Assembly: GCA_963698385.1 (NCBI GenBank)
Contig: CAVOQP010000010.1
Location: 529,518 to 593,517, forward strand
Length of the DNA stretch: 64,000 nucleotides
Direction of reading: 5' to 3'
DNA from: an uncultured Acidimicrobiia bacterium
GTDB taxonomy: Bacteria > Actinomycetota > Acidimicrobiia > Spongiisociales > JAENVV01
The position numbers were made by a program, and so were the translations under genes. Below, in pieces: positions 1 through 64,000 of this stretch (within the stretch, counting starts at the first letter, position 1; the number at the start of each line of letters is the position of its first letter). A model generated the notes under the pieces. It had not been told where the DNA came from and did no database searches. It saw nothing but the letters and a program-made list of their open reading frames with translations.

Positions 1-2050
1 GGGAGAGAAGCGCCCGGCTCAGGAGCCGGTCCGAACCCGTCGTCCGCGCGATCTCCACGGCACGCTCACCGTCCGCCTCCCCCGCATCATCCGCCTCCTC
101 GAACGACCTGGTGAACGACCTTCCGGAGAGCACCGCCACCTGGAGCTCCGGCGGGAGCCCCTCGAGGTGCGCAGACACGTCAGCGAAGAACTCCAGTGCG
201 AGCGACGTGTGGCCATGCGCGAACCAGAACCACCAGATGCCGGCGACGATGCGGGCCGCCACGAGATGGTCCCCGGCCTCCAGGGCCCAGGTGAGCGCCG
301 CCCTGAGGTTGTCGTGGTCGCGCTCCAAGCGGTCGAACCACGCGGCCTGTCCGGGACCCCGGGTGGCGTCGTGCGCCTCGTCCGCCACCGCCGCGAAGTA
401 GGCGGCGTGGCGCGCCCGCCACGTCTCGCCGGCCTTGGCGTCGGTGAGCTTCCCGAGGGCGTACTGGCGCAGGGTCTCGAGGAGTCCGAACCTCCCCGAC
501 TCGGAGCCGCCCTGCACCATCGACTTGTCCACCAAGGAGGCGAGCAGCTCGAAGACGTCGAGTTCGTCGACCCCGTCCCCGGATACGATCGCCTCGACCG
601 CCTCCAGCGAGAACCCGCCGCGGAACACCGCCAGCCGATCGAAGAGGAGACGCTCCGGCTCGGTGAGGAGTTGGTACGACCAATCGACGGTGGCGAGGAG
701 CGTCTGCTGCCGGGGAAGGGCCGTCCGGCTGCCGCCGGTCAGCAACCGGAAGGTGTCGGACAGACGATCGGCGATCTGGTCGGCCGTCAGCATGCGGGAG
801 CGGGCTGCCGCCAACTCGATTGCCAGGGGCATCCCGTCCAACCGCCGACAAATCGTGGCCACCGCCTGCTCGGTCTCCTTGTCCAGGACGAACCTCGAAT
901 TGGCAGCAGAGGCCCGCTCGGCGAAGAGCTCCATGGCGTCCGGGTAGGCACCGTCCCCGATCCCACCGTCGAACGACGACGGAAGGCCGAGGCTGGGCAC
1001 CTGGATGAGGTACTCACCCCGGATGCCGAGACCCTCCCGGGACGTCGTGAGGATCTTGAGGTGCGGACATCCGCGGAGCGCGCGATCGGCGAACTCGGCG
1101 GCCGCCGAGATCAGGTGCTCACAGTTGTCGAGGATCAGGAGCGCGGTGCGGGGCGCCAGGTAGTCGACGAGGACCTCCATCGTGGTGCGCTCGTCACCGC
1201 CGCCGGAGAGCCCCCCGGCCATCCCGGCCCGGGTCACGCCCAACTCCTCGGCCACCCATTGCGGGAACCCTGCTGCCTCGGCCAAGCCGGCCAGCTCCGC
1301 CACCCACACACCGCCGGGGAACTCGTCGAACACCTCGGCGGCCGTCTGCAAGGCCAGGCGGGTCTTGCCCGACCCCCCGACGCCGGTGAGGGTGACGAGG
1401 CGACTGTCCCGCAGGCGCTTCACCGTCTCGGTGAGCTCATCGTGCCGTCCCACGAACGAACTCAGCTCCGCCGGGAGGTTGTTGAGGTGGGTGTCGAGGG
1501 TGCGCAGCGCCGGGAAGTCGTCCCGCAGGTCATGGTGGCCGAGTTGATGGAGGTGCTCCGGCGTCCCGAGGTCCTTCAGACGGTGCTCGCCCAGCGACCG
1601 GAGGGAGACGCCGGTCGGGAGTCGCTGCGACAGGAGGTCGCGGGTGGCCTGGCTGACCAGCACCTGCCCGCCGTGCCCCGCCGAGAGGATGCGTGCGGTC
1701 CGATTGAGGGTGGGACCGAAGTAGTCGCCATCGCGCTCGTGGGCCACCCCGGCGTGGATGGCCATCCGGACGCGGACCTCACCTACGGCCCATGGTTCCG
1801 TCGACAGCGCCTTCTGGGCGTCGATCGCGGTGAGGGCGGCGTCGCGCGGATCGGAGAAGGCCGCGGCGAACGCGTCGCCGGCGGTGGTGAACACGTAGCC
1901 TCGGTTGAGGGCGATCTGTTCGCGCAGGATCTCGTCGTGGCGAGCGAGGACGCCCTCCATCCGATCCGGAGCCTCTTCCCAGAGCCGGGTGCTTCCCTCG
2001 ATGTCGGTGAACAGGAACGTCACTGTCCCCGTCGGCTGTGCACTCACCAT
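1..2050 (-). CDS. Adenylate/guanylate cyclase domain + AAA/NB-ARC ATPase + TPR large regulator (partial; runs off window start)
   Basis: Reverse-complement from 2050 reads MVSAQPTGTVTFLFTDIEGSTRLWEEAPDRMEGVLARHDEIL... then GVGGSGKTRLA P-loop. This frame has no stop down to position 1. It is paralogous to the 2605..5451 protein. The plus-strand ORF 167..2110 is its antisense shadow. Confidence 0.75.
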   Translation of the reverse strand, partial: MVSAQPTGTVTFLFTDIEGSTRLWEEAPDRMEGVLARHDEILREQIALNRGYVFTTAGDAFAAAFSDPRDAALTAIDAQKALSTEPWAVGEVRVRMAIHAGVAHERDGDYFGPTLNRTARILSAGHGGQVLVSQATRDLLSQRLPTGVSLRSLGEHRLKDLGTPEHLHQLGHHDLRDDFPALRTLDTHLNNLPAELSSFVGRHDELTETVKRLRDSRLVTLTGVGGSGKTRLALQTAAEVFDEFPGGVWVAELAGLAEAAGFPQWVAEELGVTRAGMAGGLSGGGDERTTMEVLVDYLAPRTALLILDNCEHLISAAAEFADRALRGCPHLKILTTSREGLGIRGEYLIQVPSLGLPSSFDGGIGDGAYPDAMELFAERASAANSRFVLDKETEQAVATICRRLDGMPLAIELAAARSRMLTADQIADRLSDTFRLLTGGSRTALPRQQTLLATVDWSYQLLTEPERLLFDRLAVFRGGFSLEAVEAIVSGDGVDELDVFELLASLVDKSMVQGGSESGRFGLLETLRQYALGKLTDAKAGETWRARHAAYFAAVADEAHDATRGPGQAAWFDRLERDHDNLRAALTWALEAGDHLVAARIVAGIWWFWFAHGHTSLALEFFADVSAHLEGLPPELQVAVLSGRSFTRSFEEADDAGEADGERAVEIARTTGSDRLLSRALLS

Positions 2051-2090
2051 CCGATGAGCGTACCGCCCGACTCCCCGATGCGCGAGGGGC

Positions 2091-2564
2091 ATGCGAGACT
2101 CGCCCCGTGACCTCCCAACCCCTCCCAATCGGCGCTTACCGGGTGACCGACCGACTGGCCGCGGGGCCCTTCCCGCGCGGGGTGGTCGAGCAGATCGAAG
2201 CCAGGCGGGAGCCCGTCACTTCGTCGACCTCACCGGACTCGGAAAATCCTACGAAGTGCTCCTCGCCGACGGAAGCAGCCGGGCGGCCTTCCCCATCGCT
2301 GACTTCTCGACGCCCACCAGCGAGCACATGGTCACGATCCTCGACGATATCGATCAGCACCTCGACGAGGGCGTCTACCTGCATTGTGGGGCAGGCATCG
2401 GGCGCACCGGGACCGTGGTCGGGTGCTGGCTGATCCGCCACGGCCTTGCCACCCGCGACGATTGGCAACAGGTGCTGGCCGGCCTACGGCCATCAGGCGC
2501 TCCCCCTTCCCCCGAGACTGCGGCCCAACGGGCATTCGTCTCGGCCTGGGAGCCCGGGCGCTGA
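2091..2564 (+). CDS. Protein-tyrosine / dual-specificity phosphatase with CX5R motif HCGAGIGRTG; probable frameshift, with the N-terminal part in another frame from about 2107
   Basis: Frame 0 carries VDLTGLGKSYEV...VYLHCGAGIGRTGTVVGCWL, the PTP/DSP signature. Frame +1 (2107..~2205) carries the typical DSP N-terminus PLPIGAYRVTDRLAAGPFPRGVVEQIEA. The frame 0 N-terminus is R/P-rich low-complexity. Confidence 0.6.
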   Translation: MRDSPRDLPTPPNRRLPGDRPTGRGALPARGGRADRSQAGARHFVDLTGLGKSYEVLLADGSSRAAFPIADFSTPTSEHMVTILDDIDQHLDEGVYLHCGAGIGRTGTVVGCWLIRHGLATRDDWQQVLAGLRPSGAPPSPETAAQRAFVSAWEPGR

Positions 2565-2604
2565 GGAGGCTCATTCGCTACGGTTCACCGACCGCGGAGG
2601 CCAC

Positions 2605-5451
2605 ATGTCCGATCGACCAACCGGCACCATCACGTTCCTCTTCACCGACGTTGAGGGCAGCACCAAGCTGTGGGACTCGTTCCCCGAGCACATGCGAGGG
2701 GCGCTTGCCCGCCACGACGAGATCTTGCGGCAGGCCATCGCCGAGCGGCAGGGTGTGGTTTTCTCCACCGCGGGCGACTCGTTCGCTGCCGCCTTCCACA
2801 CGCCGATGGACGGTGTGCTGGCGGCGGCTTCCGCTCAATTGGCCTTGGCCGCCGAGGACTGGGGTGGACCCACCATCCGGGTACGAATGGGTCTCCACTC
2901 CGGGAGCGCCCAGGAGCGGGACGGCGACTACTTCGGCCCCACCCTCAACCGCGCCGCCCGCATCATGTCGGCCGGCCACGGCGGACAAGTGCTCCTCTCG
3001 GAGGTCACCGCCGAGGTCGTGGCTCCCGACCCGCTCGTCCTCGACGACCTCGGGACCCACCACCTCAAGGACCTGAGCGAGCCCCAGCACCTCTTCGCTG
3101 TCCTCCACCCCGACCTCGAACGAGTCGAGGCCGCCCTCCGAACGGTTGACGTCCGCAGGGACAACCTCCCGGCCAACCTCACCACCTTCATCGGCCGTGA
3201 GGCCGAGCTGGCCGAACTCGCGGAATTGGTGGCAGAGCATCGTCTCGTCGTCCTCACGGGCGTCGGCGGCACCGGCAAGACCCGGCTCGCAACCGAGGCT
3301 GTCCGTACGCTCGCCTCCGACCATCCCGACGGCGTGTGGCTGGCCGAGTTGGCCCCCGTCACCAACCCGGCCTTCATCATGGCGACGATCGGGGACGTCT
3401 GGGGACTCCGGGCCGGGGAAGGCATGCCGATCGACGAGGTCGTCCTTCGCCACCTCTACGGGAAGAGCCTCATCCTCCTCATCGACAACTGTGAGCACCT
3501 CCTCGACGGGTCGGCTGCGGCGATTCGCTCGATCCTCGATGCATGTCCGACGGTTCGCATCGTCGCCACCTCGCGGGAGTCACTGGGGATCCGGGGCGAG
3601 GCGATCTTCCAGGTGCCATCGCTCGGGCTTCCCGATGGTGACCATGCCCTCGTCGACACGGAAGCCGGCCGCCTCTTCCTCGACCGGGCCGAGGCCGTCC
3701 GACCGGGATTCGAGCCGACCACCGAGGACCTGCGGGCAATCGAGCGGATCGTGACCCGGATCGACGGCATCCCGCTCGGCATCGAACTCGCCGCCGCCCG
3801 GCTCCGGAGTCTCTCCCCCGCCGACCTGGCGGATCGGCTCGAACACTCGTTTCGGATCCTCGCCGGTTCCTCGAAGACCGCCCTCCCCCGCCAGCGCACC
3901 CTGCAAGCGACCATCGACTGGTCCCACGACCTCCTCAAGCCGGAGGAGCGTGCGGTCTTCAGGCGCCTCGCCACCTTCATCGGCGGCTTCGACCTCCAGG
4001 CGGCCGAAGCGGTCGCTGTTGGTGATGACGTCGCCGACTTCGAGGTACTCGACCACCTCGATTCCCTCGTCGACAAGTCCCTGGTGCTCATCAACCACGA
4101 CACGTCGCGATACCGCATGCTCGAGCCGGTTCGTCAGTACGCCCAGGAGCAGCTCGCCGAGTCCCACGAAGCCTCGGCGAACCAGGACGCCCACGCCCGC
4201 TACTTCGCTGGGTTCGCAGCAACCGCCTCTCCCCACATCCGTGGCCCACGCCTCACGGAGTGGAACCGGCTGATCACGCGCGATTACGAGAACCTCCGGG
4301 CCGCCCTCACCACCTTCCTGGAAGCAGGCGAGTTCGACTCCTACATCCGATTGGCGCTCGACCTCTCCGAGTTCTGGATGCACACCTCCAAACAGATCGA
4401 GGCCATCGAGATGGCCGAGCAACTCTTCTCGGTCGCTACGCCCAAGACCGACCCGCTCCTCCTCATCAAGCTCCGTTGGGCGACGGCGATCAAGTCGGCC
4501 GAGATCACGCGACCGTCCGGGATCGACCACGCCCGGGCCGGGCTGGCGCTCGCCCATGACCTGGGCGACCCCAACGCGGTCGGCCGAATGGAACTCGCCC
4601 TCGGTGCCGCGATCCGCCACGCCACCACCGACCCCGAATACCTCGAGCACCTCCACGAGGGACGTCGTCTGCTCACCGAGCATCCCAAGCCTCACTGGGC
4701 CGAACCCGACTGGGACGCGGGCCTCATCCAACTTCTCCTGGCCGCCTACCTTCCGGGGGACGACGAACACCTCGAGTCGCACTTCCATGCTGCGCTCGAC
4801 CTTTTCGAGCGGACTGGCGACGAGGCCCTGCTCGCCGCCGCGCTTGCCGACACGCCGAGCCTCTGGGGCAGGGCGGACACGGAGTGGATCATGGGCAACC
4901 TGCGGAGGGCCGTCGAGATACTCGAGCGGGTCGAGGTCCCCTACTGGCTTGGCCATGCACTCCAGACGCTGGGCATCCTCACCCGACTCGAAGGGGACAA
5001 CGACGGGGCGATCGAGCCATTGGCCGCTGCGGCCACGCTGCTCCAGGACATGGGCGATCTCTCCTGTTGGGCGACCTCCAGCCGGGCCCTCGCCAGGGTC
5101 GAGACGGCTCTCGGCGCCACATCCGACGCGGCTCGGCGGGTGGCAGCGGTGATCGACCTCATGCCTGCACTCCCCATGCAGGAGGTCGCCATTCCGCGGA
5201 CACTCGACACGGCCGCCGAGGTGCTGGCCGCCAAGGGCGACCTGCACGCGGCGGCTCGCGTGCTCGGGAGGACGATGGGCATAGAGACGCCCCCATCGGT
5301 GATTCTCGACCGGGCTGCCGGTCTCGACAGCCTGCGGGAACGCCTCACCACCTCACTCGGTGACGGATTGGTGGAGCAGCTCATCGGCGACGGGAACACC
5401 ATGAGCACCGAGGATGCCCTCGAGCTGGCCCGGACGGCTCTTCGATCCTGA
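2605..5451 (+). CDS. Adenylate/guanylate cyclase (class III CHD) + AAA/NB-ARC ATPase + TPR regulator
   Basis: ATG at 2605 gives MSDRPTGTITFLFTDVEGSTKLW (cyclase domain), then GVGGTGKTRLA Walker A, then a TPR-like C-terminus of about 948 aa. The upstream part of ORF 2446 is non-coding. Confidence 0.85.
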   Translation: MSDRPTGTITFLFTDVEGSTKLWDSFPEHMRGALARHDEILRQAIAERQGVVFSTAGDSFAAAFHTPMDGVLAAASAQLALAAEDWGGPTIRVRMGLHSGSAQERDGDYFGPTLNRAARIMSAGHGGQVLLSEVTAEVVAPDPLVLDDLGTHHLKDLSEPQHLFAVLHPDLERVEAALRTVDVRRDNLPANLTTFIGREAELAELAELVAEHRLVVLTGVGGTGKTRLATEAVRTLASDHPDGVWLAELAPVTNPAFIMATIGDVWGLRAGEGMPIDEVVLRHLYGKSLILLIDNCEHLLDGSAAAIRSILDACPTVRIVATSRESLGIRGEAIFQVPSLGLPDGDHALVDTEAGRLFLDRAEAVRPGFEPTTEDLRAIERIVTRIDGIPLGIELAAARLRSLSPADLADRLEHSFRILAGSSKTALPRQRTLQATIDWSHDLLKPEERAVFRRLATFIGGFDLQAAEAVAVGDDVADFEVLDHLDSLVDKSLVLINHDTSRYRMLEPVRQYAQEQLAESHEASANQDAHARYFAGFAATASPHIRGPRLTEWNRLITRDYENLRAALTTFLEAGEFDSYIRLALDLSEFWMHTSKQIEAIEMAEQLFSVATPKTDPLLLIKLRWATAIKSAEITRPSGIDHARAGLALAHDLGDPNAVGRMELALGAAIRHATTDPEYLEHLHEGRRLLTEHPKPHWAEPDWDAGLIQLLLAAYLPGDDEHLESHFHAALDLFERTGDEALLAAALADTPSLWGRADTEWIMGNLRRAVEILERVEVPYWLGHALQTLGILTRLEGDNDGAIEPLAAAATLLQDMGDLSCWATSSRALARVETALGATSDAARRVAAVIDLMPALPMQEVAIPRTLDTAAEVLAAKGDLHAAARVLGRTMGIETPPSVILDRAAGLDSLRERLTTSLGDGLVEQLIGDGNTMSTEDALELARTALRS

Positions 5452-5515
5452 TCGTGGCCGTTGCCACCCACCGTGTGGCGTAGCGTTCCGGGAGAACGAT
5501 CAAGGAGAACAGGCC

Positions 5516-6412
5516 ATGCAACGGGGTGCTCGCACGGGTATCTCCCTCGCCCTCGGGACCGCCCTCATCAGTGGCGTCTCGATCCCCATCAACAAGGTCG
5601 CGGTCGGGGCGATCGACAATGTCACGCTCTTCACCACGGTCAAGAACTCGATCGTCGGACTCCTCCTGCTCTCGCTGCTCGTCGTCCGGCTGGGGAGCAT
5701 CGACCGGTCCTCGCTTGCGGCTCGGTCGTGGACAGGGCTGGGCCTCATCGCGGTCATCGGTGGGAGCGTTCCGTTCCTCCTTTTCTTCAAGGGCCTCGCC
5801 CTCGCCTCGGCACCGTCGGCGGCCCTCATCCACAAGACCCTGTTCCTGTGGGTGGCGATCGCAGCAGTCCCCCTCCTCGGGGAGAAGCTCGGCCGGTGGA
5901 CCTATGGGGGTCTCGCCGTGCTCGCCGTCGGGCAGCTCATCGTCGGTTGGCCAGGGGGTTGGGGTTGGGGCACCGGTGAGTGGATGATCCTCGGGGCGAC
6001 GCTCTTCTGGACGGCCGAGACGATCCTCATCAAGCGGCTCCTCCCGACCCTCCCGGTCACATTGGCCGCCACTGCCCGCATGGCCGGGGGTGCCGTCGTG
6101 ATGTGGGGGTGGCTGCTCGTCACCGGGCAGGCAGGCGGACTCACGGCGCTGGCAGCGGCTGACTGGGCCTGGATCCTCCTCACCGCGGTCCTGCTCTTCG
6201 GCTACGTCACCACCTGGTACGGGGCCCTCTCGATGGCGCCGGCGACCGTGGTCACCAGCGTCCTCACGCTGGGGGCGGTCGTGTCGGCCGTCATCTCCAC
6301 CGTGCAGGGAACGCTCCCGGCAACGCGTCCGGCGCTGGGCCTGGTGGTGATGGTGGTGGGTGCCGGGGTGGTGGCGGCGGGGGCACGCACCCGCAGGCCC
6401 ACCTCCGGCTGA
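5516..6412 (+). CDS. EamA/DMT-family transporter (10 TM)
   Basis: ATG at 5516 preceded by AAGGAGAAC. Hydrophobic repeats typical of the EamA duplication. Confidence 0.8.
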   Translation: MQRGARTGISLALGTALISGVSIPINKVAVGAIDNVTLFTTVKNSIVGLLLLSLLVVRLGSIDRSSLAARSWTGLGLIAVIGGSVPFLLFFKGLALASAPSAALIHKTLFLWVAIAAVPLLGEKLGRWTYGGLAVLAVGQLIVGWPGGWGWGTGEWMILGATLFWTAETILIKRLLPTLPVTLAATARMAGGAVVMWGWLLVTGQAGGLTALAAADWAWILLTAVLLFGYVTTWYGALSMAPATVVTSVLTLGAVVSAVISTVQGTLPATRPALGLVVMVVGAGVVAAGARTRRPTSG

Positions 6413-6423
6413 CGCAACCCCGT

Positions 6424-6459
6424 TGACATCTGGCGGCCTGGTCGTAGGATCGCCCGATG
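6424..6459 (+). promoter_or_regulatory. Candidate leaderless promoter: TTGACA (6424-6429), 15 nt, TAGGAT (6445-6450), CGCCCG, ATG
   Basis: Perfect -35 hexamer. The 17-mer CGTAGGATCGCCCGATG is shared with 18543..18559. Confidence 0.45.
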
Positions 6460-7098
6460 GCGGACTGCTGCCACAACGACTACCGGAAGGTCTTCCGCAC
6501 CGCGGAGGGATTCCGCGACCTCAAGCGGTATGAGAAGCGAGGCCTGCAAGGGTCCGAGGCGACGATCGCTCGGTTCGTCCGCGACCTGGCCATCCGCGAC
6601 GCGTCCCTCATCGAAGTGGGGGCAGGGGCGGGCACGCTCCATGTCGACCTCCTCACGACCGGGGCTGCCTCGGCGGTGGCCGTCGACATCTCCGCAGGAT
6701 GGAACCCCTCGGCGGCCACGCTCCTCGAGCGGAAGGATCTCTCCCGGCGGGTCAACCGGGTCGTGGGTGACTTCGTCGAGCAGTCCGACACCCTCGAGGC
6801 GGCGGACGTCGTCCTCCTTCACCGGGTCATCTGCTGCTACCCCGAGTGGATGGACCTCGTGGATGCCGCGGCCACGCATGCCAAGCGGGCCGTCGTGTTC
6901 ACCGTCCCCCGCGGGAACCTCCTGGCGCGCGTGGTGCTTCTCGGGTTCAATGCCTGGCTTCGTATCCAAGGCTGCGGATTCGAGTCGTTCCTCCATCCGA
7001 TCGACCAGATCCTCGACCGGTTCGCCACCCGAGGGTTCCGAGTGACCGGCGAGGACCCGACCCTGGCGTGGGTCACCTACCGGGTCGAACGCGGATAG
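6457..7098 (+). CDS. Class I SAM-dependent methyltransferase (small; BchM/ChlM-like layout)
   Basis: VGAGAGTL glycine-rich SAM motif, 213 aa. Confidence 0.7.
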   Translation: MADCCHNDYRKVFRTAEGFRDLKRYEKRGLQGSEATIARFVRDLAIRDASLIEVGAGAGTLHVDLLTTGAASAVAVDISAGWNPSAATLLERKDLSRRVNRVVGDFVEQSDTLEAADVVLLHRVICCYPEWMDLVDAAATHAKRAVVFTVPRGNLLARVVLLGFNAWLRIQGCGFESFLHPIDQILDRFATRGFRVTGEDPTLAWVTYRVERG

Positions 7099-7108
7099 CA
7101 GCCCGGGC

Positions 7109-8791
7109 TCAGGACCAGGGGTCGAGACCGAGGACCGCGGTCGGGACCGCCGGGCGGAGCGGGGCAACCGGGCCGATCCGCTCGTAGCCCGCCTCGGGCC
7201 GCGGGTCGACCTCTCCCTTGTTCGGCCAAAAGGACAGCGCACGCTCGGCCAGGGCAGTGATCGTGAGGGACGGGTTGGCGCCGAGATTGGCCCCGACCGC
7301 CGCTCCATCCACCACGTGGAGACCGGCGACCCCGTGGACCCGGTGGTAGCCATCGATGACGCCCGACCGAGCGTCGGGGGCGATGTTGGCCCCGCCGAGG
7401 ATGTGGGCAGTGGTGGGGATGTCGAGCAGCACCTCGTTGACGGCACTCCCGGGGAAGCCGCCCATGGTCTTGGCGGCCACCCGCGCCGCCTCGTTGGCCT
7501 CGGGGATGTAGGTGGGGTTGGGTGTGCCGTGGCCCTGTTCGCTCGTGAGCCGGCCTCGTCGCCCCTTGAGAAAGACCCGGAGGCTGTTGTCTCGGCTCTG
7601 CATGACGAGAAGGATCACCGTCCGCTCGGCCCAGTGCTTGAGTGAGAACGAGCGGAAGAACGTCACCGGCCGGCGGAGGACGGCGCCAAGGAATCGGACC
7701 TGTCGCGGAATCCTCCCGCCACCGTCGACGAGGATCGTCGCCAACAGGCCCATGACGCTGCTCCCGGCCGGGTAGCGGACCGGTTCGATGTGGGTGTCGG
7801 GCAGGGGGTGGATCGACGAGGTGATCGCCACCCCATGGGAGTAGTCAATCGTCGTGTCGAGGGCGGACGCCCCGAGCAACGCTTCGGAGTTGGTGAGCAC
7901 CCGGTGCCCCACCCTGTCGGACAGGCCCGGGAGTCTTCCACGGGCCGCGAGTTGGAGGAGGAGTCGGGTGGTGCCCAGGGCGCCGGCGGCGAGGATCACC
8001 TGCCCGGCCTCGAACGTGCGGCGCCGCTTGCGGATCCACGCCCCCGGACGCTCGGTGGTGATGCGGAATCGTCCATCGGGGAGGCGCTCGATGTCCGTGA
8101 CCTGATGCTCGGCGTGGACTGTCGCGCCGGCTCGTTCGGCCAGGTAGAGGTAGTTGCGGTCGAGGGTGTTCTTGGCGTTGAATCGGCACCCGACCATGCA
8201 ACCACCGCACGACGTGCAACCGGCCCGTGCCGGCCCGGCCCCCCCGAAGTACGGGTCGGGGACCGACATGCCGGGGGCGCCCAGGAACACACCGATCGGT
8301 GTGGGACGGAACGTGTCCTCGACCCCGAAGTGGGCAGCGATGGAGCGGAGGACGTCATCGGCCGGGGTGTCGCCCACGAACTCGGTGACGCCGAGCATGC
8401 GCCTCGCCATCGCGAACCAGGGGGCGAGTTCGGCCTTCCAGTCGGTCATCGAGGCCCAGGTGGCGTCCTGGTAGAAGGCGTCGTGCGGTTCGTAGAGCGT
8501 GTTGGCGTAGACGAGGGATCCGCCGCCGACCCCCGCGCCGCTGAGCACGAGGATGTCCTTGAGGAGGGTGAGGCGCTGGATACCGCGCAGGCCGAGGCGG
8601 GGGAACCACAGGAACTTGCGCAGGTTCCAGTTCGTCGTGGGGAAGTCGGAGGGGGCGTAACGCCGTCCGGCCTCGAGGACGCCGACCGTGTAGCCCTTCT
8701 CGGTGAGGCGGAGCGCGCTCACGCTCCCACCGAACCCACTCCCAACGATGACCACGTCGTACTGCACGTCGCCAGACGCTACCCCCACCAC
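7109..8791 (-). CDS. GMC-family FAD oxidoreductase, cholesterol-oxidase-like
   Basis: YDVVIVGSGFGGSVSALRLTEKGYTVGVLEAGRRY FAD-binding fold and GMC C-terminal motifs. The first 17 codons of ORF 7109..8842 lie inside repeat element A, so the start is moved to the GTG at 8791. Confidence 0.75.
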   Translation of the reverse strand: MVGVASGDVQYDVVIVGSGFGGSVSALRLTEKGYTVGVLEAGRRYAPSDFPTTNWNLRKFLWFPRLGLRGIQRLTLLKDILVLSGAGVGGGSLVYANTLYEPHDAFYQDATWASMTDWKAELAPWFAMARRMLGVTEFVGDTPADDVLRSIAAHFGVEDTFRPTPIGVFLGAPGMSVPDPYFGGAGPARAGCTSCGGCMVGCRFNAKNTLDRNYLYLAERAGATVHAEHQVTDIERLPDGRFRITTERPGAWIRKRRRTFEAGQVILAAGALGTTRLLLQLAARGRLPGLSDRVGHRVLTNSEALLGASALDTTIDYSHGVAITSSIHPLPDTHIEPVRYPAGSSVMGLLATILVDGGGRIPRQVRFLGAVLRRPVTFFRSFSLKHWAERTVILLVMQSRDNSLRVFLKGRRGRLTSEQGHGTPNPTYIPEANEAARVAAKTMGGFPGSAVNEVLLDIPTTAHILGGANIAPDARSGVIDGYHRVHGVAGLHVVDGAAVGANLGANPSLTITALAERALSFWPNKGEVDPRPEAGYERIGPVAPLRPAVPTAVLGLDPWS

Positions 8792-8810
8792 GCAAGACTC
8801 GAGCCGTGTG

Positions 8811-8896
8811 GACTCGAACCCAGGGTTCGAGACCACACCCATGGGCGTTCTCCGGGCCCGAGACCACCTGGAGGTGGTCTCGAACCCTGGGTTCGG
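8811..8896. repeat. Palindromic MITE/REP-like element, family 1, copy A
   Basis: TIRs CTCGAACCCAGGGTTCGAG / CTCGAACCCTGGGTTCGG flank an inner hairpin GACCACCTGGAGGTGGTC. The 40-nt core is identical to copy B. Confidence 0.7.
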
Positions 8897-10318
8897 CTAC
8901 GCGGGCAGGGCGGTGAGGTAGGTGTCGATGGCGGCGGCGGCTCGGCGGCCATCGGCGAGGGCGAGGATGACCGTCGCCCCGCCGCTCGTGATGTCGCCTC
9001 CCGCGAACACGCCTGGAATCGAGGTGGCGCCGGTCGCGGGATCCACCTCCAGCGTCCCACGGCGGGTCGTCACGAGGCCGGGGGTGGCCCGCGACAGGAT
9101 CGGGTTGGGCTGGTTCCCGACCGCGATGATCGCCACGTCGCAGCGCCGGGTCTCGATCGCGCCCGGGATCGCCACCGGCCGGCTCCGCCCGTCGTCGTCG
9201 GGTTCGCCCAACTCCATCTGCTGCACCGTCACCGAGTGCAGCCAGCCCTCATCGCCTGCGAACGCGGTGGGGCCCACGAGGAACTCGAGCACCACGCCTT
9301 CCTCCCGGGCGTGCACCACCTCTTCCCGGCGGGCCGGCATCTCGGCCTCGGAGCGGCGGTAGAGCACGGTGACCGGGCTCCCGCCGAGGCGGAGGGCGGT
9401 TCGTGCCGCATCCATGGCCGTGTTGCCACCCCCGACCACCACCACCGGTCTTCCCTCGAAGTCGTACACCGGGGTCTCCGACTCGGGGTCCCACGCCCGC
9501 ATGAGGTTCACCCTGGTCAGGAACTCGTTGGCCGAGTAGACCCCGATAAGGTCCTCTCCCTCGACGTGCAGGAAGCGCGGAAACCCGGCGCCGGTCCCGA
9601 CGAACACCGCATCGAAACCCTCCTCCTCGACGAGGGCGGCGAGCGACGTACCCGGGCCGATGAGGACGTCGGTCTCGAAGGTCACACCCATCTCGGCAAG
9701 GCGGCCGATCTCGGCGGACACGATCGCCTTGGGGAGTCGGAACTCGGGGATCCCGTAGGTGAGCACTCCGCCCAATTCGTGGAGCGCCTCGAATACCGTG
9801 ACCGCGTGCCCGGCCCGGATGAGGTCGCCGGCACAGGCGAGGCCCGACGGGCCGGACCCGACCACAGCCACGCTCCGCCCGGTGGCGGGGAGGGGGTCTC
9901 GACCGGGGTCGAGCGCATGCTCCCTCGCCCAATCGGCCACGAACCGTTCCAGGTGGCCGATGGCGATCGGGCGGCCCTTCTTGCCCAACACGCACGCTCC
10001 CTCACACTGCGATTCCTGGGGACACACCCTTCCGCACACCCCAGGGAGCGAGTTGTCGGCGGCGATGACGTCGGCCGCCCCGGCGATGTCCCCGCCGGCG
10101 ACCTTGCCGATGAACTCGTCGATCCGGATCCCCACCGGGCAGCCTTCGACACAGGTGGGGTGCGTGCACATGAGGCAGCGAGAGGCCTCGAGCGCCGCCA
10201 ACCCGCTCGTGTACCCCAGGTTGACCTCGACGAACCCGCTCGCCCGCTCGCCGGCATCCCGGGCGGGCATCCCGGTCCGCTCCAATGCCATCCGCTCCCG
10301 CTTGGTGAGTTCAGGCAT
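8897..10318 (-). CDS. Glutamate synthase small-chain-like NADPH oxidoreductase (GltD/NfnB/SudA-like; 2x[4Fe-4S] plus FAD/NAD)
   Basis: Cys clusters CLMCTHPTCVEGCP..CGRVCPQESQCEGAC and the dinucleotide fold VAVVGSGPSGLA. The start at 10318 overlaps the upstream gene's stop by 8 nt. Confidence 0.85.
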   Translation of the reverse strand: MPELTKRERMALERTGMPARDAGERASGFVEVNLGYTSGLAALEASRCLMCTHPTCVEGCPVGIRIDEFIGKVAGGDIAGAADVIAADNSLPGVCGRVCPQESQCEGACVLGKKGRPIAIGHLERFVADWAREHALDPGRDPLPATGRSVAVVGSGPSGLACAGDLIRAGHAVTVFEALHELGGVLTYGIPEFRLPKAIVSAEIGRLAEMGVTFETDVLIGPGTSLAALVEEEGFDAVFVGTGAGFPRFLHVEGEDLIGVYSANEFLTRVNLMRAWDPESETPVYDFEGRPVVVVGGGNTAMDAARTALRLGGSPVTVLYRRSEAEMPARREEVVHAREEGVVLEFLVGPTAFAGDEGWLHSVTVQQMELGEPDDDGRSRPVAIPGAIETRRCDVAIIAVGNQPNPILSRATPGLVTTRRGTLEVDPATGATSIPGVFAGGDITSGGATVILALADGRRAAAAIDTYLTALPA

Positions 10319-11141
10319 CCGCCAACTCCGCCATCTGGCACTCCTCGAAGGCCCGGTAGGCCCGGTTCCTCGCCGCGAGGAGGTCGAAGTCGACGAGGTG
10401 CGCATCGAACTCGGGCCCATCCACGCAGGCGAACCTCGTCTCTCCGCCGACGCTCACCCGGCACCCGCCGCACATCCCGGTGCCGTCGACCATGATCGGG
10501 TTGAGGGACGCCACGGTGGGAATGCCCGCATCCCGGGTGGCCCCGGCCACCGCCGCCATCATCGGGATCGGGCCCACGGCGAACACGTGGTCGATCGGCC
10601 CAGCGGCCATGCGATCAAGGAGGGCGTCCGTCACGAGCCCTTTCCTGCCCGACGAGCCGTCATCGGTGGTCACTGTGAGGGTGTCGGAAGCGGCCGCCAT
10701 CTCGGCGAGGAGCAGCAGCAGCGACGCAGTCCGGGCGCCGACGATCGCGTGCACGGTGTTGCCCGCCGCCCGCAGCGCTTTGGCCACGGGGAGGGCGATC
10801 GCCGAGCCCACGCCTCCGCCGACCACCACGCAGGTGCCGAATCGGCGGATCTCGGTCGGCTTCCCGAGGGGGCCGAGGACGTCGGCCAGGTGGTCCCCCA
10901 CCGCGAGATCGGCGAAACCCTGGGTCGTGGCGCCGAGCATCTGGACCACGAGTGTGATCGTCCCCTCCTGGGGGTCGTGGTCGCTGATCGTGAGTGGGAT
11001 GCGCTCACCCGCGTCAGTGACGCGGACGATGACGAACTGGCCCGGCCGGGCGCCGTGGGCAACCCGGGGCGCCTCGACGACACATCGCACGACGTCGGGG
11101 CCGATGCTCGTCGCCTCCCGTATCCGGAAACGGTGTTCCAT
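10311..11141 (-). CDS. Ferredoxin-NADP(+) reductase-like FAD/[2Fe-2S] subunit (NfnA/SudB/PyrK-like)
   Basis: FAD/NAD-binding fold and C-terminal CGGCRV 2Fe-2S motif. Translationally coupled to the GltD-like gene. Confidence 0.8.
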   Translation of the reverse strand: MEHRFRIREATSIGPDVVRCVVEAPRVAHGARPGQFVIVRVTDAGERIPLTISDHDPQEGTITLVVQMLGATTQGFADLAVGDHLADVLGPLGKPTEIRRFGTCVVVGGGVGSAIALPVAKALRAAGNTVHAIVGARTASLLLLLAEMAAASDTLTVTTDDGSSGRKGLVTDALLDRMAAGPIDHVFAVGPIPMMAAVAGATRDAGIPTVASLNPIMVDGTGMCGGCRVSVGGETRFACVDGPEFDAHLVDFDLLAARNRAYRAFEECQMAELADA

Positions 11142-11206
11142 GCCCCAAGGCTATCGGGAGCTCCGGGGCCGGCCGTCAACCACCCCGGGCCGAACCAGCG
11201 ACGGTG

Positions 11207-11340
11207 CCTCGAACCCAGGGTTCCAGGCCACCCCGCAAAGCGTTCTGTGGGCCCCAGACCACCTGGAGGTGGTCTCGAACCCTGGGTTCCACATGTGGGG
11301 CCCTCAGAACACGTTTCGGCTGGACGTGGAACCCTGGACA
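11207..11340. repeat. Palindromic MITE/REP-like element, family 1, copy B, plus an extra solo TIR fragment
   Basis: Same TIRs and inner hairpin as copy A. An additional GTGGAACCCTGGACAC fragment sits at 11325-11340, immediately before the ATG of the aph fragment. Confidence 0.7.
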
Positions 11341-11345
11341 CACTC

Positions 11346-11795
11346 ATGCTGGCCGACGAGGCCGCCGAATGGGTGCGTGACCTTCCCGAGCTGTGGGAGT
11401 GCGCGGGACGCCCATTCGAGGAATCGCTCCTCGACACGGCAACAACGGCCCTCGCCCAACTCGCGGCCTCGCAGGGTGAGCACGTGCTCCTCCACCAGGA
11501 CCTACACGGGGACAACGTCCTCAGCTCCCAGCGGGAACCGTGGCTCGTGATCGACCCCAAGCCCCTCGTCGGGGAACGCGAGTTCTCCCTCGCCCCGATC
11601 ATCCGCTCCCACGAGTTCGGCCACGGCAGGGACGAAGTGATCGGTCGCCTCGACCGACTCAGCAGCTCCCTCGGACTCGACAGGCAACGGGCGGGCCTCT
11701 GGGCGCTGGGACAGACACTGGCGTGGGCGATCGAAGGCGCCGAAGCAGATGCGCGCCATGTCGAGACGGCGCGGTGGCTGGCGGCGTCGCTATGA
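11346..11795 (+). pseudogene. Aminoglycoside/choline-kinase-type phosphotransferase (APH family), C-terminal fragment only
   Basis: HQDLHGDNVL catalytic loop and C-lobe of 149 aa. No N-terminal ATP-binding lobe is present: upstream is repeat B and then an opposite-strand gene. Confidence 0.5.
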
Positions 11796-12461
11796 GAACG
11801 AGCGGAACGCCGCCTTGGCGCCCGAGTTGATGGCGGGTGAGTGCCCGAAGCAAGCGATGTCGAAGTGGAGGGCGCCGAGACGACGAATCGACGCGTCGAT
11901 GGTCGTGGTCCGGGCGTTGAAGTAGCCACGGACGATGGTGCCCTTCTTGTTGCGGGCGGCATCGCCCACGAACAGCACCCCCGGGCCCCGGTTGAGGACG
12001 TAGGAGACGTGGCCCTCCGTGTGGCCGGGGGTCTCATAGGCAACCAGGTCGCCGGGGAGCCGCATCCCCTCCGAGACGAGCCGATCGACCTCGACACCGG
12101 TAGCGGTCGGGACGAGTCTCATCAGCGGTTTGAGAAACGGGAACCGGAACGCGACCGGCGGCGGCGGAGCCGGCTCGTCGCCCCGCACGGCCGGGGCGTC
12201 GGTCGGCGAGGCGTAGAGCTGCGCTCCACTCTCCTGCTTGAGCTCGGCGGCGGAGCCGGTATGGTCCGAATGCGAGTGCGTGAGCATGATCGCCCGGATG
12301 TCGGAGCTCGAGCGTCCGATCGAGCCCAGGGCCCCGAGGATGCGACCTCCCTTGCCTGGTAGTCCGCTGTCGATCAGGGTCACTCCGTCGTCGCCATCCA
12401 CGATGAACATCCGGACATGCTGGATCCGGACGGAGTACACGCCCGCCGCGATCTTCTCCAT
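11790..12461 (-). CDS. MBL-fold metallo-hydrolase
   Basis: LTHSHSDHTG motif. Start placed at MEKIAAGVYSV; the ORF table extends further upstream. Confidence 0.75.
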   Translation of the reverse strand: MEKIAAGVYSVRIQHVRMFIVDGDDGVTLIDSGLPGKGGRILGALGSIGRSSSDIRAIMLTHSHSDHTGSAAELKQESGAQLYASPTDAPAVRGDEPAPPPPVAFRFPFLKPLMRLVPTATGVEVDRLVSEGMRLPGDLVAYETPGHTEGHVSYVLNRGPGVLFVGDAARNKKGTIVRGYFNARTTTIDASIRRLGALHFDIACFGHSPAINSGAKAAFRSFS

Positions 12462-12547
12462 GGGTCGCGACGCTAGCCAGACGGCCGGGCCGGCGTCGGG
12501 CCACGGGGGTGGCGTCTCGAATGCACCACCCGCCCTACCCTCCGACC

Positions 12548-13423
12548 ATGCGGTATCGACTCGCGCTCGTCGGCCTCGCGGTCCTCCTCGTCCTCCCTGC
12601 CTGCACCGCCAATCGCCCGTTCGAGGAGGTGCGGGACGGTGAACGGTCGTACACCGTGGTCCGCCCCCCTCGCCAAACCGAGCCCGCACCCACCGTCGTT
12701 GTCCTGCACGGCGGGGGCGGCACCGCCAAGCGGGTCCAGCGCTACACCGGGTTCGATGCCGTCGTGAGAAGCGACGGGATCGTCGTGGTCTACCCCGAAG
12801 CGGTTGCCGGGCACTGGAACGACGGGCGTCCGATCGACCTGGTGGACGGTATCGATGACGTGGGCTTCCTCATCGACCTCATCGACGACCTCGTCGAGGA
12901 GGGCTTGGCCGATCCGCGGCAGGTATACGTACTCGGGGCGTCCAACGGCGGGATGATGACGCTGCGAATGATCTGCGAACACCCCGACCGCTTCGCCGCG
13001 GCCGCGGTGGTGATCGCCAACGAACCGCTCGACCCGACCTACGAGTGCCGTGGGGAACCGGTGCCGATCCTGTTCCTGCATGGGACCGACGATCCGCTCA
13101 TGCCCTTCCTCGGTGGGGAGGTGGCAGCCCAGGCCAAGGAGGAGCACGGCTTCGTCTTGGGTGCCGCCGCAACCGTGGACAGGTGGGCAACGGCGAACGG
13201 CTGCTCGGGCCACTCGGAGGAGACACTCGGCACCGACGACACCGTCACCGCCACACGCCGCTCGTATGCCTGTTCAGCCGCGCCGCTGGAATGGGTCGTG
13301 CTCGACGGGGGAGGTCACGACTGGCCGGGAGCCGAGCAGTCCGCAGCCCGCGAGGCACTTCTCGGATCCTCAGGCCCGATCGACGCCACCGCGCTCATCT
13401 GGGAGTTCTTCTCGGAAGGGTGA
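12548..13423 (+). CDS. Secreted alpha/beta-hydrolase lipoprotein (PHB-depolymerase/esterase family)
   Basis: Signal plus lipobox MRYRLALVGLAVLLVLPAC, and LHGGGG...GASNGG motifs. Confidence 0.7.
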   Translation: MRYRLALVGLAVLLVLPACTANRPFEEVRDGERSYTVVRPPRQTEPAPTVVVLHGGGGTAKRVQRYTGFDAVVRSDGIVVVYPEAVAGHWNDGRPIDLVDGIDDVGFLIDLIDDLVEEGLADPRQVYVLGASNGGMMTLRMICEHPDRFAAAAVVIANEPLDPTYECRGEPVPILFLHGTDDPLMPFLGGEVAAQAKEEHGFVLGAAATVDRWATANGCSGHSEETLGTDDTVTATRRSYACSAAPLEWVVLDGGGHDWPGAEQSAAREALLGSSGPIDATALIWEFFSEG

Positions 13424-13425
13424 GG

Positions 13426-13914
13426 TCAGCGAGCCCCGAGGGTCATACCGATGATCGCGATCACCATCACCCACGCCAGCTGGACGCCGGTCCGCATCAG
13501 CTTGCCCTGCAGCGCGCCCAGGCGTTGAGCCTGCTCGGTGGTGGGAGGATCGCCGGCGAGCTCGGCCTGGACGCCTCCGAGCTTCCTGGCGGTCCGCTGT
13601 TGCACCCCGTGGCCGATGCCGGTGGCGACGAGACCCGCCAGGGCCCCAATGGTCAGCATCCAGGTGCGGAAGTCCTTGGGTGACCCCTCCACGGCATCGG
13701 TCCACATCAGGATGCCGAAGAGGACAGTGACCACACTGGCCACCATCATGACCATGCGCATGCGGCCGCTGGCGAGGGCGCCCATGAACGGCCCGGCCGC
13801 CGGACCCGCCTTGGCGGCCGCCGGCCCGATGAACCACGCCATGGCGAAGGTGCCGCCGGCCCACACGATGGCGCCCCCCACGTGCAGGAGGTTCCAGAGG
13901 TCGATGAGTTCCAC
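13426..13914 (-). CDS. Hypothetical membrane protein (about 4 TM)
   Basis: GTG start at VELIDLWNLLHVGGAIVWAGG with a hydrophobic C-terminal half. The long N-terminal extension of ORF 13426..14508 is low-complexity and overlaps 13988..14329. Confidence 0.45.
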   Translation of the reverse strand: MELIDLWNLLHVGGAIVWAGGTFAMAWFIGPAAAKAGPAAGPFMGALASGRMRMVMMVASVVTVLFGILMWTDAVEGSPKDFRTWMLTIGALAGLVATGIGHGVQQRTARKLGGVQAELAGDPPTTEQAQRLGALQGKLMRTGVQLAWVMVIAIIGMTLGAR

Positions 13915-13987
13915 GGGTGCCCTTTCAGTGCTCCACGGAATGTAGTGGCAGGCCGCGGTTGCGCCCGGCCGAGCCGTCGAAGCCGGC

Positions 13988-14329
13988 CTACCCGTGGGAG
14001 GGAGGGGCCACCGGTCCGTAGAGGTTGAACTTCTCGTCCCGCTCGCGGGAGGTGTCGACGAACGAGAGGTACTGCCGAGCGAGCTCGGTGAACACCCCGG
14101 ACGTGTCGGCCGCGGCCTTCCGCAAGTCAGGCATGTTGTTGTCGGCGTATCGCCAGACCTGGTGGTAATCGCAGGGATCGGCGGCCGCAAGCGGTCGATA
14201 TGTCCCGAGGTACTCGTAGTTCTTGGGGGCTCGCTCGAGCATGTCCTGCTCGTGGTCTGCAAGCCACGCGCGGAACTCGTCGTCCTTGCCGGGTGCGACG
14301 AAGAATCCCCAGTCGTAGAACAGCGCCAT
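13988..14329 (-). CDS. Hypothetical 113-aa protein (possible EthD/Dabb-like alpha-beta barrel)
   Basis: Clean ORF with balanced composition, MALFYDWGFFVAPGKDDEFRAW... Confidence 0.45.
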   Translation of the reverse strand: MALFYDWGFFVAPGKDDEFRAWLADHEQDMLERAPKNYEYLGTYRPLAAADPCDYHQVWRYADNNMPDLRKAAADTSGVFTELARQYLSFVDTSRERDEKFNLYGPVAPPSHG

Positions 14330-14509
14330 CTCGTGCCTCTCTCGCGATCTCGTGCGAAGGAACCTAGCGGGAGGTCAGCGTCCGCGGCCGGCTGGGCACT
14401 CCCGAGTCGGCGGCCGGTGGGTAGGAGGGTTGCCCCCGCTACCCTTTGGGCTGCAGGACGGGTCACCGGTCGCGGCCGGTTCCGTCCTTTCCCTAGATCC
14501 AGGAGCACG

Positions 14510-14923
14510 ATGCCATCAGCCGGAGACCACGTCGAGGTGCACTACACGGGCACACTCGATGACGGCACCCAGTTCGACTCGTCCGTCGGCCGCGAGCCGC
14601 TGGCGTTCGAGATGGGCGCGGGTCAGCTGATCCCCGGCTTCGAGGCAGCGATCGCAGGCCTTGCAATCGGCGAGTCGACGACGTTCAGGCTCGAACCCGG
14701 AGAAGCGTACGGCGAGTTCGACGAGTCGCGGGTGCTCAGCCTCCCCGTCGCAGGAGCCCCGGACACGTTGGATGTGGGCCATCGGGTCGAGGTCGGAAAC
14801 GGTGTCCAGGGATTGATTACCGAGATCACCGGCGAAGCGGTGGTCGTCGACACCAACCATCCGCTGGCCGGATTGGCGTTGACGTTCGAAGTGAAGTTGC
14901 TCGAAGTAGGAGGTGCCAGCTGA
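14510..14923 (+). CDS. FKBP-type peptidyl-prolyl cis-trans isomerase (SlyD/FkpB-like)
   Basis: AGGAG RBS then ATG at 14510. VHYTGTLDDGTQFDSS...FEMGAGQLIPGFE FKBP signature. Confidence 0.8.
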   Translation: MPSAGDHVEVHYTGTLDDGTQFDSSVGREPLAFEMGAGQLIPGFEAAIAGLAIGESTTFRLEPGEAYGEFDESRVLSLPVAGAPDTLDVGHRVEVGNGVQGLITEITGEAVVVDTNHPLAGLALTFEVKLLEVGGAS

Positions 14924-15144
14924 TGGCGAACGATGACTACATCAAGGCGAGTGGCACGGTCCTCCAGGTCATGGGCAATGCCACCTTCAGGGTCGAGGTC
15001 GAAGGCGGCCTCGAGGTGATGGCGAAGGCAGCCGGACGCATGCGCCGCGGCCGCAAGATCCGGATCCTCCCCGGTGACAAGGTCGAGGTCGAAGTCTCGA
15101 CCTATGACCCCACCAAGGGTCGCATCGTCTGGCGCTACCGCTAG
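14923..15144 (+). CDS. infA: Translation initiation factor IF-1
   Basis: MANDDYIKASGTVLQVMGNATFRVEVEGG...KIRILPGDKVEVEVSTYDPTKGRIVWRY. Start overlaps the FKBP stop. Confidence 0.9.
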   Translation: MANDDYIKASGTVLQVMGNATFRVEVEGGLEVMAKAAGRMRRGRKIRILPGDKVEVEVSTYDPTKGRIVWRYR

Positions 15145-15167
15145 GGAGCTCTAGCCCGGGCACGAGC

Positions 15168-15242
15168 CCGAGCCAACCCAGGGTTCCAGACCACACCCAA
15201 CGCCGTTCTGTGGGCCCCAGACCACCTCAATGTGGTGCACAG
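15168..15242. repeat. Palindromic MITE/REP-like element, family 1, copy C (degenerate right end)
   Basis: CCAACCCAGGGTTCCAGACCACACCC..GTTCTGTGGGCCCCAGACCACCT matches copies A and B. The right TIR is eroded. Confidence 0.6.
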
Positions 15243-15304
15243 CCCGCGATTCAGGACCGAGCCGAGCCGGACGGTCGCGAGTCGGAATCGCTAGGTTCGA
15301 GTCC

Positions 15305-15757
15305 ATGCAGTCGAAGGCCACAACCGTTGAGCAATACCTGGCTGACCTCCCCGACGACCGCCTCGAGGCGATCGAAGCAGTCCGAGACGTGATCCTCGCC
15401 AATCTCCCCGAGGGGTACGAGGAGACCGTCAACTGGGGCATGATCACCTACCAGGTCCCCCTCGCCCGATACCCGGACACGTACAACAAGAAGCCGCTGA
15501 TGCTGGCTGCACTCGCCTCCCAGAAGCACCACATGGCCGTGTACCTCACCGGCGTCTATGCCAACGCCGAGAGCCGGACCCGGTTCGTGTCGGCCTACAA
15601 AGAGACGGGGAAGCGAATGGACATGGGCCAGTCCTGCGTCCGATTCAGGAAGCTGGACCAACTGCCCCTCAACCTGATCGGCGATGCCATCGCGGAGTTC
15701 TCCGTGGAGGAGTTCATCGCGCTCACCGAGGGAGCCCCGTACAGGAGCCGGGGTTAG
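15305..15757 (+). CDS. DUF1801 (YdhG-like) domain protein
   Basis: MQSKATTVEQYLADLPDDRLEAIEAVRDVIL..., 150 aa. Confidence 0.65.
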   Translation: MQSKATTVEQYLADLPDDRLEAIEAVRDVILANLPEGYEETVNWGMITYQVPLARYPDTYNKKPLMLAALASQKHHMAVYLTGVYANAESRTRFVSAYKETGKRMDMGQSCVRFRKLDQLPLNLIGDAIAEFSVEEFIALTEGAPYRSRG

Positions 15758-15759
15758 TG

Positions 15760-15833
15760 TCCTCCTACCCGCATGATGTCGCCTTCGGCGACGATGCGGG
15801 GGCCCCTTCCTCCCACCTGCGGCGGGAGGACAG
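15760..15833 (+). repeat. Double-hairpin repeat, family 2, copy 1 (candidate terminator / structured 3' element)
   Basis: TCCTCCTACCCGCATGATGTCGCCTTCGGCGACGATGCGGGGGCC..TCCTCCCACCTGCGGCGGGAGGACAG, immediately after the stop of the DUF1801 gene. About 85% identical to 50416..50490. Confidence 0.6.
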
Positions 15834-15998
15834 CAGAGTCCGACCGCGCAGCGGTCAACGTCAACGTCAACCCGGAGCCTGAGGCTCGACGCCTGACCGG
15901 CTTCGTCAGCAGGAGGGGACCGGGACGAGAACGAAGGAGCGTCGACCCGCTTCTTGGTCGAAGCTGAAGTCGACGTTGACGTACGGCCGCTGGGCCGG

Positions 15999-16565
15999 TC
16001 AGCGACACACTCCGAGCCAACGGAACGTCCCGTCGACGAGGGCGTATTGGCCGATGCCGTCATCGAACCTCTGACCTTGGAACACGAACGAGACCGCGGC
16101 CGAATAGACGTCGGGGATCCCGGCCACGGTATCCGGGCCCGCCGTGACCTCGTGCAGGGTGTACTCGGAGAGGCCCATGATCTCGTTCTCCACCCATGAC
16201 CGACACAGGTCCTCGCCACCCAGGGCGACCACGTCGGGGTGGAGCCGAAGCCACACGAACTCGACGTCGCCCTCCTCCAACGCGTCGGCGAACAACAGGA
16301 CGAACTCCTCGACCGTCTCGGCCTCCTCCACGGAGACAACGGTGGTGGTCGTGGTGGATGTCGTCGATGTCGTGGATGTCGTCGATGTGGTCGCGACCGA
16401 CGTCGTGGTCGTGATCGCCTCCTCGACCTCCGTCGGCGGCACCGTCGCCAAGGTCGACACAGCGACCTCACTGGTGTCGTCATCGCTGACGTAGCCAACT
16501 ATGCCGATGACGACGGCGATCGCCCCGATCGCCATCATCAGGAGCCCAACACGCTTTCCCGTCAT
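15999..16565 (-). CDS. Membrane-anchored protein with Thr/Ser-rich (STT)n linker
   Basis: N-terminal TM segment LLMMAIGAIAVVIGIV, then an (STT) repeat, then a C-terminal globular part. Confidence 0.5.
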   Translation of the reverse strand: MTGKRVGLLMMAIGAIAVVIGIVGYVSDDDTSEVAVSTLATVPPTEVEEAITTTTSVATTSTTSTTSTTSTTTTTVVSVEEAETVEEFVLLFADALEEGDVEFVWLRLHPDVVALGGEDLCRSWVENEIMGLSEYTLHEVTAGPDTVAGIPDVYSAAVSFVFQGQRFDDGIGQYALVDGTFRWLGVCR

Positions 16566-16644
16566 CCCGTCAACCTACCGGGATCACCCGGCTTGGCTCT
16601 GGACTTCTCCAATAGCGGCTGCCACCCTACGCTTCGTGAGGTCC

Positions 16645-17343
16645 ATGAAGCCTTTTGCCATCGCCGTTGCCTTCGTTGCGTCTGTCCTGGTCATGGCTGC
16701 CGCCACCTGGGCCCCCACCGAGGGGGCGCTCGGCGCGGTTGCGGAGACGACGACCACCGTCGGGGCCCCGGTCACCACCACTCCCATCGCTCCCGCGCCC
16801 ACCACGACCTCGACCTCCACCACGACCACCTCGGTGGCGGTGAGTACCACGACCACCACCACGACGACGACGCTTGCTCCCGCGGCAACGACGCCGAAGC
16901 CCGCTCCAACGACCACCCGCCCGCCACGCCCGGCCACCACCACCACGACCACCACCACCGTGGCCGCCGTCACTCCCCACCACGACCCCGACTTCGCGTC
17001 GGGGATCTTCCAGTACGCCAACTCGGCCCGTTCGGCAGCCGGTGTCGGCACGCTCAAGTGGTCGAGTTCGCTCGCCGGCTACGCCAAGAACTGGGCCAAG
17101 AGGCTGGGCGACTCCGGCGACCTCGGCCACTCCGACTTCGGCTCGCTGCTCGGGACCACCTGGGGCACGGTTGGCGAGAACGTCGCCATGGGGCACCTCA
17201 ACCCAACCGCCATGCACAAGGGCTGGATGGCGTCGAGCAGCCACAAGGCCAATATCATCAACGCCGACTTCACACACGTCGGGACTGCCGTCTGGGTCGA
17301 TGCTTCCGGGACCACCTGGGGCGTCCAGGTGTTCGGCGGCTAA
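16645..17343 (+). CDS. Secreted CAP/SCP/PR-1 domain protein with Thr/Pro-rich linker
   Basis: Signal peptide MKPFAIAVAFVASVLVMAAATWA. C-terminal GENVAMGH...HKANIINADFTHVGTAVW CAP motifs. Confidence 0.75.
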   Translation: MKPFAIAVAFVASVLVMAAATWAPTEGALGAVAETTTTVGAPVTTTPIAPAPTTTSTSTTTTSVAVSTTTTTTTTTLAPAATTPKPAPTTTRPPRPATTTTTTTTVAAVTPHHDPDFASGIFQYANSARSAAGVGTLKWSSSLAGYAKNWAKRLGDSGDLGHSDFGSLLGTTWGTVGENVAMGHLNPTAMHKGWMASSSHKANIINADFTHVGTAVWVDASGTTWGVQVFGG

Positions 17344-17393
17344 TCAACAAAGTTGGGGAACGACATCTCCCCCGTTGCGCCGATGCATGAAGC

Positions 17394-18344
17394 ATGCGCA
17401 ACACCAACCGAGGCTCCCTTGCAGGGGAGACCATCGCCCCCCAACTTCCGCTGGGAGTCCTGGTTCGGCGATGGCTCGTCGTCATCCTTGCCACCGCGGT
17501 ATTCGGAGCGGGACTGTCGGCCGTCGCCGGGTCCTTCCAATCCGCCGAGGCGCCCACTGCTCCCGAGACCAGCCAGGTCGCCGACTCCGTCGACGCCAGT
17601 GCTGCGACACAGGAGATCCCCATCTCCACCACCCCCTCTCCAAGTTCCGACGTGACCCGGTCAGCCGCCGCCTCGACCACCTCCCCCACGACCACGGGAG
17701 CACCAGCCCCGACCACGGAGGCACCGGCCTCGACCACCACCTCCCAGGACACCACGCCTGCGGTTGATGAGACCCTCCCGCCAGACACCGACTCGTCGAT
17801 TCCCGCCACGACCGTTGCGCCCGCCGCCACCACCACCACGCCAGCACCAACCACAACGACCACCGTTACCCCGGCAACGACCACCACGACAGCCCCGGTG
17901 ACCACCACCACGGCGGCACCGACGACCACCACCACGGCAGGCCCGACGACGACCACCACTGTCGCCCCCGCGGCCCCGGCCTCGGGCGACACCGCCTTCG
18001 CCTCGTCGCTCGTCTCGCTCGCCAACAAGGCGAGGGCATCGGAGGGCATAGCCCCCCTCAGCGTCTCAAGCTCCCTCACCAGCTACGCCCAGGACTGGGC
18101 GGCGCACCTCGCTGACACCCTCACCCTCAGCCACTCGAACATCGGGAGCCTGCTCGGGGCATGGTCGACCGTTGGTGAGAACGTCGCCGCCGGGCACTCA
18201 TCGGCCCAGGTGATGCACACGGCGTGGATGAACTCGGCAGGTCACCGGGCCAACATCCTGAACCCGAACTTCACGCACATCGGGGTTGGTGTCGTGATCG
18301 ACGCCAACGGCGCTCCCAGGGGCGTCCAGGTCTTCGGCGGATAG
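17394..18344 (+). CDS. Secreted CAP/SCP/PR-1 domain protein, tandem paralog
   Basis: C-terminal domain about 60% identical to the previous gene (GENVAAGH..HRANILNPNFTHIGVGV), with a long T/P/A linker. Confidence 0.75.
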   Translation: MRNTNRGSLAGETIAPQLPLGVLVRRWLVVILATAVFGAGLSAVAGSFQSAEAPTAPETSQVADSVDASAATQEIPISTTPSPSSDVTRSAAASTTSPTTTGAPAPTTEAPASTTTSQDTTPAVDETLPPDTDSSIPATTVAPAATTTTPAPTTTTTVTPATTTTTAPVTTTTAAPTTTTTAGPTTTTTVAPAAPASGDTAFASSLVSLANKARASEGIAPLSVSSSLTSYAQDWAAHLADTLTLSHSNIGSLLGAWSTVGENVAAGHSSAQVMHTAWMNSAGHRANILNPNFTHIGVGVVIDANGAPRGVQVFGG

Positions 18345-18542
18345 GGACGGCGAGCGTCAAGCGCCATCGTCCGAGCGCAGCCAGGACTCATGTGGGTAGG
18401 GGGGTCGTAGTTTGTCGCACGGTCTTGACGCGGCGCCAACACTCACCGCCCCCACCTCCCCCTCCGCTTCGCCACGGGGCCGAGGCCTTCCTGCTCGGCA
18501 CGCGGGGACAGATGGTTGGTCCTTGGCGCTTTGCGGCCGGGG

Positions 18543-18559
18543 CGTAGGATCGCCCGATG
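18543..18559 (+). promoter_or_regulatory. Candidate leaderless promoter motif CGTAGGATCGCCCGATG
   Basis: 17/17 identical to 6443..6459. The TAGGAT hexamer lies 6 nt before the ATG. Confidence 0.45.
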
Positions 18560-20668
18560 CATCGAATCGCCGGCCTCATCGTCTCCCATCACAAGCGAGT
18601 ACTTGCCCTCACGGCGCTGATGACCATCGGCAGTGCCCTCATGTTCTTCCGGATCCAGGTCAACGCCGACATCTCCGCGTTCATGTCCGGGAGCGTCGAG
18701 GGCGAGTCGTTCGCTCTCCTCCAGGAGAAGTACGAAACGGCCGACCCGGTCAACGTCATGCTCTCCCTGCCCGATGGCGAGACGTTCCTCGACGGACCCG
18801 CGCTGGCCGACCTGGCCCGGGCGCGCGACACGCTTCTGTCCATGGAGGAGGTGGCGCTCGTCACGAGCCTCGTCCCCGACACCAACCCGCTGACGGGCGC
18901 CGCGCTCACTCCTGAGTTCCTCGAGGCACTGCCGGCATTCGCATTGGGTCAGATGATGGGAACGAACCCCTTCGCCGACCTCCTCCTGAGTGAGGACGGG
19001 CAGCACACCCTGCTGATGGCGGTCCCGGCCGGGGAACCGGTCCAGGCTGCCCACGCAATCGCCGACCTCGACCTCGGGGACCGATTCGACGTCACGGTCT
19101 CGGGCAACCCGGCGATCTATGCCGAGATCACGCAGATCCTCAGCCTCGTACTCCTCTTCATCCCGCCGGTCGTCGTCCTCCTCCTCCTGGCGACCTTCTA
19201 CGCCAACGTCGGGAGCCGGAAGCTGACCATCCTGTCGATCTTCCCGGCATTGGTCGGGACCATCTGGACCTTCGGGATGATCTTCGCCCTCGGCAAGGAG
19301 ATCGACCTCGTCACTGTGATCGTCCCGATCTTCGTAATCGTCATGGGATCGGCCGACGGCCTCCACTTCGTCACGCACTTCCAGGACGTGGCTGCCCGGA
19401 CCGACGATCCCACCGAACGGGTCCGCTCGACACTCGAACAGGTCGGCAAGCCGATGATCCTCACGACCATCTCGACGGCCGTCGGGTTCCTCTCCCTCTT
19501 CGTGGCGGACGTGGGCCCGATCCGGCAGATGGGTCTCTACGCGGCGATCGGTATCACGTTCGCGGGGATCATCTCGTTCTTCTCGCTCCCGGCCGTCCTC
19601 ACTCGGATCGACGTGGTGGGCCGGGCCCATCCCCCACGGATCGGCGGCGCGCTCATCCGCGGGCTGCAGGCATCGGTCCGCACGCGGGTCCCCGCCGTCG
19701 TCCTCACCCTGCTCCTGGTGGCCTTCGCCGTCATCTTCATCCCTCGCATCCAGGTGGACTCCGATCCGCTCTTCATGTTCGGACCCGACCATGAGGTGCG
19801 CAACGCGTTCCAGGCGACGGAGAGCCTCTTCGGCGGAGCGACACCCCTCGTAGGTGAGTTCGTGTTCGATCCGACCGACCCGACCGGCTCTCTCGCGGCC
19901 GCCCGGGACGCCACTGCCCGGCTGGAGGCCTTGCCGGAGGTGCGCACGGTGCTCTCCGTCGCATCACTCGAAGGGGTGCTCTCGCCCGACGTGGTACGCG
20001 GCGTTCTCGCCGGTGAGGTCGACCTTCCGACCGGCAAGATGGTGAGCGAAGACGGCCTCAGGTTCATGGTCCTGACCCAAGACCTCGGAACCGACGGACT
20101 CGATGCGCTTCGGGCGGCAGCCGCATCCGATCCCACCATTCGGTCGCTCACCGGGATGACGGTGATCTGGGCTGCGATGGCCGACTTGGTCCTCGACGCC
20201 CAAGTGTGGTCGGTGACAGCCGCCTTGGTGCTGGTGGCGCTCATGCTCTTCGTCACGTATCGGAAGGTCCGCCCCACCGTGGTGGCCATCGTGCCGCTCG
20301 TGCTGACCGTGGGGGCGCTCCTCGGCTTCATCTCCGCGACCGGCATCAACCTCAACCTCATCACCGCGGTTGCCTCATCGATCGTGATCGGAGTGGGGAT
20401 CGACTACGCGATCCACTTCGTCGCAGCGATCCAGCATGCGGAGAAAGACGGTCCAGGGTATGTCCACCGAGCTCTCCGATCCGCGGGACGACCGATCGTC
20501 GCCAATGCCCTCGGTATTGCCATAGGGCTCACCGGACTCTGGTTGAGTCCCCTCCAGCCGCACCACCACATCTCACTCATCATGTGGTTCTCGATGGTGG
20601 TGGCCGCACTTGCCGCCCTCATCATCATTCCGGCACTCCTGCCCCGGGACGCCGTGGCCGACGGATAG
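18557..20668 (+). CDS. MMPL/RND-superfamily membrane transporter
   Basis: 703 aa with two 6-TM bundles (SSD-like) and periplasmic loops. Confidence 0.85.
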   Translation: MHRIAGLIVSHHKRVLALTALMTIGSALMFFRIQVNADISAFMSGSVEGESFALLQEKYETADPVNVMLSLPDGETFLDGPALADLARARDTLLSMEEVALVTSLVPDTNPLTGAALTPEFLEALPAFALGQMMGTNPFADLLLSEDGQHTLLMAVPAGEPVQAAHAIADLDLGDRFDVTVSGNPAIYAEITQILSLVLLFIPPVVVLLLLATFYANVGSRKLTILSIFPALVGTIWTFGMIFALGKEIDLVTVIVPIFVIVMGSADGLHFVTHFQDVAARTDDPTERVRSTLEQVGKPMILTTISTAVGFLSLFVADVGPIRQMGLYAAIGITFAGIISFFSLPAVLTRIDVVGRAHPPRIGGALIRGLQASVRTRVPAVVLTLLLVAFAVIFIPRIQVDSDPLFMFGPDHEVRNAFQATESLFGGATPLVGEFVFDPTDPTGSLAAARDATARLEALPEVRTVLSVASLEGVLSPDVVRGVLAGEVDLPTGKMVSEDGLRFMVLTQDLGTDGLDALRAAAASDPTIRSLTGMTVIWAAMADLVLDAQVWSVTAALVLVALMLFVTYRKVRPTVVAIVPLVLTVGALLGFISATGINLNLITAVASSIVIGVGIDYAIHFVAAIQHAEKDGPGYVHRALRSAGRPIVANALGIAIGLTGLWLSPLQPHHHISLIMWFSMVVAALAALIIIPALLPRDAVADG

Positions 20669-20731
20669 CCACATCGCGGGGCGCTCCCTGCCGCGAGGCT
20701 GAACGCACCGCCCGGCGCTCTGCCCAAAGGG

Positions 20732-23302
20732 GTGCAGGGCTACGCTTTGCCCATGAGAAGGGCATTCCGGGTCCACCATGACCCGGCACCGGGAGAGTCG
20801 GTTCAGCTCATCATCGACTACCTCCCCGAAGGGATGCGACCCATCGGAGGCGGCTGGTGGGAAGCCGCCGCCGACGTCGACGAGGGTTCCGTCTACTACT
20901 ACCGCGTGGTGGATGAGGCCGGTCGGGTCACCCGGATCGACCACGGACGGCCCCGGAGGCCCCTGGGGGAGTCCGTGATCATCGACCGCTGGCGCGCCGC
21001 CGATCCTGCCCGCATGGCCCGCCACTCGGCGCTCTTCAAGTCCGGCATCGGCCGGCACTGGCCGGAGGCTCAAGGCGCCTCCGGACTGCGCCTCACCATT
21101 CGCCTCCACGAGCCATCGATCGAACCGGGGAACAGGGTGGCGGTCGTCGGCTCGGATCCCGTGTTGGGCGCATGGGACGAGTCCGAGGCAAGGCGGATGA
21201 CCGCCAGCCCCTACCCGTGGTGGACCCTCACGCTCGACCTCGAGCACCCCGAGGAGCCCGGCGAGTACTCCTACCTGGTGATCGATACCGACGGTGGCGT
21301 CGTGCACCGCGATCCGATGCGGCACCCGCTCCCCCCTTGCCCGGCCTCGACCATTGTCAACGACGAGGCGATCGTCGGGCTCCCGGACTGGCGAGGCACC
21401 GGCGTGGCGGTCCCGGTGTTCGCCCTCCGGACGGAGCGCTCCTTCGGGGTGGGTGAGTTCCGGGACCTGATGCCGTTCGCCGATTGGGCGGCGTCGTGCG
21501 GGATCTCGCTCATCCAGGTCCTGCCCCTGAATGACACCATCAAGGACCACTCCTGGGGGGACTCCTACCCATACAACCCGATCTCGGTGCGGGCCCTCCA
21601 TCCGCTCTACATGGATCTCTTCGACCTCCCGGGCTCCGCCAACCTCGACCCGGGCATCAGGGACCTCGGACGCGCGTTGAACCGAGAGCCCGAGGTGGCT
21701 TACGAGCGGGTCATGGAGGCCAAGCTGGCCATCCTCCGCGAGTTGTTCGCCGAAGCTCCACCCGACACCGCCGAGCAGGGCTTCCGGTCGGAAAACTGGG
21801 AGTGGCTGGGTCCCTACGCCCACTGGTGCTCACTGCGGGACCATTTCGGAACATCCAACATGACCCAGTGGGGTGCCGACGAGCACTACGATCCGGCGCG
21901 CCTCGAGGCAGCCCTGGCCGATGCCGAACACCGCGACCTCGAGTTCTGGTGCTGGGTCCAGTACCACCTCCATCGCCAACTCGGCCGAGCCGTTGAGCAC
22001 ATCCACAGCCTGGGAATCGCACTCAAGGGTGACCTCCCGATCGGGGTGGCTCCCAACAGCGTCGAGACCTGGACCCGTCCCGAACTGTTCCACCTCGGCA
22101 CGCAGGCGGGCGCCCCGCCCGACGACTTCGCCATCCGCGGCCAGAACTGGGGCTTCCCCACGTACGACTGGGACGCCATGGCGGCCGACGAATACCAGTG
22201 GTGGAAGGACCGATTCGTCGCCATGCACGCCTACGCCGACGCCTACCGCATCGACCACATCCTCGGGTTCTTCCGGATCTGGGAGATCCCACGCGACGCC
22301 GTGGACGGACTCCTCGGCGTCTTCAGGCCATGCAAACCGCTCACCCGAGCCGAGGTCGAAGCCCACCTCCCGCAGGCGGACCTGGGTTGGCTCATCCGAC
22401 CGATGATCGACCTGGATGTCCTCCATCGCCGCTTCGGGGACCAAGCCCCATCCGTCCGCGAGCGCTGCTTCACCGGGGAGGACGGCGATCTCCGATTCAG
22501 GCCGACGTTCTCCAACCAGCGTGCCGTGGCCGATGCGTCGATCGCCGGGGCATTCGACGGCCTCGGCAATCGGTCGACGGTCACCCGCCACCTGCTGGAC
22601 CTCCGGGCGGATGCCCCCCTGATGGAGGTCGAAGGGGGCTACCACCCACGCATCTCCTGGCAGGCAACCGAGGCGTACCAGCGCCTCCCCGGCCATGAAA
22701 AGGGTGCATTCGACACGATGGCGACGGACTTCTTCCACCATCGGCACACTGGCCTGTGGCGGGCCCAGGGCATTCGCAGTCTCCCGGCCGTGGTCGACGT
22801 CACACCGCTGCTCCCCTGCGGCGAGGTCCTGGGGATGGTCCCCGACATGGTCCCCGCACTCATGGAGGAGCTTGGGATCCTCGGCCTCGAAATCGAGCGT
22901 ATGCCCAAGACCCCGGGGGCGTGGCGAGCCGACCCGTCATCGGCGCCATACCTGTCGGTGGTGAGCCCGGCCACCCATGACATGGCGCCCCTCCGTCTGT
23001 GGTGGGCAGAGGATCGTTCAGCCGCCCAGCGCTATTGGACCGAGGTGCTGGGGCGTGACGGGGAAGCACCGGAGCGAGCCTCGGACGAGGTGTGCCGGGT
23101 GATCATCGGCAACCATTTGTCCTCACCGGCGATGCTGGCAGTCGTGCAACTCCAGGACCTGCTGGCCACCGTCCCCGAGGCCCGGAGACCGGACATCGCG
23201 GCGGAACGGGTGAATGTGCCATCGGATCGCCAGCATCGGTGGCGGTACCGATGCCACCTCGATGTGGGTGATCTCCCGGTGCGGGACTGGCAGCGGACCT
23301 AG
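20732..23302 (+). CDS. malQ: 4-alpha-glucanotransferase (GH77, amylomaltase) with N-terminal CBM20 starch-binding domain
   Basis: CBM20 motif GNRVAVVGSDPVLGAWDESEARRM..WW, then GH77 motifs GVGEFRDL, PLNDT, YRIDHILGFFRIWEIP. Confidence 0.85.
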   Translation: MQGYALPMRRAFRVHHDPAPGESVQLIIDYLPEGMRPIGGGWWEAAADVDEGSVYYYRVVDEAGRVTRIDHGRPRRPLGESVIIDRWRAADPARMARHSALFKSGIGRHWPEAQGASGLRLTIRLHEPSIEPGNRVAVVGSDPVLGAWDESEARRMTASPYPWWTLTLDLEHPEEPGEYSYLVIDTDGGVVHRDPMRHPLPPCPASTIVNDEAIVGLPDWRGTGVAVPVFALRTERSFGVGEFRDLMPFADWAASCGISLIQVLPLNDTIKDHSWGDSYPYNPISVRALHPLYMDLFDLPGSANLDPGIRDLGRALNREPEVAYERVMEAKLAILRELFAEAPPDTAEQGFRSENWEWLGPYAHWCSLRDHFGTSNMTQWGADEHYDPARLEAALADAEHRDLEFWCWVQYHLHRQLGRAVEHIHSLGIALKGDLPIGVAPNSVETWTRPELFHLGTQAGAPPDDFAIRGQNWGFPTYDWDAMAADEYQWWKDRFVAMHAYADAYRIDHILGFFRIWEIPRDAVDGLLGVFRPCKPLTRAEVEAHLPQADLGWLIRPMIDLDVLHRRFGDQAPSVRERCFTGEDGDLRFRPTFSNQRAVADASIAGAFDGLGNRSTVTRHLLDLRADAPLMEVEGGYHPRISWQATEAYQRLPGHEKGAFDTMATDFFHHRHTGLWRAQGIRSLPAVVDVTPLLPCGEVLGMVPDMVPALMEELGILGLEIERMPKTPGAWRADPSSAPYLSVVSPATHDMAPLRLWWAEDRSAAQRYWTEVLGRDGEAPERASDEVCRVIIGNHLSSPAMLAVVQLQDLLATVPEARRPDIAAERVNVPSDRQHRWRYRCHLDVGDLPVRDWQRT

Positions 23303-23475
23303 ACCGCGAGTTCGTCGTCGTCGGTGATCGCGGCGTCCAATTCGACGGAGACCATGTTCTCGCGGCGGATGTCCATCGATTTGATGCGCTCGGTGAGCGA
23401 GACGCCGCGTGTGAAGCCTCCGAGGCGCTCCCGGAGCGCTGATCCGACCAATTCCGGTACTCGATCCTGATCCAC
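23299..23475 (-). CDS. Hypothetical small acidic protein (58 aa)
   Basis: AAGGAGGA RBS then a GTG start. Has no recognisable motif. Confidence 0.3.
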   Translation of the reverse strand: MDQDRVPELVGSALRERLGGFTRGVSLTERIKSMDIRRENMVSVELDAAITDDDELAV

Positions 23476-23560
23476 GCTTCCTCCTTGCATGGATATGACG
23501 ACGGCCGAGCCGTCATGCAGATCCTACCGCCTCGAAGCAGGCCGCGGGTGGATTGGCGGC

Positions 23561-24733
23561 TCAGGCCAGGCGTCGACGGCCGACCACCGCCAGGCCGGCC
23601 AAGAGGAGCACGATCGAAGAACCGGCATAGAAGCTCGCCGACGACCCGATGGTCGCCAACCCGATCCCACCCACGATGGGGCCGATCGTCTGGCCCAGGC
23701 GTAGGCCGCCGACCCACACCGCCATGACCGTTCCCCGGCTCTGGTGGTCGGCCGCCTCGACTACACGGTCCTGGGTCGGAGGGAAGACCAGGCCCTCTGC
23801 GAGGCCCCACAAGACCGCACCGAAGGCGTACACCACGAGTGGGAGCGGGCTTCCGAGAACGGCGAAGGAGAGACCGAAGAGAAAGATCCCCCATGTGACC
23901 GCTCTCCCCCGCCCGAAGCGCTGGGCGATCCGTCCCGCATTCATCGCCACCCAGAACGACACGAGGGACGGGATCCCGAGGAAGATACCGCGCCCACCGG
24001 CAGAGAGGCCGAACTCGGATTCGAGGTGGAACGGGAGGATGGTCAGGATCAACCCGAAGATGGCGATCATGACCCCGATCATCAGCAGGATCAGGCCGAA
24101 CACGACCGGGGATCTGAGAACGAGCCACGAGGCCCGGAGTTGCTCCCGCACCGAGAGTGTCGCCAAGGGACGGTCCGGTGGGAGATGTCTCCAGGCCAAG
24201 TAGCCGATGATGAACCCGAGCGGGTAGAGGTGGAATGGGCCCCGCCAGCCGAACGCATCGGCCAGCAGTCCGCCGATCGTGGGGATCGCAGCAAGGCCGA
24301 CGGTGAGCGCCGCTGAGTTCCTCCCGATCATCCTGACCCGATCGGTCCCTTCCCAGTGATCACCGATGAGCACCACGACGAGGTTGATGAGGCCCGCGGC
24401 CCCCATCCCCTGGAAGAAGCGAGCGACGGCGAGCCAGGTGATGGTCGGCATGTAGGCCGACACGGTGCCTGCGGCCGCGAACAGCAGGAGGCACGGCACG
24501 AGGACTCTCCGACGGCCATGCCGGTCGGCCAGCACGCCGATGACCGGGGCGAGGAGGATGCCCGGGGCAGTGGCTGAGCCGAGGATCAGGCCAGCAGCGC
24601 TCTCGGACTCGCCGAAGGCTCGCAGTATGTCGGGGATGACCGGGGCGATCGGGGTGATGAGGGTGATCCCGACGATCGTGATCGAGAACAGCAGCCACGG
24701 CGGCGGGCGACGAACAACGGGGGCTGTGGACAC
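23561..24733 (-). CDS. MFS transporter
   Basis: 12 TM, GVLADRHGRRRV MFS signature. Confidence 0.8.
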   Translation of the reverse strand: MSTAPVVRRPPPWLLFSITIVGITLITPIAPVIPDILRAFGESESAAGLILGSATAPGILLAPVIGVLADRHGRRRVLVPCLLLFAAAGTVSAYMPTITWLAVARFFQGMGAAGLINLVVVLIGDHWEGTDRVRMIGRNSAALTVGLAAIPTIGGLLADAFGWRGPFHLYPLGFIIGYLAWRHLPPDRPLATLSVREQLRASWLVLRSPVVFGLILLMIGVMIAIFGLILTILPFHLESEFGLSAGGRGIFLGIPSLVSFWVAMNAGRIAQRFGRGRAVTWGIFLFGLSFAVLGSPLPLVVYAFGAVLWGLAEGLVFPPTQDRVVEAADHQSRGTVMAVWVGGLRLGQTIGPIVGGIGLATIGSSASFYAGSSIVLLLAGLAVVGRRRLA

Positions 24734-24867
24734 CGGACGAGGCTACCCGGGGAACGGCGGGAGCAAGCAGGGGCCGGGAGGGGCTCCCGGGCCCCCACTG
24801 GTGGTTGCCCGTGCGTCGATGACGACGTCTCCACTCCATGTGCGGACCCGCCATTAGGGTCTCTTGA

Positions 24868-25131
24868 ATGCACCGGATCGACCTGACCTACTGCGTTCCC
24901 TGAGACTATTCCGATCGTGCCGTGAGCACGGTGAAGGACCTCTTGGGCAATTACCAGCACATCATCGAGGAGCTCCGACTCGTGACGGGTTCAAAGGGGG
25001 TATTCGACGTCGTCGTCGACGGGGAGATCCTGTACTCGAAACACACCGAGGGTCGCCACGCCGAACCGGGCGAAGTGCTCGCCCGCTTCGTCCAGGCCTA
25101 CGGCCAAGGTGTCGCCCGGTACGGGGAGTAG
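24868..25131 (+). CDS. selW: SelW/Rdx-family selenoprotein with in-frame TGA (Sec) at 24901-24903 in a CVPU motif
   Basis: Reads MHRIDLTYCVPU(TGA)DYSDRAVSTVKDLL...GVFDVVVDGEILYSKHTEGRHAEPGEVL. This matches the Rdx consensus IEYCxxC..RA.WxAQELL...FEV.VDGELV.SK...GRFP. The ORF table only called the post-TGA half, 24922..25131. Confidence 0.7.
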
Positions 25132-25236
25132 CCCGCCCAGGTTCTCAGACCGTTCTCACGGGCACCTTACGATTGTCTCATCTCCGACCGCGACAGTGAC
25201 TCGTGACGGTGCAGCAAATCGAAAAGGAGTCGCACC

Positions 25237-25893
25237 ATGAAGAAGACAATCGCAGCATTGCTTGCGGGTATCGCTTTCGTCGCCGGAGGGTTCTTCGCCG
25301 GCACGTTCGGGGCATCCGACACCGCCGCAGCCGAAGAAGGTGACACGGCGGTCACCGCCGACGCCCCCGCTTGGAGTGGCGAGCACAGGGCCGATCACCG
25401 ACGCGGTCCCATGATCCACATGCTCGAGAGCGCGGCCGAGTTCCTCGATCTTGAACCCGTGGAGGTGCTCGAAGCACTCGCCGACGGAGGAGTCCTTGCG
25501 GACCTCACCGACGACGATGCCGGGCTGGTGGCGGCGATCGTCGCTGCGGCCGAAGCCGACATCGACCAGGCGGTCACTGACGGCAGGATGGATGCCGACC
25601 GCGCCGATGCGCTCAAGGACCAACTCGCAGATCGGGTGGAGACATTCATCACGACGTCCCATGAGCGACCGGACGACCGGCCGTTCCACGACCGGCACGT
25701 CCGCGGTTTCGTCAAGGAAGCAGCCGACGTCATCGGCATCGACGCGGCAGACCTCGTCGAAGGCCTCGCTGACGGAAAGAGCATCGCGGACGTGGCACTG
25801 GAGAACGGATTGAGCGAGTCCGACCTCGTCGACGCTCTCACCGATGCCGCCCGCGAGCGGATCGAAGAAGCGGTGAACAAGACGAAGCCGTAA
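25237..25893 (+). CDS. Secreted acidic hypothetical protein
   Basis: AAAAGGAG RBS and signal peptide MKKTIAALLAGIAFVAGGFFAGTFGA. Asp/Ala-rich. Confidence 0.55.
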   Translation: MKKTIAALLAGIAFVAGGFFAGTFGASDTAAAEEGDTAVTADAPAWSGEHRADHRRGPMIHMLESAAEFLDLEPVEVLEALADGGVLADLTDDDAGLVAAIVAAAEADIDQAVTDGRMDADRADALKDQLADRVETFITTSHERPDDRPFHDRHVRGFVKEAADVIGIDAADLVEGLADGKSIADVALENGLSESDLVDALTDAARERIEEAVNKTKP

Positions 25894-25918
25894 GCACGAG
25901 GTACGAAGTACGAAGAGT

Positions 25919-25950
25919 GGGCCCCGGCATCGCCGGGGCCCTCTTCGTTT
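25919..25950 (+). terminator. Intrinsic terminator hairpin GGGCCCCGGC-ATC-GCCGGGGCCC followed by TCTTCGTTT
   Basis: Perfect 10-bp GC stem, 26 nt after the stop at 25893. Confidence 0.65.
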
Positions 25951-25976
25951 GGCGGTCGGGCGCACGACTGACGAAG

Positions 25977-26046
25977 TAGGACTCGGGACTCGGGACTTGG
26001 GACTCGGGACTCGGGACTCGGGACTCGCACCTGGCACCTCGCACGC
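25977..26046. repeat. Tandem heptamer array (GGGACTC) x about 7, then (GCACCTN) x about 3
   Basis: GGACTCGGGACTCGGGACTTGGGACTCGGGACTCGGGACTCGGGACTCGCACCTGGCACCTCGCAC. Confidence 0.8.
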
Positions 26047-26184
26047 GATACTTTCTCCATGTACTCCGACGGCCCGACCCGGCTCAGACCCGACGCTCTT
26101 CGCCTCGTGGCGGCCTGCCCCGCCTCCTCGCTTCCCCGTCGCACGAAGAAGCCCGACAATGCCCTCCTTCGATGGAAGGTGGCC

Positions 26185-27474
26185 ATGGACGCCATCACCC
26201 AGTGGTACCGGGCGGGAACCCCCGAGGACGTCGACCAGATCGAACGAGACCTCTTCGCCGCCCTCGACCCCGTCCAGCGCGACGTGACGAGCCGGGCGTT
26301 CCGGGCCTGGCGGGAGAGCGTCGGTAGGGGTGGCACCATCGGATTCGATGCGGTGGGCCCGTCTGTCGTCTCCGAGGATGAGGCGTACTACCTCACTTCG
26401 GCCATCCAGCTGACATTGACCGACGACGACGGGACCGTCGAACACATCAAAGTCAAGCTGCGTACGCCGACGGGCGAGGACGAACGGGCGATCATCACGC
26501 TCGGAGCCGAGCCGGGCATCGACTACCTCGAAGTCATCCTCGACCCGGGTCAAGTGGACTCCCTCCTGATCGACCGGGGGCGGGCTCAGGAAGTCATCGC
26601 CGAGCTCTTCGCGATGGGGAAGCAGGAGTTCGACAAGAACGACCACGTCGGCGGTCGCCACTGTTGGTGGTGCGACCGGGCTTCGCTGTGCAAGCAGTAC
26701 CCGCCCCTCGGCGACAGCGCGCCGCCTTCGGGGACGAAGAGCCTCGTCCTCGGGAAGGGCACCCTTTCCCGGCTCCCCGAGTGCCCCCGGCGGGTTTCGT
26801 GGAAGGCGATCTTCCAGTTCGCCGACGAACGCTCTGACACCGACGACACCAGTCCGGCCCTCGCCATGGGCAATCACTTCCATGCGGCGATCGCCGGAGC
26901 CCTCCTGGACGCGGACCCCGACGGCGTGATGCGCTCCCATGCCCTCGCATTGGCGGCCTCCGAACAATCGGAGTTCCTCTCCCTATGGGACACGCACCGC
27001 TCCCTCGCGGAGGCAGAACCCGACCCTGTGGAGTTCTCCCGGACGGAGCTCCCCATCGGCTGCACGGCGCCTGCATTCACTGGAGGTGAGGCCACGGCCG
27101 TGACCTTCCTGGGGATCGTCGACGCCGGGGGCCGGGAGAGCGATGGCACCCCGGCGATCGTGGAGCACCGCACCACCATGCGCCGCGACCTCCCCTACCT
27201 CGAACAGGAGCTCTACGCCGTTGCCGGGGCGCTGGCGGTGAAGTCGGACCGGATCGCGGTACACCATCATTGGCTTCGGTCGCCCGTGGACGAGGCGTGT
27301 ACCCGACGCCTGTTCGAGCCGGGGGACCTCGAGCAGGCCCGCGACGCCCTCGTGGCGGCGGCGGGGGTGATCGCCGGCTGGGACCGGGAAGACGCCACCC
27401 ACGCCCCGCACGTCGTTGGGGAGTGGTGCGCCTTCTGCCCGTATCGGGTGCTCTGCACCCGCCACCGCACCTGA
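26185..27474 (+). CDS. PD-(D/E)XK (RecB/Cas4-like) nuclease-family protein with putative Fe-S Cys cluster in C-terminal half; N-terminal half unknown
   Basis: GGAAGG RBS then ATG at 26185. C-terminal half has GIVDAG...AIVEHRTT..EQELY (D/E-x-K and QxxY-like motifs). Terminal CAFCPYRVLC (Cx2Cx5C) plus an earlier HCWWCDRASLC. Confidence 0.45.
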   Translation: MDAITQWYRAGTPEDVDQIERDLFAALDPVQRDVTSRAFRAWRESVGRGGTIGFDAVGPSVVSEDEAYYLTSAIQLTLTDDDGTVEHIKVKLRTPTGEDERAIITLGAEPGIDYLEVILDPGQVDSLLIDRGRAQEVIAELFAMGKQEFDKNDHVGGRHCWWCDRASLCKQYPPLGDSAPPSGTKSLVLGKGTLSRLPECPRRVSWKAIFQFADERSDTDDTSPALAMGNHFHAAIAGALLDADPDGVMRSHALALAASEQSEFLSLWDTHRSLAEAEPDPVEFSRTELPIGCTAPAFTGGEATAVTFLGIVDAGGRESDGTPAIVEHRTTMRRDLPYLEQELYAVAGALAVKSDRIAVHHHWLRSPVDEACTRRLFEPGDLEQARDALVAAAGVIAGWDREDATHAPHVVGEWCAFCPYRVLCTRHRT

Positions 27475-27583
27475 GCCGCAGCACCCGGCACCCGGTCAGA
27501 ACCGACCTCGACCGACTGGCTTCCCGTCGTCGGGACCAATGCGGATCCATCGGCATAGCGATTCGTGCAGTCTCGCCACTGAA

Positions 27584-27601
27584 TTGTGAAACGGATTACA
27601 A
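27584..27601 (+). promoter_or_regulatory. Candidate Rex-type operator TTGTGAA-ACGG-ATTACAA upstream of nsrR-nosZ
   Basis: 12/14 match to the Rex operator consensus TTGTGAA-N4-TTCACAA, 33 nt upstream of the nsrR start. It could alternatively be the Rrf2 site. Confidence 0.35.
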
Positions 27602-27633
27602 TCGGATATAGACTCCGGGAGTCAACAACTCTC

Positions 27634-28026
27634 ATGCGACTCGAACTCACCAGGAAGACCGACCTAGCCCTCCGAGTGCTCAGGGCACTCTCCGGGAAGG
27701 GCCGCGTCCCACGGAAGGACCTTGCCGATCAGGCCGGGACCACGCCGCAGTTTCTCGCTCGGGTGATGAGTCCGCTCGTGAAGAGCGGTCTGGTCGAATC
27801 CAAGCCGGGGACTGCCGGTGGCTACGCCCTCGTGAGCGACCCCTGCACCATCTCGGTGCTCGACCTGATCGAAGTGATGGAGGGGCCGGTCATCAACGGG
27901 CGATGTGTGCTGCAGGGAGGGCTGTGTCCCGCCGACGGGAACTGCTCACTCCACACGGCCTGGTCGAGGGCTCGGGAAGCACTGATGGAAGAACTGAACG
28001 CCACAACCGTGGCGGACTGCAACTGA
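27634..28026 (+). CDS. nsrR: Rrf2-family transcriptional regulator with three-Cys Fe-S ligand set (NsrR/IscR-like)
   Basis: MRLELTRKTDLALRVL wHTH domain, then C..x..C..x..C (CVLQGGLCPADGNCSLH). Directly upstream of nosZ. Confidence 0.75.
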   Translation: MRLELTRKTDLALRVLRALSGKGRVPRKDLADQAGTTPQFLARVMSPLVKSGLVESKPGTAGGYALVSDPCTISVLDLIEVMEGPVINGRCVLQGGLCPADGNCSLHTAWSRAREALMEELNATTVADCN

Positions 28027-28044
28027 GGAGAAGGAGAACCCCTC

Positions 28045-30048
28045 ATGTCCGGACTGGACACGCCGGTGGAGCGTAAGCGCATCACGTGGCAAACCCTGCT
28101 GGCGATTGCCAGCGTGCTCATGCTGATCTTCGCGGCCTGTACGTCAGGTTCGAGTACTGCAGATGTCGGTGCCGACATCATCGAGGCTCGCGGCCTGACC
28201 GATGCCGACGTCGAAGCTGCCCTGAAGACCTTCACCCCTTCGGGTACCCACGACGAATACCTCCTGTTCGCCTCCGGCGGACACGGTGGCCAGATCGGCA
28301 TCATCGGTGTGCCGTCGATGCGCCTCCTGAAGGTGATCGCCGTGTTCACACCCGAACCCTGGCAAGGCTGGGGCTACGGCGACCTGAAGACAGAAGAAGT
28401 CCTGTCCTCCGGCGACGTCAACGGCATCGAGGTCCGTTGGGCCGACACCCACCACCCCGCCCTCTCCGAGACCGGCGGCGACTACGACGGCCAGTTCGTA
28501 TTCATCAACGACAAAGCCAACGCCCGCATCGCGGTCGTCGATCTTCGCGACTTCGAGACGAAGCAGATCGTCAAGAACCCCATCGCCATCAATGACCACG
28601 GCGGGACCATGGTCACCCCCGACACCGACTGGATCATCGAAGGCGGGCAGTACGCCACACCGCTGGCCGGTGAGTGGGCACCGATCGAGGACTACGTCGA
28701 GTCCTACCGCGGCATGGTGACGTTCTGGAAGTTCGATCGGGATAGCGGCCGCGTCCTCGAGGACCAGTCCTTCGCCATGGAACTCCCGCCCTACTGGCAG
28801 GACCTGTGTGACGCCGGCAAGCTCGTCTCCGACGGATGGGTGTTCTGCAACTCCTTCAACGTCGAGATGGCAACCGGTGGTGTCGAGGACGGCAACCCGC
28901 CATTCGAGGCCGGTGCATCGGCGCGCGACAACGACTATCTCCATGTCATCAATCTCGAGGCCGCCGTGGCAGCGAGGGATGCTGGCAAGACCGTCGACAT
29001 GAACGGCTTCCCCGTCATCGAGCTGCAAACCAGCATCGACGAGGGCCTGCTCTACTTCGTGCCAGAGCCCAAGAGCCCACATGGTGTCGACATCACCCCC
29101 AAGGGCGACTACCTCGTCATCTCCGGCAAGCTCGACCCGCACAGCACGATCTACTCATTCGAGAAGATCCAGCAGGCGATCGCGGACGAGAACTGGACCC
29201 CCGACGAGTTCGGTGTGCCGGTCCTCGACTTCGACGCGGTGCTCGAGGCCCAGGTCGAGTTGGGACTCGGTCCGCTCCACACCCAGTTCGACGACAAGGG
29301 CTACGCCTACACGTCGCTCTTCCTCGACTCGGCCGTCGCACGTTGGACCCTCGGGCCCAACTACGACCCACCTGAGGAGCCATGGACCCTGGTGACGAAG
29401 ACCCCGGTGCAGTACAACGTCGGTCACCTTGTCACCGCAGAAGGAGACACCGTCTCACCGGACGGCAAGTACCTGGTGTCACTGAACAAGTGGGCGATCG
29501 ACCGCTTCGCCGACGTCGGCCCGCTGCTCCCGCAGAACTTCCAGCTGGTCGACATCTCCCAAACCGGAGAGACGATGCCGGTGATCTACGACATGCCGAT
29601 CGGGTGGGGCGAACCGCACTACGCGCAGATCATCAAGGCTGACAAGCTGAACGCATGGCAGACGTACCCAGAGGTCGGCTTTGACCCCGGCACGATGTCG
29701 GTTGACCCCGACGCCCCCCAGTTGGGCAACGAGCGGATCGAGCGCAATGGCACCGAAGTGGAGATCTGGATGACCGCCATCCGCTCACACTTCACGCCCG
29801 AGCATGTCTCGCTCAAGCAGGGTGACCATGTCATCTGGCACATCACCAACGTGGAAACGTCCCACGACGCCACCCACGGCTTCGCGCTGCCAGGCTACAA
29901 CGTCAACCTCTCACTGGAACCAGGCGAAACGGCGTCGTTCGAGTTCGATGCAGTGAACGCAGGTGTGTACACCTACTACTGCACGGAATTCTGCTCCGCC
30001 CTCCACTTGGAGATGACGGGATACCTCATGATCGAGCCAAACTCCTAA
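28045..30048 (+). CDS. nosZ: Nitrous-oxide reductase, Sec/lipoprotein-type signal (clade II-like)
   Basis: Seven-blade propeller region and C-terminal CuA cupredoxin motif HGF...CTEFCSALHLEM. N-terminus has lipobox LIFAAC and no twin-arginine. Confidence 0.9.
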   Translation: MSGLDTPVERKRITWQTLLAIASVLMLIFAACTSGSSTADVGADIIEARGLTDADVEAALKTFTPSGTHDEYLLFASGGHGGQIGIIGVPSMRLLKVIAVFTPEPWQGWGYGDLKTEEVLSSGDVNGIEVRWADTHHPALSETGGDYDGQFVFINDKANARIAVVDLRDFETKQIVKNPIAINDHGGTMVTPDTDWIIEGGQYATPLAGEWAPIEDYVESYRGMVTFWKFDRDSGRVLEDQSFAMELPPYWQDLCDAGKLVSDGWVFCNSFNVEMATGGVEDGNPPFEAGASARDNDYLHVINLEAAVAARDAGKTVDMNGFPVIELQTSIDEGLLYFVPEPKSPHGVDITPKGDYLVISGKLDPHSTIYSFEKIQQAIADENWTPDEFGVPVLDFDAVLEAQVELGLGPLHTQFDDKGYAYTSLFLDSAVARWTLGPNYDPPEEPWTLVTKTPVQYNVGHLVTAEGDTVSPDGKYLVSLNKWAIDRFADVGPLLPQNFQLVDISQTGETMPVIYDMPIGWGEPHYAQIIKADKLNAWQTYPEVGFDPGTMSVDPDAPQLGNERIERNGTEVEIWMTAIRSHFTPEHVSLKQGDHVIWHITNVETSHDATHGFALPGYNVNLSLEPGETASFEFDAVNAGVYTYYCTEFCSALHLEMTGYLMIEPNS

Positions 30049-30071
30049 ACGCAACGAAGACTGGAGAAACG

Positions 30072-30728
30072 ATGGAGGCCACCAATCGTTTCCTCGGCCC
30101 CCGGGTCCCGAAAGAGACCCGGGGGCGGAGGGAATTCAGACTCCCTACGATCTTCTTCGTCAGCGCAGCCGTGCTGTTGTTGGCGTCGATCTTCGTTCCC
30201 TACTGGCGCCTGAACCTTGCCGCGCCCCAGTTCCCCAAGGGACTCATCGTCGACATCTACGTCAACGAGATGGCCGGGGACGTCGACCTCCTCGAGGGGC
30301 TCAACCACTATGTGGGACTCCCCGGGTTCGACGAAGGCGCGACACTCGAGCGCCAGATCGCCGTTGCCGGCATCCTGGCGGTCGTGGGTGCGCTCGCAGC
30401 GGGATTGTTCATCCACAGCAAATGGATCGTCCTGTTCACGCTTCCCACGCTCACGTTCCCGCTGGTGTTCCTGGCTGACCTTCAGTATTGGCTCTGGCAC
30501 TACGGGCACTCGCTCGACCCACTGGCACCGTTCGCCAGCGCCGTCGGCGAGTTCACCCCACCGGTGCTGGGACCATCCAAGATCGCCCAGTTCGACACCA
30601 TGGCCCTACCCCACGTCGGCCTCATCATGGCCTTCACCGCCACCGCACTCGTGATCCTCGGCCTTCGGGCCCATCGCAAGGTGTACGAGCCGTTGTTCGA
30701 GGCAGCCGATGAGGCACCGGTTGCATAG
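30072..30728 (+). CDS. NosB-like integral membrane protein (clade II nos accessory)
   Basis: 218 aa, about 5-6 TM, immediately after nosZ as in clade II clusters. Confidence 0.55.
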   Translation: MEATNRFLGPRVPKETRGRREFRLPTIFFVSAAVLLLASIFVPYWRLNLAAPQFPKGLIVDIYVNEMAGDVDLLEGLNHYVGLPGFDEGATLERQIAVAGILAVVGALAAGLFIHSKWIVLFTLPTLTFPLVFLADLQYWLWHYGHSLDPLAPFASAVGEFTPPVLGPSKIAQFDTMALPHVGLIMAFTATALVILGLRAHRKVYEPLFEAADEAPVA

Positions 30729-32166
30729 GCGCCCGGGTACAGGGCCCATCGGTCGAGCGGCGCACCTCAAGGCGCCGAAACGGTCGGGGTACCTGCTGCC
30801 CGGCGGGTCCCGCACGCTCACCCGTCTCCTGGTGGTGGTGCTCGTCGTGGCCGGCGTGGCGACGACCTCCCCGGCACACGCGGTGGACGACCTCCAGGGC
30901 CTCATCGACGGCGCCGAGGCCGGGTCGGAGCTCCTGGTCCCGGCCGGGACGTACAGCCCGATCGTCATCGACAAGCCGATCACCCTCCAGGGCATCGGCA
31001 ACCCTGTCATCGACGGCCACGGAGAGGGAACCGTGGTCACCATCAACGCCGACGACGTCACCATCACCGGCTTCACGATCCGGTCGTCCGGCCGATCTCT
31101 CGACCACGAGGATTCCGGCGTCTTTGCCCAAGGCGCCAGGATCACCGTCACCCACAACGTCTTCGAGGACGTCCTCTTCGGCATCTACCTACGCCTCGGA
31201 GAGGACTCGGTCATCACTCACAACGTCATCGGAGCCAAGGATCTCGAGTCGGGGCGACGCGGGGATCCCGTGAAGCTCTGGGAGAGCCCGCGCACACTCT
31301 TTGCCGACAACTCCGTCCAGAGCGGCCGTGACGTCGTGCTCTGGTACTCCGAGGGGATCGTCATCCGGGACAACGTGATCCAGGACGGTCGCTACGGCCT
31401 CCACTTCATGTACAGCCACGACGCCATGGTCTCTGGCAACACGCTCCGGGACAACTCTGTCGGGGCGTTCCTCATGTACTCCTACAACTTGACCTTCAAC
31501 GACAACCTCGTCGTGGGCAACCACGGGCCATCCGGGTACGGGATGGGGCTCAAGGACATGGACGGCGTGGAGGCGTCCGGCAATGAGTTCATCGGCAACC
31601 GCATTGGGATCTACCTCGACAACTCCCCCACCAAGGTCGACCTCATCCAACACTTCACCGACAACCTCATCGCCCACAACGACGTCGGTGTCATGCTGCT
31701 TCCCGCTGTCCAAGGCAACGTGTTCTCGGGCAACGCCTTCGTCGAGAACCGCGAACAGGTCGGCGTTGCCGGATCCGGTACCCCTCGCAACAACGATTGG
31801 GCGGCCAACGGCATCGGCAACCACTGGAGCGACTTCGCCGGCTATGACGCCGACGGCGACGGGTTGGGAGACATCCCCCACCGGGTCGACGACCTCTTTT
31901 CTGCCCTCACCGATACGAAGTCCGAACTCATGATCTTCTCCGGGTCGCCCGCAGCCAGGCTCATCGACGCCGCCGCCAGGGCCTTCCCGACGCTCCGACC
32001 CGAACCGAAGGCGATCGACCCTTCGCCCCTCGTGGATCTCCCCTCGTTTGCCGCGCCCTCGGGGGCGTCGGCGCCCTTCGGCGTTACGCTCCTCGGGACC
32101 CTCCTCCTTGGGCTGGCAGCACTCATCGTCACCGCCGGTCGCCCACGCCGGGAGCTCCGCCCATGA
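30709..32166 (+). CDS. nosD: NosD, periplasmic right-handed beta-helix copper-processing protein
   Basis: Repeated beta-helix motifs (NVI.DN..G.., GNR.G.YL.NS) with signal peptide. Confidence 0.85.
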   Translation: MRHRLHRRPGTGPIGRAAHLKAPKRSGYLLPGGSRTLTRLLVVVLVVAGVATTSPAHAVDDLQGLIDGAEAGSELLVPAGTYSPIVIDKPITLQGIGNPVIDGHGEGTVVTINADDVTITGFTIRSSGRSLDHEDSGVFAQGARITVTHNVFEDVLFGIYLRLGEDSVITHNVIGAKDLESGRRGDPVKLWESPRTLFADNSVQSGRDVVLWYSEGIVIRDNVIQDGRYGLHFMYSHDAMVSGNTLRDNSVGAFLMYSYNLTFNDNLVVGNHGPSGYGMGLKDMDGVEASGNEFIGNRIGIYLDNSPTKVDLIQHFTDNLIAHNDVGVMLLPAVQGNVFSGNAFVENREQVGVAGSGTPRNNDWAANGIGNHWSDFAGYDADGDGLGDIPHRVDDLFSALTDTKSELMIFSGSPAARLIDAAARAFPTLRPEPKAIDPSPLVDLPSFAAPSGASAPFGVTLLGTLLLGLAALIVTAGRPRRELRP

Positions 32167-33017
32167 TCTCCATCACGAACCTCACCAAGCGCTACGGCTC
32201 CCAACTGGCGCTTGACGACGTGTCGATCGAGATCCCCGCCGGCGACGCGATCGCGCTCTGGGGCCACAACGGCGCCGGCAAGACGACCATCGTCCGCTCG
32301 ATCCTCGGCCTCATCCACTACCAGGGCGGGATCACGGTCGGCGGTCATGACGCGTTCTCGGAGGGGATCGCCGTTCGCCACCTCATCGGCCATGTACCCC
32401 AGGAACTCTCCTTCCACGATGAACTCACCGTGGCGGAGACGATGGAGTTCTCCTGCGCCCTCAAGGGCGTCAGCGGCGCACGGGCCAGGGAAGTCCTGGC
32501 CCAGGTGGGACTCGAGGGAGAGCTCGGCAAGAGGGTCGGGGCCCTCTCCGGGGGAATGAAGCAGCGCCTCGCCATCGGCCTCGCCCTGCTGGCCAACCCA
32601 CCCGTCCTGCTCCTCGACGAGCCGACCTCCAACCTGGATGCGGCCACCCGCGAGCAGATGGTCCACGTGCTGCAGGACCTGAAATCCGAGCAAAGGACCC
32701 TGGTACTCACCTCCCACAACCTCGGGGAAGTCGGCCTGCTGGCAGACCGGGTCATCACCCTCGAACACGGCCGAGTCGTGCTCGAATGCAGCCCCGGCGA
32801 ACTCGACGCGAAGCTCGGGATCTCGACCTGGCTCCATGTCACCGTCAAACAAGACGAGATCAGCCGAGCCATCGAGGCGATCCTCGGGATTGGCATGAAG
32901 GCTCGCAGCAACGGGACCGGCATCCTCGTCGAGGCGCCCGCCCAGGAGAAGGCCAAGGCCCTCGCGGTACTCGCCGCAGCCGGTGTCGATGTCCAGGACT
33001 TCGAGGTGTGGCGATGA
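32163..33017 (+). CDS. nosF: NosF ABC transporter ATP-binding protein
   Basis: GHNGAGKTT Walker A, LSGGMKQRLAIG signature, LLLDEPTSNLD Walker B. Confidence 0.85.
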   Translation: MISITNLTKRYGSQLALDDVSIEIPAGDAIALWGHNGAGKTTIVRSILGLIHYQGGITVGGHDAFSEGIAVRHLIGHVPQELSFHDELTVAETMEFSCALKGVSGARAREVLAQVGLEGELGKRVGALSGGMKQRLAIGLALLANPPVLLLDEPTSNLDAATREQMVHVLQDLKSEQRTLVLTSHNLGEVGLLADRVITLEHGRVVLECSPGELDAKLGISTWLHVTVKQDEISRAIEAILGIGMKARSNGTGILVEAPAQEKAKALAVLAAAGVDVQDFEVWR

Positions 33018-33847
33018 ACGGGCACTGGAACGCCATCCGAACCGTGGCCCGCAAGGAACTGCGGGAATCGATCCGCAACCGTTGGTTGTGGGCCATGGCC
33101 TCCGGCTTCGCACTCATCGCAGTAGCTCTCACCCTCGTGGGGCTTCCCGGCGCCCGAACCGTGGGGGCCGGGGGGTTCGGGCGCACCGCGGCGTCGTTGG
33201 TGGCCCTTGCCCAGCTCATGGCACCGCTCCTCGGGCTCACGGTGGGTGCCCAGGCGCTGGCCACGGCACGTGAGCGGGGGACCCTTCGCTTCGTGCTGTC
33301 ACACCCAATCGGCCGCTCCGACGTCCTCGCAGGGATGTTCCTGGGCTTGGGGAGCGCGGTCTGGGCGGCCGTGCTTGCCGGGTTCGGCGCCGCTGCGCTG
33401 GTGAGCGCGGCCCTGGGCTCCGCGGGACCGGCCGCGGTCGTCTTCACACTCACGGTCCTCTCCGGGTTGCTCGCCACGGCAATGCTCGCCCTCGGGATGG
33501 CCATCGGTGCCGGGAAGCGCGAGGCCTCCACGGCCCTCGGCACGGCCATCTTCATCTGGCTGCTGCTCGTGTTCGCAGGGGACCTGGGAATCATGGGGTC
33601 GGCCATTGCCGTCAAGATGCCGGTGAGCATCCTGTTCTTCTCGGTGATGATCAACCCGGTGGAGGCCTTCCGCATGCTGGCTGTGCCGTTCTTCGCCACA
33701 TCACTCGACGTGCTCGGGCCCGCCGGCTCCTATGCAGTCGACACACTGGGGTCCTTGGCACCCGCCACCGGCGCAGTGGTGTTGGCAGCGTGGATCGTCA
33801 TCCCCGGCGTGTTTGCATTGCGGCGATTCAATCGGAGTGACTTCTGA
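33014..33847 (+). CDS. nosY: NosY ABC-2 type permease
   Basis: 6 TM. ATG overlaps the nosF stop (ATGA). Confidence 0.8.
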   Translation: MNGHWNAIRTVARKELRESIRNRWLWAMASGFALIAVALTLVGLPGARTVGAGGFGRTAASLVALAQLMAPLLGLTVGAQALATARERGTLRFVLSHPIGRSDVLAGMFLGLGSAVWAAVLAGFGAAALVSAALGSAGPAAVVFTLTVLSGLLATAMLALGMAIGAGKREASTALGTAIFIWLLLVFAGDLGIMGSAIAVKMPVSILFFSVMINPVEAFRMLAVPFFATSLDVLGPAGSYAVDTLGSLAPATGAVVLAAWIVIPGVFALRRFNRSDF

Positions 33848-34443
33848 TGACCCCCCACCGAGCCCGAGCGTCGAGCCCGAGCCAGCGGCGCCGAAGCCCA
33901 CACGTGCTCGTGCTGGTGCTCGCGCTCGGGCTGTTCGCGGCCGCCTGCTCCACCTCCGTCAACCTCGATGAACCGCCTGGGCTGAACGTCGGCCGGGACA
34001 TCTGCGCCCGGTGCGGCATGATCATCGAGGACGTCAGGTTCGCCGCCGGCTTTCGGCTTGAGGACGGCACGTCCCGGGTGTTCGACGACATCGGCGGGAT
34101 GTTGGCATGGGGCAAGCTCTCCGGAGAACTCGAAGGGGCCCGCGTCTGGGTCCACGACTACCACTCGGAGTCGTGGGTCGATGCGACGACCGCTACATTT
34201 GTCCTGTCATCCGATATCCCGACGCCGATGGCGTTCGGCATCGCCGCCTTCTCCACCAGGGAGGCAGCGGAGGCCTTCGCCCAGGAGTTGGATGCCATGG
34301 TCCACAGCTGGGACGATGTCTCGGCCATGGGCGAGGCAGGAGAACTCGAAGATCACCACGGCGAAGGAGCCGAGGGAGCCAACGCAGACCATGCAACCCA
34401 TGCGTCCGAGTCGGAGGTAGAGCATGCACACACTGATTCCTAA
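33847..34443 (+). CDS. nosL: NosL copper-chaperone lipoprotein
   Basis: Lipobox LFAAAC and DICARCGMII motif. Confidence 0.8.
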   Translation: MTPHRARASSPSQRRRSPHVLVLVLALGLFAAACSTSVNLDEPPGLNVGRDICARCGMIIEDVRFAAGFRLEDGTSRVFDDIGGMLAWGKLSGELEGARVWVHDYHSESWVDATTATFVLSSDIPTPMAFGIAAFSTREAAEAFAQELDAMVHSWDDVSAMGEAGELEDHHGEGAEGANADHATHASESEVEHAHTDS

Positions 34444-34468
34444 CCGGAACCCAAGAAAGGAACCAACC

Positions 34469-34873
34469 ATGAAGAAGAGCACGATCGCGATCCTCTTCAC
34501 TGTCCTCGCTCTGATGGTCGCCGCGTGCGGCGGCGGGAGTGACGGCGACGGTGGGACCGCCGCGACCGAAGCTCCATCCGGAGCCGGCTCCGGCGGCGAT
34601 GCAGCCAACGGCGAGAAGGTCTTCGCCGGCACCTGCTCGGCCTGCCACGGTGCAGACGCAATGGGCATCGACGGTCTCGGCAAGCAGCTTGTCGAGTCCG
34701 AATTCGTCGCGAGCCAATCCGACAGTGAGCTTTTCACGCTCATCACGACCGGACGCCCCTCAAGCGATCCCCTCAACACGACAGGCGTCGACATGCCTCC
34801 CAAGGGCGGCAACCCTTCGCTCAACGATGCGGCGATTGCCGATCTCGTCGCCTACCTCAGGTCCCTGGCCTAG
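34469..34873 (+). CDS. Mono-heme c-type cytochrome lipoprotein (probable electron donor to NosZ)
   Basis: AAAGGAACCAACC then ATG. Lipobox LMVAAC and CSACHG heme-binding motif. Confidence 0.75.
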   Translation: MKKSTIAILFTVLALMVAACGGGSDGDGGTAATEAPSGAGSGGDAANGEKVFAGTCSACHGADAMGIDGLGKQLVESEFVASQSDSELFTLITTGRPSSDPLNTTGVDMPPKGGNPSLNDAAIADLVAYLRSLA

Positions 34874-34882
34874 TCCCAGGTG

Positions 34883-34903
34883 AGGCCGCCCTCTGGGCGG
34901 CTT
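34883..34903 (+). terminator. Terminator hairpin AGGCCGCCC-TCT-GGGCGGCTT
   Basis: 9-bp stem, 10 nt after the stop of the cytochrome c gene. Confidence 0.55.
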
Positions 34904-35082
34904 CGAACAGGGCCGCGGAGGGCAGTGTGGCCTCCACCTTCCACGGCCGTTGCTGGGCCCGCCCCTCGGGGTGGGCCCAGCGCATTGTTGGGCTCGGCCT
35001 CGAGCTCGAGCCCGAGGGGCCCCACACCGTCGCCTCGCCAGTCTGACGCCTCGCCGCCGCTCCACACCCAGCCGGTAGCCTC

Positions 35083-36180
35083 TTGCCCATGCGCGCAGCG
35101 GCCCTCTTCGAGCAGCCAGGAGTCCTTCGGCTCGTCGACGTCGAGATCGATGGCCCCCAGCCCCACGAAGTCCTCGTTCGTACCGCCGCCTGCGGACTCT
35201 GCCATAGCGACCTCCACGCCTTGACCGGCGATGTACCCGCCCACCTGCCGTCGGTCCTTGGTCATGAAGCCGCAGGCGTGGTCGAAGCCGTCGGGGAGTC
35301 GGTGACGGGCTTCGCGGCGGGTGACCACGTGGTGGCCTGCATCACCCCCTATTGCGGTTCGTGCGCGGCCTGCAATCGCGGAGAGACCTGGCTGTGCCAA
35401 CTGCGCGACCAACCACCCCTCGTGCGAGGGCCCGACGATCGACCCCGACTATGGCACGGTGATGGCCCAGCCAGCCAGTTCTTGGCGATCGCCGGCTTCG
35501 CCGAGCGACTGCTCGTCAGCGAGAGGGCCCTGGTCCGGGTGCCCGATGAGCTGCCGCTGGATCGGGCTTCGCTCCTCGGTTGCGGCACGCTCACCGGCTA
35601 CGGGACCATCGTGAACAAGGCCAGGGTCCGCCCCGGTGAGTCGGTGGTCGTGGTCGGCTGCGGTGGAGTCGGGCTCTCAGCCATCCAGGCCGCTTCGATC
35701 GTTGGGGCCGGCCCGATCATCGCCATCGACATCCACGACCACGCCCTCGACCTTGCCCGGCAGTTGGGTGCCACCGTCACCATCAACTCCTCCGAGGACG
35801 ATGCCAGGAGCATGGTCAAGGCCCTCACCAAGGGCGGGGCCGACCACGTGATCGAAGCCATCGGGCTCCCGTCCACCATGGCGCAGATCGTCGACATGAT
35901 CCGACCGGGCGGAAACGCCTATTGCATCGGGATCGCTCCCATCCCCTCCAAGATGGAGTTGAGTGCCTTCCGCCTGGTGTGGTTCAACCGCAGCGTGCAT
36001 GGCGTGTTCATGGGAGCGAACAACTTCCGACGCGACATCCCCGCCTTGGCCGACCTCTACCTGTCGGGGAAGCTCGACCTCGACCACCTCGTCACCGACC
36101 GCATCACGCTCGATGAGGTGAACACCGGATTCGACGCCATGCGGGCCGGTTCACTCGGCCGCACCGTGGTGATGTTCTAG
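35083..36180 (+). CDS. Zn-dependent alcohol dehydrogenase (MDR superfamily)
   Basis: GHEAAGVVEAVGESV, CGSCAACNRG structural zinc motif, GCGGVGLS NAD fold. Confidence 0.85.
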   Translation: MPMRAAALFEQPGVLRLVDVEIDGPQPHEVLVRTAACGLCHSDLHALTGDVPAHLPSVLGHEAAGVVEAVGESVTGFAAGDHVVACITPYCGSCAACNRGETWLCQLRDQPPLVRGPDDRPRLWHGDGPASQFLAIAGFAERLLVSERALVRVPDELPLDRASLLGCGTLTGYGTIVNKARVRPGESVVVVGCGGVGLSAIQAASIVGAGPIIAIDIHDHALDLARQLGATVTINSSEDDARSMVKALTKGGADHVIEAIGLPSTMAQIVDMIRPGGNAYCIGIAPIPSKMELSAFRLVWFNRSVHGVFMGANNFRRDIPALADLYLSGKLDLDHLVTDRITLDEVNTGFDAMRAGSLGRTVVMF

Positions 36181-36344
36181 TGGTGTGTCTGCGAATTGAT
36201 GGTGGCGTGTCCCGGAGCGATCATCGTCTCTCCCAAGGACGCACAACGCAGGCGCATCGGTAGATGCGTCAAGGCGGAGGACGCCGGGAGGGGCGACTGA
36301 GCGCCCGGGAGACGACCCAGCCAATTCGGAGACGTACCACTACG

Positions 36345-36445
36345 GGAGTCCCAAGTCCCAAGTCCCGAGTCCCAACAAGCGTTAATCGTCAAGGTACGAG
36401 TCCTGAGCCCCCAGTCCTCGGTCCTCGGTCCTCGGTCCTTGGCTG
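36345..36445. repeat. Tandem heptamer arrays: (GAGTCCC, the reverse complement of GGGACTC) x about 4, then (GTCCTCG) x about 4
   Basis: GGGAGTCCCAAGTCCCAAGTCCCGAGTCCCAAC ... CAGTCCTCGGTCCTCGGTCCTCGGTCCTTGG, between convergent genes. Confidence 0.75.
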
Positions 36446-37690
36446 CTACTTCGCCAACACCGTTCCCGGCGCCTTCTTCACAATGGCTTCGAGGGCCTGG
36501 TAGGCCTGCTCCCCGATTCCCTTCTCCTCCTCGTTGAGGAGATTGGCCATCACCTTGAGGACCCACTCCATGAGCGGTCGCGACCGCAGGCCCACATGGG
36601 TGAGCGTGCGCATGACCGAGGGGTAGCCGATCGCCTTCACGAAGAGACGGGCAAAGCGGTAGTAGTCGCCGTACTCGTCCTGCAGGCTGGCCTCGTACCG
36701 ACCAAGCAGCGTGGGATCATGAGCGTCGATGGCCTCGCCGAGCACCCGGGCGGCGAGATGACCGGTCTCATAGGCGTAGGAGATCCCCTCACCGTTCCAG
36801 GGGTTGATGGCCCCGGCTGCATCGCCGACGATCAGCCAATTCGGACCGGAGCGCGGTCCCACCGAGAGCGCCATCGAGAGCTTTCCGCCCCGGTGCCCCG
36901 TGGGGTTGGTCAGGTCCCAGTAGTCGGGTGAAGAGTCGACGTAGGCACTCATCATGTCGCTCGTGTTGACGTCCTTCCATCGCTTGAACGTCGAGAGGAG
37001 ACCGACGCCGACGTTCACCTGCCCGTCGCCGAGGGGGAAGATCCATCCATAACCCGGCATTGCAGCGCCAGTGGCGTCTCGAATGTCGAGCTGGGACTCC
37101 ATGAAGCGGTCGTCGCTGCGCGGGGAGTCGAAATAGCCGCGGGCGGCGAGGCCCATGGGGTAATCACGACGCCGGTGGGTGCCGAGTTCCCTGCCGACTC
37201 GCGACAGAGAGCCGTCCGCCACCACCACGTAATCGACATCGATCACCTCACTGTCCGTCCCTCGGTCGAGGGTGACCGAGGAGATCCTGCCCCGATCGAC
37301 CTGGACCGAGCCGGTTGTTCGATCGACGATCTTGACGCCCTCGGCCCTGGCCAACTCGGCGACCTGGAGATCAAGATCCCGCCGACGGATGATGCCGCCC
37401 CAGTTCGGGAAGACGGGATGGTCGGGCCAGTCGAGTTCCAGGCAGAGCGAGTCACCGGCGTAGGAGCGGAGACCGGTCACCCGGTGGAAGCCGGGGACGT
37501 CGAAGTCGAACCCCATGCGTTGGAGTTGGTGGATGGCCCGCGGAGTCAAACCGTCCCCACAGGTCTTGTCCCTGGGGAAGCGCTTCTTCTCGATGAGGGT
37601 CACATCGTGACCGGCCTTCGCCAGCCAGAGCGCGGCAGCTGCCCCGCCGGGTCCGGCTCCGATCACTGCGATCCTGGGGGAGGACGACAT
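36446..37690 (-). CDS. Geranylgeranyl-reductase-family FAD-dependent oxidoreductase
   Basis: IAVIGAGPGGAAAALWLAKAGHDVTLIEK dinucleotide fold and GDAAG motif. Confidence 0.8.
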   Translation of the reverse strand: MSSSPRIAVIGAGPGGAAAALWLAKAGHDVTLIEKKRFPRDKTCGDGLTPRAIHQLQRMGFDFDVPGFHRVTGLRSYAGDSLCLELDWPDHPVFPNWGGIIRRRDLDLQVAELARAEGVKIVDRTTGSVQVDRGRISSVTLDRGTDSEVIDVDYVVVADGSLSRVGRELGTHRRRDYPMGLAARGYFDSPRSDDRFMESQLDIRDATGAAMPGYGWIFPLGDGQVNVGVGLLSTFKRWKDVNTSDMMSAYVDSSPDYWDLTNPTGHRGGKLSMALSVGPRSGPNWLIVGDAAGAINPWNGEGISYAYETGHLAARVLGEAIDAHDPTLLGRYEASLQDEYGDYYRFARLFVKAIGYPSVMRTLTHVGLRSRPLMEWVLKVMANLLNEEEKGIGEQAYQALEAIVKKAPGTVLAK

Positions 37691-37786
37691 CGACGGGAAG
37701 GGTACCGCCGGGTCCGGCCTAGCCCGTGGGAGGGACCCGTCCTCGACCCGGCACCGAAGCGTCATCGGGACAATCTCCTACAATCC

Positions 37787-37805
37787 ATGTGAGATCTCTC
37801 ACAAT
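37787..37805 (+). promoter_or_regulatory. Candidate Rex operator ATGTGAG-ATCT-CTCACAA (core TGTGAGA-TC-TCTCACA, a perfect palindrome) overlapping the rex promoter
   Basis: 11/14 match to TTGTGAA-N4-TTCACAA. A TAGAGT -10-like hexamer at 37811-16 lies 6 nt before the rex ATG. Confidence 0.5.
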
Positions 37806-37822
37806 TGGTCTAGAGTGTGGCC

Positions 37823-38434
37823 ATGACCAAGCATGCGATCCCCCGGGCGACGGTTCGGCGCCTCCCCCGTTACCTGGGATTCCTCGAAGGGATGGAGCGA
37901 AACACCGTCTCCTCCAAACAGTTGGCGCTCGGCTCCGCAACCACCGATGCCATCGTCCGTCGGGACATGCTCGAGATGGGCATCTCGGGAACCCGCGGCG
38001 TTGGCTATGACGTGGCCACCCTCATCGACGTGTTCCGTCGGGAGTTGGGGGTCGAGAAGGACCGGCGCATCGTCATCATTGGGGTCGGCCACCTGGGCAC
38101 GGCGCTCGCCAACTACGCAGGGTTCGACTCCGCCGGGTTCCACGTCATCGGCCTCTACGACACTGCACCCCGCAAGATCGGCTCCATTGAGTCGGGCCAT
38201 GTCGTCCAGTCACTCGAGGAGTTGGCCGATGATGTCGCCGATGTCAGCGTCGAGACGATCGCCATCCTCGCCGTCCCCGCGAAGGCAGCCCAAACCGCCG
38301 CCGAGGCCGTGGTGCGAGCCGGGGTCAAGTCGATCCTGAACTTCGCTCCCAGGACGCTGCACCTCGACCCCTCCATCACGGTTCGACACGTGGACCTGTC
38401 AATCGAGCTGCAGCTGCTCTCGTACTTCTCGTAG
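37823..38434 (+). CDS. rex: Redox-sensing transcriptional repressor Rex
   Basis: ATVRRLPRYLGFLE wHTH, then Rossmann GVGHLGTALANY. Confidence 0.85.
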   Translation: MTKHAIPRATVRRLPRYLGFLEGMERNTVSSKQLALGSATTDAIVRRDMLEMGISGTRGVGYDVATLIDVFRRELGVEKDRRIVIIGVGHLGTALANYAGFDSAGFHVIGLYDTAPRKIGSIESGHVVQSLEELADDVADVSVETIAILAVPAKAAQTAAEAVVRAGVKSILNFAPRTLHLDPSITVRHVDLSIELQLLSYFS

Positions 38435-38572
38435 AGAGCGCGGGCCCGAGCCAAAGCAGCACGAGCCCAAGGGGCGAGCGAGCACGAGCCAGGAGCGCCG
38501 GTCTGGTACGCCTCCATCGTCTCGCCCTCCCGTTCTTGCTCGTGCTCGTGCCCTGAGCCGTAGGCTCCGTCG

Positions 38573-40405
38573 ATGACGTGGATCCCTGACGCGGCGACGG
38601 TGGCCGGGGCCAACCTCACTCGAGCAATCGCCGATCGTGGACTCGAGTCGTATGCCGACTTCCATGCGTGGTCGGTGACCGACCGAGCAGCGTTCTGGAC
38701 CGACGTGGTCGACCGACTCGGGATCGCCTTTGCCCGTGGTCCTGCCGCTGTCCTCGGGTCCGGGGATCCACTCGATCCGCAGTGGATGCGCGGCGCGCTC
38801 CTCAACATCGCCGAAAGCTGTTTCACGGGTGACCCCACCGGGACAGCCGTCATCCACGGGACCGGGACCACATGCACCCGGGTCACCTTCGGGAAGCTCC
38901 AACAGGATGTCTGGCGGTTCGCCAACGGACTCGACGCCCTCGGCCTCGGCCCCGGCGATCGGGTCGGAGTCGCCATGCCGATGACCTATCAGTCGGTGGT
39001 CGCCTATCTCGGCACGGTGTGGGCCGGCGGGACGGTCGTCTCGATCGCCGACTCGTTCGCACCTCCGGAGATCGCCACCCGGCTACGAATCGCTGATGCC
39101 CACCTCGTCGTCACCCAAGACCGGGTCGAGCGCGGCGGGAAGGAGCTCCCGATGGCGGCCAAGGTCTTGGCGGCCGGGGCCGAGCGGGCGGTCGTCGTCG
39201 ACACCGGTGGCCCGATCAGGTCGAGGCCCGGGGATCTCGACTGGACCGCGTTCATGGCGGATCCCACCGAACGCCCCGCGACCCGAACCGCGCCCCACCA
39301 CAGGACGAACATCCTCTTCTCGTCGGGTACCACCGGCGATCCAAAGGCGATCCCGTGGACCCAGGTGACCCCGATCAAGGCCGCCATGGACGGGTACTTC
39401 CACCAGGACATCCATGCTTCCGACGTCGTGGCCTGGCCGACGAACCTCGGATGGATGATGGGTCCGTGGCTCATCTACGCCACGCTCATCAACGGGGCCA
39501 CCATGGCCCTCCACGATGACGTGCCCACAGGCCATTCGTTCGCCGACTTCGTCGAGTCGGCGGGGGTCACGATCCTCGGCGTGGTCCCGAGCCTCGTCGC
39601 CTCGTGGCGAGCCACAGGTGTGTTGTGCGAGGCGGATTGGAGCCGGGTCCGACTCTTCAGCACAACAGGTGAAGCCTCGAAGGCGGCCGACATGGAGTGG
39701 CTGATGGAGGTTGGCGGGGGAAAACCGGTGATCGAGTACTGCGGTGGCACCGAGATCGGGGGCGGCTACCTCACTTCGACCGTACTCCACCCCTCGGTGC
39801 CCTCCCACTTCACCACTGCCGCCCTTGGCCTCGACCTGATGATCCTCGACGACAAGGGCCACCCGGGGGAGATCGGCGAGGTGTTCCTCGAACCACCTTC
39901 GATCGGGCTCTCGGAGACACTCCTCAACAGCGATCACTTCACCGTCTACCACGCGGAGGCACCTGCACTCGGCGGCCGCACCCTCCGCCGCCACGGGGAT
40001 GAGGTGATTCGCCTCCCTGACGGGACCTACCGAGTACTGGGGAGGGCGGACGACACGATGAACCTCGGCGGAATCAAGGTGGGGTCAGCGGAGCTCGAAC
40101 GGGCGATCGCCGATACCCCGGGCCTGGCGGACTGCGCCGCCGTCGCAGTGGCATCGGATGGGGGCGGCCCTGCCATGCTGGTGATCTTCGCCGTGGCCGC
40201 GACCGGGACAGACCCCGAGGAGCTGAGAACGGCATTCACGGTCGGGATCAGGGAACGACTCAATCCCCTCTTCAAGGTGGCGAGAGTGGTGATCGTCGAT
40301 GCGCTCCCGCGGACGGCATCAGGAAAGGTGATGCGCCGGGAGCTACGCGACCGGGCTGCTGTCCAGGACGAGAAGCCCCTCGCGGACGCAGACGCAGACG
40401 CCTAG
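38573..40405 (+). CDS. AMP-dependent synthetase/ligase (acetyl-/acyl-CoA synthetase family)
   Basis: FSSGTTGDPK AMP-binding motif, ...GRADDTMNLGGIKV, ...PRTASGKVMRR. Confidence 0.8.
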   Translation: MTWIPDAATVAGANLTRAIADRGLESYADFHAWSVTDRAAFWTDVVDRLGIAFARGPAAVLGSGDPLDPQWMRGALLNIAESCFTGDPTGTAVIHGTGTTCTRVTFGKLQQDVWRFANGLDALGLGPGDRVGVAMPMTYQSVVAYLGTVWAGGTVVSIADSFAPPEIATRLRIADAHLVVTQDRVERGGKELPMAAKVLAAGAERAVVVDTGGPIRSRPGDLDWTAFMADPTERPATRTAPHHRTNILFSSGTTGDPKAIPWTQVTPIKAAMDGYFHQDIHASDVVAWPTNLGWMMGPWLIYATLINGATMALHDDVPTGHSFADFVESAGVTILGVVPSLVASWRATGVLCEADWSRVRLFSTTGEASKAADMEWLMEVGGGKPVIEYCGGTEIGGGYLTSTVLHPSVPSHFTTAALGLDLMILDDKGHPGEIGEVFLEPPSIGLSETLLNSDHFTVYHAEAPALGGRTLRRHGDEVIRLPDGTYRVLGRADDTMNLGGIKVGSAELERAIADTPGLADCAAVAVASDGGGPAMLVIFAVAATGTDPEELRTAFTVGIRERLNPLFKVARVVIVDALPRTASGKVMRRELRDRAAVQDEKPLADADADA

Positions 40406-40758
40406 ATGTCCTTGTCCTGCTCTTGCTCCCACTTGCCCAAGGCCGTGAGGAACATGAAGAACAGGATCGTGGAGACGATCATCCAGCTGAGGGGGATGAT
40501 CCGGATCTCGAAGTTGTTGAGTCCTTCGAAGTTGGCCGGCTTGGGGCCCCGCGGGGCGTACATGACGAACAGAAGGGAGTTGATCGCCATCCACCCCGAC
40601 AGGCCTGCTCCAACGACGAGGAAGGCCAGTTTCTTGCCGAGATTGGTGGCGTTGATGAGGTACACCGACCCGTAGAACACGAGGATCGCCGACAGCACCA
40701 GGACGATGCCGGTGAACAGGACACTTGAGCTCAACAGCTCCCGCATGAGTTCTCGCAT
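40402..40758 (-). CDS. Small 3-TM membrane protein (last gene of the bc-complex operon)
   Basis: 118 aa and hydrophobic. Overlaps the stop of the upstream cytochrome c gene. Confidence 0.5.
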   Translation of the reverse strand: MRELMRELLSSSVLFTGIVLVLSAILVFYGSVYLINATNLGKKLAFLVVGAGLSGWMAINSLLFVMYAPRGPKPANFEGLNNFEIRIIPLSWMIVSTILFFMFLTALGKWEQEQDKDI

Positions 40759-42281
40759 CAGTTGCCTCCTCCGAGCGCTGGACCGCCCAAGGTGTCGCCC
40801 AGCAGGTATGTGGCCAGCAGGTCGAGGTCGGCCTGGGAGAGCAAACCACCGAACCCGGGCATGTACCCGCGGCCGATGCCGTTCACGCCGTAGGGCTGGC
40901 CCGACACGGAGCCCGAGGCGATGAAGCCGGCCAGGCTCACGGCGTCACCGAACTGGACCGTCGCCCTGGGTGGCAGCAACGATGGCCCGAACCCGCCGGC
41001 GCCGATCGGGCCCTGGAACGCCGCCCCGGCCGAGTATCCGGTGGTGTGACATCGCGAGCAGTTGGCGTTGAAGAGGTTGATGGCTCGTTGGGCCGAGGCG
41101 CGGTCGCCACTGAATGAAGCGTCCGCCACCGCATCGATGTCGACCTCCCACAGCGCACCTGAGATGGCGTCGGTCAAATAGTCGAGCCCACCCTGGAACC
41201 GCTCGAGGGTCCGGGCCTTGGTCTCGGCCGCCACCTCGAAGAGCTGGATCGTCTTGATGATTCTCGAGAAGTCGCCTTCCACGACGTGGCCGCCCTCGTC
41301 GGTGTAGCCGTGGAACACGTCGCCGTCGTCGGTGACCCCGTTCGTCCTTGGGTTCCGCGGGTCGAGGTCGAGGTCGGGTATCAGCACGGGCGTCACGCCG
41401 AGTACCTCGTACTCCTTGAGCCCGAGGGCTGCCACCTCGGCGAAGAGCCCGGGGAGGAGGTTCTCGGCATTGTCGGAGAGGCCGTCCCGGTCGACGTCGA
41501 CGCCGTCGTCCTCCGAGAGGGCCACGATCTTCTCACCGATGACAGAGAGGGCCGGGGCGAAGCGCCCCGCATCGTTGGCGAATGCGACCAGCGTCTGCTG
41601 GGATGCCAGCAGCGCGGCCGCCGCGTCGCCGCTTCCTTCGAGCCTGGCCTGGGCGACTGCCACGTCGCCTTCGATGAGGTTGAGCGCCTCGGCCTGGGTG
41701 AGTTGGACCGACTCGATGTAGTTGAGGAGGTCTTCGACCTCCTGGTCGTTGAGGGGTCCGCCCCCAGCGAGACCCCACGCCGGCATCGGGGTCCCCGGGC
41801 GCCCGTACTCGATCCAGAACTTGACCTCGTCGCGGCTGTACCGATACATGATCGTGTCGAGTCGGGGAGCCAGCCAACTGACAGCCACGTTGGACCGGCC
41901 CTCGACGAAGGAGGCCACGCCCCCGGACAGCCCCGGTCCATGACACCCGGCGCAGTCGAGTCCACCGTCGGCGGTGGTGGCCGCAGCCGCGGTCCCGCGC
42001 GCCAGCGACTCCGCCTCGAAGTCGTGGGCGAACCCGGCCTGGCGGTCGGTCTCACCGAGGAAGTACACCGGCATCGAGATGGCGAGGAAAGCAGCGAAGA
42101 TGACCGACCAGGCCAGGGCCTTGTCGAGTCGGGGACCCTCCAGTTCGTCGTTCGGCATCCCCGGGCGCAGGTTCGCCGGGACCTTCTCCTTGCCCTTCCC
42201 ACGCACGGAGCCGACGACCATGTACGACAACCAGGTGACGACCGCGACCGCGGCGAGCACCATGACGAGACTGTTCAGCAT
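40758..42281 (-). CDS. Membrane-anchored di-heme c-type cytochrome
   Basis: AAAGGAG RBS. N-terminal TM segment, then CAGCHG and CSRCHT heme motifs. Confidence 0.8.
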   Translation of the reverse strand: MLNSLVMVLAAVAVVTWLSYMVVGSVRGKGKEKVPANLRPGMPNDELEGPRLDKALAWSVIFAAFLAISMPVYFLGETDRQAGFAHDFEAESLARGTAAAATTADGGLDCAGCHGPGLSGGVASFVEGRSNVAVSWLAPRLDTIMYRYSRDEVKFWIEYGRPGTPMPAWGLAGGGPLNDQEVEDLLNYIESVQLTQAEALNLIEGDVAVAQARLEGSGDAAAALLASQQTLVAFANDAGRFAPALSVIGEKIVALSEDDGVDVDRDGLSDNAENLLPGLFAEVAALGLKEYEVLGVTPVLIPDLDLDPRNPRTNGVTDDGDVFHGYTDEGGHVVEGDFSRIIKTIQLFEVAAETKARTLERFQGGLDYLTDAISGALWEVDIDAVADASFSGDRASAQRAINLFNANCSRCHTTGYSAGAAFQGPIGAGGFGPSLLPPRATVQFGDAVSLAGFIASGSVSGQPYGVNGIGRGYMPGFGGLLSQADLDLLATYLLGDTLGGPALGGGN

Positions 42282-42300
42282 GTTGTCAGCTCCTTTCTCG

Positions 42301-43158
42301 TCAGATGCAGGACGGGCCCTGCGGGTACTTCACGGACTTACGGACGGCACGAGATGTCTCGATGATCTGGCCGGTGCTGATGATGAACCGGTTGCGATCG
42401 TTCACCGCCACGACGAAGCGGTCGAGGTTGCGAGGCGCCGGGCCGGCGATGTATTCACCGGCGGCGTTGTACTTCGATCCGTGGCAGGGGCACTCGAATC
42501 CCTGTGACGGTGTGCACCACGGGACCCGGCAGCCGAGGTGCACGCAGGTCTGGTAGAGGGCGACCAGGTTGTGGTCGACCGTCGAGTTTCCCTCGAACTG
42601 GGACCCGGTCACCGACTCCGGCAGCATTGGGATGACGTAGGCGCGGGCCTCCGGGAGGAACAGCGGGCTGATGGTCCCGTCGGCGTTGAGGACCTTGGCC
42701 AGGATCTCGTCGGCATCGCCACCATCGATGTCCGCCCCGAAGCCGCCCTTCACCTTCGGCCACATGAAGGCAAAGGCGCTCATCCCGAAACCGGCGAGGA
42801 AGGTCCCCCACATGGCAAGGAGGGCACGGTTCAGGAACATGCGGCGGGTGACGCCTTGCTCGTCGGGGGTGGCCTCGACGTAGTCCACGACGACGGGGGA
42901 CTCCTCGGCCACTTCGGTGAGGACCATCGTGTCGCCGGTCCCGGCGTCCGCCACGGCATCCGCCACTGCGTGCTCCTCGGCGACCTGGGCAGTGGCGATC
43001 ATCACCGGGACCTCGGAGCGCTTGTCGGCCTTGGCGGCCTTCTCGTCGACCCTCGCCTTCCAGCCCGGGTCGTTGCTCCGGCGGTAGGCAATCGTGAAGG
43101 CGGCCGCAGCAGCAAGGACGGCAACCGCCGCCAGCGCAATCGGGAGCAGGTCGGTCAT
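42301..43158 (-). CDS. Rieske [2Fe-2S] iron-sulfur subunit of a cytochrome bc/b6f-type complex
   Basis: CVHLGC...CPCHGS Rieske boxes with an N-terminal TM anchor. The long N-terminal extension of ORF 42301..43473 is rejected. Confidence 0.85.
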   Translation of the reverse strand: MTDLLPIALAAVAVLAAAAAFTIAYRRSNDPGWKARVDEKAAKADKRSEVPVMIATAQVAEEHAVADAVADAGTGDTMVLTEVAEESPVVVDYVEATPDEQGVTRRMFLNRALLAMWGTFLAGFGMSAFAFMWPKVKGGFGADIDGGDADEILAKVLNADGTISPLFLPEARAYVIPMLPESVTGSQFEGNSTVDHNLVALYQTCVHLGCRVPWCTPSQGFECPCHGSKYNAAGEYIAGPAPRNLDRFVVAVNDRNRFIISTGQIIETSRAVRKSVKYPQGPSCI

Positions 43159-43967
43159 CAGTGGCCTCCGAGGTCCGCGAAGTGGACCCAGTCCTTGAGA
43201 TCGTCGAAGAAGATCCCATCGTTCCACGGGTAGACGAAGTTGAAGCCCGGACCCCGGAAGAGGACACCGAACATCGTGAGCGTCGCCGCGCCCATCAGGA
43301 AGAACGTGAACATGAAGATCACGAACTTGCGATCGGATGGCTTGGTCGAAGGGTTCTTGTCGATGTAGGGCACGGCCATGAGCCCGAACAGACCGGTGAT
43401 GAGCGGGACCGACACACCTGCGACCGCAGGGTCGAAGTAGGAAAGGAGTTCCTGCAAGCCGAGGAAGTACCACGGGGCCTTCGACGGGTTGGGGGTGGCG
43501 TTGAAGTTCGCGGCCTCGAGCAGCGGAGCCTGGAGGATGGTCGAGAGAACGATGAGGATCCCGGTGACCGCGAGAAGAGCCGCGAACTCGATGATCATCA
43601 GGTGCGGCCAGGTGTTCACCTTGTCCTGGGGTTCGACCTTGGCCTGCTGAATCGCCTTGGCCTTGACGACGGTGAGGAGACGCTGGGTCCGCACACCCTC
43701 CGGGCCCGAGACCGCCGGGGCGACCGGGCGCACCGAGGTGGCTTTCGACGGGTCACCGGTCATCACCACTGCGGCAGGCACCGGTGCAGCCGCAGGAGCA
43801 GCCGCGACAGCCGGTGCCGGTTCCGCGGCGGGTACGGCCGCAACGGGCGCGGCAGTCGGGGGCGCTTCGCCCTTCAGTTGGGCCATCGCTTCCTCGACCG
43901 AGATGCCGAGTGCTTTCGCCTTGGCCTCCGCCGACCGGCGGAGTAGGTGTTCGGGGAGTTCAGCCAT
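43158..43967 (-). CDS. Cytochrome b C-terminal (subunit IV-like) protein with extra N-terminal cytoplasmic module
   Basis: PWYFLGLQELLSYF motif of cytochrome b6f subunit IV / cytochrome b C-terminus. N-terminus MAELPEHLLRRSAEAKAKALGISVEE resembles the N-termini of 47560 and 48343. Confidence 0.75.
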   Translation of the reverse strand: MAELPEHLLRRSAEAKAKALGISVEEAMAQLKGEAPPTAAPVAAVPAAEPAPAVAAAPAAAPVPAAVVMTGDPSKATSVRPVAPAVSGPEGVRTQRLLTVVKAKAIQQAKVEPQDKVNTWPHLMIIEFAALLAVTGILIVLSTILQAPLLEAANFNATPNPSKAPWYFLGLQELLSYFDPAVAGVSVPLITGLFGLMAVPYIDKNPSTKPSDRKFVIFMFTFFLMGAATLTMFGVLFRGPGFNFVYPWNDGIFFDDLKDWVHFADLGGH

Positions 43968-43979
43968 CGCACCTTCTCC

Positions 43980-44741
43980 TTACAGCGGCCCAGAGATGCC
44001 GCCATCCTTCCGGACACGCCAGAAGTGGACGGCCATGAAGATGACGATGATGAATGGGAAGAAGAGGACATGGAGCACGTACCAGCGGAGGAGGGTGTCG
44101 GCCGACACCACCGCCGAGCCCAGCAGGGTGAACTTCACCTGGCTCCCGAAGACCGGCACGAACGACGCCATGTTCGTTCCCACGGTGACGGCCCAGAGGG
44201 CCAACTGGTCCCACGGCAGGAGGTAGCCGGTGAAGGAGAGAAGGAGAGTGAGGAGCAGGAGCACGACGCCGACCACCCAGTTGAACTCGCGGGGCGGCTT
44301 GTAGGCACCGTGGTAGAAGACCCGGCTCATGTGGAGGAAGACCGTGAGCACCATGAAGTGGGCTCCCCACCGGTGCATGTTCCGCACGAGGGACCCGAAC
44401 GCCACGGAGGTCGAGAGCTCCTGGATGTCCTGGTAGGCAGCCTCGGCGGTCGGGGCGTAATAGAACATGAGGAAGATGCCGGTGATCGTCAGCAGGATGA
44501 AGAGGAAGAAGCTGAGGCCCCCGAGGCACAGGGTGTAGGAGAGCCGAACGCTGTGCCGCTTCACCTTGACCGGGTGGAGGTGATAGAGCACGTTGTTCAT
44601 GATCACGTAGGAGCGGTTGCGGGGGCTGTCCGTGTACCCCTTCTTGAAGGGGGACCCCGGCCGGAGGATCGAGTCCATGAGCGGACTGCCATGCAGGGCC
44701 GACGGAAGCTCTTTGACCTTGTTGAGGAGTTTCTGCACCAC
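43980..44741 (-). CDS. Cytochrome b6-like (N-terminal half of a split cytochrome b; bis-His heme b ligands)
   Basis: 4 TM with His pairs ([10 protein letters not shown], ...HVLFFPF...HFW). GTG start at VVQKLLNKV is an inference. Confidence 0.75.
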
Positions 44742-44746
44742 TGTTC

Positions 44747-45199
44747 TCACATCCCGCGAATGCCGTAGACGAACCCGTTCTTGTGGTCCCGCTCGCCCGA
44801 GTCGATCTCCCACGGGGCGGGGAGACCTTCCTGCTCGGCGGTGGCGGAGACCGAACCTTCGAACTTGCCGAGGGTGATCACGCCCGTGGGGCACCGGTCG
44901 ATGCAGAGCGCGCACCGGGTGCAGGTGTCCTCGTCCACGAGGAAGAAGCCGAACGCCTCGGGGTCATCGTGGGGATCGGCCACACCGGATGCATCGCGGA
45001 TGGCGTCGATCGAGAGGTAGTGGATGCACTTCCAGGGACAGATATCGACGCAGCCCTCACACAGGATGCATTCGGCTTGGTCGATGTGGAGGAACTGCTT
45101 GGGTCTGACCTGCTTGAGCAGGTAGTCGCCTTCGACCAGGGCGAGGGTGTAGTCGTCGCGGATCGGGGGGACTTCGAAGTAGACCTCGGTGCGGGCCAT
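44747..45199 (-). CDS. 2x[4Fe-4S] ferredoxin-type subunit
   Basis: [12 protein letters not shown] and [16 protein letters not shown] overlap with the upstream gene. Confidence 0.8.
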
Positions 45200-45831
45200 C
45201 AGGCGCCGGCCTTCTTCAGCGGGCGGCCATACGGGGAGATCGCATCGCCCTCGGCCACCCTCGGTGTCGTCTTCCCCCACCCCTGGATCTTGAAAGCGAA
45301 GTACAGGACCGCCGCCAGCGAGGCGAGGTGGTAGCCACCGAGGACCATGTCCTTGAGGGCTGCGTAGGAAATGCTGATCGGGTTGTTGAGCACGATCCAC
45401 TTGGGGATCGTGAAGGCGATCTTCTGGGAGGTGAAACCGAGGGGGCCCTGGGTGAGGTTCAGCCACTCGGACGGGATGACGCCCCACACGAGGATGAGTT
45501 CGATGAAGGCCAGCCAAGCTGCGAAGCCTGCCCGTGCCCACGTCATCGGCTTGTTGGCCACCCACTGCAGCGCGGCACCGGCCAGGAGGAACTGTGAACC
45601 GCCGATCGCCACCAACTGCCCGGCGGTGAAGACGACCCAGTGGCGGGGAACCCAGGTGAGGTAGGTCGCGAAGTGCTCCTCCCCGGGAGCCGTGCCATCG
45701 GGGGCGAGCCCGGCGTGGGCAAAGAAGATCCCGACCACCAACGCGCCGAAGCCCAACACCATGAGCGCCCACGCGATGCGTGAGCGTTGCTTGTCGGTGA
45801 GGTTGGCAAGTCGATGAATCAGTCGGTCCAT
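45199..45831 (-). CDS. Hypothetical membrane protein (about 5 TM), first gene of the bc-complex operon
   Basis: MDRLIHRLANLTDKQRSRIAWALMVLGFGALVVGIFFA... Confidence 0.45.
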   Translation of the reverse strand: MDRLIHRLANLTDKQRSRIAWALMVLGFGALVVGIFFAHAGLAPDGTAPGEEHFATYLTWVPRHWVVFTAGQLVAIGGSQFLLAGAALQWVANKPMTWARAGFAAWLAFIELILVWGVIPSEWLNLTQGPLGFTSQKIAFTIPKWIVLNNPISISYAALKDMVLGGYHLASLAAVLYFAFKIQGWGKTTPRVAEGDAISPYGRPLKKAGA

Positions 45832-46153
45832 GCGAGCCGTCGATGCCTGTCTTGGGTCGGTGTTCCTGTTCGCGGCGATGCCCGTGGGAGGCCAGGGCGT
45901 CGGCGCCATGTTTAGCAGAATCACCCTACCGACATCGAAACGGGATCAAGGTCCGGATCGCCGTCGAGGACGGGTCCCGGGGCGTCGGAGGCCGGGACCG
46001 AGCGGCGGCTGGAAGGCGGGTTTTGACGCTCCCCATCCGGAGAGCGAGAATGCGTGACGCCGGCGCGGGTTCGCGTCGGGCGAGGGAGCATGAAGGAGTC
46101 GCGGACCGGTAGGCTGCGGCCGTCTCCGACCGAGGAAAGAGAAGGAGTTGGGG

Positions 46154-47563
46154 TTGGCCACTGACACAGAAGCGGCACACGCGGTGGATGGTGCCACCGT
46201 CGTGACCCGCTGGGCGCTGGTGGCGGGCGCTGTCCTGATCGCCTTGGCCGCCTTCCTCCACTTCAGCGCATGGCTCTCGCTGGTCTTCCCGCCGGTCTTC
46301 GGCGGGTTGGGATTCGCGCAATTCGGACGACTGAAACCCATGGCCGATGCCGTCCTGATGTTCGGTGGCTTCTACTTCGTCAATACCGGCGCCCTCTACA
46401 TCCTCCTCCCGCGCCTCACCGGCACCACACTGCGGGATGTCGGCCTCGCGCGTGCCAACACCCTGTGGACGCTGCTCGTGGGCGTCGCCTCGGTCGTCGC
46501 CGTGGGTATCGGACTCGGCGACGGAAGGGCCGGCTTCGAGTTCCCGCTCATCCTCGACGCCGCCTATCTCACAACCCTCTTCGTCCCGGCCTGGATCACC
46601 CGGCGTGCATTCTCGACTCGAACCGAGGACTCGCTCCACCCGACCGTGTGGGCCCTGATGACGGGGTTCCTCGCCCTGGCGGTTGCCCTCGTTGTCGCCA
46701 ACTTCCCCCTCACGGAGGCCACCGGAGGTTGGATCCAAGTGGCGTTCGGACGCGGCCTCGTGCTGTGGACCTGGGTGCTCGGGTCGGGCGTCGGCATCGC
46801 CTGGTACGTGGTGCCCAAGGCATCCGGTCGTCCGCTGTTCAGTCGTCAACTGGCTCAGATCGTCGTCTTCTCGATGCTTCTCCCACCCGCGGTCGCAGGG
46901 CTGGCCGGGCTGGCATTCGGCCCGGTCGCCGATTGGGCCGAGACCATCGGCGTCGTCTTCCGATTCTCCCTACTGGTCCCCGCGCTCGCAGTGCCGGCCG
47001 GGATCCTCGGCACCATCAACGGGGCCGATGGGCCACGGATCGCCTCGTCGCCCGCCGTTCGTACTGCGCTCGCCGGCTCTTGGCTGCTCGCCGGAGGCGG
47101 CGTCGCCAGCGCGCTCTCCGCCTTTCCCTACGTCCAGTCCGTTGTCGGACTCACGACCTTCGAGGACGGAACCATGGCGCTCCTGGTAGGAGCCGCCACG
47201 CTCTTCGCCGCTTCGTTCATCTACCACTGCCTCCCGGAGGTGACCGGCAAACCCCTCTTCTCGACGACGTTGGCCATCGACCACATGAAGCTCGTGCTGT
47301 GGGGGTCGGGCTTGACTGCCCTCTTCCTCTGGTACGCCGGGATCTACTCCGGTGCCGGGTTCCGGGGCGGCGCCCTCGGGGGACTGTGGACGGCGGTCGG
47401 TGACGGATTCGGTGATGCCACGGACGGGGCGATCCCCCTCTACATGATCGCACTCCTCGGGATGGCGTTGGTGGCGGCCGGCCAGGTCGCCTTCATGATC
47501 AACGTCCTCGGCACGACCCGCGGCGGTGCGGCCACGACCGAGTCCGAGGAGGTGGCCGCATGA
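46154..47563 (+). CDS. 12-TM membrane protein with three internal 4-TM sequence repeats; occupies the ccoN-like position but lacks the heme-copper-oxidase His ligand set
   Basis: GAAGGAG RBS. 12 hydrophobic segments. Repeated motif Y.LLPRLTGTTL / WYVVPKASGRPLFSRQL / YHCLPEVTGKPLFSTTL, one per third. Only 4 His in the TM region and no HH pair. Its stop overlaps the ATG of the FixO-like gene. Confidence 0.55.
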   Translation: MATDTEAAHAVDGATVVTRWALVAGAVLIALAAFLHFSAWLSLVFPPVFGGLGFAQFGRLKPMADAVLMFGGFYFVNTGALYILLPRLTGTTLRDVGLARANTLWTLLVGVASVVAVGIGLGDGRAGFEFPLILDAAYLTTLFVPAWITRRAFSTRTEDSLHPTVWALMTGFLALAVALVVANFPLTEATGGWIQVAFGRGLVLWTWVLGSGVGIAWYVVPKASGRPLFSRQLAQIVVFSMLLPPAVAGLAGLAFGPVADWAETIGVVFRFSLLVPALAVPAGILGTINGADGPRIASSPAVRTALAGSWLLAGGGVASALSAFPYVQSVVGLTTFEDGTMALLVGAATLFAASFIYHCLPEVTGKPLFSTTLAIDHMKLVLWGSGLTALFLWYAGIYSGAGFRGGALGGLWTAVGDGFGDATDGAIPLYMIALLGMALVAAGQVAFMINVLGTTRGGAATTESEEVAA

Positions 47564-48336
47564 GTGAGTACCTCGCAGCCGCGGCCGCCAACATGGGCAT
47601 GCCCGAGTCACTCGTGATGCGCTCCGCCGAGGCCAAGGCCAAGGCTGGCGGTGTCACCGTCGAGGACCTCCTCAGGGAATGGGCGGGCGGGGAACCGGCG
47701 ACTGCGTCCGCGCCTCCGTCCGCGCCCGCGTCTGCAGCTTCGTCTGCCCCGGAGCCTGTGTCTGCGGCTGCTCCAGCCGCTCCCGCCGCGCCGGTGGTCG
47801 TCACAGCCGCTGCGACACGACGGCACGTCGTGGCCCGCAAGGACCCGGATGCTGCCCCCCTCCTCGTAGGCGCCCGACAGGGACACATCCGGATGCTCTT
47901 GACCATCATGACGGTGCTCGTCGTCGGCTCAGCCCTCGGGGCGCTCCTGCCGACCCAGGCCGCCCGCCAGGACGTGAACAACGCCATCGGCTCACAACCC
48001 GACTACACCGACCAAGCCATCAGCGGGCGGGACATCTACCTGGCCGAGGGGTGCTGGACATGCCACACGATGGTGGTCAGGGCCACCGCCACCGACTACG
48101 GCCTCGGCAAGGTCACCACCCCGAAGGACGTTGCGCCGGTTGCCGGTGAGTCGCTCGGGGTGCGGAGGATCGGTCCCGACCTCGCCCACATCGGAAGTCG
48201 CCGAGACCCGGCCTTCATCTTCAACTTCCTCGTCGACCCCGGCTCGGTGGCCGAAGGTGCCCGGCACCCCGGCTATGCGTTCCTTTCCGAAGACGAACTC
48301 GGCTCGCTGACCGCGTTCCTGATCGAGACGAAGTGA
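47560..48336 (+). CDS. ccoO: FixO/CcoO-like membrane-anchored mono-heme cytochrome c (cbb3 oxidase subunit II family) with N-terminal extension
   Basis: GRDIYLAEGCWTCHT...RRIGPDLAHIGSR...PGYAFL aligns with the FixO motifs GRNIYIREGCYLCHS...KRTGPDLARVG...PGYAFL. Carries about 100 extra N-terminal residues. Confidence 0.8.
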   Translation: MSEYLAAAAANMGMPESLVMRSAEAKAKAGGVTVEDLLREWAGGEPATASAPPSAPASAASSAPEPVSAAAPAAPAAPVVVTAAATRRHVVARKDPDAAPLLVGARQGHIRMLLTIMTVLVVGSALGALLPTQAARQDVNNAIGSQPDYTDQAISGRDIYLAEGCWTCHTMVVRATATDYGLGKVTTPKDVAPVAGESLGVRRIGPDLAHIGSRRDPAFIFNFLVDPGSVAEGARHPGYAFLSEDELGSLTAFLIETK

Positions 48337-48342
48337 GTGCCG

Positions 48343-49269
48343 ATGAGTGAATACCTCGCAGCCGCGGCCGCCAAGATGGGCATGCCCGAGTCACTCGTCA
48401 TGCGCTCCGCCGAGGCCAAGGCCAAGGCCGGTGGCGTCACCGTCGAGGACCTGCTCCGCGAATGGGCGGGCGGGGAAGCAGCGTCAGCAGGAAAGCCCGA
48501 GCCCGGGCCCGAGCCCAAGGTGCCGGCCGAGCCGGCGTCCGAGGAGGCGGCAGCACCTGCCGCTCCGTCTGTGCCGGTCGCCGAGGCAGGGCCGGTCGAG
48601 GTGGTCTACGAGACCCTGCCGACCCCGGCGACCGTGACCCCCGAAGAAGCCATGGCCTGGGACCAGGTGACCACCATCGCTTCGGACGACGTGCGGGAGC
48701 GACCCGGGTCGGTGATCCCCCGCTGGCTGGCAGCGGCGTTCGTCATCATTCCAGTGCTGGCCCTCGGCTACCTCTTCATGAACACCGATGGCCTCACGTG
48801 CGGTGAGTCCGGCCTCCTTGCCTCGGACTTCGAAGGCAACCTCGCCAACTGCGACATGACTGCGTACGTGCCGGGAGGAGGGTCCGAGGGCGCGCTCGTC
48901 ACTGCAGCTTTCGCCGAAGGACAGGGGCTCTATTCGTCGTGCGTGTCGTGCCACGGAGCGAGCGGGGAAGGTGGTGTGGGCCCCGCATTCGGGGACGTGA
49001 CCACGACCTTTGCCGCCTGCTCCGACCACATCGAGTGGGTCAAGGTTGGCTCGGCGGGTTGGCCGACCGGGACATACGGGGACATTGGGAAACCGGTCGT
49101 CGGGGGCATGCCGGGGTTCTTCGCATCGATGTCCGAGGACCAACTCCAGTCCATCGCCCTCTACGAGCGGGTCCAGTTCGGTGGGGAAGCACTCACCGAC
49201 GCCGGGGTCAACTGCGGCATCGTCGAGGCTGAACCCGCCGAGGGCGAAGCTCCCGCTGAGGACGCCTGA
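48343..49269 (+). CDS. Membrane-anchored mono-heme cytochrome c with the same N-terminal module
   Basis: N-terminal 47 aa about 90% identical to 47560. A/P linker, TM segment, CVSCHG heme motif. Confidence 0.75.
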   Translation: MSEYLAAAAAKMGMPESLVMRSAEAKAKAGGVTVEDLLREWAGGEAASAGKPEPGPEPKVPAEPASEEAAAPAAPSVPVAEAGPVEVVYETLPTPATVTPEEAMAWDQVTTIASDDVRERPGSVIPRWLAAAFVIIPVLALGYLFMNTDGLTCGESGLLASDFEGNLANCDMTAYVPGGGSEGALVTAAFAEGQGLYSSCVSCHGASGEGGVGPAFGDVTTTFAACSDHIEWVKVGSAGWPTGTYGDIGKPVVGGMPGFFASMSEDQLQSIALYERVQFGGEALTDAGVNCGIVEAEPAEGEAPAEDA

Positions 49270-49372
49270 CCGCACACCCCCATCCGTCTTGGGGTCATTC
49301 GAGTCGACACATCGCGATCAAGCGACCCCAGAACGGCGCTAGGTCGGGTGTGGCCGATACCATCGGTCGACG

Positions 49373-50203
49373 ATGTCACTCCCCATCTCGTTCCTCTCCG
49401 ACTTCGGCCTGGCCGACGAGTTCGTGGGGGTCGTGCACGGCGTCATCGCAACCCTGGCCCCCGGTTCGCGGGTGATCGATGTGAACCACAACGTCGCCCC
49501 CGGCGACGTCAGGGGAGGCGCACTCTCACTCATGCGGGCGATCCAATACCTCCCGGAGGGGGTCGCACTGGCGGTCGTCGACCCGGGAGTGGGGACCGAC
49601 CGGCGAGCGATCGCAATCCAGACGGAGTGGGGCTACTTCGTCGGCCCCGACAATGGGCTTCTCTCGCCGGCCGTTGCGATGGTCGGCGGGGCGCTGGGCG
49701 CCGTCTCGATCGAGAACGCCGATGCTCGACTCCCTGCCACCGGCGCCACCTTCCACGGACGCGACGTGTTCGCTCCGGCAGCCGCGCTCCTCGCGGCTGG
49801 CGAGACCGGTGTCGACGAACTCGGACCCCGGCTCGATACCGAGCAACTCATCCCGATGCTCCTCCCCCTCCCGGAGTTCCAGGCAGGGGCTGTCAAAGGG
49901 ACGACCTGGTGGATCGACCACTTCGGGAACGTCCAGACGAACCTCTCACCCGCCGACCTGGCGACCATCGATCTCGTGGAGGGCGGGGAGGTTGCCCTGC
50001 GGCTCGGGGCCGAGCGGTACGACGTTCCCTGGGTCGGGGCGTACGGCGACGCTCCGGCCGGGACCCTCGTCCTCGTGACCGATTCCCACGGCCTGGTGGC
50101 CATCTCGGCGGTGGGCGGCAGCGCGGCCGATCGCTTGGGTATCGGCCATGACCGGGAGGTCGTATTCAGCCCAAGCAGCCAACTGAAGGTGTACCCCACA
50201 TGA
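49373..50203 (+). CDS. SAM hydroxide adenosyltransferase family protein (DUF62; fluorinase/chlorinase-like fold)
   Basis: ISFLSDFGLADEFVGVVHGVI...VVDPGVGTDRRAIA...WWIDHFGN motifs. Confidence 0.8.
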   Translation: MSLPISFLSDFGLADEFVGVVHGVIATLAPGSRVIDVNHNVAPGDVRGGALSLMRAIQYLPEGVALAVVDPGVGTDRRAIAIQTEWGYFVGPDNGLLSPAVAMVGGALGAVSIENADARLPATGATFHGRDVFAPAAALLAAGETGVDELGPRLDTEQLIPMLLPLPEFQAGAVKGTTWWIDHFGNVQTNLSPADLATIDLVEGGEVALRLGAERYDVPWVGAYGDAPAGTLVLVTDSHGLVAISAVGGSAADRLGIGHDREVVFSPSSQLKVYPT

Positions 50204-50292
50204 GACCTGGGACGACCATCGTCATCGTCGCGCTCCTCCTCCTGCTCTTCGTCGCCGCCGCGATCCTCGCCTGGCAGTTGGGGAGGGTGTGA
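50200..50292 (+). CDS. Possible 30-aa single-TM micro-protein
   Basis: ATGA overlap with the upstream stop. MRPGTTIVIVALLLLLFVAAAILAWQLGRV. Confidence 0.3.
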   Translation: MRPGTTIVIVALLLLLFVAAAILAWQLGRV

Positions 50293-50415
50293 GGAGAGCA
50301 AGATTCCAGGAGCCGCTTCGGCGAGGCCACGGCCACACGCACCGCCCCCCAGGGTGCTGGGGGGAACGGCCCCGCAAGCGAAGCGAGGCGGGTAGGGGGC
50401 CGTACCCGATCAGTG

Positions 50416-50490
50416 CCCTCCTACCCCGCAAGAAGTCGCCTGCGGCGACGATGCGGGGGCCTCTTCCTCCCACCGTCGGTGGGAGGACAG
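50416..50490 (+). repeat. Double-hairpin repeat, family 2, copy 2
   Basis: CCCTCCTACCCCGCAAGAAGTCGCCTGCGGCGACGATGCGGGGGCCTCTTCCTCCCACCGTCGGTGGGAGGACAG. The second stem carries compensatory changes relative to copy 1. Confidence 0.6.
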
Positions 50491-50667
50491 ACATCGTCCT
50501 CAGCATGAGAACGGGACCCCGTGGGGTCCCGTTCTCGCGAGTGATGATCGTCAGGGCGGGCTGGGAGGCTTCCTGTCAGGACCCGGCGCATCCGGGTGTC
50601 TGGGTAGACGCCACCACTCGCTTCTCCTCTTCTATCGTCATCTGACACCCCGAATCTTGAGTCCCCG

Positions 50668-50919
50668 ATGCACGTGACCCTGCTGGGCCGCCACAATTGC
50701 CACCTGTGCGACGATGCCGCGTCGCTCCTCCTCTCAGTCCGGGAGCGGTTCAGCCTCGAGATCGAGGCACGGGACATCGACTCCGACGACGAGTTGGTGA
50801 AGGAGTACGGCCTGCGAATCCCGGTCCTCCTCGGGCCCGATGGCGCCGTGCTGGCCGAGGGAGCGATCACTCCGGAGAGCCTCGTGGAAGCCCTCCACGG
50901 GGCAGCCGGGGCCGGGTGA
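50668..50919 (+). CDS. Glutaredoxin-like small thiol-disulfide protein (CHLC active site)
   Basis: VTLLGRHNCHLCDDA and C-terminal thioredoxin fold, 83 aa. Confidence 0.65.
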   Translation: MHVTLLGRHNCHLCDDAASLLLSVRERFSLEIEARDIDSDDELVKEYGLRIPVLLGPDGAVLAEGAITPESLVEALHGAAGAG

Positions 50920-50937
50920 ACCGCCGCGCCGAGGGCC

Positions 50938-51822
50938 TCAGTCGAGGCCGAACATGACCTCGCGCAGGTTCACCGGCGACGCCCGATAGGTCGATCTGTC
51001 GATTCGGAGCGACCCAAGGCGGAGACCGCGCATGCCCTCGCCCACGGACGTCTCCACTCGCAGGACATCGCCGTCATAGTCGAGGACGCCAAGTCCGAGG
51101 CATCGATCGTCACCGTCATGGACCCCCACGAGCATGTCCTGGAGGCGACCGGGATCGAGGCCGGCTGGAAGCGTCGGGGCGAACACCGTGGGTCTGACCC
51201 TCCAGCGATCCGTGTCGCCCGTGAGGGCATCCTCCATCGATCGCCGCATCTGCTCGGCCCGGTCGGTCGGCGACGATGGCTTCACGTCAGGGTGGGCGGG
51301 GGTGGTCTCGATGTCCGCGGGGAAGAAGCGGCGCAGCATCCCCACCAGTGGCTCGAGCTCGCCTCCACGCTGGAGTCCGATGACGATGTCGGGTCGGCAC
51401 AGTTCGAGTTTGTGGTACTTGAGGGTTTCCCCCGTCACCCCACTGACCACACCGGTGGTGTCGACGATGACGATGTCGGCCTTCTGGCGAGCAGTCGCAA
51501 CCAGCCGGCTGGTTGCGATCACGAGTTGGAGGACGAGGTGCTTCGGTGAGGTGGAGCCGACGAAGCGGATCTCGTCCGCACTACCGAGCGAGCCGAGGTC
51601 GTCCGGGGACTCGAGGTAGCGCACTCCGGCGCAGGCGGGCGGGGCAACCATGGCGACGGCGACATCGACGTCGATCAGGGCCACTTTCTTCCTCGCTGCC
51701 AGTGCAGCACCGGCCAACTCCCTGGCATAGGTGCTCTTCCCGGTGTCAGAGGCTCCGATCAGCATCACCACGGCCGAGCCTGCGTCGGGCAGTCGGTCGA
51801 GCACGCTCTTGGGGGGAAGCAT
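50938..51822 (-). CDS. Clp1/Grc3-family P-loop polynucleotide kinase-like protein
   Basis: VVMLIGASDTGKSTYAREL Walker A and DTTGVVSG Walker B-like motif. Confidence 0.6.
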   Translation of the reverse strand: MLPPKSVLDRLPDAGSAVVMLIGASDTGKSTYARELAGAALAARKKVALIDVDVAVAMVAPPACAGVRYLESPDDLGSLGSADEIRFVGSTSPKHLVLQLVIATSRLVATARQKADIVIVDTTGVVSGVTGETLKYHKLELCRPDIVIGLQRGGELEPLVGMLRRFFPADIETTPAHPDVKPSSPTDRAEQMRRSMEDALTGDTDRWRVRPTVFAPTLPAGLDPGRLQDMLVGVHDGDDRCLGLGVLDYDGDVLRVETSVGEGMRGLRLGSLRIDRSTYRASPVNLREVMFGLD

Positions 51823-51831
51823 CCTTTGAGG

Positions 51832-52419
51832 CTACAGCGATTCCGGGGGGTCTCCGCCCGGCTCCGAGAGCGGGTCGACAGGGCCCCTGGACTCATAGAA
51901 GGAGAGCGTCGAGACGATCCTGTCGCAGGCGATCTCGACGTCCGTACACGAGTATCCGAGCAGCCGCAGCGGGAACTCCACTCGCTCCGCCTGCTCCCTG
52001 GTGAGCTGTGCTCCGGTTCCTGCATGGTGAGCGTCGAGGGCCTCTGCCGCCTTGGCGAAGTAGTTGCTGACGGCGCCCGGGAGGTAGCCGTCGAGCTCCC
52101 GCCGGGGCCGTAGGTGCCTCAGTTCGGGGGCGGTGACCCTCTTGTGGCCGCTCCCGGAGGCGATCCCCAGTTCGTAGAGAGTCTCGGCTGCGTGGGCAAG
52201 GAACGCATCCACCTCATCCGAGGCATAGCCCCTCAGCGACCTTGAGAACGTCGCCCCTTCCAACTCCCGCGCCCCGATGGCGAGCCCACGAACCACGCCC
52301 CGGCCCGCCTCGGCAAGGGTGATCACAAGCCTGCTCCTCACCGCCTCGACCTCGTCCATTCGATAGCCACCCAGCCTGCGGGGGAACGCAGCGTCGGTGG
52401 CCTCGAACACGGTGAGCAT
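51832..52419 (-). CDS. Protein with three DivIVA-type N-terminal domain repeats
   Basis: Three F.R.L.GY...EV(D/E) motifs (FPRRLGGYRMDEVEAV, FSRSLRGYASDEVDAF, FPLRLLGYSCTDVEIA). Confidence 0.6.
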   Translation of the reverse strand: MLTVFEATDAAFPRRLGGYRMDEVEAVRSRLVITLAEAGRGVVRGLAIGARELEGATFSRSLRGYASDEVDAFLAHAAETLYELGIASGSGHKRVTAPELRHLRPRRELDGYLPGAVSNYFAKAAEALDAHHAGTGAQLTREQAERVEFPLRLLGYSCTDVEIACDRIVSTLSFYESRGPVDPLSEPGGDPPESL

Positions 52420-52523
52420 GGGCGGAGCCTAGAAGGCACGAGAAGCGACCTGTTCGAGCTCCGAGCCGGCGTCGTACCTCCCGAGGAGAAGCGCTGTTGG
52501 GCCAGCCCACTATCCTTCCGTCG

Positions 52524-52997
52524 ATGCCAGAAACCTCGTTCTTGACGCCTGCCGCCAAGGCCCGCCTCGACGAGGAGCTCAACGAGCTCCTCACCAACGG
52601 GCGCGCCCACATCGAGGCGCGTATCGCCGAGGCACGGTCGCACGGCGACCTCAAGGAGAACGCCGACTACGACGCCGCCAAGAACGAGCAGGGCCTCATG
52701 GAAGCGCGGATCCGCCAGCTGAAGCACATCCTCGAGAACGCCGAAGTGCGGGAATCGGTCTCCACCGACATCGTCGAGACCGGCTCGATCGTCGTCGTCA
52801 CCGACGCCGACGGGGATGAGATGGAGTACTTCGTCGCCCCACCAGAGAACAAGGCGCCCGGCATGCTCCTCGCCTCGCCAGCCAGCCCCCTGGGGATTGC
52901 GCTCATAGGGGCCAAGGTCGGCGACACGGTCACCTACGAAGCACCTGGCGGTGCATTCCAGGTCACGATCGCCTCGGTCCGGCCCTTCGAGGGATGA
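52524..52997 (+). CDS. greA: Transcription elongation factor GreA
   Basis: LTPAAKARLDEELNELL...HGDLKENADYDAAKNEQG, and C-terminal FKBP-like domain. Confidence 0.85.
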   Translation: MPETSFLTPAAKARLDEELNELLTNGRAHIEARIAEARSHGDLKENADYDAAKNEQGLMEARIRQLKHILENAEVRESVSTDIVETGSIVVVTDADGDEMEYFVAPPENKAPGMLLASPASPLGIALIGAKVGDTVTYEAPGGAFQVTIASVRPFEG

Positions 52998-53014
52998 CAT
53001 GACAGGGGGCGAGA

Positions 53015-54415
53015 GTGGTCAGGTTCAAGCTCAGTAGTCCTCGACAAGCCGCCGGCAACCTCCGTTCGCGGGCGCGCAACGATCCGAAGACCGTCGCCAC
53101 CTACCTGAAGGGCAACCTGCAGGAGTGGTTCGCGCTGGTGGAGGCCGATCCGGCCGATGCTGCCGACGTCCTCGAGGAGCTTGGCGGGGACATTGCGGTC
53201 GGGATCTTCAACCTCCTGAGCGTTGAACGGGGCGCGCCCCTGCTCGAGGAGGCTCGCGATGACTTCGCTGTCGACATCCTCGAGCAACTCCCCGTCGCCC
53301 GAGCAAGTGCCCTCCTCGCCGAGATGCCGGCCGACGAGGCGGCTGACCTCGTCATCCATCTCGACGACGATCTGCGCGCCAGCCTCCTCGACGCGATGCC
53401 CGACGAGACCGGGCAGGAGATCAAGACCCTCCTCCGCTACCCGGCCGACACGGCCGGTGGCCTCATGACGACCGACTTCGCCGCCCTCCCCATGGGGATG
53501 ACCGCCGGGGAGGCCATCGAGGCCATCCGCCGCCTTCACGAGGACCTCGAGGACCTCACCTACGTGTATGTCGTGGACGAGGAAGGCCGGCTCCGCGGAG
53601 TCATCTCGTTCCGAGACCTCGTGTTCCGGCGGCCCGGCGTAGGACTCGACGAGGCCATGCTCGCCGACCCGGTGACGGTCCGGCCGATGGCAGACCGGTC
53701 AGAGGTGGCCGATCTCTCCACCCGCTACAACCTCTTCGCCATCCCCGTGGTCGACCAGCGCGGTCGCCTGGTCGGGGTGGTCACCACCGACGCGGTGTAC
53801 GAGGTCCTGCAAGAGGAGGCCTCGGAGGACTTCGCCACTTCCGTGGGCGCCGGCGCCCAGGAGACGGTGTACACGGATGTTCTCGTCTCGGTCAAGCAAC
53901 GCTCGCCATGGCTACTCCTCAACCTCGGGCTGGCGCTCATCGTCTCGATCGCCGTGTCGCAGTTCGAGGAGATCCTCGCCCGGGCACCGATCCTGGCCGT
54001 TCTCATGCCGATAGTTGCCCTCCTCGGCGGGAACGCCGGGGCGCAGAGCCTGGCGGTGACGATCCGGGGCCTCGCTTCGGATGACGTGCCCCGCGCGGAG
54101 ACCCGGGGGATCCTCGGTCGTCAGGCAGCGATTGGGGTCGCCAACGGAGTCCTCATCGGGACCGCGGCAGGGATCGTCGCAAGCGTGTTCGCAATCAGTG
54201 CCCGCACCGCCGAGGACCCATTCAACATCGGCATCATCGTCGGCGTGGCCGCGCTGGTGAACCTCATCGTCGCCACCTGCGCAGGGGCCGCCATCCCGCT
54301 CACGCTGCGGGCCTTGCGTCTCGACCCTGCGCTCGCCTCCAACATCTTCCTCACGTTGGTCACCGACCTCGTCGGTTTCGCCGGGTTCCTCGGGGTGGCA
54401 TCGCACCTCCTGTGA
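53015..54415 (+). CDS. mgtE: Magnesium transporter MgtE
   Basis: N-domain, CBS pair, 5-TM C-terminus with GGNAGAQS motif. Confidence 0.85.
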   Translation: MVRFKLSSPRQAAGNLRSRARNDPKTVATYLKGNLQEWFALVEADPADAADVLEELGGDIAVGIFNLLSVERGAPLLEEARDDFAVDILEQLPVARASALLAEMPADEAADLVIHLDDDLRASLLDAMPDETGQEIKTLLRYPADTAGGLMTTDFAALPMGMTAGEAIEAIRRLHEDLEDLTYVYVVDEEGRLRGVISFRDLVFRRPGVGLDEAMLADPVTVRPMADRSEVADLSTRYNLFAIPVVDQRGRLVGVVTTDAVYEVLQEEASEDFATSVGAGAQETVYTDVLVSVKQRSPWLLLNLGLALIVSIAVSQFEEILARAPILAVLMPIVALLGGNAGAQSLAVTIRGLASDDVPRAETRGILGRQAAIGVANGVLIGTAAGIVASVFAISARTAEDPFNIGIIVGVAALVNLIVATCAGAAIPLTLRALRLDPALASNIFLTLVTDLVGFAGFLGVASHLL

Positions 54416-54488
54416 CCCACCGGTCCTTCTCACCTGATTCTCAGGGGATCCTCAGGAACCGTTCACACGCGCCGGGCACAGTCACGAC

Positions 54489-55739
54489 ATGAGCACCTCG
54501 GAGTACGAGCGCATCAGCCACGTGGTCAGGCGCCTCGGTATGGGCGGTCACGGACCGGCCGTCGGGCGACTCACCTCGGTCGAGGAGGCCATCGCCGACT
54601 CCCTCAGCCTGGATGGCGACGAGCCTTCCCTGCCCTCGTTTCCCGTTCCGCAGGACCTCGAGGAGGCCCGGAATCGGAACCTGCTGGGTCAGATCGTCTC
54701 GAGCTGGCTGGAGGCGATGCGCACTCCACAACGCCGAGTCGCCGAGCGGCTGACGTGGTTCTGGCACGACCATTTCGCGGTCTCGGCCAGGAAGGTCGGG
54801 GCCTACAACCTGCTTGCCAATCACCTCACCATGCTCAGGTCCCACGCCGTGGGACGGTTCGACGCACTGCTGAGGGCAACGGCGACCGACGGAGCGATGC
54901 TCATCTACCTCGACGGTGCCACGAACAGCGCCGGCCAGGTGAATGAGAACTACGCCCGGGAGGTCATGGAACTCCACACGATCGGGCTCGGTCAGTACGA
55001 CCAGGCCGACATCACCGAGGCGGCAAGGGCCCTCACCGGGTGGGTACTCGCAATACCCGGAGGACGACGACCCATCCCTGACGAGGTCGAGCCTTGGGCT
55101 TCGGTCTTCGCTCCGTTCCGCCACGACGCCGGCACCAAGACCATCCTGGGGGCGACCGGCAGCTTCGACCTCGAGGACCTCATCGACCTTCTCCTGGACC
55201 ACCCAGAAACCGCCCGACACGTCGCCGGCAAGCTCTACACCCACCTCGTCGGGTCACCTCCCGATGAGGCCACCACCACCCACCTCGCCTCGGTGTTCTC
55301 CGGGGACTGGGAGATCCTGCGGCTGGTCGAGGAGATCGTCGCTCACCCCGCCTTCACGGCAGACGAGTCCATCCGCAGCAAGGTGCGAACGCCAATCGAG
55401 CGAGCGCTCACGATCGCCCAGGGATTCCGACGTGCGGACGACCGACTTCCCGAGGACCTGCCTCTCGTCCTGGCCCGGCTCGGGTACGTCCCGCTCGCTC
55501 CCCCCAACCCGGCTGGCTTCCCCCCGGACAGCCTCCTCCTGGGGCCCTACCAACTCACCCACTCCCTCGACCTCCTGAACGTGGCCACCGAGGTGGATGC
55601 AATGGGGGTCGACGAAGTCCTCGCCGGCCTCGGCCTCTACGACGTCTCCCGCCCGACCCGGCTCACCCTCGAGCGGGCGGAGGACCCCGCAACGCTCATC
55701 GCTCTTGCTGCGTCGTCGCCCGAATTCGCATTGACCTGA
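54489..55739 (+). CDS. DUF1800 family protein
   Basis: Typical DUF1800/DUF1501 gene pair. WFWHDHF motif. Confidence 0.7.
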   Translation: MSTSEYERISHVVRRLGMGGHGPAVGRLTSVEEAIADSLSLDGDEPSLPSFPVPQDLEEARNRNLLGQIVSSWLEAMRTPQRRVAERLTWFWHDHFAVSARKVGAYNLLANHLTMLRSHAVGRFDALLRATATDGAMLIYLDGATNSAGQVNENYAREVMELHTIGLGQYDQADITEAARALTGWVLAIPGGRRPIPDEVEPWASVFAPFRHDAGTKTILGATGSFDLEDLIDLLLDHPETARHVAGKLYTHLVGSPPDEATTTHLASVFSGDWEILRLVEEIVAHPAFTADESIRSKVRTPIERALTIAQGFRRADDRLPEDLPLVLARLGYVPLAPPNPAGFPPDSLLLGPYQLTHSLDLLNVATEVDAMGVDEVLAGLGLYDVSRPTRLTLERAEDPATLIALAASSPEFALT

Positions 55740-55748
55740 GGAGCCGCA

Positions 55749-56996
55749 ATGGAATGCAGTCGCAGAACGTTCGTCCAGGGGCTGGGAATGTCCGTCATCG
55801 TCACGGCGTGCACCGGGGGCCGGATCTCGACATGGGGACCGGACACGACGACCGCAACCTCGACCACCGCTCCCTACGCCGGGTCGTTGGCGCGACCGAA
55901 CGGTCGGACCTTGGTGGTGCTCGAACTCGGAGGCGGGAACGACGGCCTGAACATGGTGGTCCCCCACGCCGACCCCGCGTACCGAACGCTTCGCCCCACG
56001 CTCGGTATCGACGACCCACTCGACCTCGACGGCTCGATCGGGCTCCATCCCGGGCTCCGCACCACCGCTGAGCGGTATCGGTCCGGCCAGGTGACGATCG
56101 TCGAAGGGATCGGATACCCGGATCCCGATCTCTCGCATTTCGAGTCCATGGACACGTGGTGGACCGCCGACGGAGGAACCAACGGAGTCGGCTGGCTGGG
56201 GCGGTACCTCGACGGGACGTTCGGGTTCGACTCCCCCACCGCCGCGGTTTCGATAGGGCCAGGCCCCTCCCGAGCCATGCTGGGTGCTGCCTCCTACACC
56301 GTCGCGATCCAAGGCGCTGACGGGCTTCAGCCCGAGACCCCGGCCTGGATCGATGACGTCGACGAACTCATCGGGGCGTGGTCCGGATTCGTCCCGGTCC
56401 TGGAAGGCGACCCGGGTCCGATCCGCGACGTTCGCAGGGCACTGACTGCCACCGTGGCCGCACGCTCGGAACTCGACGCGCTCCTCGGCTCACCTCAACG
56501 TTCCACCCGCAGGATCCTCCCGTCCTTCACCCAGCAACTCGACGTCGCTGCCACGCTGGCCACGTCCGACAACCCGCCCCAGGTCATGTTCCTCCACGGT
56601 GCCGGCGACTTCGACACGCACCGTGGCCAACAGGGTCGACACGGTGCTCTCATGTCGGAGATCGACAGTGCCATCGACTCCTTTCTCACCAGGGTCGAAG
56701 CGGCCGGGCGTCTCGATGACACCCTTCTCATGACGACCTCCGAGTTCGGCAGGCGCGCCAAGGAGAACGGGGACGGTACCGACCATGGGACGGCCGCTCC
56801 CCACTTGCTCATCAGCGGAGCAATCCGAGGCGGTCGGCTCGGGGAGGCACCCGACCTCACGGACCTCGACGCCAACGGCAACCTCCGTCACACGGTCGAC
56901 TTCCGCTCCCTCTACGCGTCGGTCCTCGACACCTGGCTCGAGGCCGACGCAGACGAGATCCTCCAAGGCACGTTCGAACGACTCCCCATCCTCTGA
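55749..56996 (+). CDS. DUF1501 family protein (Tat signal; sulfatase-like fold)
   Basis: RRTFVQGLG twin-arginine signal. Confidence 0.7.
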   Translation: MECSRRTFVQGLGMSVIVTACTGGRISTWGPDTTTATSTTAPYAGSLARPNGRTLVVLELGGGNDGLNMVVPHADPAYRTLRPTLGIDDPLDLDGSIGLHPGLRTTAERYRSGQVTIVEGIGYPDPDLSHFESMDTWWTADGGTNGVGWLGRYLDGTFGFDSPTAAVSIGPGPSRAMLGAASYTVAIQGADGLQPETPAWIDDVDELIGAWSGFVPVLEGDPGPIRDVRRALTATVAARSELDALLGSPQRSTRRILPSFTQQLDVAATLATSDNPPQVMFLHGAGDFDTHRGQQGRHGALMSEIDSAIDSFLTRVEAAGRLDDTLLMTTSEFGRRAKENGDGTDHGTAAPHLLISGAIRGGRLGEAPDLTDLDANGNLRHTVDFRSLYASVLDTWLEADADEILQGTFERLPIL

Positions 56997-57041
56997 ACGG
57001 CCTCCAGCCCGATACATCATCACCTCCGTACCATGTACGTC

Positions 57042-57551
57042 ATGAAGCGATTGCTGCTCCCACTGTTGGCCCTCACGCTCCTGGGGACCGCCTGCGATCG
57101 AGCATCCGACACGACCACCACCACGATGCCCTCGGCCGTGGTCACGACGTCGAGCACCGAGGCACCGGTCGAGACCATCGTCGCCGAGGACACCATCCCT
57201 GAGACCACGACCACCATCGCCTCGTCGGTGATCCACCTCGAGTACCAGGTCCGGTTCAAGGGGACCACCGACGGCAAGACCGTCGTCATCCTCCAGATCG
57301 ACGAGGGAACCGCGACCGACATCGCCCTCGAGTCACTCGCCCGTCAAGCAGTGGACGAGTTCGAGCCGCTCACCGAATTGTTCGTGGTCGACGCCGAGGA
57401 GGCGATAGAGCTCGTCCGCGTCGACCCCAGCTCACTCACCGATGAGGAAAAGAGCGTCCTCGCCCAGCATTGGCTCCTCCACGTCAAGGACGCCGTCCTC
57501 AGCTTCAAGGGGCCGTTCAGCGGCCTCGACGGTTTCATCCTCGGTAGCTGA
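57042..57551 (+). CDS. Hypothetical lipoprotein
   Basis: MKRLLLPLLALTLLGTAC lipobox. Confidence 0.5.
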   Translation: MKRLLLPLLALTLLGTACDRASDTTTTTMPSAVVTTSSTEAPVETIVAEDTIPETTTTIASSVIHLEYQVRFKGTTDGKTVVILQIDEGTATDIALESLARQAVDEFEPLTELFVVDAEEAIELVRVDPSSLTDEEKSVLAQHWLLHVKDAVLSFKGPFSGLDGFILGS

Positions 57552-57666
57552 CCGCGACCTAGCCTCGCGGTGGGCCGTCTGGGTCGATCCATCGCCATGA
57601 GAGGATCCCGAGGGGTCGTGGGATCCGCGGTACGAGCGAGCGGCCGATACCGAATAGGCTGCGCAC

Positions 57667-59331
57667 ATGTTCCTGCGTGTCGCCGGCGCCCAGCTCAACC
57701 TCACGGTCGGGGCACTCGAAGCCAACACCGACCGCATCCTCGAAGCCATGGCGTGGGCCGAGGACCAGCAGGCCGACATCCTGCTCCTCCCCGAGTTGGC
57801 CATCACCGGCTACCCGCCCGAGGACCTCGTCCTGCGTTCCGGGTTCCTGGCCCGGGCCCAGGCCTGCCTCGACCGGATCGCCGGGGCTTCCGGTCGTTGC
57901 ACGACCATCGTGGGCTATCCCCGGCGGCTCGACGCGGCCGAAGCCGAGCTCGACGCCCGGCAACGGGACTCGGCCAACTCCGCGGCCGCGGTTCGGGAGG
58001 GCCGCGTGCTCGTCACCTATGACAAGGTCCTGCTGCCGAACTACGGCGTGTTCGACGAGAGCCGCTACTTCGCGCAGGGCGACCACCCCGACCTCCTTGC
58101 CGAGGTATCCGGGACGCGGGTCGGCATCTCGGTGTGTGAGGACATCTGGCGTGAGGACGGGCCACCCACCCGCCAGGCAGAGGCTGGAGCCAAGCTCCTC
58201 CTCAACATCAACGCCTCCCCCTTCCACCACGGGAAGGCCCGCGAGCGGGAGCAGCTCCTGCGAAGCAGGGCACGTGGCACCGGGGTCCCCCTCGTATACC
58301 TCAACCTCGTCGGGGGCCAGGACGAGCTCGTTTTCGACGGATGCTCGGTGGTGATCGACCAGCAGGGCGAGCTCCTCCACCGCTCCCCCCAATTCGAGGA
58401 AGACCTCTTCATCGTGGACATCCCGATCCCCGACCTGGGCACGGAGGAGGCGGCTCCCGCCTCACGCTCGATCACCCCACTCATCGAGCATGAGGAGGAG
58501 GTATACCGGGCCCTCACCACCGGCTTGCGGGACTACGTCGTCAAGAACGGGTTCCCCGGGGTGGTCATCGGGCTCTCCGGCGGAATCGATTCGGCGCTGA
58601 CTGCCGCCGTGGCCGTCGACGCCCTCGGGCCCGACGCCGTCACCGGCATCACGATGCCGTCGCCCTACTCGTCCGGGGGCTCCGTGACCGACTCGGAAAG
58701 CCTCGCCCGCAACCTGGGCATCCGGCTCCACACGCTCCCTATCGCGGGCCCGTTCGCGTCACTCACCGAGACCCTGGCCCCGGTCTTCGGTGACCGCCCA
58801 ACCGGGGTGGCCGAGGAGAACGTCCAAGCCCGCATCCGAGGCTTGCTCCTCATGGCGGTCTCCAACAAGCTGGGCCCGATGGTGGTGACCACCGGGAACA
58901 AATCGGAGATGGCGGTCGGCTACGCCACGTTGTACGGGGACATGGCTGGCGGCTACTCGGTGCTGAAGGACGTCTTCAAGACCGAGGTCTTCCGCCTCGC
59001 CCGCTGGCGCAACCGCAACGGGGAGGTGATCCCGGAAGGCACCATCAACAAGCCTCCGTCTGCGGAGCTCCGCCCCGACCAGAAGGACTCCGACTCGCTC
59101 CCTCCCTATGACCTGCTCGACGCCATCCTCGAGCGATACGTCGAAGGTGACGAGTCCATCGGCGACATCGTTGCAGCCGGGTTCGACGCCGACATCGTCA
59201 GGGAAGTGACTCGCATGGTCGATCGCAACGAATACAAACGGCGGCAGGCGGCACCCGGCGTGAAGATCACCACCAAGGCCTTCGGCAAGGACAGGCGCTT
59301 GCCGATCACGAACAGGTACACCCCATCATGA
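57667..59331 (+). CDS. nadE: Glutamine-dependent NAD+ synthetase
   Basis: N-terminal nitrilase/CN-hydrolase domain and C-terminal GLSGGIDSALTAA PP-loop. Confidence 0.9.
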   Translation: MFLRVAGAQLNLTVGALEANTDRILEAMAWAEDQQADILLLPELAITGYPPEDLVLRSGFLARAQACLDRIAGASGRCTTIVGYPRRLDAAEAELDARQRDSANSAAAVREGRVLVTYDKVLLPNYGVFDESRYFAQGDHPDLLAEVSGTRVGISVCEDIWREDGPPTRQAEAGAKLLLNINASPFHHGKAREREQLLRSRARGTGVPLVYLNLVGGQDELVFDGCSVVIDQQGELLHRSPQFEEDLFIVDIPIPDLGTEEAAPASRSITPLIEHEEEVYRALTTGLRDYVVKNGFPGVVIGLSGGIDSALTAAVAVDALGPDAVTGITMPSPYSSGGSVTDSESLARNLGIRLHTLPIAGPFASLTETLAPVFGDRPTGVAEENVQARIRGLLLMAVSNKLGPMVVTTGNKSEMAVGYATLYGDMAGGYSVLKDVFKTEVFRLARWRNRNGEVIPEGTINKPPSAELRPDQKDSDSLPPYDLLDAILERYVEGDESIGDIVAAGFDADIVREVTRMVDRNEYKRRQAAPGVKITTKAFGKDRRLPITNRYTPS

Positions 59332-60173
59332 CCCCGGTGATCGTCATCGACGGGGTCGTCACCGACCTGGAATCGGCGGCCATCTCCGTCCTCGACCTCG
59401 CCGTCCTGCGAGGGATGGGAGTGTTCGAGGCGATGCGCTCGTACTCCGGGGTTCCGTTCGGCCTCGACCGGCACCTGGACCGGCTCGAACACTCGGCTGC
59501 CGCCAACCACACCCCCCTCGCCCCGCGGGCAGACATCGACACCTGGTGCCGTACCGTTGGGCGCCTCGGCGGTGATTCGATCGTCCGCCTCGTCAGCACC
59601 CCGGGATCACCCCTCGGTGCCCCACCCCGCACGGTCGTGGTTGCCGAGCCGATCCCACCCGTGCCCGACGCTTTCCGACTCCAGACGATGGTCGCACCGT
59701 GGCATCCTGCCGGCGCCGAATGGGCACTCGCCGGGGCCAAGACCCTGTCCTACGGCCCCAACCTCACCGCGACGAAGGTCGCCAAGGAAGCCGGCTTCGA
59801 CGACGCCTTCCTCCTCTCCCGAGACCGCATTGCCCTCGAGGGCCCCACGTCGTCGGTGGGTTGGGTCATCGGTGGTGTCCTCCACTTCCCCAGCCTCGAC
59901 CTCGGCGTGTTGGCCTCGGTGACCAGGATCGTGGTCGAGGAAGTGGCAGCCGAGCTGGGCATCCCAGTGGAGACGGGCGTCGACCACATCGACGTGGTCC
60001 TGGAAGCCGACGAGGTCCTCGTCATGTCGACGGTCAAGGAGGTCCGCCCGGTGATCGCGATCGACGACCGGGGTTTCGCCCCGGGGCCGGTGACCCGGGC
60101 CCTTGCCGCGGGGTTCAACGCCCGGGTTCGAGCCGAGGTCGCCGCGTACGCGCCCGACGCAGGCGGCTCCTAG
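59328..60173 (+). CDS. Class IV (PLP fold-type IV) aminotransferase / aminodeoxychorismate-lyase-like
   Basis: Fold-type IV layout. ATGA overlap with the nadE stop. Confidence 0.7.
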   Translation: MTPVIVIDGVVTDLESAAISVLDLAVLRGMGVFEAMRSYSGVPFGLDRHLDRLEHSAAANHTPLAPRADIDTWCRTVGRLGGDSIVRLVSTPGSPLGAPPRTVVVAEPIPPVPDAFRLQTMVAPWHPAGAEWALAGAKTLSYGPNLTATKVAKEAGFDDAFLLSRDRIALEGPTSSVGWVIGGVLHFPSLDLGVLASVTRIVVEEVAAELGIPVETGVDHIDVVLEADEVLVMSTVKEVRPVIAIDDRGFAPGPVTRALAAGFNARVRAEVAAYAPDAGGS

Positions 60174-60177
60174 GCGA

Positions 60178-61353
60178 ATGGACGCAACTACCCTCGGGGC
60201 CATGCTCCCCCACCTCGTAGCCGGGCTCGTCCCGTCCCTGATCGAGCTTCGTCGAGCGCTCCACCGGCACCCTGAGCTCGGCTTCAAGGAGTTCGAGACC
60301 ACCAAGCGCATCGTGGCGGCCCTGGACTCCCATGGCATTCCTGTCAACGTCCGCGAGTCCGGCGCGGGAGCCTGGATCGAACTGGGCGCTGGCGATCGTC
60401 TTGTTGCCTACCGGGCCGACATCGACGGCCTGCCTCTCGAGGAGGAGTCGGGCGTGTCCTTCGCCTCCGAGAACCCGGGCGTCATGCACGCCTGTGGGCA
60501 CGACGCCCACACCGCCATCGGGGTTGGGGTGGCTGCCGCCCTGGCCGGCATGGGTGAGTTGCCCGGGCGCGTCCGGATCATCTTCCAACCGGCAGAGGAG
60601 GTCTTCCCCGGGGGGGCAGAGGTCATGCTCGAGGAACACGTCCTCGAGGGTGTCGAGCGCATCATCGCCATGCACGTCGATCCTTCCCTCGAGACCGGTT
60701 GTATCGGCCTCAAGCCGGGTGCAATCACCTCGTCCTCCGACCGATTCACGATCACTCTCCGGGGCCCGGGCGGTCATACCTCCCGCCCGCACGAGTCGCC
60801 CGACACGGTCTTTGCCGCAGGGAAGATCATCACCGAGCTCGAGGGGTTGCTCTCGCGCCATATCGATGCTCGCACGCCACGAGCTGTCGTCTTCGGGGCG
60901 ATCCACGGGGGTGAGGCAGCCAATGTCATCCCGGCGTCGGTCCGGCTCACCGGTACCGTGCGGGTGGCCGGAATGGCCCTGTGGGATGAGATCGGGCCGC
61001 TGCTCACCGAATTGGTCCCCCAGATCGTCAGCCCGACCGGGGTCGAGGCCGAGATCGAATACGAGAAGGGACTCGGCCCGGTCAACAACGACCCAGACGT
61101 GGTGTGGGCCGTGGAGCATGCCGCCGTCAAGGTGCTTTCTCCCCATTCGGTCCTGAGCACCTACACCTCGATGGGTGCCGAGGACTTCTCCGTCTTCACC
61201 AATGCGGTTCCGGGTGCACTCATCCGTCTCGGCTGCAAGATCGACGGCCGACCTGCCAGGCTCCACTCAGCCCGCTTTGACCTCGACGAGGACGCCATCC
61301 GGGTGGGGACGCTCGTCGGCGCTGCCGCCGTGCTTCGCCTACTCGAGGACTGA
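60178..61353 (+). CDS. M20-family amidohydrolase (N-acyl-amino acid amidohydrolase / hippuricase-like)
   Basis: HACGHDAH metal-binding motif and GGEAANVIP. Confidence 0.8.
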   Translation: MDATTLGAMLPHLVAGLVPSLIELRRALHRHPELGFKEFETTKRIVAALDSHGIPVNVRESGAGAWIELGAGDRLVAYRADIDGLPLEEESGVSFASENPGVMHACGHDAHTAIGVGVAAALAGMGELPGRVRIIFQPAEEVFPGGAEVMLEEHVLEGVERIIAMHVDPSLETGCIGLKPGAITSSSDRFTITLRGPGGHTSRPHESPDTVFAAGKIITELEGLLSRHIDARTPRAVVFGAIHGGEAANVIPASVRLTGTVRVAGMALWDEIGPLLTELVPQIVSPTGVEAEIEYEKGLGPVNNDPDVVWAVEHAAVKVLSPHSVLSTYTSMGAEDFSVFTNAVPGALIRLGCKIDGRPARLHSARFDLDEDAIRVGTLVGAAAVLRLLED

Positions 61354-61388
61354 CCGGCCGGCCTTCTCGGCGGGTAGGACGGGCATCC

Positions 61389-62429
61389 GTGGCAGACTTC
61401 CCCACGCAAGTGATCATCATCATGCGTCCCCAGGCCCTGGAGTCCGAGATCGACGTTGTCGTTCAGCGACTCAAGGACCACGACTGCAACGCCCACGTGT
61501 CCCGCGGTACGACCCACACCGTGATCGGGGTGGTGGGCGACACACGGACCGTCTTCCAGGCAGCCGGGTGGGAGCGCCTGCCGGGTGTCGAAAAGGTGGT
61601 TCGGGTCATGGAGTCCTACAAGCTCGTTTCACGGAAGTTCCAGCCCGAGTCGACGATCATCACCGTGCGCGGGGTCTCGATCGGGGAAGGTTCCTTCACC
61701 GCTGTCGCCGGTCCCTGTGCCGTGGAGAGCCGAGACCAGCTCTTCCGGACCGCGGAAGCCGTGAAGCAGGCTGGTGCCCGCGTTCTCCGGGGTGACGCCT
61801 TCAAGCCCCGTACATCGCCCTACGCGTTCCAGGGCCTCGGCGAAGAGGGTCTCCAATACCTGGCCGAGGCGCGGGAGGAGTTCGACATGCCGTTCGTGGC
61901 CGAGGTGCTCGACCCTCGCGATGTCGAGCTCGTCGCCTCCTACGCCGACATCCTCCGGGTGGGGACCCGCAACATGGCCAACTACACCCTCCTCCAGGAG
62001 GTCGGGCAGACCAACAAACCAGTCCAGCTCAAGCGTGGATTCACGGCCACCATCGACGAGTGGCTCAACGCGGCGGAGTACATCTTCAAGTCGGGGAACC
62101 CCCAGATCATCATGGTGGAACGGGGCATTCGCACGTTCGAGACTGCGTCCCGCAACACCCTCGACATCACGGCCGTGCCCCTCCTCAAGCACATCTCACA
62201 CCTGCCGGTCATGGTGGATCCCTCCCATTCTGGGGGGCGGCGGGAACTGGTCGCTCCGCTGAGCAGGGCCGGGTTGGCGGCGGGCGCAGACGGGATCATG
62301 GTGGACGTCCATCCCGAGCCGGACTCCGCCAAGGTCGACGGCGCCCAGGCACTCCTCCCCGAGGAGTTCGCCGAGCTGATGGCGGTGCTGCGCAAGCTGG
62401 CAGCGGCGCTCGACGTCACCATGACATGA
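61389..62429 (+). CDS. 3-deoxy-7-phosphoheptulonate (DAHP) synthase, type I-beta, with N-terminal regulatory domain
   Basis: AGPCAVES...KPRTSPY motifs of the KDOPS/DAHPS I-beta family. Confidence 0.85.
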   Translation: MADFPTQVIIIMRPQALESEIDVVVQRLKDHDCNAHVSRGTTHTVIGVVGDTRTVFQAAGWERLPGVEKVVRVMESYKLVSRKFQPESTIITVRGVSIGEGSFTAVAGPCAVESRDQLFRTAEAVKQAGARVLRGDAFKPRTSPYAFQGLGEEGLQYLAEAREEFDMPFVAEVLDPRDVELVASYADILRVGTRNMANYTLLQEVGQTNKPVQLKRGFTATIDEWLNAAEYIFKSGNPQIIMVERGIRTFETASRNTLDITAVPLLKHISHLPVMVDPSHSGGRRELVAPLSRAGLAAGADGIMVDVHPEPDSAKVDGAQALLPEEFAELMAVLRKLAAALDVTMT

Positions 62430-63445
62430 GCCAGGTCGCCATCCTCGGGACCGGCCTCATCGGGGCGTCGATCGGGATGGCCCTGCGCACCCTCCAGCAT
62501 CGAGTGATCGGATGGGATTCGTCAGCCGACGAGGCGTCCGAGGCACTCCTCAAGGGAGCGATCGACCGCATCGCCACCGACAGGTCCGACGCCATCGCCG
62601 GCGCGGACCTCATCGTTCTCGCCGCACCACCGGACGCCATCATCGCCCACTTGGCGGACCTCCAGACCGACGCACTGGTCATCGACGTGGCCGGCGTCAA
62701 GCAGCCCGTTGTCGAGGCTGCAGGCCGGCTTCCCCGCTTCGTCGGAACCCACCCCATGGCCGGGCGGGAGCACGGCGGGGCTCGCCACGCTTCGCCGACC
62801 CTCTTCCGGGGGGCGATGTGGATCATCACGTCTGATCGGGCCACCGAGGCCGACGTTCGAGAGGTGGAGAAGCTCCTCGACCGCATCGGGGCCGTGCCCA
62901 TCGTGATGACTGCCGACGAGCACGACCAGGCCGTCGCCGCCATCAGCCACGTCCCCCAGTCGCTTGCCGTCGCCCTCATCCAACACGCCGCCGAGGACCC
63001 GACCCGCCTCCTTCTCGCCTCTGGCAGCTTTCGCGACCTCACCCGGGTGGCCCTGTCGGGCGAGGGCATGTGGACCGAGATCCTCACCGCCAACAGCCCC
63101 ACCGTCGCCGCGCAGTTGCGTCAGCTGTCAGGTCGAATCGAGGCGTTCGCCGGCCTCATCGAGGGAGGGGACCGGGAGGCGATCACCGACCTGCTCTCCG
63201 AGGCCCGACGACAACGACAGGGCATGGCACCGCCGATGGTGAGCGTCGCCATCATCCTCGAGGATCGCCCCGGGGAGTTGGCCAGGGTCGGCGAGGCATT
63301 CGCCACCTCGCACGTCGACGTCCGGGACCTCCAACTCCGTCACGGACGGCATGGGGGCGGCGGTGTGCTCACGATCTCGGTGCGCCCCGGGGAGGCCGAA
63401 CTCCTCCGGGACGCCCTCCGCAGCCAGGGCTTCGAGCTCGCGTAG
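62426..63445 (+). CDS. tyrA: Prephenate dehydrogenase with C-terminal ACT domain
   Basis: VAILGTGLIGASIG Rossmann fold, HPMAG motif. ATGA overlap with the upstream stop. Confidence 0.85.
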   Translation: MSQVAILGTGLIGASIGMALRTLQHRVIGWDSSADEASEALLKGAIDRIATDRSDAIAGADLIVLAAPPDAIIAHLADLQTDALVIDVAGVKQPVVEAAGRLPRFVGTHPMAGREHGGARHASPTLFRGAMWIITSDRATEADVREVEKLLDRIGAVPIVMTADEHDQAVAAISHVPQSLAVALIQHAAEDPTRLLLASGSFRDLTRVALSGEGMWTEILTANSPTVAAQLRQLSGRIEAFAGLIEGGDREAITDLLSEARRQRQGMAPPMVSVAIILEDRPGELARVGEAFATSHVDVRDLQLRHGRHGGGGVLTISVRPGEAELLRDALRSQGFELA

Positions 63446-63468
63446 CCAGCGCCCGCTTCTACCCGTGA

Positions 63469-63585
63469 CGTGGGACTCGGGACTCGGGACTCGGGACTTG
63501 CTCGGGACCAGGGACTCGGGACTCGGGACTCGCTCGGGACTCGGGACTCGGGACTCGCTCGGGACTCGGGACTTGCCCAGGACTC
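63469..63585. repeat. Tandem heptamer array (GGGACTC) x about 14, with higher-order 25-mer periodicity (GGGACTC x3 + GCTC)
   Basis: GGGACTCGGGACTCGGGACTCGGGACTTGCTCGGGACCAGGGACTCGGGACTCGGGACTCGCTC... Confidence 0.8.
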
Positions 63586-63602
63586 CGTAGGATCGCGCCA
63601 TG
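63586..63602 (+). promoter_or_regulatory. Leaderless-promoter-like motif CGTAGGATCGCGCCATG
   Basis: 15/17 identical to the 6443 and 18543 motifs. TAGGAT is 6 nt from the ATG. Confidence 0.4.
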
Positions 63603-64000
63603 TCCCGCATCCTCGTCACCGCTGCGGCGTCCTGGGAGGGCGCACGGCTCATCAATCGCCTCGTCCACCGAGACGGGGTGACGGTGATCGCCGTCGACGA
63701 CGAGGACCGCCGGGCGCTTCCCGTCCCTCTCCACCGAGCCGCCCTCGACACACTCGAGTTCGCCCACTTCGTCGTCGAAGCCGACCCGACGGCCATCATT
63801 CACCTCGCGACCATCGACCGCAGCAACCGCTTGGGCAAGGAACGCTCCCGGGAGGCGGTGATCCTTGGAACCCAGGCCCTGTTCGGGGCTTCCGAGCGGC
63901 TTCGCAACCTCACTCATGTGGTGGTGCGATCGGAGGGCCATGTCTACGGAAGCGGCAACCGCACCGCCCTCATCGCCCGTGAGGGGGATCGTCTCGGTGG
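63600..64000 (+). CDS. Partial CDS (runs off window end); possible NAD-dependent epimerase/dehydratase-like protein
   Basis: MSRILVTAAASWEGARLINRLV..., open to the end of the window. Confidence 0.35.
   Translation, partial: MSRILVTAAASWEGARLINRLVHRDGVTVIAVDDEDRRALPVPLHRAALDTLEFAHFVVEADPTAIIHLATIDRSNRLGKERSREAVILGTQALFGASERLRNLTHVVVRSEGHVYGSGNRTALIAREGDRLG

Follow-up and report, generated by a model that had tools for sequence, protein, structure and literature searches.

The closest described counterparts of the elements reported here are the REP, REPIN and BIME sequences of Enterobacteria and Pseudomonas, together with their RAYT transposases (PMC3116915, PMC3337134, PMC2817692). Such sequences are imperfect palindromes, short and rich in G+C, that lie outside genes, often directly past a stop codon. 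They come singly, in inverted doublets folding as a long hairpin, or in clusters of mosaic or tandem type, and make no target duplications; repeats flank a conserved small gene whose product cleaves DNA, whereas most copies are orphans dispersed elsewhere. Bacterial MITEs such as Correia/NEMIS, ERIC, RUP and Nezha (reviewed in PMC10969869, PMC3184786) measure 80-150 nt, have terminal inverted repeats (TIRs) and no ORF, form hairpins, lie between genes, vary in presence or absence, and are accompanied by a longer element in which the same ends enclose a gene. Two protein families also enter the comparison. AbiEi is the antitoxin of the AbiE type IV toxin-antitoxin/abortive-infection system (PDB 6y8q; PMC3985639, PMC7319586), whereas Vsr, DUF559 proteins and the homing endonuclease I-Bth0305I form a single PD-(D/E)xK clade, clade 58 (PMC3424549).

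Here we describe a repeat family that is specific to Acidimicrobiia, with three copies in the window (the whole 64-kb stretch of DNA analysed), and, as a novel result, a nuclease-type gene that units of this family bracket in other genomes. The family has the REP and MITE traits listed above, its DNA-cleaving protein being a predicted one. It differs from REPs in lacking a GTAG or CGTC head, in its actinomycetote (Acidimicrobiia) host, in the only three copies documented in the window, and in the flanked gene, which specifies an AbiEi-type winged helix (wHTH) with a predicted Vsr/DUF559 PD-(D/E)xK domain instead of a Y1 HUH transposase; moreover, REPs are usually species-specific, whereas the sequence of the Acidimicrobiia unit is retained between distant genomes. 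Unlike MITEs, the elements have no target-site duplications, the gene of the longer element encodes no recognised transposase, and the TIR is itself palindromic and reused as an internal module. Repeats and bracketed gene together hint at mobility of the REP/MITE kind with an unusual enzyme behind it. The explanation we favour, with some reserve, is that the window copies are orphan, non-autonomous, REP/BIME-like and MITE-like nested palindromes whose likely partner is an AbiEi/DUF559 nuclease, not a RAYT, IS200 or TnpB protein.

The building block of the family is a unit of ~55 nt composed of a palindrome (M1, CGAACCCWGGGTTCG, with a CCWGG centre), a short hairpin 3-4 nt away from it, and a box (M2, GGCCCACAGAAC). 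The hairpin differs in sequence between lineages with its pairing retained. The window copies are inverted doublets: an M1-led left end is joined to one complete unit in the opposite orientation. M1 stands at both ends as an inverted repeat, and a single long hairpin takes in the entire element. An earlier note on this DNA had described three nested-palindrome copies of about 85 bp, and a repeat search with shuffle controls established that they are real: the window contains a three-member family of 82-nt repeats, all on the plus strand (Table 1), clustered in 6.4 kb of the 64 kb (n = 3 documented copies), and neither this search nor nhmmer and a covariance model revealed a further copy within the 64 kb. 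The 12-mer AACCCAGGGTTC (at most one mismatch) was observed nine times against 0.18 expected, a count that none of 100 shuffles reached, and the core GCGTTCTNNGGGCCCNAGACCAC three times against 0.01 expected. The unit covariance model scored 64.3 bits for copy A (minus strand), 67.4 for copy B, 49 for copy C and 27.5 for the partial unit beside copy B (at 11274-11315). Two details of the first description hold: the TIR is a palindrome in itself, and GACCACCTGGAGGTGGTC forms a perfect hairpin. The identity of copies A and B over about 40 nt was only partly borne out: 34 nt in the right part are identical, and the longer stretch is 40/41 with one mismatch rather than a clean 40. The extra piece noted at 11325-11340 belongs to an inverted half copy, which pairs with 11215-11256 (42-nt arms, 79% complementary) and forms with copy B a composite palindrome of ~130 nt. 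The left-M1 palindrome of copy A extends ~12 nt further left than originally described, to ~8801.

Table 1. Repeat copies and associated features in the window, and loci of other genomes with units bracketing the nuclease-type gene
Feature	Position or locus	Strand	Remarks
Copy A	8801..8896 (82-nt family match 8813-8894)	+	Reference; complete inverted doublet
Copy A, left M1 CGAACCCAGGGTTCG	8815-8829		Mirrored arm GTGTGGACTCG at 8802-8814
Copy A, M2 box GTTCTCCGGGCC	8847-8858		
Copy A, hairpin GAGACCACCTGGAGGTGGTCTC	8860-8881		
Copy A, right M1 CGAACCCTGGGTTCG	8881-8895		
Copy B	11208..11289	+	87% vs copy A; complete inverted doublet
Copy B, M1	11210-11223		
Copy B, M2 GTTCTGTGGGCC	11242-11253		
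Copy B, hairpin	11256-11275		
Copy B, right M1	11276-11289		
Inverted partial unit beside copy B	11290..11340	-	42-nt half copy at 11296-11337; CACATGTG mini-palindrome, GGGGCCCTCAGAAC box, degenerate M1 GGAACCCTGG
APH(6)-type aminoglycoside phosphotransferase, 3' fragment	11346..11795	+	149 codons; abuts copy B
Copy C	15171..15252	+	74% vs copy A; decayed
Copy C, left M1 CCAACCCAGGGTTC	15173-15186		
Copy C, M2	15206-15217		
Copy C, hairpin GACCACCTCAATGTGGTG	15220-15237		
Copy C, right M1 CACAGCCCGCGATTC	15238-15252		Degenerate
Bracketing units	L006, L003		
Bracketing units	L067-69		
Bracketing units	L070/71		
Bracketing units	L072		1048-nt contig, both ends inside units
Bracketing units	L057		Diverged units
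Bracketing units	L075		~50-bp inverted ends

In fold predictions, copy A forms a hairpin with a 22-bp stem (RNA, -62.4 kcal/mol, z = -7.5; DNA, -34.3 kcal/mol, z = -6.8), copy B with its half copy adopts a three-way fold (-76.9 kcal/mol, z = -5.1), and copy C, whose right TIR has been lost, folds no better than shuffles. Across the family the M1-adjacent hairpin is maintained through compensatory changes, with 76.7% of cells paired against 64.9% in shuffles and a covariation score of 0.315 against 0.159 for shuffles and 0.05-0.10 for slid partners. Strong predicted structures and some covariation, in a 55-nt unit conserved in sequence over genomes of 59-70% GC, are what one would expect of a family of structured RNAs, either small or cis-regulatory, that Acidimicrobiia conserve and transcribe from these loci. 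We nevertheless regard this explanation as very improbable, given that conservation resides chiefly in the primary sequence of M1 and M2 with few covarying pairs, that the gene contexts are unrelated, that a locus may hold anything from a half unit to an array, and that orientation to flanking genes is mixed (copy A antisense to the plus convention, copy C sense). Promoter-like or terminator-like signals are lacking as well, and comparison of the window copies with Rfam and tRNA models yielded no family match, only generic hairpin hits far below gathering scores. The small-RNA gene suggested by the earlier note is unsupported (no Rfam match), and its terminator suggestion fared no better, the copies being devoid of a U-tract or canonical intrinsic terminator.

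All three copies are intergenic; the earlier note had placed them between genes or at gene ends. Copy A lies 1 nt past the stop codon of a gltD-like gene (8897-8899) and before the start of a GMC oxidoreductase gene (~8770), copy B between the start of a gene for a 276-aa product (11141) and a 5'-truncated APH(6) gene (ATG at 11346), and copy C between an infA-like stop codon (15144) and a DUF1801 start (15305). The APH(6) fragment is without its ~140 first codons, as judged by comparison with L025's full-length APH (blastn, tblastn), and the products of the relatives' genes match Pfam APH_6_hur. Copy B marks the breakpoint of this truncated gene, which is an associated rearrangement scar outside the repeat proper.

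At none of the three window sites is the element present in relatives of 74-81% identity. No element occurs between the same two genes at the site of copy A (L054, L055, L056) or upstream of the orthologous 276-aa gene at that of copy B (L054, L056), and at that of copy C there is a 47-nt spacer free of it (L022, L024, L025, L027, L028); the unit model R1 found no match in ~70 kb of syntenic DNA of relatives. The three window elements were gained (or lost) relative to close relatives without target duplication. Flanking duplications, which the earlier note had proposed as a check, were found at no window copy, and none flanks the ~12 elements inspected; because the nearest relatives are only this similar, exact empty-site junctions or duplications are not definable. 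Since the elements are missing at orthologous sites, the MITE/REP-like, non-autonomous reading holds, the elements being non-autonomous because they carry no gene. What stands of the mobile reading first proposed is a short, TIR-bounded, hairpin-forming, non-coding and dispersed family; what does not is the type of cognate enzyme. The relatives' empty sites hold unrelated hairpins (TCCAC..GTGGA).

An 18-base pattern matched 20 loci, 18 of which lie on MAG contigs that are GC-rich and carry, for the most part, an Acidimicrobiia or Actinomycetota label. Units aligned (A3) with 73% mean column identity; as the 20-locus scan was anchored on M1, the conservation of M1 among those loci is partly by construction. 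Model R1 detected many units in the matched loci and none elsewhere in the window. Units in other genomes are likewise intergenic, mostly 1-25 nt past stop codons or between convergent genes, and are arranged as singlets, inverted doublets or ~70-80-nt tandem arrays, with three or more units; one MAG has near-identical copies at unrelated loci (L003 and L018). TIRs, small size, absence of an ORF, intergenic placement and presence/absence would also suit a cut-and-paste MITE of the conventional kind, descended from an IS that has a DDE transposase and CGAACCCWGGGTTCG terminal inverted repeats. That origin has, in our estimate, a marginal chance of being correct: besides the missing direct duplications, no DDE transposase lies near any copy, plasmids and viral contigs gave no matches to the elements, and the sole longer element sharing these ends codes for a predicted wHTH-nuclease.

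This longer element was seen in seven independent contigs from other genomes (7/7 lineages examined), where units bracket a gene of ~300 codons to form a cassette of ~1.1-1.2 kb with M1-led inverted repeats as outer ends; the ends of the window elements align with these gene-flanking units. Between prfC and a SnoaL gene L057 has 1278 nt, and L073, whose prfC is 90% identical, has no cassette there. Many homologues sit on contigs of ~1.0-1.2 kb, which suggests assembly breaks at flanking repeats. The window itself contains no homologue of the gene. The ~300-aa product, which matches Pfam AbiEi_4 and DUF559/MTES_1575, is, according to its AF2 model (pLDDT 91.3), an AbiEi-type winged helix fused to a predicted Vsr/DUF559-type PD-(D/E)xK nuclease. 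In Foldseek comparisons the N-terminal ~200 residues adopt the AbiEi fold (6y8q, E = 5e-5), and the C-terminal ~100 resemble the catalytic domain of I-Bth0305I (3r3p, TM 0.79) and a DUF559 protein (3hrl, TM 0.77), with the D...ExD...H signature of the Vsr-like 'EDxHD' group; D232, E243, D245, H250 and D259 are invariant in homologues. The protein differs from AbiEi systems in having a C-terminal predicted nuclease domain, no adjacent gene for the AbiEii nucleotidyltransferase toxin, and repeats that are also dispersed over the genome. With I-Bth0305I it appears to share the joining of a selfish-element-type nuclease to a separate DNA-binding module, yet its gene is free-standing between housekeeping genes, bracketed by palindromes and outside any intron or intein.

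In the mechanism we propose, the AbiEi/DUF559 protein would be the trans-acting partner of the elements, in a role comparable to that of RAYTs for REPINs or of IS transposases for MITEs. The protein would bind M1 as a winged-helix dimer and, through its nuclease, introduce a nick or cut at this palindrome or close to it; repair, recombination or strand transfer might then copy or move units. Hairpins inserted right past stop codons would probably act in addition as 3' stabilisers or terminator-like barriers on the transcript.

A different enzyme could be at work if these were classical REP/REPINs served by a RAYT (Y1 HUH) or IS200/IS605-derived palindromes, with the enzyme encoded elsewhere in the genome and the AbiEi/DUF559 gene merely a favoured neighbour. 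The anatomy is indeed REPIN-like (inverted doublets as long hairpins, extragenic, no duplications, tandem and mosaic clusters), the three window copies share one strand, as single-strand-specific insertion predicts, and RAYT genes are single-copy and easily missed in 64 kb. IS200/IS605 elements have hairpin-forming ends, asymmetric on left and right, no target-site duplication and possible strand bias. The window elements resemble them in these ends, the missing duplications and a possible strand bias, but their ends are true inverted repeats and neither TnpA(Y1) nor TnpB was found. A TnpB, IS200-like or RAYT gene, which the earlier note had suggested seeking, was found neither in the window nor in any element-bearing locus; a search of the window and ~480 kb of loci for a Y1 transposase came up empty (a weak test with an approximate TnpA query), and no transposase family recurs beside the elements. 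With no GTAG or CGTC head and a non-RAYT gene as the only one repeatedly bracketed, we hold this alternative to be quite doubtful.

Some features of the cassette could instead reflect immobile operator or terminator modules, that is, sites of an AbiEi-like regulator serving autoregulation near its gene and, elsewhere, a regulon or generic 3' hairpins formed and lost locally. PMC7319586 reports binding of AbiEi to inverted repeats beside its gene and autoregulation of AbiEi antitoxins via inverted repeats in their promoters. In the cassettes, units are found 55-105 nt before the gene start, with a conserved leader GACAAGGGGGTTCC after them, the palindrome directly past the gene's stop resembles a terminator, and the relatives' empty sites hold the unrelated hairpins mentioned above. 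In some cassettes (L067) the flanking units are direct, not inverted, and hence an operator/terminator role instead of transposon ends is conceivable there. Part of the genomic context recurs: the cassette follows biotin carboxylase both in L067 and in the P0224 contig, and it adjoins lpdA-like and MM-CoA mutase genes both in L003 and in the P0224 contig. Such conservation is as compatible with vertical inheritance of a resident gene as with a jumping gene. However, we judge immobile modules unlikely, and prefer mobile, non-autonomous repeats: dispersed copies mostly follow the stop codons of unrelated housekeeping genes rather than occupying promoters, and the arrays, the near-identical L003/L018 copies, presence/absence and the truncation at copy B favour spreading DNA. 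The invariance of the predicted nuclease residues likewise counts against such modules, since a pure repressor would have no need of them.

The palindromic repeats of the window, copies A, B and C and a half copy adjoining B (see table), were recovered as an 82-nt family both in the sequence itself and by repeat search. The motif counts greatly exceed chance expectation: AACCCAGGGTTC occurs nine times in the window with at most one mismatch (0.18 expected) and the repeat core motif three times (0.01 expected). The earlier note's three-copy palindromic family was thereby borne out, as was its report of identity shared by copies A and B, with the length corrected from about 40 nt to the 34 nt of their identical right end. 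Searches of the 64 kb with an nhmmer profile and with a covariance model (R1) of the building block described below revealed no additional copy, which leaves the three clustered within 6.4 kb. The elements carry terminal inverted repeats (TIRs), have ends reading (C/G)CGAACCC, are shorter than 300 bp and lack an ORF. Copy A, with arms of 27 nt (93% complementary), folds into a hairpin with a 22-bp stem (RNA, -62.4 kcal/mol, z = -7.5; DNA, z = -6.8). Copy B, whose arms are 22 nt long and 91% complementary, forms with the half copy a three-way palindrome fold (-76.9 kcal/mol, z = -5.1). Copy C has lost its right inverted repeat and folds no better than shuffled sequences.

Coordinates of the repeats, of the bracketed genes in other genomes and of associated features (positions are those of the contig named)
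Feature	Contig	Position	Strand	Remarks
Copy A	window	8813-8894	+	Family reference; 1 nt past gltD-like stop, ~45 nt before GMC oxidoreductase gene (minus strand)
Copy B	window	11208-11289	+	87% identity to A; between start of 276-aa FAD/NAD-binding gene and APH(6) kinase gene 3' fragment
Copy C	window	15171-15252	+	74% identity to A; between infA-like and DUF1801 genes
Inverted partial copy, 42 nt	window	11296-11337		Adjoins copy B
APH(6)-type kinase gene, 3' fragment	window	11346-11795		~140 N-terminal codons missing
Gene for P0151	L067-69			Two units upstream, two downstream
Gene for P0154	L070/71			One unit upstream, one palindromic downstream
Gene for P0144	L072			Both ends of the 1048-nt contig fall within units
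Gene for P0143	L057 and others			Upstream units diverged (GAACTCAGGGCC...CCCCGAGAAC); same type downstream
Gene for P0224	L075			~50-bp inverted repeat starting GAACCCAGGGTT upstream, matching inverted repeat downstream
Leader motif GACAAGGGGGTTCC	L067	2456-2469
Leader motif GACAAGGGGGTTCC	L070	2455-2468
Leader motif GACAAGGGGGTTCC	L071	1297-1310
Leader motif variant	L006	~487-500
Leader motif variant	L057	~2467-2480
Leader motif variant	L072	~58-71
9-nt tandem repeat CCTCTCCGG	L070	2325-2363		Directly upstream of cassette
9-nt tandem repeat CCTCTCCGG	L071	1155-1205		Directly upstream of cassette
Hairpins at empty sites	L054	5530-5560, 3205-3250		TCCAC..GTGGA, CCACGG..CCGTGG
Hairpins at empty sites	L056	2325-2365, 10-55		TCCAC..GTGGA, CCACGG..CCGTGG
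Long palindrome CGTTTTGGGGCCGTTTCATCGCGTATAGCGCGATCAAATGACCCCAAAACG	L021	1686-1755		Downstream of identical infA-like gene
Unit next to apparent tRNA gene	L019	~6560-6640		tRNA gene on opposite strand
GGGACTC tandem arrays	window	25967-26046, 36346-36375, 63461-63573		Variants GGGACTT; second array inverted
66-nt palindromic repeat	window	15768-15833, 50425-50490		89% identical; first copy just downstream of DUF1801 gene
241-nt direct repeat	window	47560-47800, 48343-48583		78% identity
ACCACC-type coding repeat	window	16800-18000		Low complexity, Thr/Pro-rich

The window has a G+C content of 67%, and its proteins find their nearest matches among those of Acidimicrobiia metagenome-assembled genomes (MAGs). 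The intergenic placement already proposed holds for all window copies and for the 18 MAG loci described below. Two main rival explanations, a small-RNA gene and a non-mobile operator or terminator (the operator for an AbiEi-like regulator), concern what such intergenic hairpins might do. Against the small RNA, one of the possibilities raised in the earlier note, stand the lack of any Rfam 15 match at gathering thresholds, a permissive search returning only generic miRNA-like hairpins (20-29 bits against thresholds of 65-94), and the lack of a detectable sigma-70-like promoter near the copies. An intrinsic (Rho-independent) terminator, terminator structures having been raised there too, is likewise not supported, with no T run after any copy and no terminator-like site in 8600-15500. 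A tRNA or tmRNA origin was rejected, ARAGORN being negative and the GGTTCGAG motif making no T-arm.

The position of copy B is exactly that at which the APH(6)-type kinase gene breaks off: homology of the fragment to a full-length relative begins at about codon 140, and the missing N-terminal part was not found elsewhere in the window. A tblastn alignment reaches upstream to 11175 and into copy B because the left TIR of copy B reads LEPRVPGH in the APH frame; the DNA alignment is poor over this extension. LEPRVPGH (11208-11231) resembles the IEPCVPGH collinear in a full-length APH gene (L025, a relative's contig, ~715-740), and TCGAACC is common to both at the DNA level. This APH-like reading could be due to chance or to insertion at a site resembling M1, the palindrome defined below. 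The neighbourhood is rearranged among relatives, with genes for APH, esterase and FKBP present in some and absent from others.

An exact-pattern scan with AACCCAGGGTTCNAGNCCAC of 185,579 species genomes, which did not include the window's own, returned 20 loci. Two are chance matches within coding regions, and the remaining 18 belong to GC-rich contigs of MAGs, for the most part assigned to Acidimicrobiia or Actinomycetota by their labels. Viral contigs and plasmids gave no family matches. The common building block is a unit of about 55 nt in which the palindrome M1, CGAACCCWGGGTTCG, is separated by 3-4 nt, in most cases YAG, from a short hairpin, which is followed by the box M2, GGCCCACAGAAC. 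The window copies correspond to an M1-led left end followed by a complete reversed unit; elsewhere units occur as singlets, as short palindromes of about 52 nt (M1-hairpin-M1'), as M1-centred double units and as tandem arrays with a period of ~70-80 nt, one MAG locus containing nine M1 boxes in 8 kb. An alignment of 16 units (A3) has a mean column identity of 73%. M1 and M2 are conserved in primary sequence, the apparent conservation of M1 being biased by the anchoring of the genome scan on it. The hairpin varies by lineage yet stays paired (GACCAC/GTGGTC, GACGTCG/CGACGTC, GACCAGC/GCTGGC), with 76.7% of cells paired versus 64.9% in shuffles and a covariation score of 0.315 versus 0.159 in shuffles and 0.05-0.10 with slid partners; RNAalifold alone detects little covariation in the unit. 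Family elements are intergenic, most of them 1-25 nt past a stop codon or at places where two genes converge, and a few in divergent regions.

A LexA/Cheo box was rejected on the spacing of M1 (CGAAC-N5-GTTCG, whereas the Gram-positive SOS box has an N4 spacer) and on the placement after stop codons. The attC, dif, parS and uptake sequences were rejected on sequence and copy pattern. In one MAG locus a unit adjoins an apparent tRNA gene, recognised by eye from a GGGGACTCGAACCCCC T-arm and a GCA anticodon region.

Comparison of orthologous sites showed that the window copies are variable in presence. In five relatives (L022, L024, L025, L027 and L028), chosen by an identical infA-like protein and a DUF1801 gene, site C is empty and the spacer between these genes measures 47 nt, versus 161 nt with copy C in the window. 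L054 and L056, where the gltD-like proteins are 81% identical, the gene order GMC-gltD-276 aa is kept and the spacers are shorter, have no element at site A or site B, and L055 has none at site A. The unit model found no units in ~70 kb of syntenic DNA of relatives. A metagenome scan by the MBL-fold protein yielded only matches of 26-33% identity, useless for empty-site mapping. Presence and absence at orthologous sites, together with the TIRs, small size and lack of an ORF, are what would be expected of a DDE-type MITE, another main rival, but such elements have a target-site duplication (TSD) around each copy. TSDs, which the earlier note had proposed to look for, flank neither A, B and C nor the elements in six other loci (L003, L010, L018, L067, L070 and L075), and at some elements the palindrome merely extends outward into the flank. 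The relatives are too diverged (74-81%) for exact insertion junctions or TSDs to be defined at the empty sites.

The empty sites of L054 and L056 contain hairpins that resemble the NCCAC..GTGG hairpin of the unit; these could represent decayed units or a favoured target. A different long palindrome lies downstream of the identical infA-like gene in L021.

The earlier note had proposed looking for a cognate TnpB/IS200-like or REP-associated tyrosine transposase. Among 92 ORFs around the elements and 45 ORFs of the window, no recurrent transposase family was present in the top 25 Pfam families listed, a cut-off that could conceal single weak matches. A still-unseen RAYT serving the repeats is the remaining main rival; no Y1 homologue was detected with an IS608 TnpA query in the window or the other loci analysed, which is a weak test. 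What recurs instead is a gene of about 300 codons. In the densest locus, L006, a 300-aa ORF is bracketed by two unit arrays, and in L003 an ORF 56% identical to it lies exactly between the two elements of the locus. Of the 369 family members that could be detected, many lie on contigs of ~1.0-1.2 kb, and every homologue whose contig was read is bracketed by units, in seven independent lineages of MAG and metagenome contigs. The ends of the window elements align with these gene-flanking units.

Gene and units form a cassette of 1.1-1.2 kb with M1-led ends as in the window elements, its product being a predicted winged-helix (wHTH) nuclease and not a known transposase. Cassettes occupy at least four contexts between unrelated housekeeping genes; the context is partly common to L067, L003 and the P0224 contig, with biotin carboxylase upstream and lpdA-like and MM-CoA mutase genes adjoining. 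The cassette is itself present or absent between genomes: the prfC-SnoaL gap contains it in L057 (1278 nt) and measures 59 nt, with no gene or unit, in L073, the prfC sequences being 90% identical. A solo unit lies 1.4 kb from this empty site in L073.

Ahead of the bracketed gene, at 30-45 nt from its start codon, lies the leader motif GACAAGGGGGTTCC, which is conserved across lineages and does not occur in the window. The copy number of the 9-nt repeat CCTCTCCGG differs between the otherwise matching contigs L070 and L071.

Pfam profiles divide the protein into an AbiEi_4 winged helix and a C-terminal DUF559/REase_MTES_1575 domain, DUF559 scoring above cut-off in the L006 ORF and in the homologues P0154, P0134 and P0192. 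In an AlphaFold2 model built with 45 homologues (mean pLDDT 91.3), Foldseek matched residues 1 to ~200 to the AbiEi antitoxin 6y8q in the PDB (E = 5e-5), and the last ~100 residues to the catalytic domain of the Vsr-like homing endonuclease I-Bth0305I (3r3p, TM 0.79) and to the DUF559 protein NGO0050 (3hrl, TM 0.77). D232, E243, D245, H250 and D259/R260 are invariant. Profile, modelled fold and residues together indicate a predicted PD-(D/E)xK nuclease of the Vsr/DUF559 type; Vsr, DUF559 and I-Bth0305I form one clade of this superfamily (PMC3424549). AbiEi proteins are described as binding to inverted repeats beside their own genes (PMC7319586). The AbiE type IV toxin-antitoxin system has AbiEii beside AbiEi, whereas here only the AbiEi fold is found, no adjacent AbiEii (DUF1814) toxin gene being detected in L057-L071, where the neighbours are housekeeping genes.

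Short palindromic repeat families of bacteria are known to be maintained in two ways, by REP/REPIN-RAYT and by IS-MITE pairs, both of which depend on dedicated transposases. The M1 and hairpin modules match the short (20-40 nt), imperfect, extragenic palindromic unit of REPs, and copies A and B the single long hairpin that two inverted units form in REPINs. REPs, however, carry a GTAG/CGTC head, of which the ends of the window copies have neither, and flank a RAYT (a Y1 HUH transposase) where the present units flank an AbiEi_4-DUF559 gene. REPs number tens to hundreds per genome; the 64-kb portion of the genome analysed here contains three copies. In anatomy and distribution the repeats work like REP/REPIN-RAYT or MITE-IS systems, but membership of either fails on defining features, with no GTAG head, no TSD, and no Y1 or other known transposase in the loci covered. 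The MITE/REP-like reading of the earlier note was essentially right; the candidate partner is a different and unexpected one.

The window copies belong to an Acidimicrobiia-wide modular palindrome family that is intergenic, variable in presence and without TSDs, and whose units bracket a wHTH-nuclease gene. On the reading we favour, the nuclease would recognise M1 and drive the spread or maintenance of units, in which case the window copies would be non-autonomous derivatives or orphans; the hairpins may in addition affect transcripts. We tentatively propose, as a possibility about which we retain rather more doubt than confidence, that repeats and nuclease constitute an undescribed repeat-enzyme partnership, IS-like or RAYT/REPIN-like, in which a PD-(D/E)xK (DUF559) mobiliser recognises the CCWGG-centred palindrome. 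We mention purely as speculation that CCWGG, on which M1 is centred, is also the context of Vsr action. The library searched returned no publication describing these repeats or connecting repeats with DUF559, which is not proof of absence.

Orphan palindromes past stop codons together with a palindrome-bracketed small gene make up a REP/MITE-like pattern in a poorly studied actinobacterial class, and the bracketed gene is unusual in encoding a winged helix joined to a Vsr-like nuclease domain. Should this protein spread or maintain the repeats, it would represent a new enzyme class for prokaryotic mobile DNA, give a testable function to the AbiEi_4-DUF559 orphan genes that are widespread and unexplained in Actinomycetota, and explain recurrent assembly breaks in Acidimicrobiia MAGs. 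In the window, the 6 kb marked by the elements are prone to rearrangement and contain a truncated kinase gene of resistance type; the elements also put hairpins of great stability within operons or behind them.

Other repeats were observed in the window. A second, unrelated G+C-rich palindromic repeat of 66 nt has the stems CCCGCATGATGTCGCC..GGCGACGATGCGGG and CCTCCCACC..GGGAGG. The heptamer GGGACTC forms tandem arrays, a long low-complexity repeat lies within coding sequence, and a 241-nt direct repeat probably derives from paralogous genes.

Follow-up and report, generated by a model that had tools for sequence, protein, structure and literature searches.

A two-hairpin intergenic repeat element in an uncultured Acidimicrobiia genome

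In the window, the whole 64-kb stretch of DNA analysed here, two copies of an element of about 80 nt (type A) lie outside genes, and we consider it somewhat probable that the element forms half of a dispersed, lineage-restricted repeat of intergenic DNA, of the REP/BIME, REPIN or MITE kind. Its copies are scattered and occupy non-homologous intergenic positions in two or more related Acidimicrobiia genomes, type A usually stands head-to-head with an inverted and diverged sister module (type B), and comparison with related genomes shows an insertion at one site or more. Indel polymorphism, non-syntenic copies and inverted A/B pairing are hallmarks of dispersed (REP/BIME/MITE-like) repeats. Acidimicrobiia are an abundant, mostly uncultured class of soil and water bacteria in which, to our knowledge, small dispersed repeats are barely described.

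The type-A copies and their hairpins

An earlier note on this DNA had placed two copies, about 85% identical, at 15760-15833 and 50416-50490. Both are real, and by blastn they are direct + strand copies at 15757-15833 and 50410-50493 with 88.6% identity across 79 nt (E 1.6e-14) and 89% over a 66-nt core. A 37-nt consensus with 4 N matched the window at exactly these two places and matched none of 100 shuffles. The type-A module has a C-rich head (CCCTCCTACC); hairpin 1, which is an imperfect palindrome of 33-35 nt; the linker CCTTCC; hairpin 2, which is 23 nt long with a C-arm and a G-arm; and the tail GGACAGA. In copy 1 the head is GTGTCCTCCTACC, the linker GGCCCCTT and the tail GGACAG, and the ends of a single A element are GTCCTCC...GGAGGAC. 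Both of the hairpins previously claimed for each copy are present:

15757-15833, + strand: type-A copy 1 (solo); 102.8 bits with model R1
15768-15800, + strand: copy 1 hairpin 1, CCCGCAT-GA-TGTCGCC / TTC / GGCGACG-ATGCGGG; 7+7 bp, a 2-nt bulge and a U.G pair at the junction
15808-15830, + strand: copy 1 hairpin 2, TCCTCCCACC / TGC / GGCGGGAGGA; 10 bp including one A.C mismatch
50410-50493, + strand: type-A copy 2; 108.1 bits with model R1
50424-50458, + strand: copy 2 hairpin 1; 7+6 bp flanking a 4x2 internal loop, two T>A changes relative to copy 1 opening two pairs
50465-50487, + strand: copy 2 hairpin 2, TCCTCCCACC / GTC / GGTGGGAGGA; perfect 10-bp stem

On the + strand the copies have a predicted MFE of about -45 kcal/mol (z -2.0 and -3.8), on the - strand one of about -48.5 kcal/mol (z -2.9 each), and the intergenic regions as a whole are strongly structured (z -4.7 and -4.1). 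The antisense orientation gives the better fold in all 8 of the 8 elements; stem retention is equal on both strands, and the A.C mismatch of copy 1 hairpin 2 corresponds to G.U when the - strand is read. In the MFE folds of copy 2 and of the third copy described below (locus L002) the head stays single-stranded, and in the centroid fold of copy 1 it pairs with the tail, in place of the linker.

The differences between the two copies had been read as compensatory, and selection on RNA structure had been proposed from them. We found no pair altered on both sides: the stems differ at four positions (columns 17, 24, 27 and 73 of alignment A2), all one-sided, and each change costs one of the copies a base pair, through a mismatch or an unpaired base (two T>A changes in copy 2 hairpin 1, a C absent from copy 1, and the A.C mismatch in copy 1 hairpin 2), the remaining differences falling within loops, linker or 5' flank. 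Because the pair contains no compensatory change, it gives no basis for such selection. The three A copies, those of the window and that of L002, contain one true compensatory swap, C-G to G-C in hairpin 2. Among six A, B and L001 members, double changes occur in 13 of 25 pairs with both helices kept and 94.5% of cells paired, which 0 of 500 shuffles equalled, although this is a lenient test because the alignment was fitted to the model, and the homology of the L001 members may partly reflect how they were found.

Pairing with an inverted sister module

Diverged relatives of the element (type B) follow the same plan of C-rich head, hairpin 1, CCTTCC linker, C/G hairpin 2 and GGACAGA tail. Since 3 of the 4 type-A occurrences are paired head-to-head with an inverted type-B element, we regard the element first noted as half of a composite. 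The partners in the window are:

50335-50406, - strand: diverged type-B-like partner of copy 2, inverted and head-to-head; 11.2 bits and 15.1 bits (E 0.12), weak by score alone
18433-18520, + strand: type-B element, core CTCCGCTTCGC and tail GGGGACAGA; 16.7 bits
18370-18410, - strand: degenerate 5' half resembling type A, CCCCCCTACCCACATGAGTCC, in head-to-head orientation to the B element at 18433; weak, from sequence inspection

The partner of copy 2 reads GGCCCCCTACCCGC-CTCGCTTCGCTT-GCGGGGCCGTTCCCCCCAG-CACC-CTGGGGGG on the - strand, and its assignment to type B is backed by the common architecture and by the matching arrangement in L002. The B element at 18433-18520 is intergenic, between a gene at 17394-18344 (+) and an MMPL gene at 18557-20668 (+), and its homologue is the B element of L002 (78% over 59 nt). 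Inverted head-to-head A/B loci are found at 50335-50493 and 18370-18520 in the window and at 148-411 in L002, and an analogous pair lies at 4144-4318 in locus L001.

In type-B and L001 elements unrelated hairpins take the position of hairpin 1 and the architecture is unchanged, which argues against a DNA-level protein-binding site, in which the palindromes would serve as operators or as nucleoid/recombinase sites, with RNA folding incidental. We hold this to be the least probable of the readings considered here; the palindrome GTCGCC-N3-GGCGAC within type-A hairpin 1 is near-invariant and the equal retention of stems on both strands fits it, as does the known binding of gyrase, IHF and Pol I to REP/BIME elements, but the stems (10 and 14-15 bp) exceed typical operators and the genes flanking the three A copies are unrelated, with no evident common function.

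Distribution and genomic setting

The third A copy is on CAVPMX010000001.1 (L002 322-411), from another Actinomycetes MAG; it is 89-91% identical, both hairpins are intact and its flanks are unrelated. When 8 kb and then 40.7 kb of this contig were compared with the window, only a shared GGGACTC heptamer array aligned beyond the element, and the conservation between the genomes is confined to a sharply bounded stretch of about 84 nt. The family is thus a real one of structured repeats, and the outcome that the earlier note would have taken as refutation, no further copies and no conserved structure, did not occur, the third copy keeping both hairpins. Exact-pattern scans, one each of 185,579 representative genomes (junction and hairpin 2) and of JGI metagenomes (hairpin 1), returned one further true copy only, and no element was found in about 70 kb of contigs of other relatives. 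With two A and about two weak B-like elements per 64-kb window and one pair per 40.7 kb of the related contig, the copy number looks low, as judged from the sequence examined.

Sharply bounded conservation at 89-91% between genomes, together with the unpaired head in the MFE folds of copy 2 and L002, would also suit a small trans-acting RNA gene, one of the functions suggested earlier, or an RNA processed from a 3' UTR, whose exposed C-rich head GCCCUCCUACC might pair with SD regions of its targets by analogy with 6C or alphaproteobacterial CCUCCUCCC ('cuckoo'/ar14-type) RNAs. No Rfam 15 covariance model matched the window at its gathering score; the best sub-threshold match was indeed ar14, through the CUUCCUCCCA motif, but at 19.6 bits (E 0.16) it is far under the gathering score of 58.8. 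Among the lenient Rfam matches, those to miRNA models were chance matches. The linker's C-rich motif is in a stem, not a loop, the repeat unit is without a terminator, no promoter-like sequence upstream is common to the three A copies, and the antisense strand, as given above, folds better throughout, so that a small-RNA gene is highly unlikely.

Every copy is outside GC3-supported ORFs, in contexts that differ: copy 1 separates convergent genes, copy 2 co-directional genes and the L002 copy divergent ones. Copy 1 begins directly 3' of the TAG stop (15755-15757) of a DUF1801 gene (15305/15230-15757), and the next gene (15999-16565, - strand) is convergent. Copy 2 lies 210 nt beyond the stop of a SAM-hydrolase gene and 118 nt beyond that of a conserved 30-aa mini-ORF (50200-50292), 13 nt before a conserved hairpin (50507-50536), and 175 nt downstream of copy 2 comes a + strand glutaredoxin-like (Glrx-like) gene (50668-50919, GC3 0.87) that the earlier note had missed; the description of both copies as just downstream of plus-strand genes is accurate for copy 1 and only loosely so for copy 2. 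The L002 copy lies between genes for a ThiS-like protein and an M20 peptidase. At locus L021 the ThiS-like gene is called as 412 aa, running through the element.

The site of copy 2 differs between relatives:

50293-50506, no strand assigned: stretch of about 214 nt bearing the B(-)/A(+) pair; absent from relatives L010 and L011

In the orthologous intergenic region of L010 and L011, 8 nt replace this segment, and at the same site L008 has instead an unrelated heptamer-repeat insert of about 200 nt. This is a presence/absence polymorphism at an orthologous site, an indel rather than a transposition caught in the act, because the relatives are distant (79% protein identity). The element was not found after the same TAG stop in DUF1801 homologues of eight related contigs, and was absent from the orthologous Glrx-like loci examined, so its position upstream of orthologous genes is not conserved. 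No direct repeat indicative of target-site duplication was found around the three A copies or the insertion 50293-50506, the boundaries being placed only to within a few nt.

The setting of copy 1, abutting a stop codon between convergent genes, and that of copy 2, following the SAM-hydrolase/mini-ORF operon, together with hairpins that are very stable on both strands, suggest at first sight a dedicated factor-independent, U-tract-less terminator ('I-shaped' or tandem-hairpin, possibly bidirectional) copied to a few gene ends and selected for termination. Neither region has a canonical terminator of hairpin and T-run, no T-run was found after either hairpin on either strand, and a terminator scan of both regions gave 0 terminator-like sites; the conserved operon-end hairpin at 50507-50536 is likewise without a T-run, and terminators of this lineage may therefore be U-less. 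The absence of a U-tract nevertheless counts against termination. Relatives end the same operon with hairpin 50507-50536 alone, which would make copy 2 redundant as a terminator, and upstream of the L002 copy, which stands between divergent genes, no gene runs in its direction, while 7 nt separate its end from a possible start codon. This third copy is at odds with a dedicated terminator or 3'-UTR element, as suggested earlier, and we consider such a terminator unlikely.

Proximity to gene starts raises another reading, a cis-acting 5' leader for translation control, in which hairpin 2 would sequester a strong SD (GGGAGGA) and the CCUCC-type motifs of head and linker would serve as alternative anti-SD partners, as in a thermometer or switch. 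The ThiS/MoaD-like gene of L002 has an in-frame TTG 7 nt past the tail GGGAGGA, a permease-like ORF of L001 has its ATG 10 nt past the equivalent hairpin, copy 2 and the B element at 18433 are upstream of + strand genes, and the head is able to pair with the tail rather than the linker (the copy 1 centroid fold). However, no 'on' state is evident, because both alternative pairings hold the SD closed; no + strand ORF or start codon follows copy 1; and copy 2 is separated from the Glrx-like start by 175 nt with a conserved hairpin and a conserved block, while orthologues of that gene are without the element. The downstream genes are functionally unrelated, and since all inverted pairs have their tails pointing outward, geometry alone would lead one to expect a tail that faces a gene start. 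On balance a leader function is decidedly unlikely.

The dispersed repeat is our preferred reading. Its copies may have spread via a transposase acting in trans, or by recombination or gene conversion, neither of which was seen here; no transposase or RAYT was found in the 48 window proteins scanned against Pfam, the window being a small part of the genome. Where transcribed in a 3' UTR or intercistronic region, the two hairpins (about -45 kcal/mol) could impede 3'-5' exonucleases and cause weak pausing or termination without a U-tract, and the GGGAGGA arm, being kept paired, would not act as a stray ribosome-binding site. Any role as terminator or stabiliser would be secondary. More speculatively, and in our view doubtful, the A/B composite could be an undescribed class of non-autonomous mobile element of Acidimicrobiia carrying hairpin-masked Shine-Dalgarno and anti-SD mimics, each insertion ending the upstream message and setting or gating downstream translation; an architecturally similar pair is present in a Hyphomicrobiales MAG.

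The repeat family opens no long-standing question. A defined family with models R1 and R2 would aid intergenic annotation, as gene callers now run ORFs through the element, which could also be a strain-typing marker and, should its copies act on mRNA ends or translation, make regulation vary among close relatives.

Relation to known repeats and RNAs

Like enterobacterial REP/BIME and Pseudomonas REPINs, the element is a short, extragenic, GC-rich imperfect palindrome, with hairpin 1 (33-35 nt) REP-sized and hairpin 2 of 23 nt. It occurs in inverted pairs of two related but distinct modules, as do the Y and Z REPs of BIMEs, and as with REP/BIME it follows stop codons or occupies intercistronic spacers and is conserved within a lineage at non-syntenic sites. 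A tetranucleotide GTAG does adjoin hairpin 1, but on the antisense strand only and 3' of the palindrome (GCGGGGTAGGAGG), where REP/REPIN elements have a conserved GT[AG]G 5' of it; the sense strand has CTAC 5' of hairpin 1. Unlike in REP/REPIN elements, each module comprises two different hairpins and conserved single-stranded C-rich segments. REP/REPIN families have tens to hundreds of copies per genome, classic REPs hundreds, and Pseudomonas REPINs are mobilised by RAYT (IS200-like Y1) transposases, whose genes are flanked by the repeats, whereas here the apparent copy number is low and no RAYT was found in the 64 kb examined; a literature search found no REP/RAYT system reported for Actinobacteria. 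Compared with REPINs as defined in PMC3337134, the A and B halves are different, diverged subtypes, and the predicted fold of the pair contains four local hairpins, the partners being too diverged for one long REPIN-type hairpin.

The A/B composite of 140-260 nt also resembles MITEs such as Neisseria Correia/NEMIS and pneumococcal RUP/BOX, which insert in 3' UTRs and intercistronic regions and are co-transcribed there. It sits in such regions, is polymorphic in presence between related genomes, and in L002 its outward-facing ends are inverted repeats (TTGTCTGTCC...GGACAGACAA), but these ends are not conserved in the window pair 50335-50493, no target-site duplication was detected and no parent insertion sequence with the composite's ends is known.

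U-tract-less ('I-shaped', tandem-hairpin) intrinsic terminators have been proposed for Mycobacterium and other high-GC Actinobacteria, and their function is disputed. The element shares with them the phylum and GC-rich hairpins without a T-run, directly 3' of a stop codon and between convergent genes, but it is a repeated sequence module, not a locus-specific hairpin, and one copy lies upstream of a gene with nothing to terminate. Multiple hairpins and C-rich anti-SD-like motifs are features in common with ar14, of the Rhizobiales CCUCCUCCC-motif sRNAs, and with actinobacterial 6C RNA; membership in either is rejected on the ar14 score, the motif's place in a stem and the lack of promoter and terminator. 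The repeat itself is undescribed, and its general kind, most like REP/BIME or miniature transposons, is a familiar one.

Two copies of the element and their predicted fold

The two copies of a double-hairpin element that the earlier note had described are present as claimed, both on the plus strand, at 15757-15833 (copy 1) and 50410-50493 (copy 2) of a window with a GC content of 67%, which homologues of its proteins assign to an Acidimicrobiia bacterium. A blastn alignment of the two spans 79 nt at 88.6% identity (E 1.6e-14), the identity of a 66-nt core (repeat family D9) is 89%, and the ends of the element are GGACAGACAA. A search with a consensus of 37 nt, four of them N, hit these two sites of the window and no others, and none of 100 shuffles. 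Folding predicts two local hairpins in each copy:

15768-15800, plus strand: hairpin 1 of copy 1
50424-50458, plus strand: hairpin 1 of copy 2
15808-15830, plus strand: hairpin 2 of copy 1
50465-50487, plus strand: hairpin 2 of copy 2

The minimum free energies of the plus strand are -45.3 kcal/mol (z -2.0) for copy 1 and -45.6 kcal/mol (z -3.8) for copy 2, and those of the minus strand are -48.5 and -48.4 kcal/mol (z -2.9 each). The compensatory base changes that had been read between the two copies are refuted: the stem differences (columns 17, 24, 27 and 73 of A2, the alignment of the copies) are all one-sided, each leaving one of the copies with a mispaired or unpaired base, and the remaining differences are confined to the loops, the linker and the 5' edge. 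The specific evidence given from these two copies for selection on RNA structure thus fails.

Members in other genomes and the inverted partner module

The family does have members outside the window, as 185,579 representative genomes, scanned for the exact pattern, yielded one true third copy, 91% identical to copy 1 and 89% to copy 2, in a related genome (locus L002). A covariance model trained on these three copies (R1), which we call type A, revealed a diverged sister module, type B:

L002 322-411 (contig CAVPMX010000001.1, uncultured Actinomycetes MAG): third type-A copy
L002 148-230, minus strand: type-B module, diverged and inverted, beside the L002 type-A copy (31 bits, E 4e-7)
50335-50406, minus strand: weak type-B counterpart, directly head-to-head with copy 2
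18433-18520, plus strand: weak type-B counterpart, independently 78% identical to the L002 type-B module over 59 nt by blastn

Type B repeats the plan of type A, with a head rich in C (CC(C/T)CCTACC), then a hairpin with closing pairs of the CCGC/GCGG type and a CCTTCC linker, and a C-arm/G-arm hairpin followed by a GG(A/G)GGACAGA tail, but its hairpin 1 is different, with the core CTCCGCTTCGC. This replacement of hairpin 1 across subtypes speaks against a protein-binding site, a reading that fails on at least one copy. The type-B element at 18433 has a degenerate A-like half head-to-head with it, so that three of the four type-A occurrences are paired with an inverted type B, copy 1 being a singlet, and the reported element is therefore half of a composite.

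The second match of the genome scan, at 4144-4318 of a Hyphomicrobiales MAG locus (L001, JAAURV010000242.1), is a head-to-head double-hairpin pair of the same plan, filling the spacer from the stop of one gene to the Shine-Dalgarno (SD) sequence and ATG of the next. In about 200 kb searched, no unrelated full-length match reached 15 bits; the members of this pair score 26.9 and 24.5 bits, and their heads are identical over 15 nt (CACCCTCACCTCCCC). Since one member was picked by our own search pattern, we treat this cross-phylum likeness as unexplained and not as homology; it may stem from convergence, from horizontal spread or from an error in binning.

Within the three type-A copies 95.9% of cells are paired, and the sole two-sided change, C-G to G-C in hairpin 2 of L002, is not significant, as 141 of 500 shuffles reach it. 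Across six type-A, type-B and L001 members 94.5% of cells are paired, with double changes in 13 of 25 pairs, an upper bound because the alignment had been fitted to the model, and neither the slid controls nor any of 500 shuffles come near this count. The antisense orientation folds more stably in all eight elements, since several C.A mismatches turn into G.U pairs. G-rich strands generally fold better, and with inverted pairs any transcript carries both orientations, so we draw no conclusion on the strand.

The genes on either side of the L002 copy, ThiS/MoaD-like and M20 peptidase, are divergent, and the copy has no gene to terminate, so that the reading of the element as a dedicated terminator fails on at least this copy. 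The end of its GGGAGGA arm is followed after 7 nt by an in-frame TTG, a GTG 48 nt beyond being an equally plausible start. The public ThiS/MoaD-like call (412 aa; 12135-13373 of L021, a stretch of the same genome, equal to L002 229-1467) crosses the type-A element, and the real start is probably the TTG at L002 409 or the GTG at 457; the protein resembles a fusion of a ThiS domain with a long membrane region.

No alignment between L002 and the window was found outside the element, and 40.7 kb walked on the L002 contig held no additional copy. The two genomes are probably close relatives, yet the element occupies non-homologous sites, as the only other DNA that this 40.7 kb and the window have in common is a GGGACTC heptamer array. 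Searches elsewhere gave three matches to the hairpin-1 pattern in JGI metagenomes, all ordinary coding-like sequence without the element, two chance matches to the junction pattern in viral contigs, and no match in a plasmid collection by distant blastn with the whole insert. A six-frame peptide search for spurious ORFs across the element in a set of 5.8 billion proteins gave 202 candidates, none with E <= 10.

Intergenic 7-nt tandem arrays occur at 25967-26046, 36346-36375 (inverted) and 63461-63573 of the window, at L021 14944-14994, and in relatives at about L008 2300-2440 and at L012 5109-5164. Their unit in the window and the L002/L021 genome is GGGACTC; more distant relatives have GGTAGCC or CCGGATA (L008) and GAGTACG (L012), and two arrays of L008 are mutually inverted.

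Gene context and orthologous loci

Real genes were told apart by third-position GC profiling. Copy 1 lies directly 3' of the TAG of a DUF1801 gene, whose true start is probably 15305 (the 150-aa form was recovered by search), and a convergent gene (15999-16565, minus strand) ends 165 nt past it. Copy 2 lies within a 464-nt spacer with co-directional genes on either side:

49373-50203: SAM-hydrolase gene, upstream of copy 2
50200-50292, plus strand: conserved hydrophobic mini-ORF of 30 aa (MRPGTTIVIVALLLLLFVAAAILAWQLGRV), overlapping the SAM-hydrolase stop (ATGA)
50668-50919: glutaredoxin-like gene, downstream of copy 2 (GC3 0.87; orthologues match Pfam Glrx-like)

The region is core chromosome (IF-1, nos cluster, cbb3 oxidase, bc1, GreA, MgtE), with no transposase among 48 window proteins. 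Scans of the region of each copy found neither a sigma-70-like promoter nor a hairpin and T-run terminator; an sRNA gene fails on at least one copy, there being no promoter or terminator common to the copies. Nothing in the window reached an Rfam gathering score, and lenient thresholds gave noise only (best ar14 at 19.6 bits, with its threshold at 58.8).

Orthologous SAM-hydrolase/Glrx-like loci were taken from relatives at 74-79% protein identity, and an R1 search of them found no element. The distance from the mini-ORF stop to a conserved hairpin is 8 nt in L010 and L011 as against 214 nt in the window (50293-50506), where the interval contains the inverted type-B and type-A pair; L008 instead carries an unrelated insert of about 200 nt of heptamer repeats. 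This absence at orthologues of the gene 3' of copy 2, together with the lack of a downstream gene at copy 1, argues against a 5' leader with a masked SD, which fails on at least one copy. In eight contigs the DUF1801 homologues (78-83% identity) share the same TAG and have no element 3' of it, which shows only its absence after the same stop, since synteny is not conserved. Recoding of the TAG at copy 1 by a PYLIS/SECIS-like signal 3' of it was rejected, as the GC3 of the frame beyond the stop is low (0.71) and its translation does not make sense as a protein, and the homologues show the stop to be ancestral. Readings as attC, CRISPR or tRNA-like sequence did not match in their features.

Several neighbouring features were also observed. 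The mini-ORF, probably encoding a small membrane peptide, also occurs, as a called gene, in L008, L010 and L011, and it aligns in L012. The conserved hairpin (50507-50536), whose pairing is kept in L008 despite a different sequence, is followed by a block of about 95 nt (GGGCGGGCTGGGAGGCTTCCTGTCAGGACCCGGCGCATCCGGGTGTCTGGG...CACTCGCT) that folds as a long imperfect hairpin and is nearly 100% identical in the L008, L010 and L011 spacers, the flanking proteins being just about 79% identical. The whole feature (50507-50640), 5' of the glutaredoxin-like gene and with no Rfam match, could represent a so far undescribed leader or small RNA.

The spacer 3' of copy 1 (15841-15998) forms a long-range stem of about 155 nt (GTCAACGTCAACGTCAAC ... 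GTCGACGTTGACGTAC) reaching the stop of the convergent gene, the entire spacer having a fold z of -4.1. An 82-nt repeat with nested palindromes (GAACCCAGGGTTC; GAGACCACCTGGAGGTGGTCTC), presumably Family 1 of the earlier note, occurs at 8813-8894, 11208-11289 and 15171-15252 (74-87% identical), each copy just 5' of a gene start (GMC oxidoreductase, Fe-S/FAD electron-transfer subunit and DUF1801), and is a possible operator or promoter module. Family 1 thus lies upstream of the DUF1801 gene, and a type-A element downstream of it.

A probable dispersed intergenic repeat

The element has sharp boundaries, and two genomes carry nearly identical copies of it at sites that are unrelated. Together with an indel polymorphism, no dependence on how neighbouring genes are oriented and the inverted pairing of two module types, this points to a dispersed repeat. 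By analogy with enterobacterial REP and BIME elements, the element, where transcribed, would likely shield upstream mRNA from 3' exonucleases, cause some U-less pausing or termination, and mask the SD-like GGGAGGA. The element would gain in importance should a survey of the whole genome reveal it to be mobile and to deliver a masked ribosome-binding site.

In comparison with known families, the GT[AG]G of the element lies on the opposite side of its palindrome from that in REP or REPIN, and its partners are not predicted to form the single long hairpin of a REPIN. No RAYT gene was seen among the 48 window proteins, nor was the parent insertion sequence or target duplication of a MITE seen for the element. 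The element carries the signature of an intergenic repeat of the REP/BIME, REPIN or MITE kind (as defined in PMC3337134), rather than being a demonstrated member of these families. It is an example, not described before, of a known type of element, from an understudied class.

Follow-up and report, generated by a model that had tools for sequence, protein, structure and literature searches.

Background

SelW/Rdx has been known as a bacterial selenoprotein family since 2004-2005. The SelW-like proteins are an established family of bacterial selenoproteins (PMC1088965, PMC1794560), for which Pfam and NCBIfam each keep a model, and the insertion of selenocysteine (Sec) via SelB in bacteria, described by Bock and colleagues, has been summarised (PMC1088965, PMC13188914). 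Actinobacteria are listed among three selenoprotein-rich bacterial phyla (PMC1794560). Within the class Acidimicrobiia, selA, selB, selC and selD have been reported in all 84 complete Actinomarina genomes (bioRxiv 10.64898/2026.04.03.716425, a 2026 preprint). The mis-calling of selenoprotein genes is a recognised problem (PMC13326102).

Gene and reading frame

The window (the whole 64-kb stretch of DNA that was analysed) was found to contain, at 24868-25131, what is very probably an intact SelW-like gene in which the UGA at 24901-24903 is decoded as Sec, judging from its sequence and that of its relatives. The following features describe its coding region.

24868..25131, + strand: predicted complete CDS of an 87-residue SelW-like/Rdx selenoprotein with Sec at residue 12 (reading frame, profiles and orthologs)
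24892..24903, + strand: predicted CxxU redox motif Cys9-Val-Pro-Sec12, TGC GTT CCC TGA (alignment with CVPC/CxxC homologs)
24901-24903, + strand: putative Sec codon TGA (TGA in 79/80 and TGT in 1/80 of the best 80 of 426 relatives)

The ATG at 24868 lies directly 3' of an in-frame TGA (24865-24867) and is thus the earliest possible start. Translation from this codon gives MHRIDLTYCVP, the TGA at 24901-24903 and then DYSDRAVSTVKDLL..., ending at the stop codon TAG (25129-25131). The peptide following the internal TGA (DYSDRAVSTVKDLLGNYQH...) runs open to this TAG, for a total of 87 codons. The initial annotation had proposed the upstream in-frame extension MHRIDLTYCVP-TGA from ATG 24868 and had remarked that the ORF table gives only the part after the TGA (24922..25131); the sequence reads exactly so, and the ORF table indeed holds only that part.

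Family membership

With U replaced by C, the 87-aa protein was matched by the Pfam Rdx profile PF10262 at 57.4 bits (cut-off 22.6) over profile positions 1-71 of 74, so that the check proposed in the initial annotation returned nearly the whole profile. The fragment following the TGA alone scored 34.5 bits (profile positions 21-71). Comparison of the two scores shows that the eleven residues preceding the TGA, with a few following it, add 23 bits and supply strand 1 and the redox motif. NCBIfam TIGR02174 (CXXU_selWTH, the SelT/SelW/SelH family) matched at 43.3 bits against a cut-off of 34.2. The Campylobacter-type equivalog NF041051 was rejected as the subfamily, its score of 64 bits falling below the cut-off of 88.

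The solved Rdx structures 3DEX (SAV_2001), 2FA8 (Atu0228), 2OJL, 2OKA and 2OBK align with residues 2-73 of the protein, and their CxxC falls on C9...U12 (CVP-U). More distant, full-length homologs of 96-102 aa read IEYCVPCDYS, with Cys at the Sec position. The proposal that CVP-TGA reproduces the CxxU motif of the Rdx/SelW family is thus upheld by alignment to the CVPC homologs and to the CxxC of 3DEX and 2FA8. From its similarity to the solved Rdx structures, the 87-aa protein would be expected to adopt a thioredoxin-like fold, its motif lying between strand 1 and helix 1. Sec recoding of this type is textbook biology, and the gene adds another member to the SelW-like/Rdx family.

Conservation of the TGA among relatives

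A search of a protein collection returned 418 relatives, the best 120 of which are referred to as P0001-P0120. A genome scan with one genome per species returned 426 relatives, the best 80 of which (L001-L080) form the basis of the counts given here. These best 80 of 426 all belong to metagenome-assembled genomes (MAGs) of Acidimicrobiia (Ilumatobacteraceae, Microthrixaceae, Acidimicrobiaceae and unclassified), and their tblastn matches extend across the TGA. At the Sec position, within the context YCV[PS]-TGA-[DN]Y, 79 of the best 80 of 426 carry TGA, and one (L017) carries TGT. The complete chromosomes OZ244166.1, OZ244163.1 and OZ241383.1 have the TGA form. This ortholog codon check, suggested beforehand, therefore came out in favour of TGA (79/80, with 1/80 TGT), with the upstream YCVP kept. 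In the Acidimicrobiia sampled, the predicted Sec form is nearly fixed.

Among the same 80 of 426 loci, the first and second positions of codons -10 to -1 are conserved and the third position is free. Per-position entropies are 0/0/1.73 for Val at -2 and 0.29/0.29/1.24 for Pro at -1. Upstream of codon -11 all three positions are random, and conservation ends there. This codon-position pattern points to a translated peptide, under purifying selection, whose beginning coincides with ATG 24868. The orthologs gave no sign of the arrangement that the initial annotation had named as refuting it, namely a genuine stop with an independent downstream start and no conservation of the upstream CVP.

A lone in-frame stop in a short gene, together with the TGT of relative L017, could also indicate a pseudogene or a sequencing or assembly error in which TGA replaces TGC or TGT. 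This explanation is extremely improbable, as TGA occurs in 79/80 independently assembled genomes with the frame intact on both sides.

The putative SECIS element

A hairpin was identified downstream of the putative Sec codon.

24914..24932, + strand: predicted bacterial SECIS core, 7-bp stem AUCGUGC/GCACGGU with loop CGUGA at 24921-24925 (fold, model and covariation)

The initial annotation had described a short hairpin, CGTGC-CGTGA-GCACG, at 24916-24930. It is present, and is longer than described by two pairs, U.G and A-U, which extend the stem to 24914-24932 (arms 24914-24920 and 24926-24932). Its apical loop lies 17 nt after the UGA, and its suggested placement where bacterial SECIS elements lie agrees with the 16-37 nt range of the published bacterial SECIS model (PMC13188914 Fig. 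2A). The values of this model and of the window are as follows.

Apical loop: model 3-9 nt; window 5 nt, CGUGA
Upper stem: model 4-16 bp; window 7 bp
Loop G: model, G in the first two loop positions; window, G at position 2
UGA-loop distance: model 16-37 nt; window 17 nt
Minimum free energy (MFE): model <= -7.5 kcal/mol; window -7.8 kcal/mol

The window hairpin agrees with the model on every criterion. A spacing of 17 nt combined with a 5-nt loop of CGUGA or CGUGC was found in 64/81 sequences. When the contiguous apical stem alone was scored, 52/81 sequences passed all criteria and the remaining 29/81 missed the -7.5 kcal/mol threshold. The 60-nt fold showed no extra stability relative to shuffled sequences (z = -0.24; 77/200 shuffles fold as well), and thermodynamic stability was rejected as evidence for the hairpin in this sequence of 67% G+C. 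No Rfam match was obtained for the whole window at gathering thresholds or for 24850-25000 at E <= 10; Rfam is without a model that detects this bacterial SECIS.

Evidence for the hairpin comes instead from its evolution. The ungapped alignment of 80 sequences (A2) shows pairing in 83.7% of the helix cells. The covariation score of the helix, uncorrected for phylogeny, is 0.164 against 0.101 in shuffles; it was reached by 0/500 of these and lies above all slid controls. Compensatory changes occur at three stem pairs, including U-A to C-G and G-C to A-U. At pair 18-28, 66 sequences have C-G, 11 have U-A and 2 have U-G (Fisher p = 3e-11, phylogeny uncorrected); at pair 19-27, 76 have G-C and 3 have A-U. 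The exchange at 18-28 is synonymous on one side (Arg CGY) and replaces an amino acid on the other (Ala GCG to Thr ACG), which implies that here the protein follows the RNA structure. All sequences with Ala-Val in the loop encode it as GCC GUG, with frozen synonymous sites; in long ORFs from these genomes GCCGTG accounts for just 18.5% of Ala-Val dicodons. By covariation and synonymous-site constraint, the hairpin is an RNA structure under selection of its own. It is homology and conservation, not thermodynamics, that place the TGA, its flanking peptide and the hairpin beyond chance.

No comparable hairpin was found in the Cys-form relative L083 (P0071; -2.3 kcal/mol), and a geometry scan found no second element of SelW-type SECIS geometry in the 64-kb window.

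Several variants of the element were observed. The sole TGT ortholog among the best 80 of 426, L017 (Ca. Microthrix MAG CAYFOV010000016.1, 10031-10078), retains an intact hairpin, CGCGC-CGUGA-GCGCG, of -10.2 kcal/mol; from its sequence this looks like the fossil SECIS of a recent Sec-to-Cys conversion. A subclade formed by L051, L064, L067 and L068 (around 10034, 10034, 4430 and 9592, respectively) has C-V-S-U in place of C-V-P-U and His for Arg at codon +5. A stem mismatch (A.C) weakens its hairpin, which under strict scoring does not reach the energy threshold. In L032 (10034-10081) a one-codon insertion (an extra Ala, RAAVS) gives an apical loop of 8 nt (CGCCGUGA), with the GUGA end and the stem kept.

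Sec machinery and probable further use of Sec in the lineage

Using E. coli SelA, SelB and SelD as tblastn probes, no selA, selB or selD was found in the 64-kb window or in about 1.2 Mb of flanking sequence of the 80 relatives. The sole hit over the window and the 80 loci, a SelB-like match in L060, was rejected as EF-Tu. No tRNA genes were detected in the window (ARAGORN), and no tRNA-Sec at any of the 80 loci. The source genome would be expected to carry selABCD, given the predicted selenoprotein; indirect support comes from the PrdB/GrdB-like gene described below, from the sel genes reported for Actinomarina and from the selenoprotein richness of Actinobacteria.

Of 9 long high-GC3 ORFs in the window, 7 end in TGA, among them the neighbouring MFS, PD-(D/E)XK and Rrf2 genes, and most SelW orthologs stop at TGA while also carrying the internal TGA. 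As TGA is an ordinary stop in the window and in the SelW orthologs, recoding is local and does not reflect a reassigned code.

A motif scan identified a second conserved in-frame TGA at two loci that also bear SelW, L006 (12679, + strand) and L070 (12019, + strand). It lies in the context ...VVLL[VI]PL-U-PVCHQAV... of a PrdB/GrdB-like protein matched by TIGR04483 (E = 8.5e-26, below the equivalog cut-off). PrdB/GrdB is a classical selenoprotein family. Downstream of the TGA in question comes the hairpin CCAGGC-CGUGA-GCCUGG, spaced 17 nt as in the SelW SECIS, and the gene is located approximately 2.6 kb from SelW in both L006 and L070; it was found neither in the window nor at the other 78 of the 80 loci. 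Loop and spacing are identical between the SelW and PrdB-like elements, the stem sequences differ and the proteins are unrelated. Judged from these sequences, a CGUGA loop at 17 nt in both genes is the pattern to be expected of a SelB recognition element common to them. The PrdB/GrdB-like gene of L006 and L070 is probably another mis-annotated selenoprotein, and its putative SECIS points to a lineage-specific SelB signature.

It could be argued that read-through of the UGA inserts an amino acid other than Sec, such as Trp or Cys, through near-cognate suppression or a reassigned code, with the hairpin doing no more than stimulating it; no Sec machinery was found in the window or in the searched flanks of its relatives. 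Against this, TGA is the main ordinary stop in the window, most SelW orthologs terminate with it, and the UGA stands at the catalytic Cys/Sec position in a family that is defined by CxxC/CxxU. Furthermore, the hairpin fits the SelB-type SECIS model, the PrdB/GrdB-like gene uses the same element in related genomes and Sec machinery has been reported in Acidimicrobiia (bioRxiv 10.64898/2026.04.03.716425). Read-through of this kind is accordingly given only a slight chance, and decoding as Sec is preferred.

Further in-frame TGAs with long open, high-GC3 sequence on both sides were noted in the window at 43648, 48334, 13526 and 1545 on the + strand and at 63802, 54691 and 18951 on the - strand. 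These seven were judged unconvincing, most of them resembling adjacent same-frame genes or off-frame high-G+C artefacts, and SelW-type SECIS geometry was found at none of them.

Expression and genomic neighbourhood

A possible promoter element was identified immediately upstream of the gene.

24855..24860, + strand: candidate -10 hexamer TAGGGT (TAnnnT type), 7 nt upstream of the ATG (recurrence in relatives)

A TAnnnT hexamer ending 6-9 nt (mostly 6-7) before the start codon occurs in 61/81 sequences, against a background of 0.4% per site. A Shine-Dalgarno sequence is absent before ATG 24868, and a scan for sigma-70 consensus promoters and terminators returned nothing. Leaderless mRNAs are common in Actinobacteria. 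The SelW mRNA is probably leaderless as well, starting at or beside ATG 24868; the Sec-UGA would then lie just 33 nt from its 5' end, and the SECIS 46 nt.

The neighbouring genes encode a GH77 4-alpha-glucanotransferase, a divergent MFS transporter, a secreted 218-aa protein, a PD-(D/E)XK protein and an Rrf2 regulator. Among the 80 loci these are common only to the closest relative, L015. SelW is therefore a stand-alone gene, and its context holds no clue to function or substrate. The ORF of 218 aa lies directly downstream (25237-25893, + strand). It has a strong Shine-Dalgarno sequence, and its N-terminus (MKKTIAALLAGIAFVAGGFFA) resembles a signal peptide. No Pfam family matches it, and conservation extends to L015 alone.

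Annotation of the gene and its relatives in databases

The gene is present in public records only in truncated form, and the protein collection contains no full-length version of it.

24931..25131, + strand: 66-aa product P0001 with GTG start (NCBI/ENA record, 751,211-bp contig)

P0001 is identical to the translation of the window except for its start residue. An alternative mis-call, of 69 aa from GTG 24922, is found on a Logan contig. Among the best 120 of 418 protein relatives, the closest are almost all of 66-74 aa, covering approximately 78% of the query, with recorded starts at or near the internal GTG; a full-length Sec form was not found among these 120. The few relatives of 96-102 aa among the 418 cover the query fully. 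Some of the truncated relatives are titled 'selenoprotein W-related' or 'predicted Rdx family selenoprotein'. The 66-aa record arises because gene callers treat the TGA as a stop, and this truncation is systematic across Acidimicrobiia.

If the databases were right, the TGA would be a true stop and the real gene an ORF of 66-69 aa beginning at an internal GTG (24922 or 24931), the upstream CVP being a remnant or a coincidence. The gene callers of NCBI/ENA, JGI and Logan annotate the gene and more than 100 relatives in this manner, and the GTG at 24922-24924 is invariant in 80/80 relatives, as a conserved start would be. That invariance, however, is explained by its position in the SECIS loop, and the CGUGA loop also occurs in the PrdB-like gene, where no start lies close by. 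Neither GTG (24922, 24931) is preceded by a Shine-Dalgarno sequence. The ten codons before the TGA evolve as coding sequence across 80 species and align with strand 1 and CxxC, and a product of 66-69 aa would lose strand 1 and the entire redox motif. Termination at this TGA is thus considered very unlikely, and the full-length Sec form is favoured. What has been deposited is a 66-aa fragment without the active site, with the same error repeated in essentially all of the more than 100 close relatives in the protein collection, across many Acidimicrobiia genomes.

Proposed mechanism and significance

Family membership, a UGA at the catalytic Cys/Sec position, conservation of the TGA and of its flanks and a covarying SECIS that fits the consensus are shown by the sequences; SelB binding, the presence of selABCD in this genome, the leaderless start, the redox chemistry and its substrate we infer. 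Translation would start at the ATG of a leaderless mRNA, and the ribosome would meet the UGA at codon 12. SelB carrying GTP and Sec-tRNA(Sec) would bind the apical loop CGUGA, 17 nt past the UGA, and this complex would deliver Sec at the UGA in competition with release factor 2 (RF2). The finished protein of 87 residues would possess Cys9-x-x-Sec12 at the start of its first helix. By analogy with the family, the Cys9/Sec12 pair may cycle between the selenol/thiol and selenenylsulfide states, and the predicted thiol-disulfide-type oxidoreductase may act on a partner by reducing a disulfide or a sulfenic acid.

Given how nearly universal the TGA is, Sec decoding would be widespread in the abundant, mostly uncultured Acidimicrobiia, a class for which it has been noted only recently and for one order. 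The conserved loop and spacing offer a simple handle for other selenoproteins of the lineage. We put forward tentatively, as a possibility rather than a probability, that Acidimicrobiia keep a near-fixed Sec-containing SelW that is leaderless and is recoded via an unusually minimal, lineage-specific SECIS (GC-CGUGA-GC, exactly 17 nt past the UGA) common to unrelated selenoprotein genes such as the PrdB-like one. Were this signature general, a motif search would recover the whole mis-annotated selenoproteome of the Acidimicrobiia, and the specificity of a divergent SelB would be defined.

Comparison with known systems

The closest described systems are the bacterial SelW-like selenoproteins reported by Zhang, Gladyshev and colleagues, including those of the Sargasso Sea and GOS selenoproteomes. 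Like the window gene, these are of approximately 85-100 aa, with CxxU right after strand 1, Cys homologs and profile scores above curated cut-offs, and their SECIS lies in the coding region just 3' of the UGA and has a small, G-containing loop. The window gene differs in its origin from Acidimicrobiia and in the near-fixation of its predicted Sec (79/80 of the best 80 of 426 relatives). Its motif is specifically C-V-P-U, its mRNA is probably leaderless and its putative SECIS is minimal, with a near-invariant CGUGR loop and a fixed spacing of 17 nt.

The Cys-form Rdx proteins SAV_2001 of Streptomyces avermitilis (3DEX) and Atu0228 of Agrobacterium (2FA8) share the same domain, alignable over residues 2-73. 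They possess Cys in place of Sec, with CTQC/CxxC and not CVPU, and are of approximately 105 aa with extra termini; with E-values of 1e-7 to 1e-6, they are distant relatives of the window protein. Mammalian SELENOW, along with SelT, SelH and SelV, belongs to the same Pfam family and shares the CxxU position and, as predicted for the window protein, the thioredoxin-like fold. The eukaryotic members depend on a kink-turn SECIS in the 3'-UTR, with SBP2 and eEFSec, whereas the window gene has an in-frame hairpin of bacterial type.

The paradigm for SelB binding is the SECIS of E. coli fdhF, which, like the putative element of the window, is an in-frame hairpin directly 3' of the UGA, and in both the apical loop carries a G-U whose distance from the UGA is defined (PMC13188914). 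In contrast to fdhF, the putative SECIS of the window is much shorter, with a 7-bp stem, the loop CGUGA and no evident bulged U.
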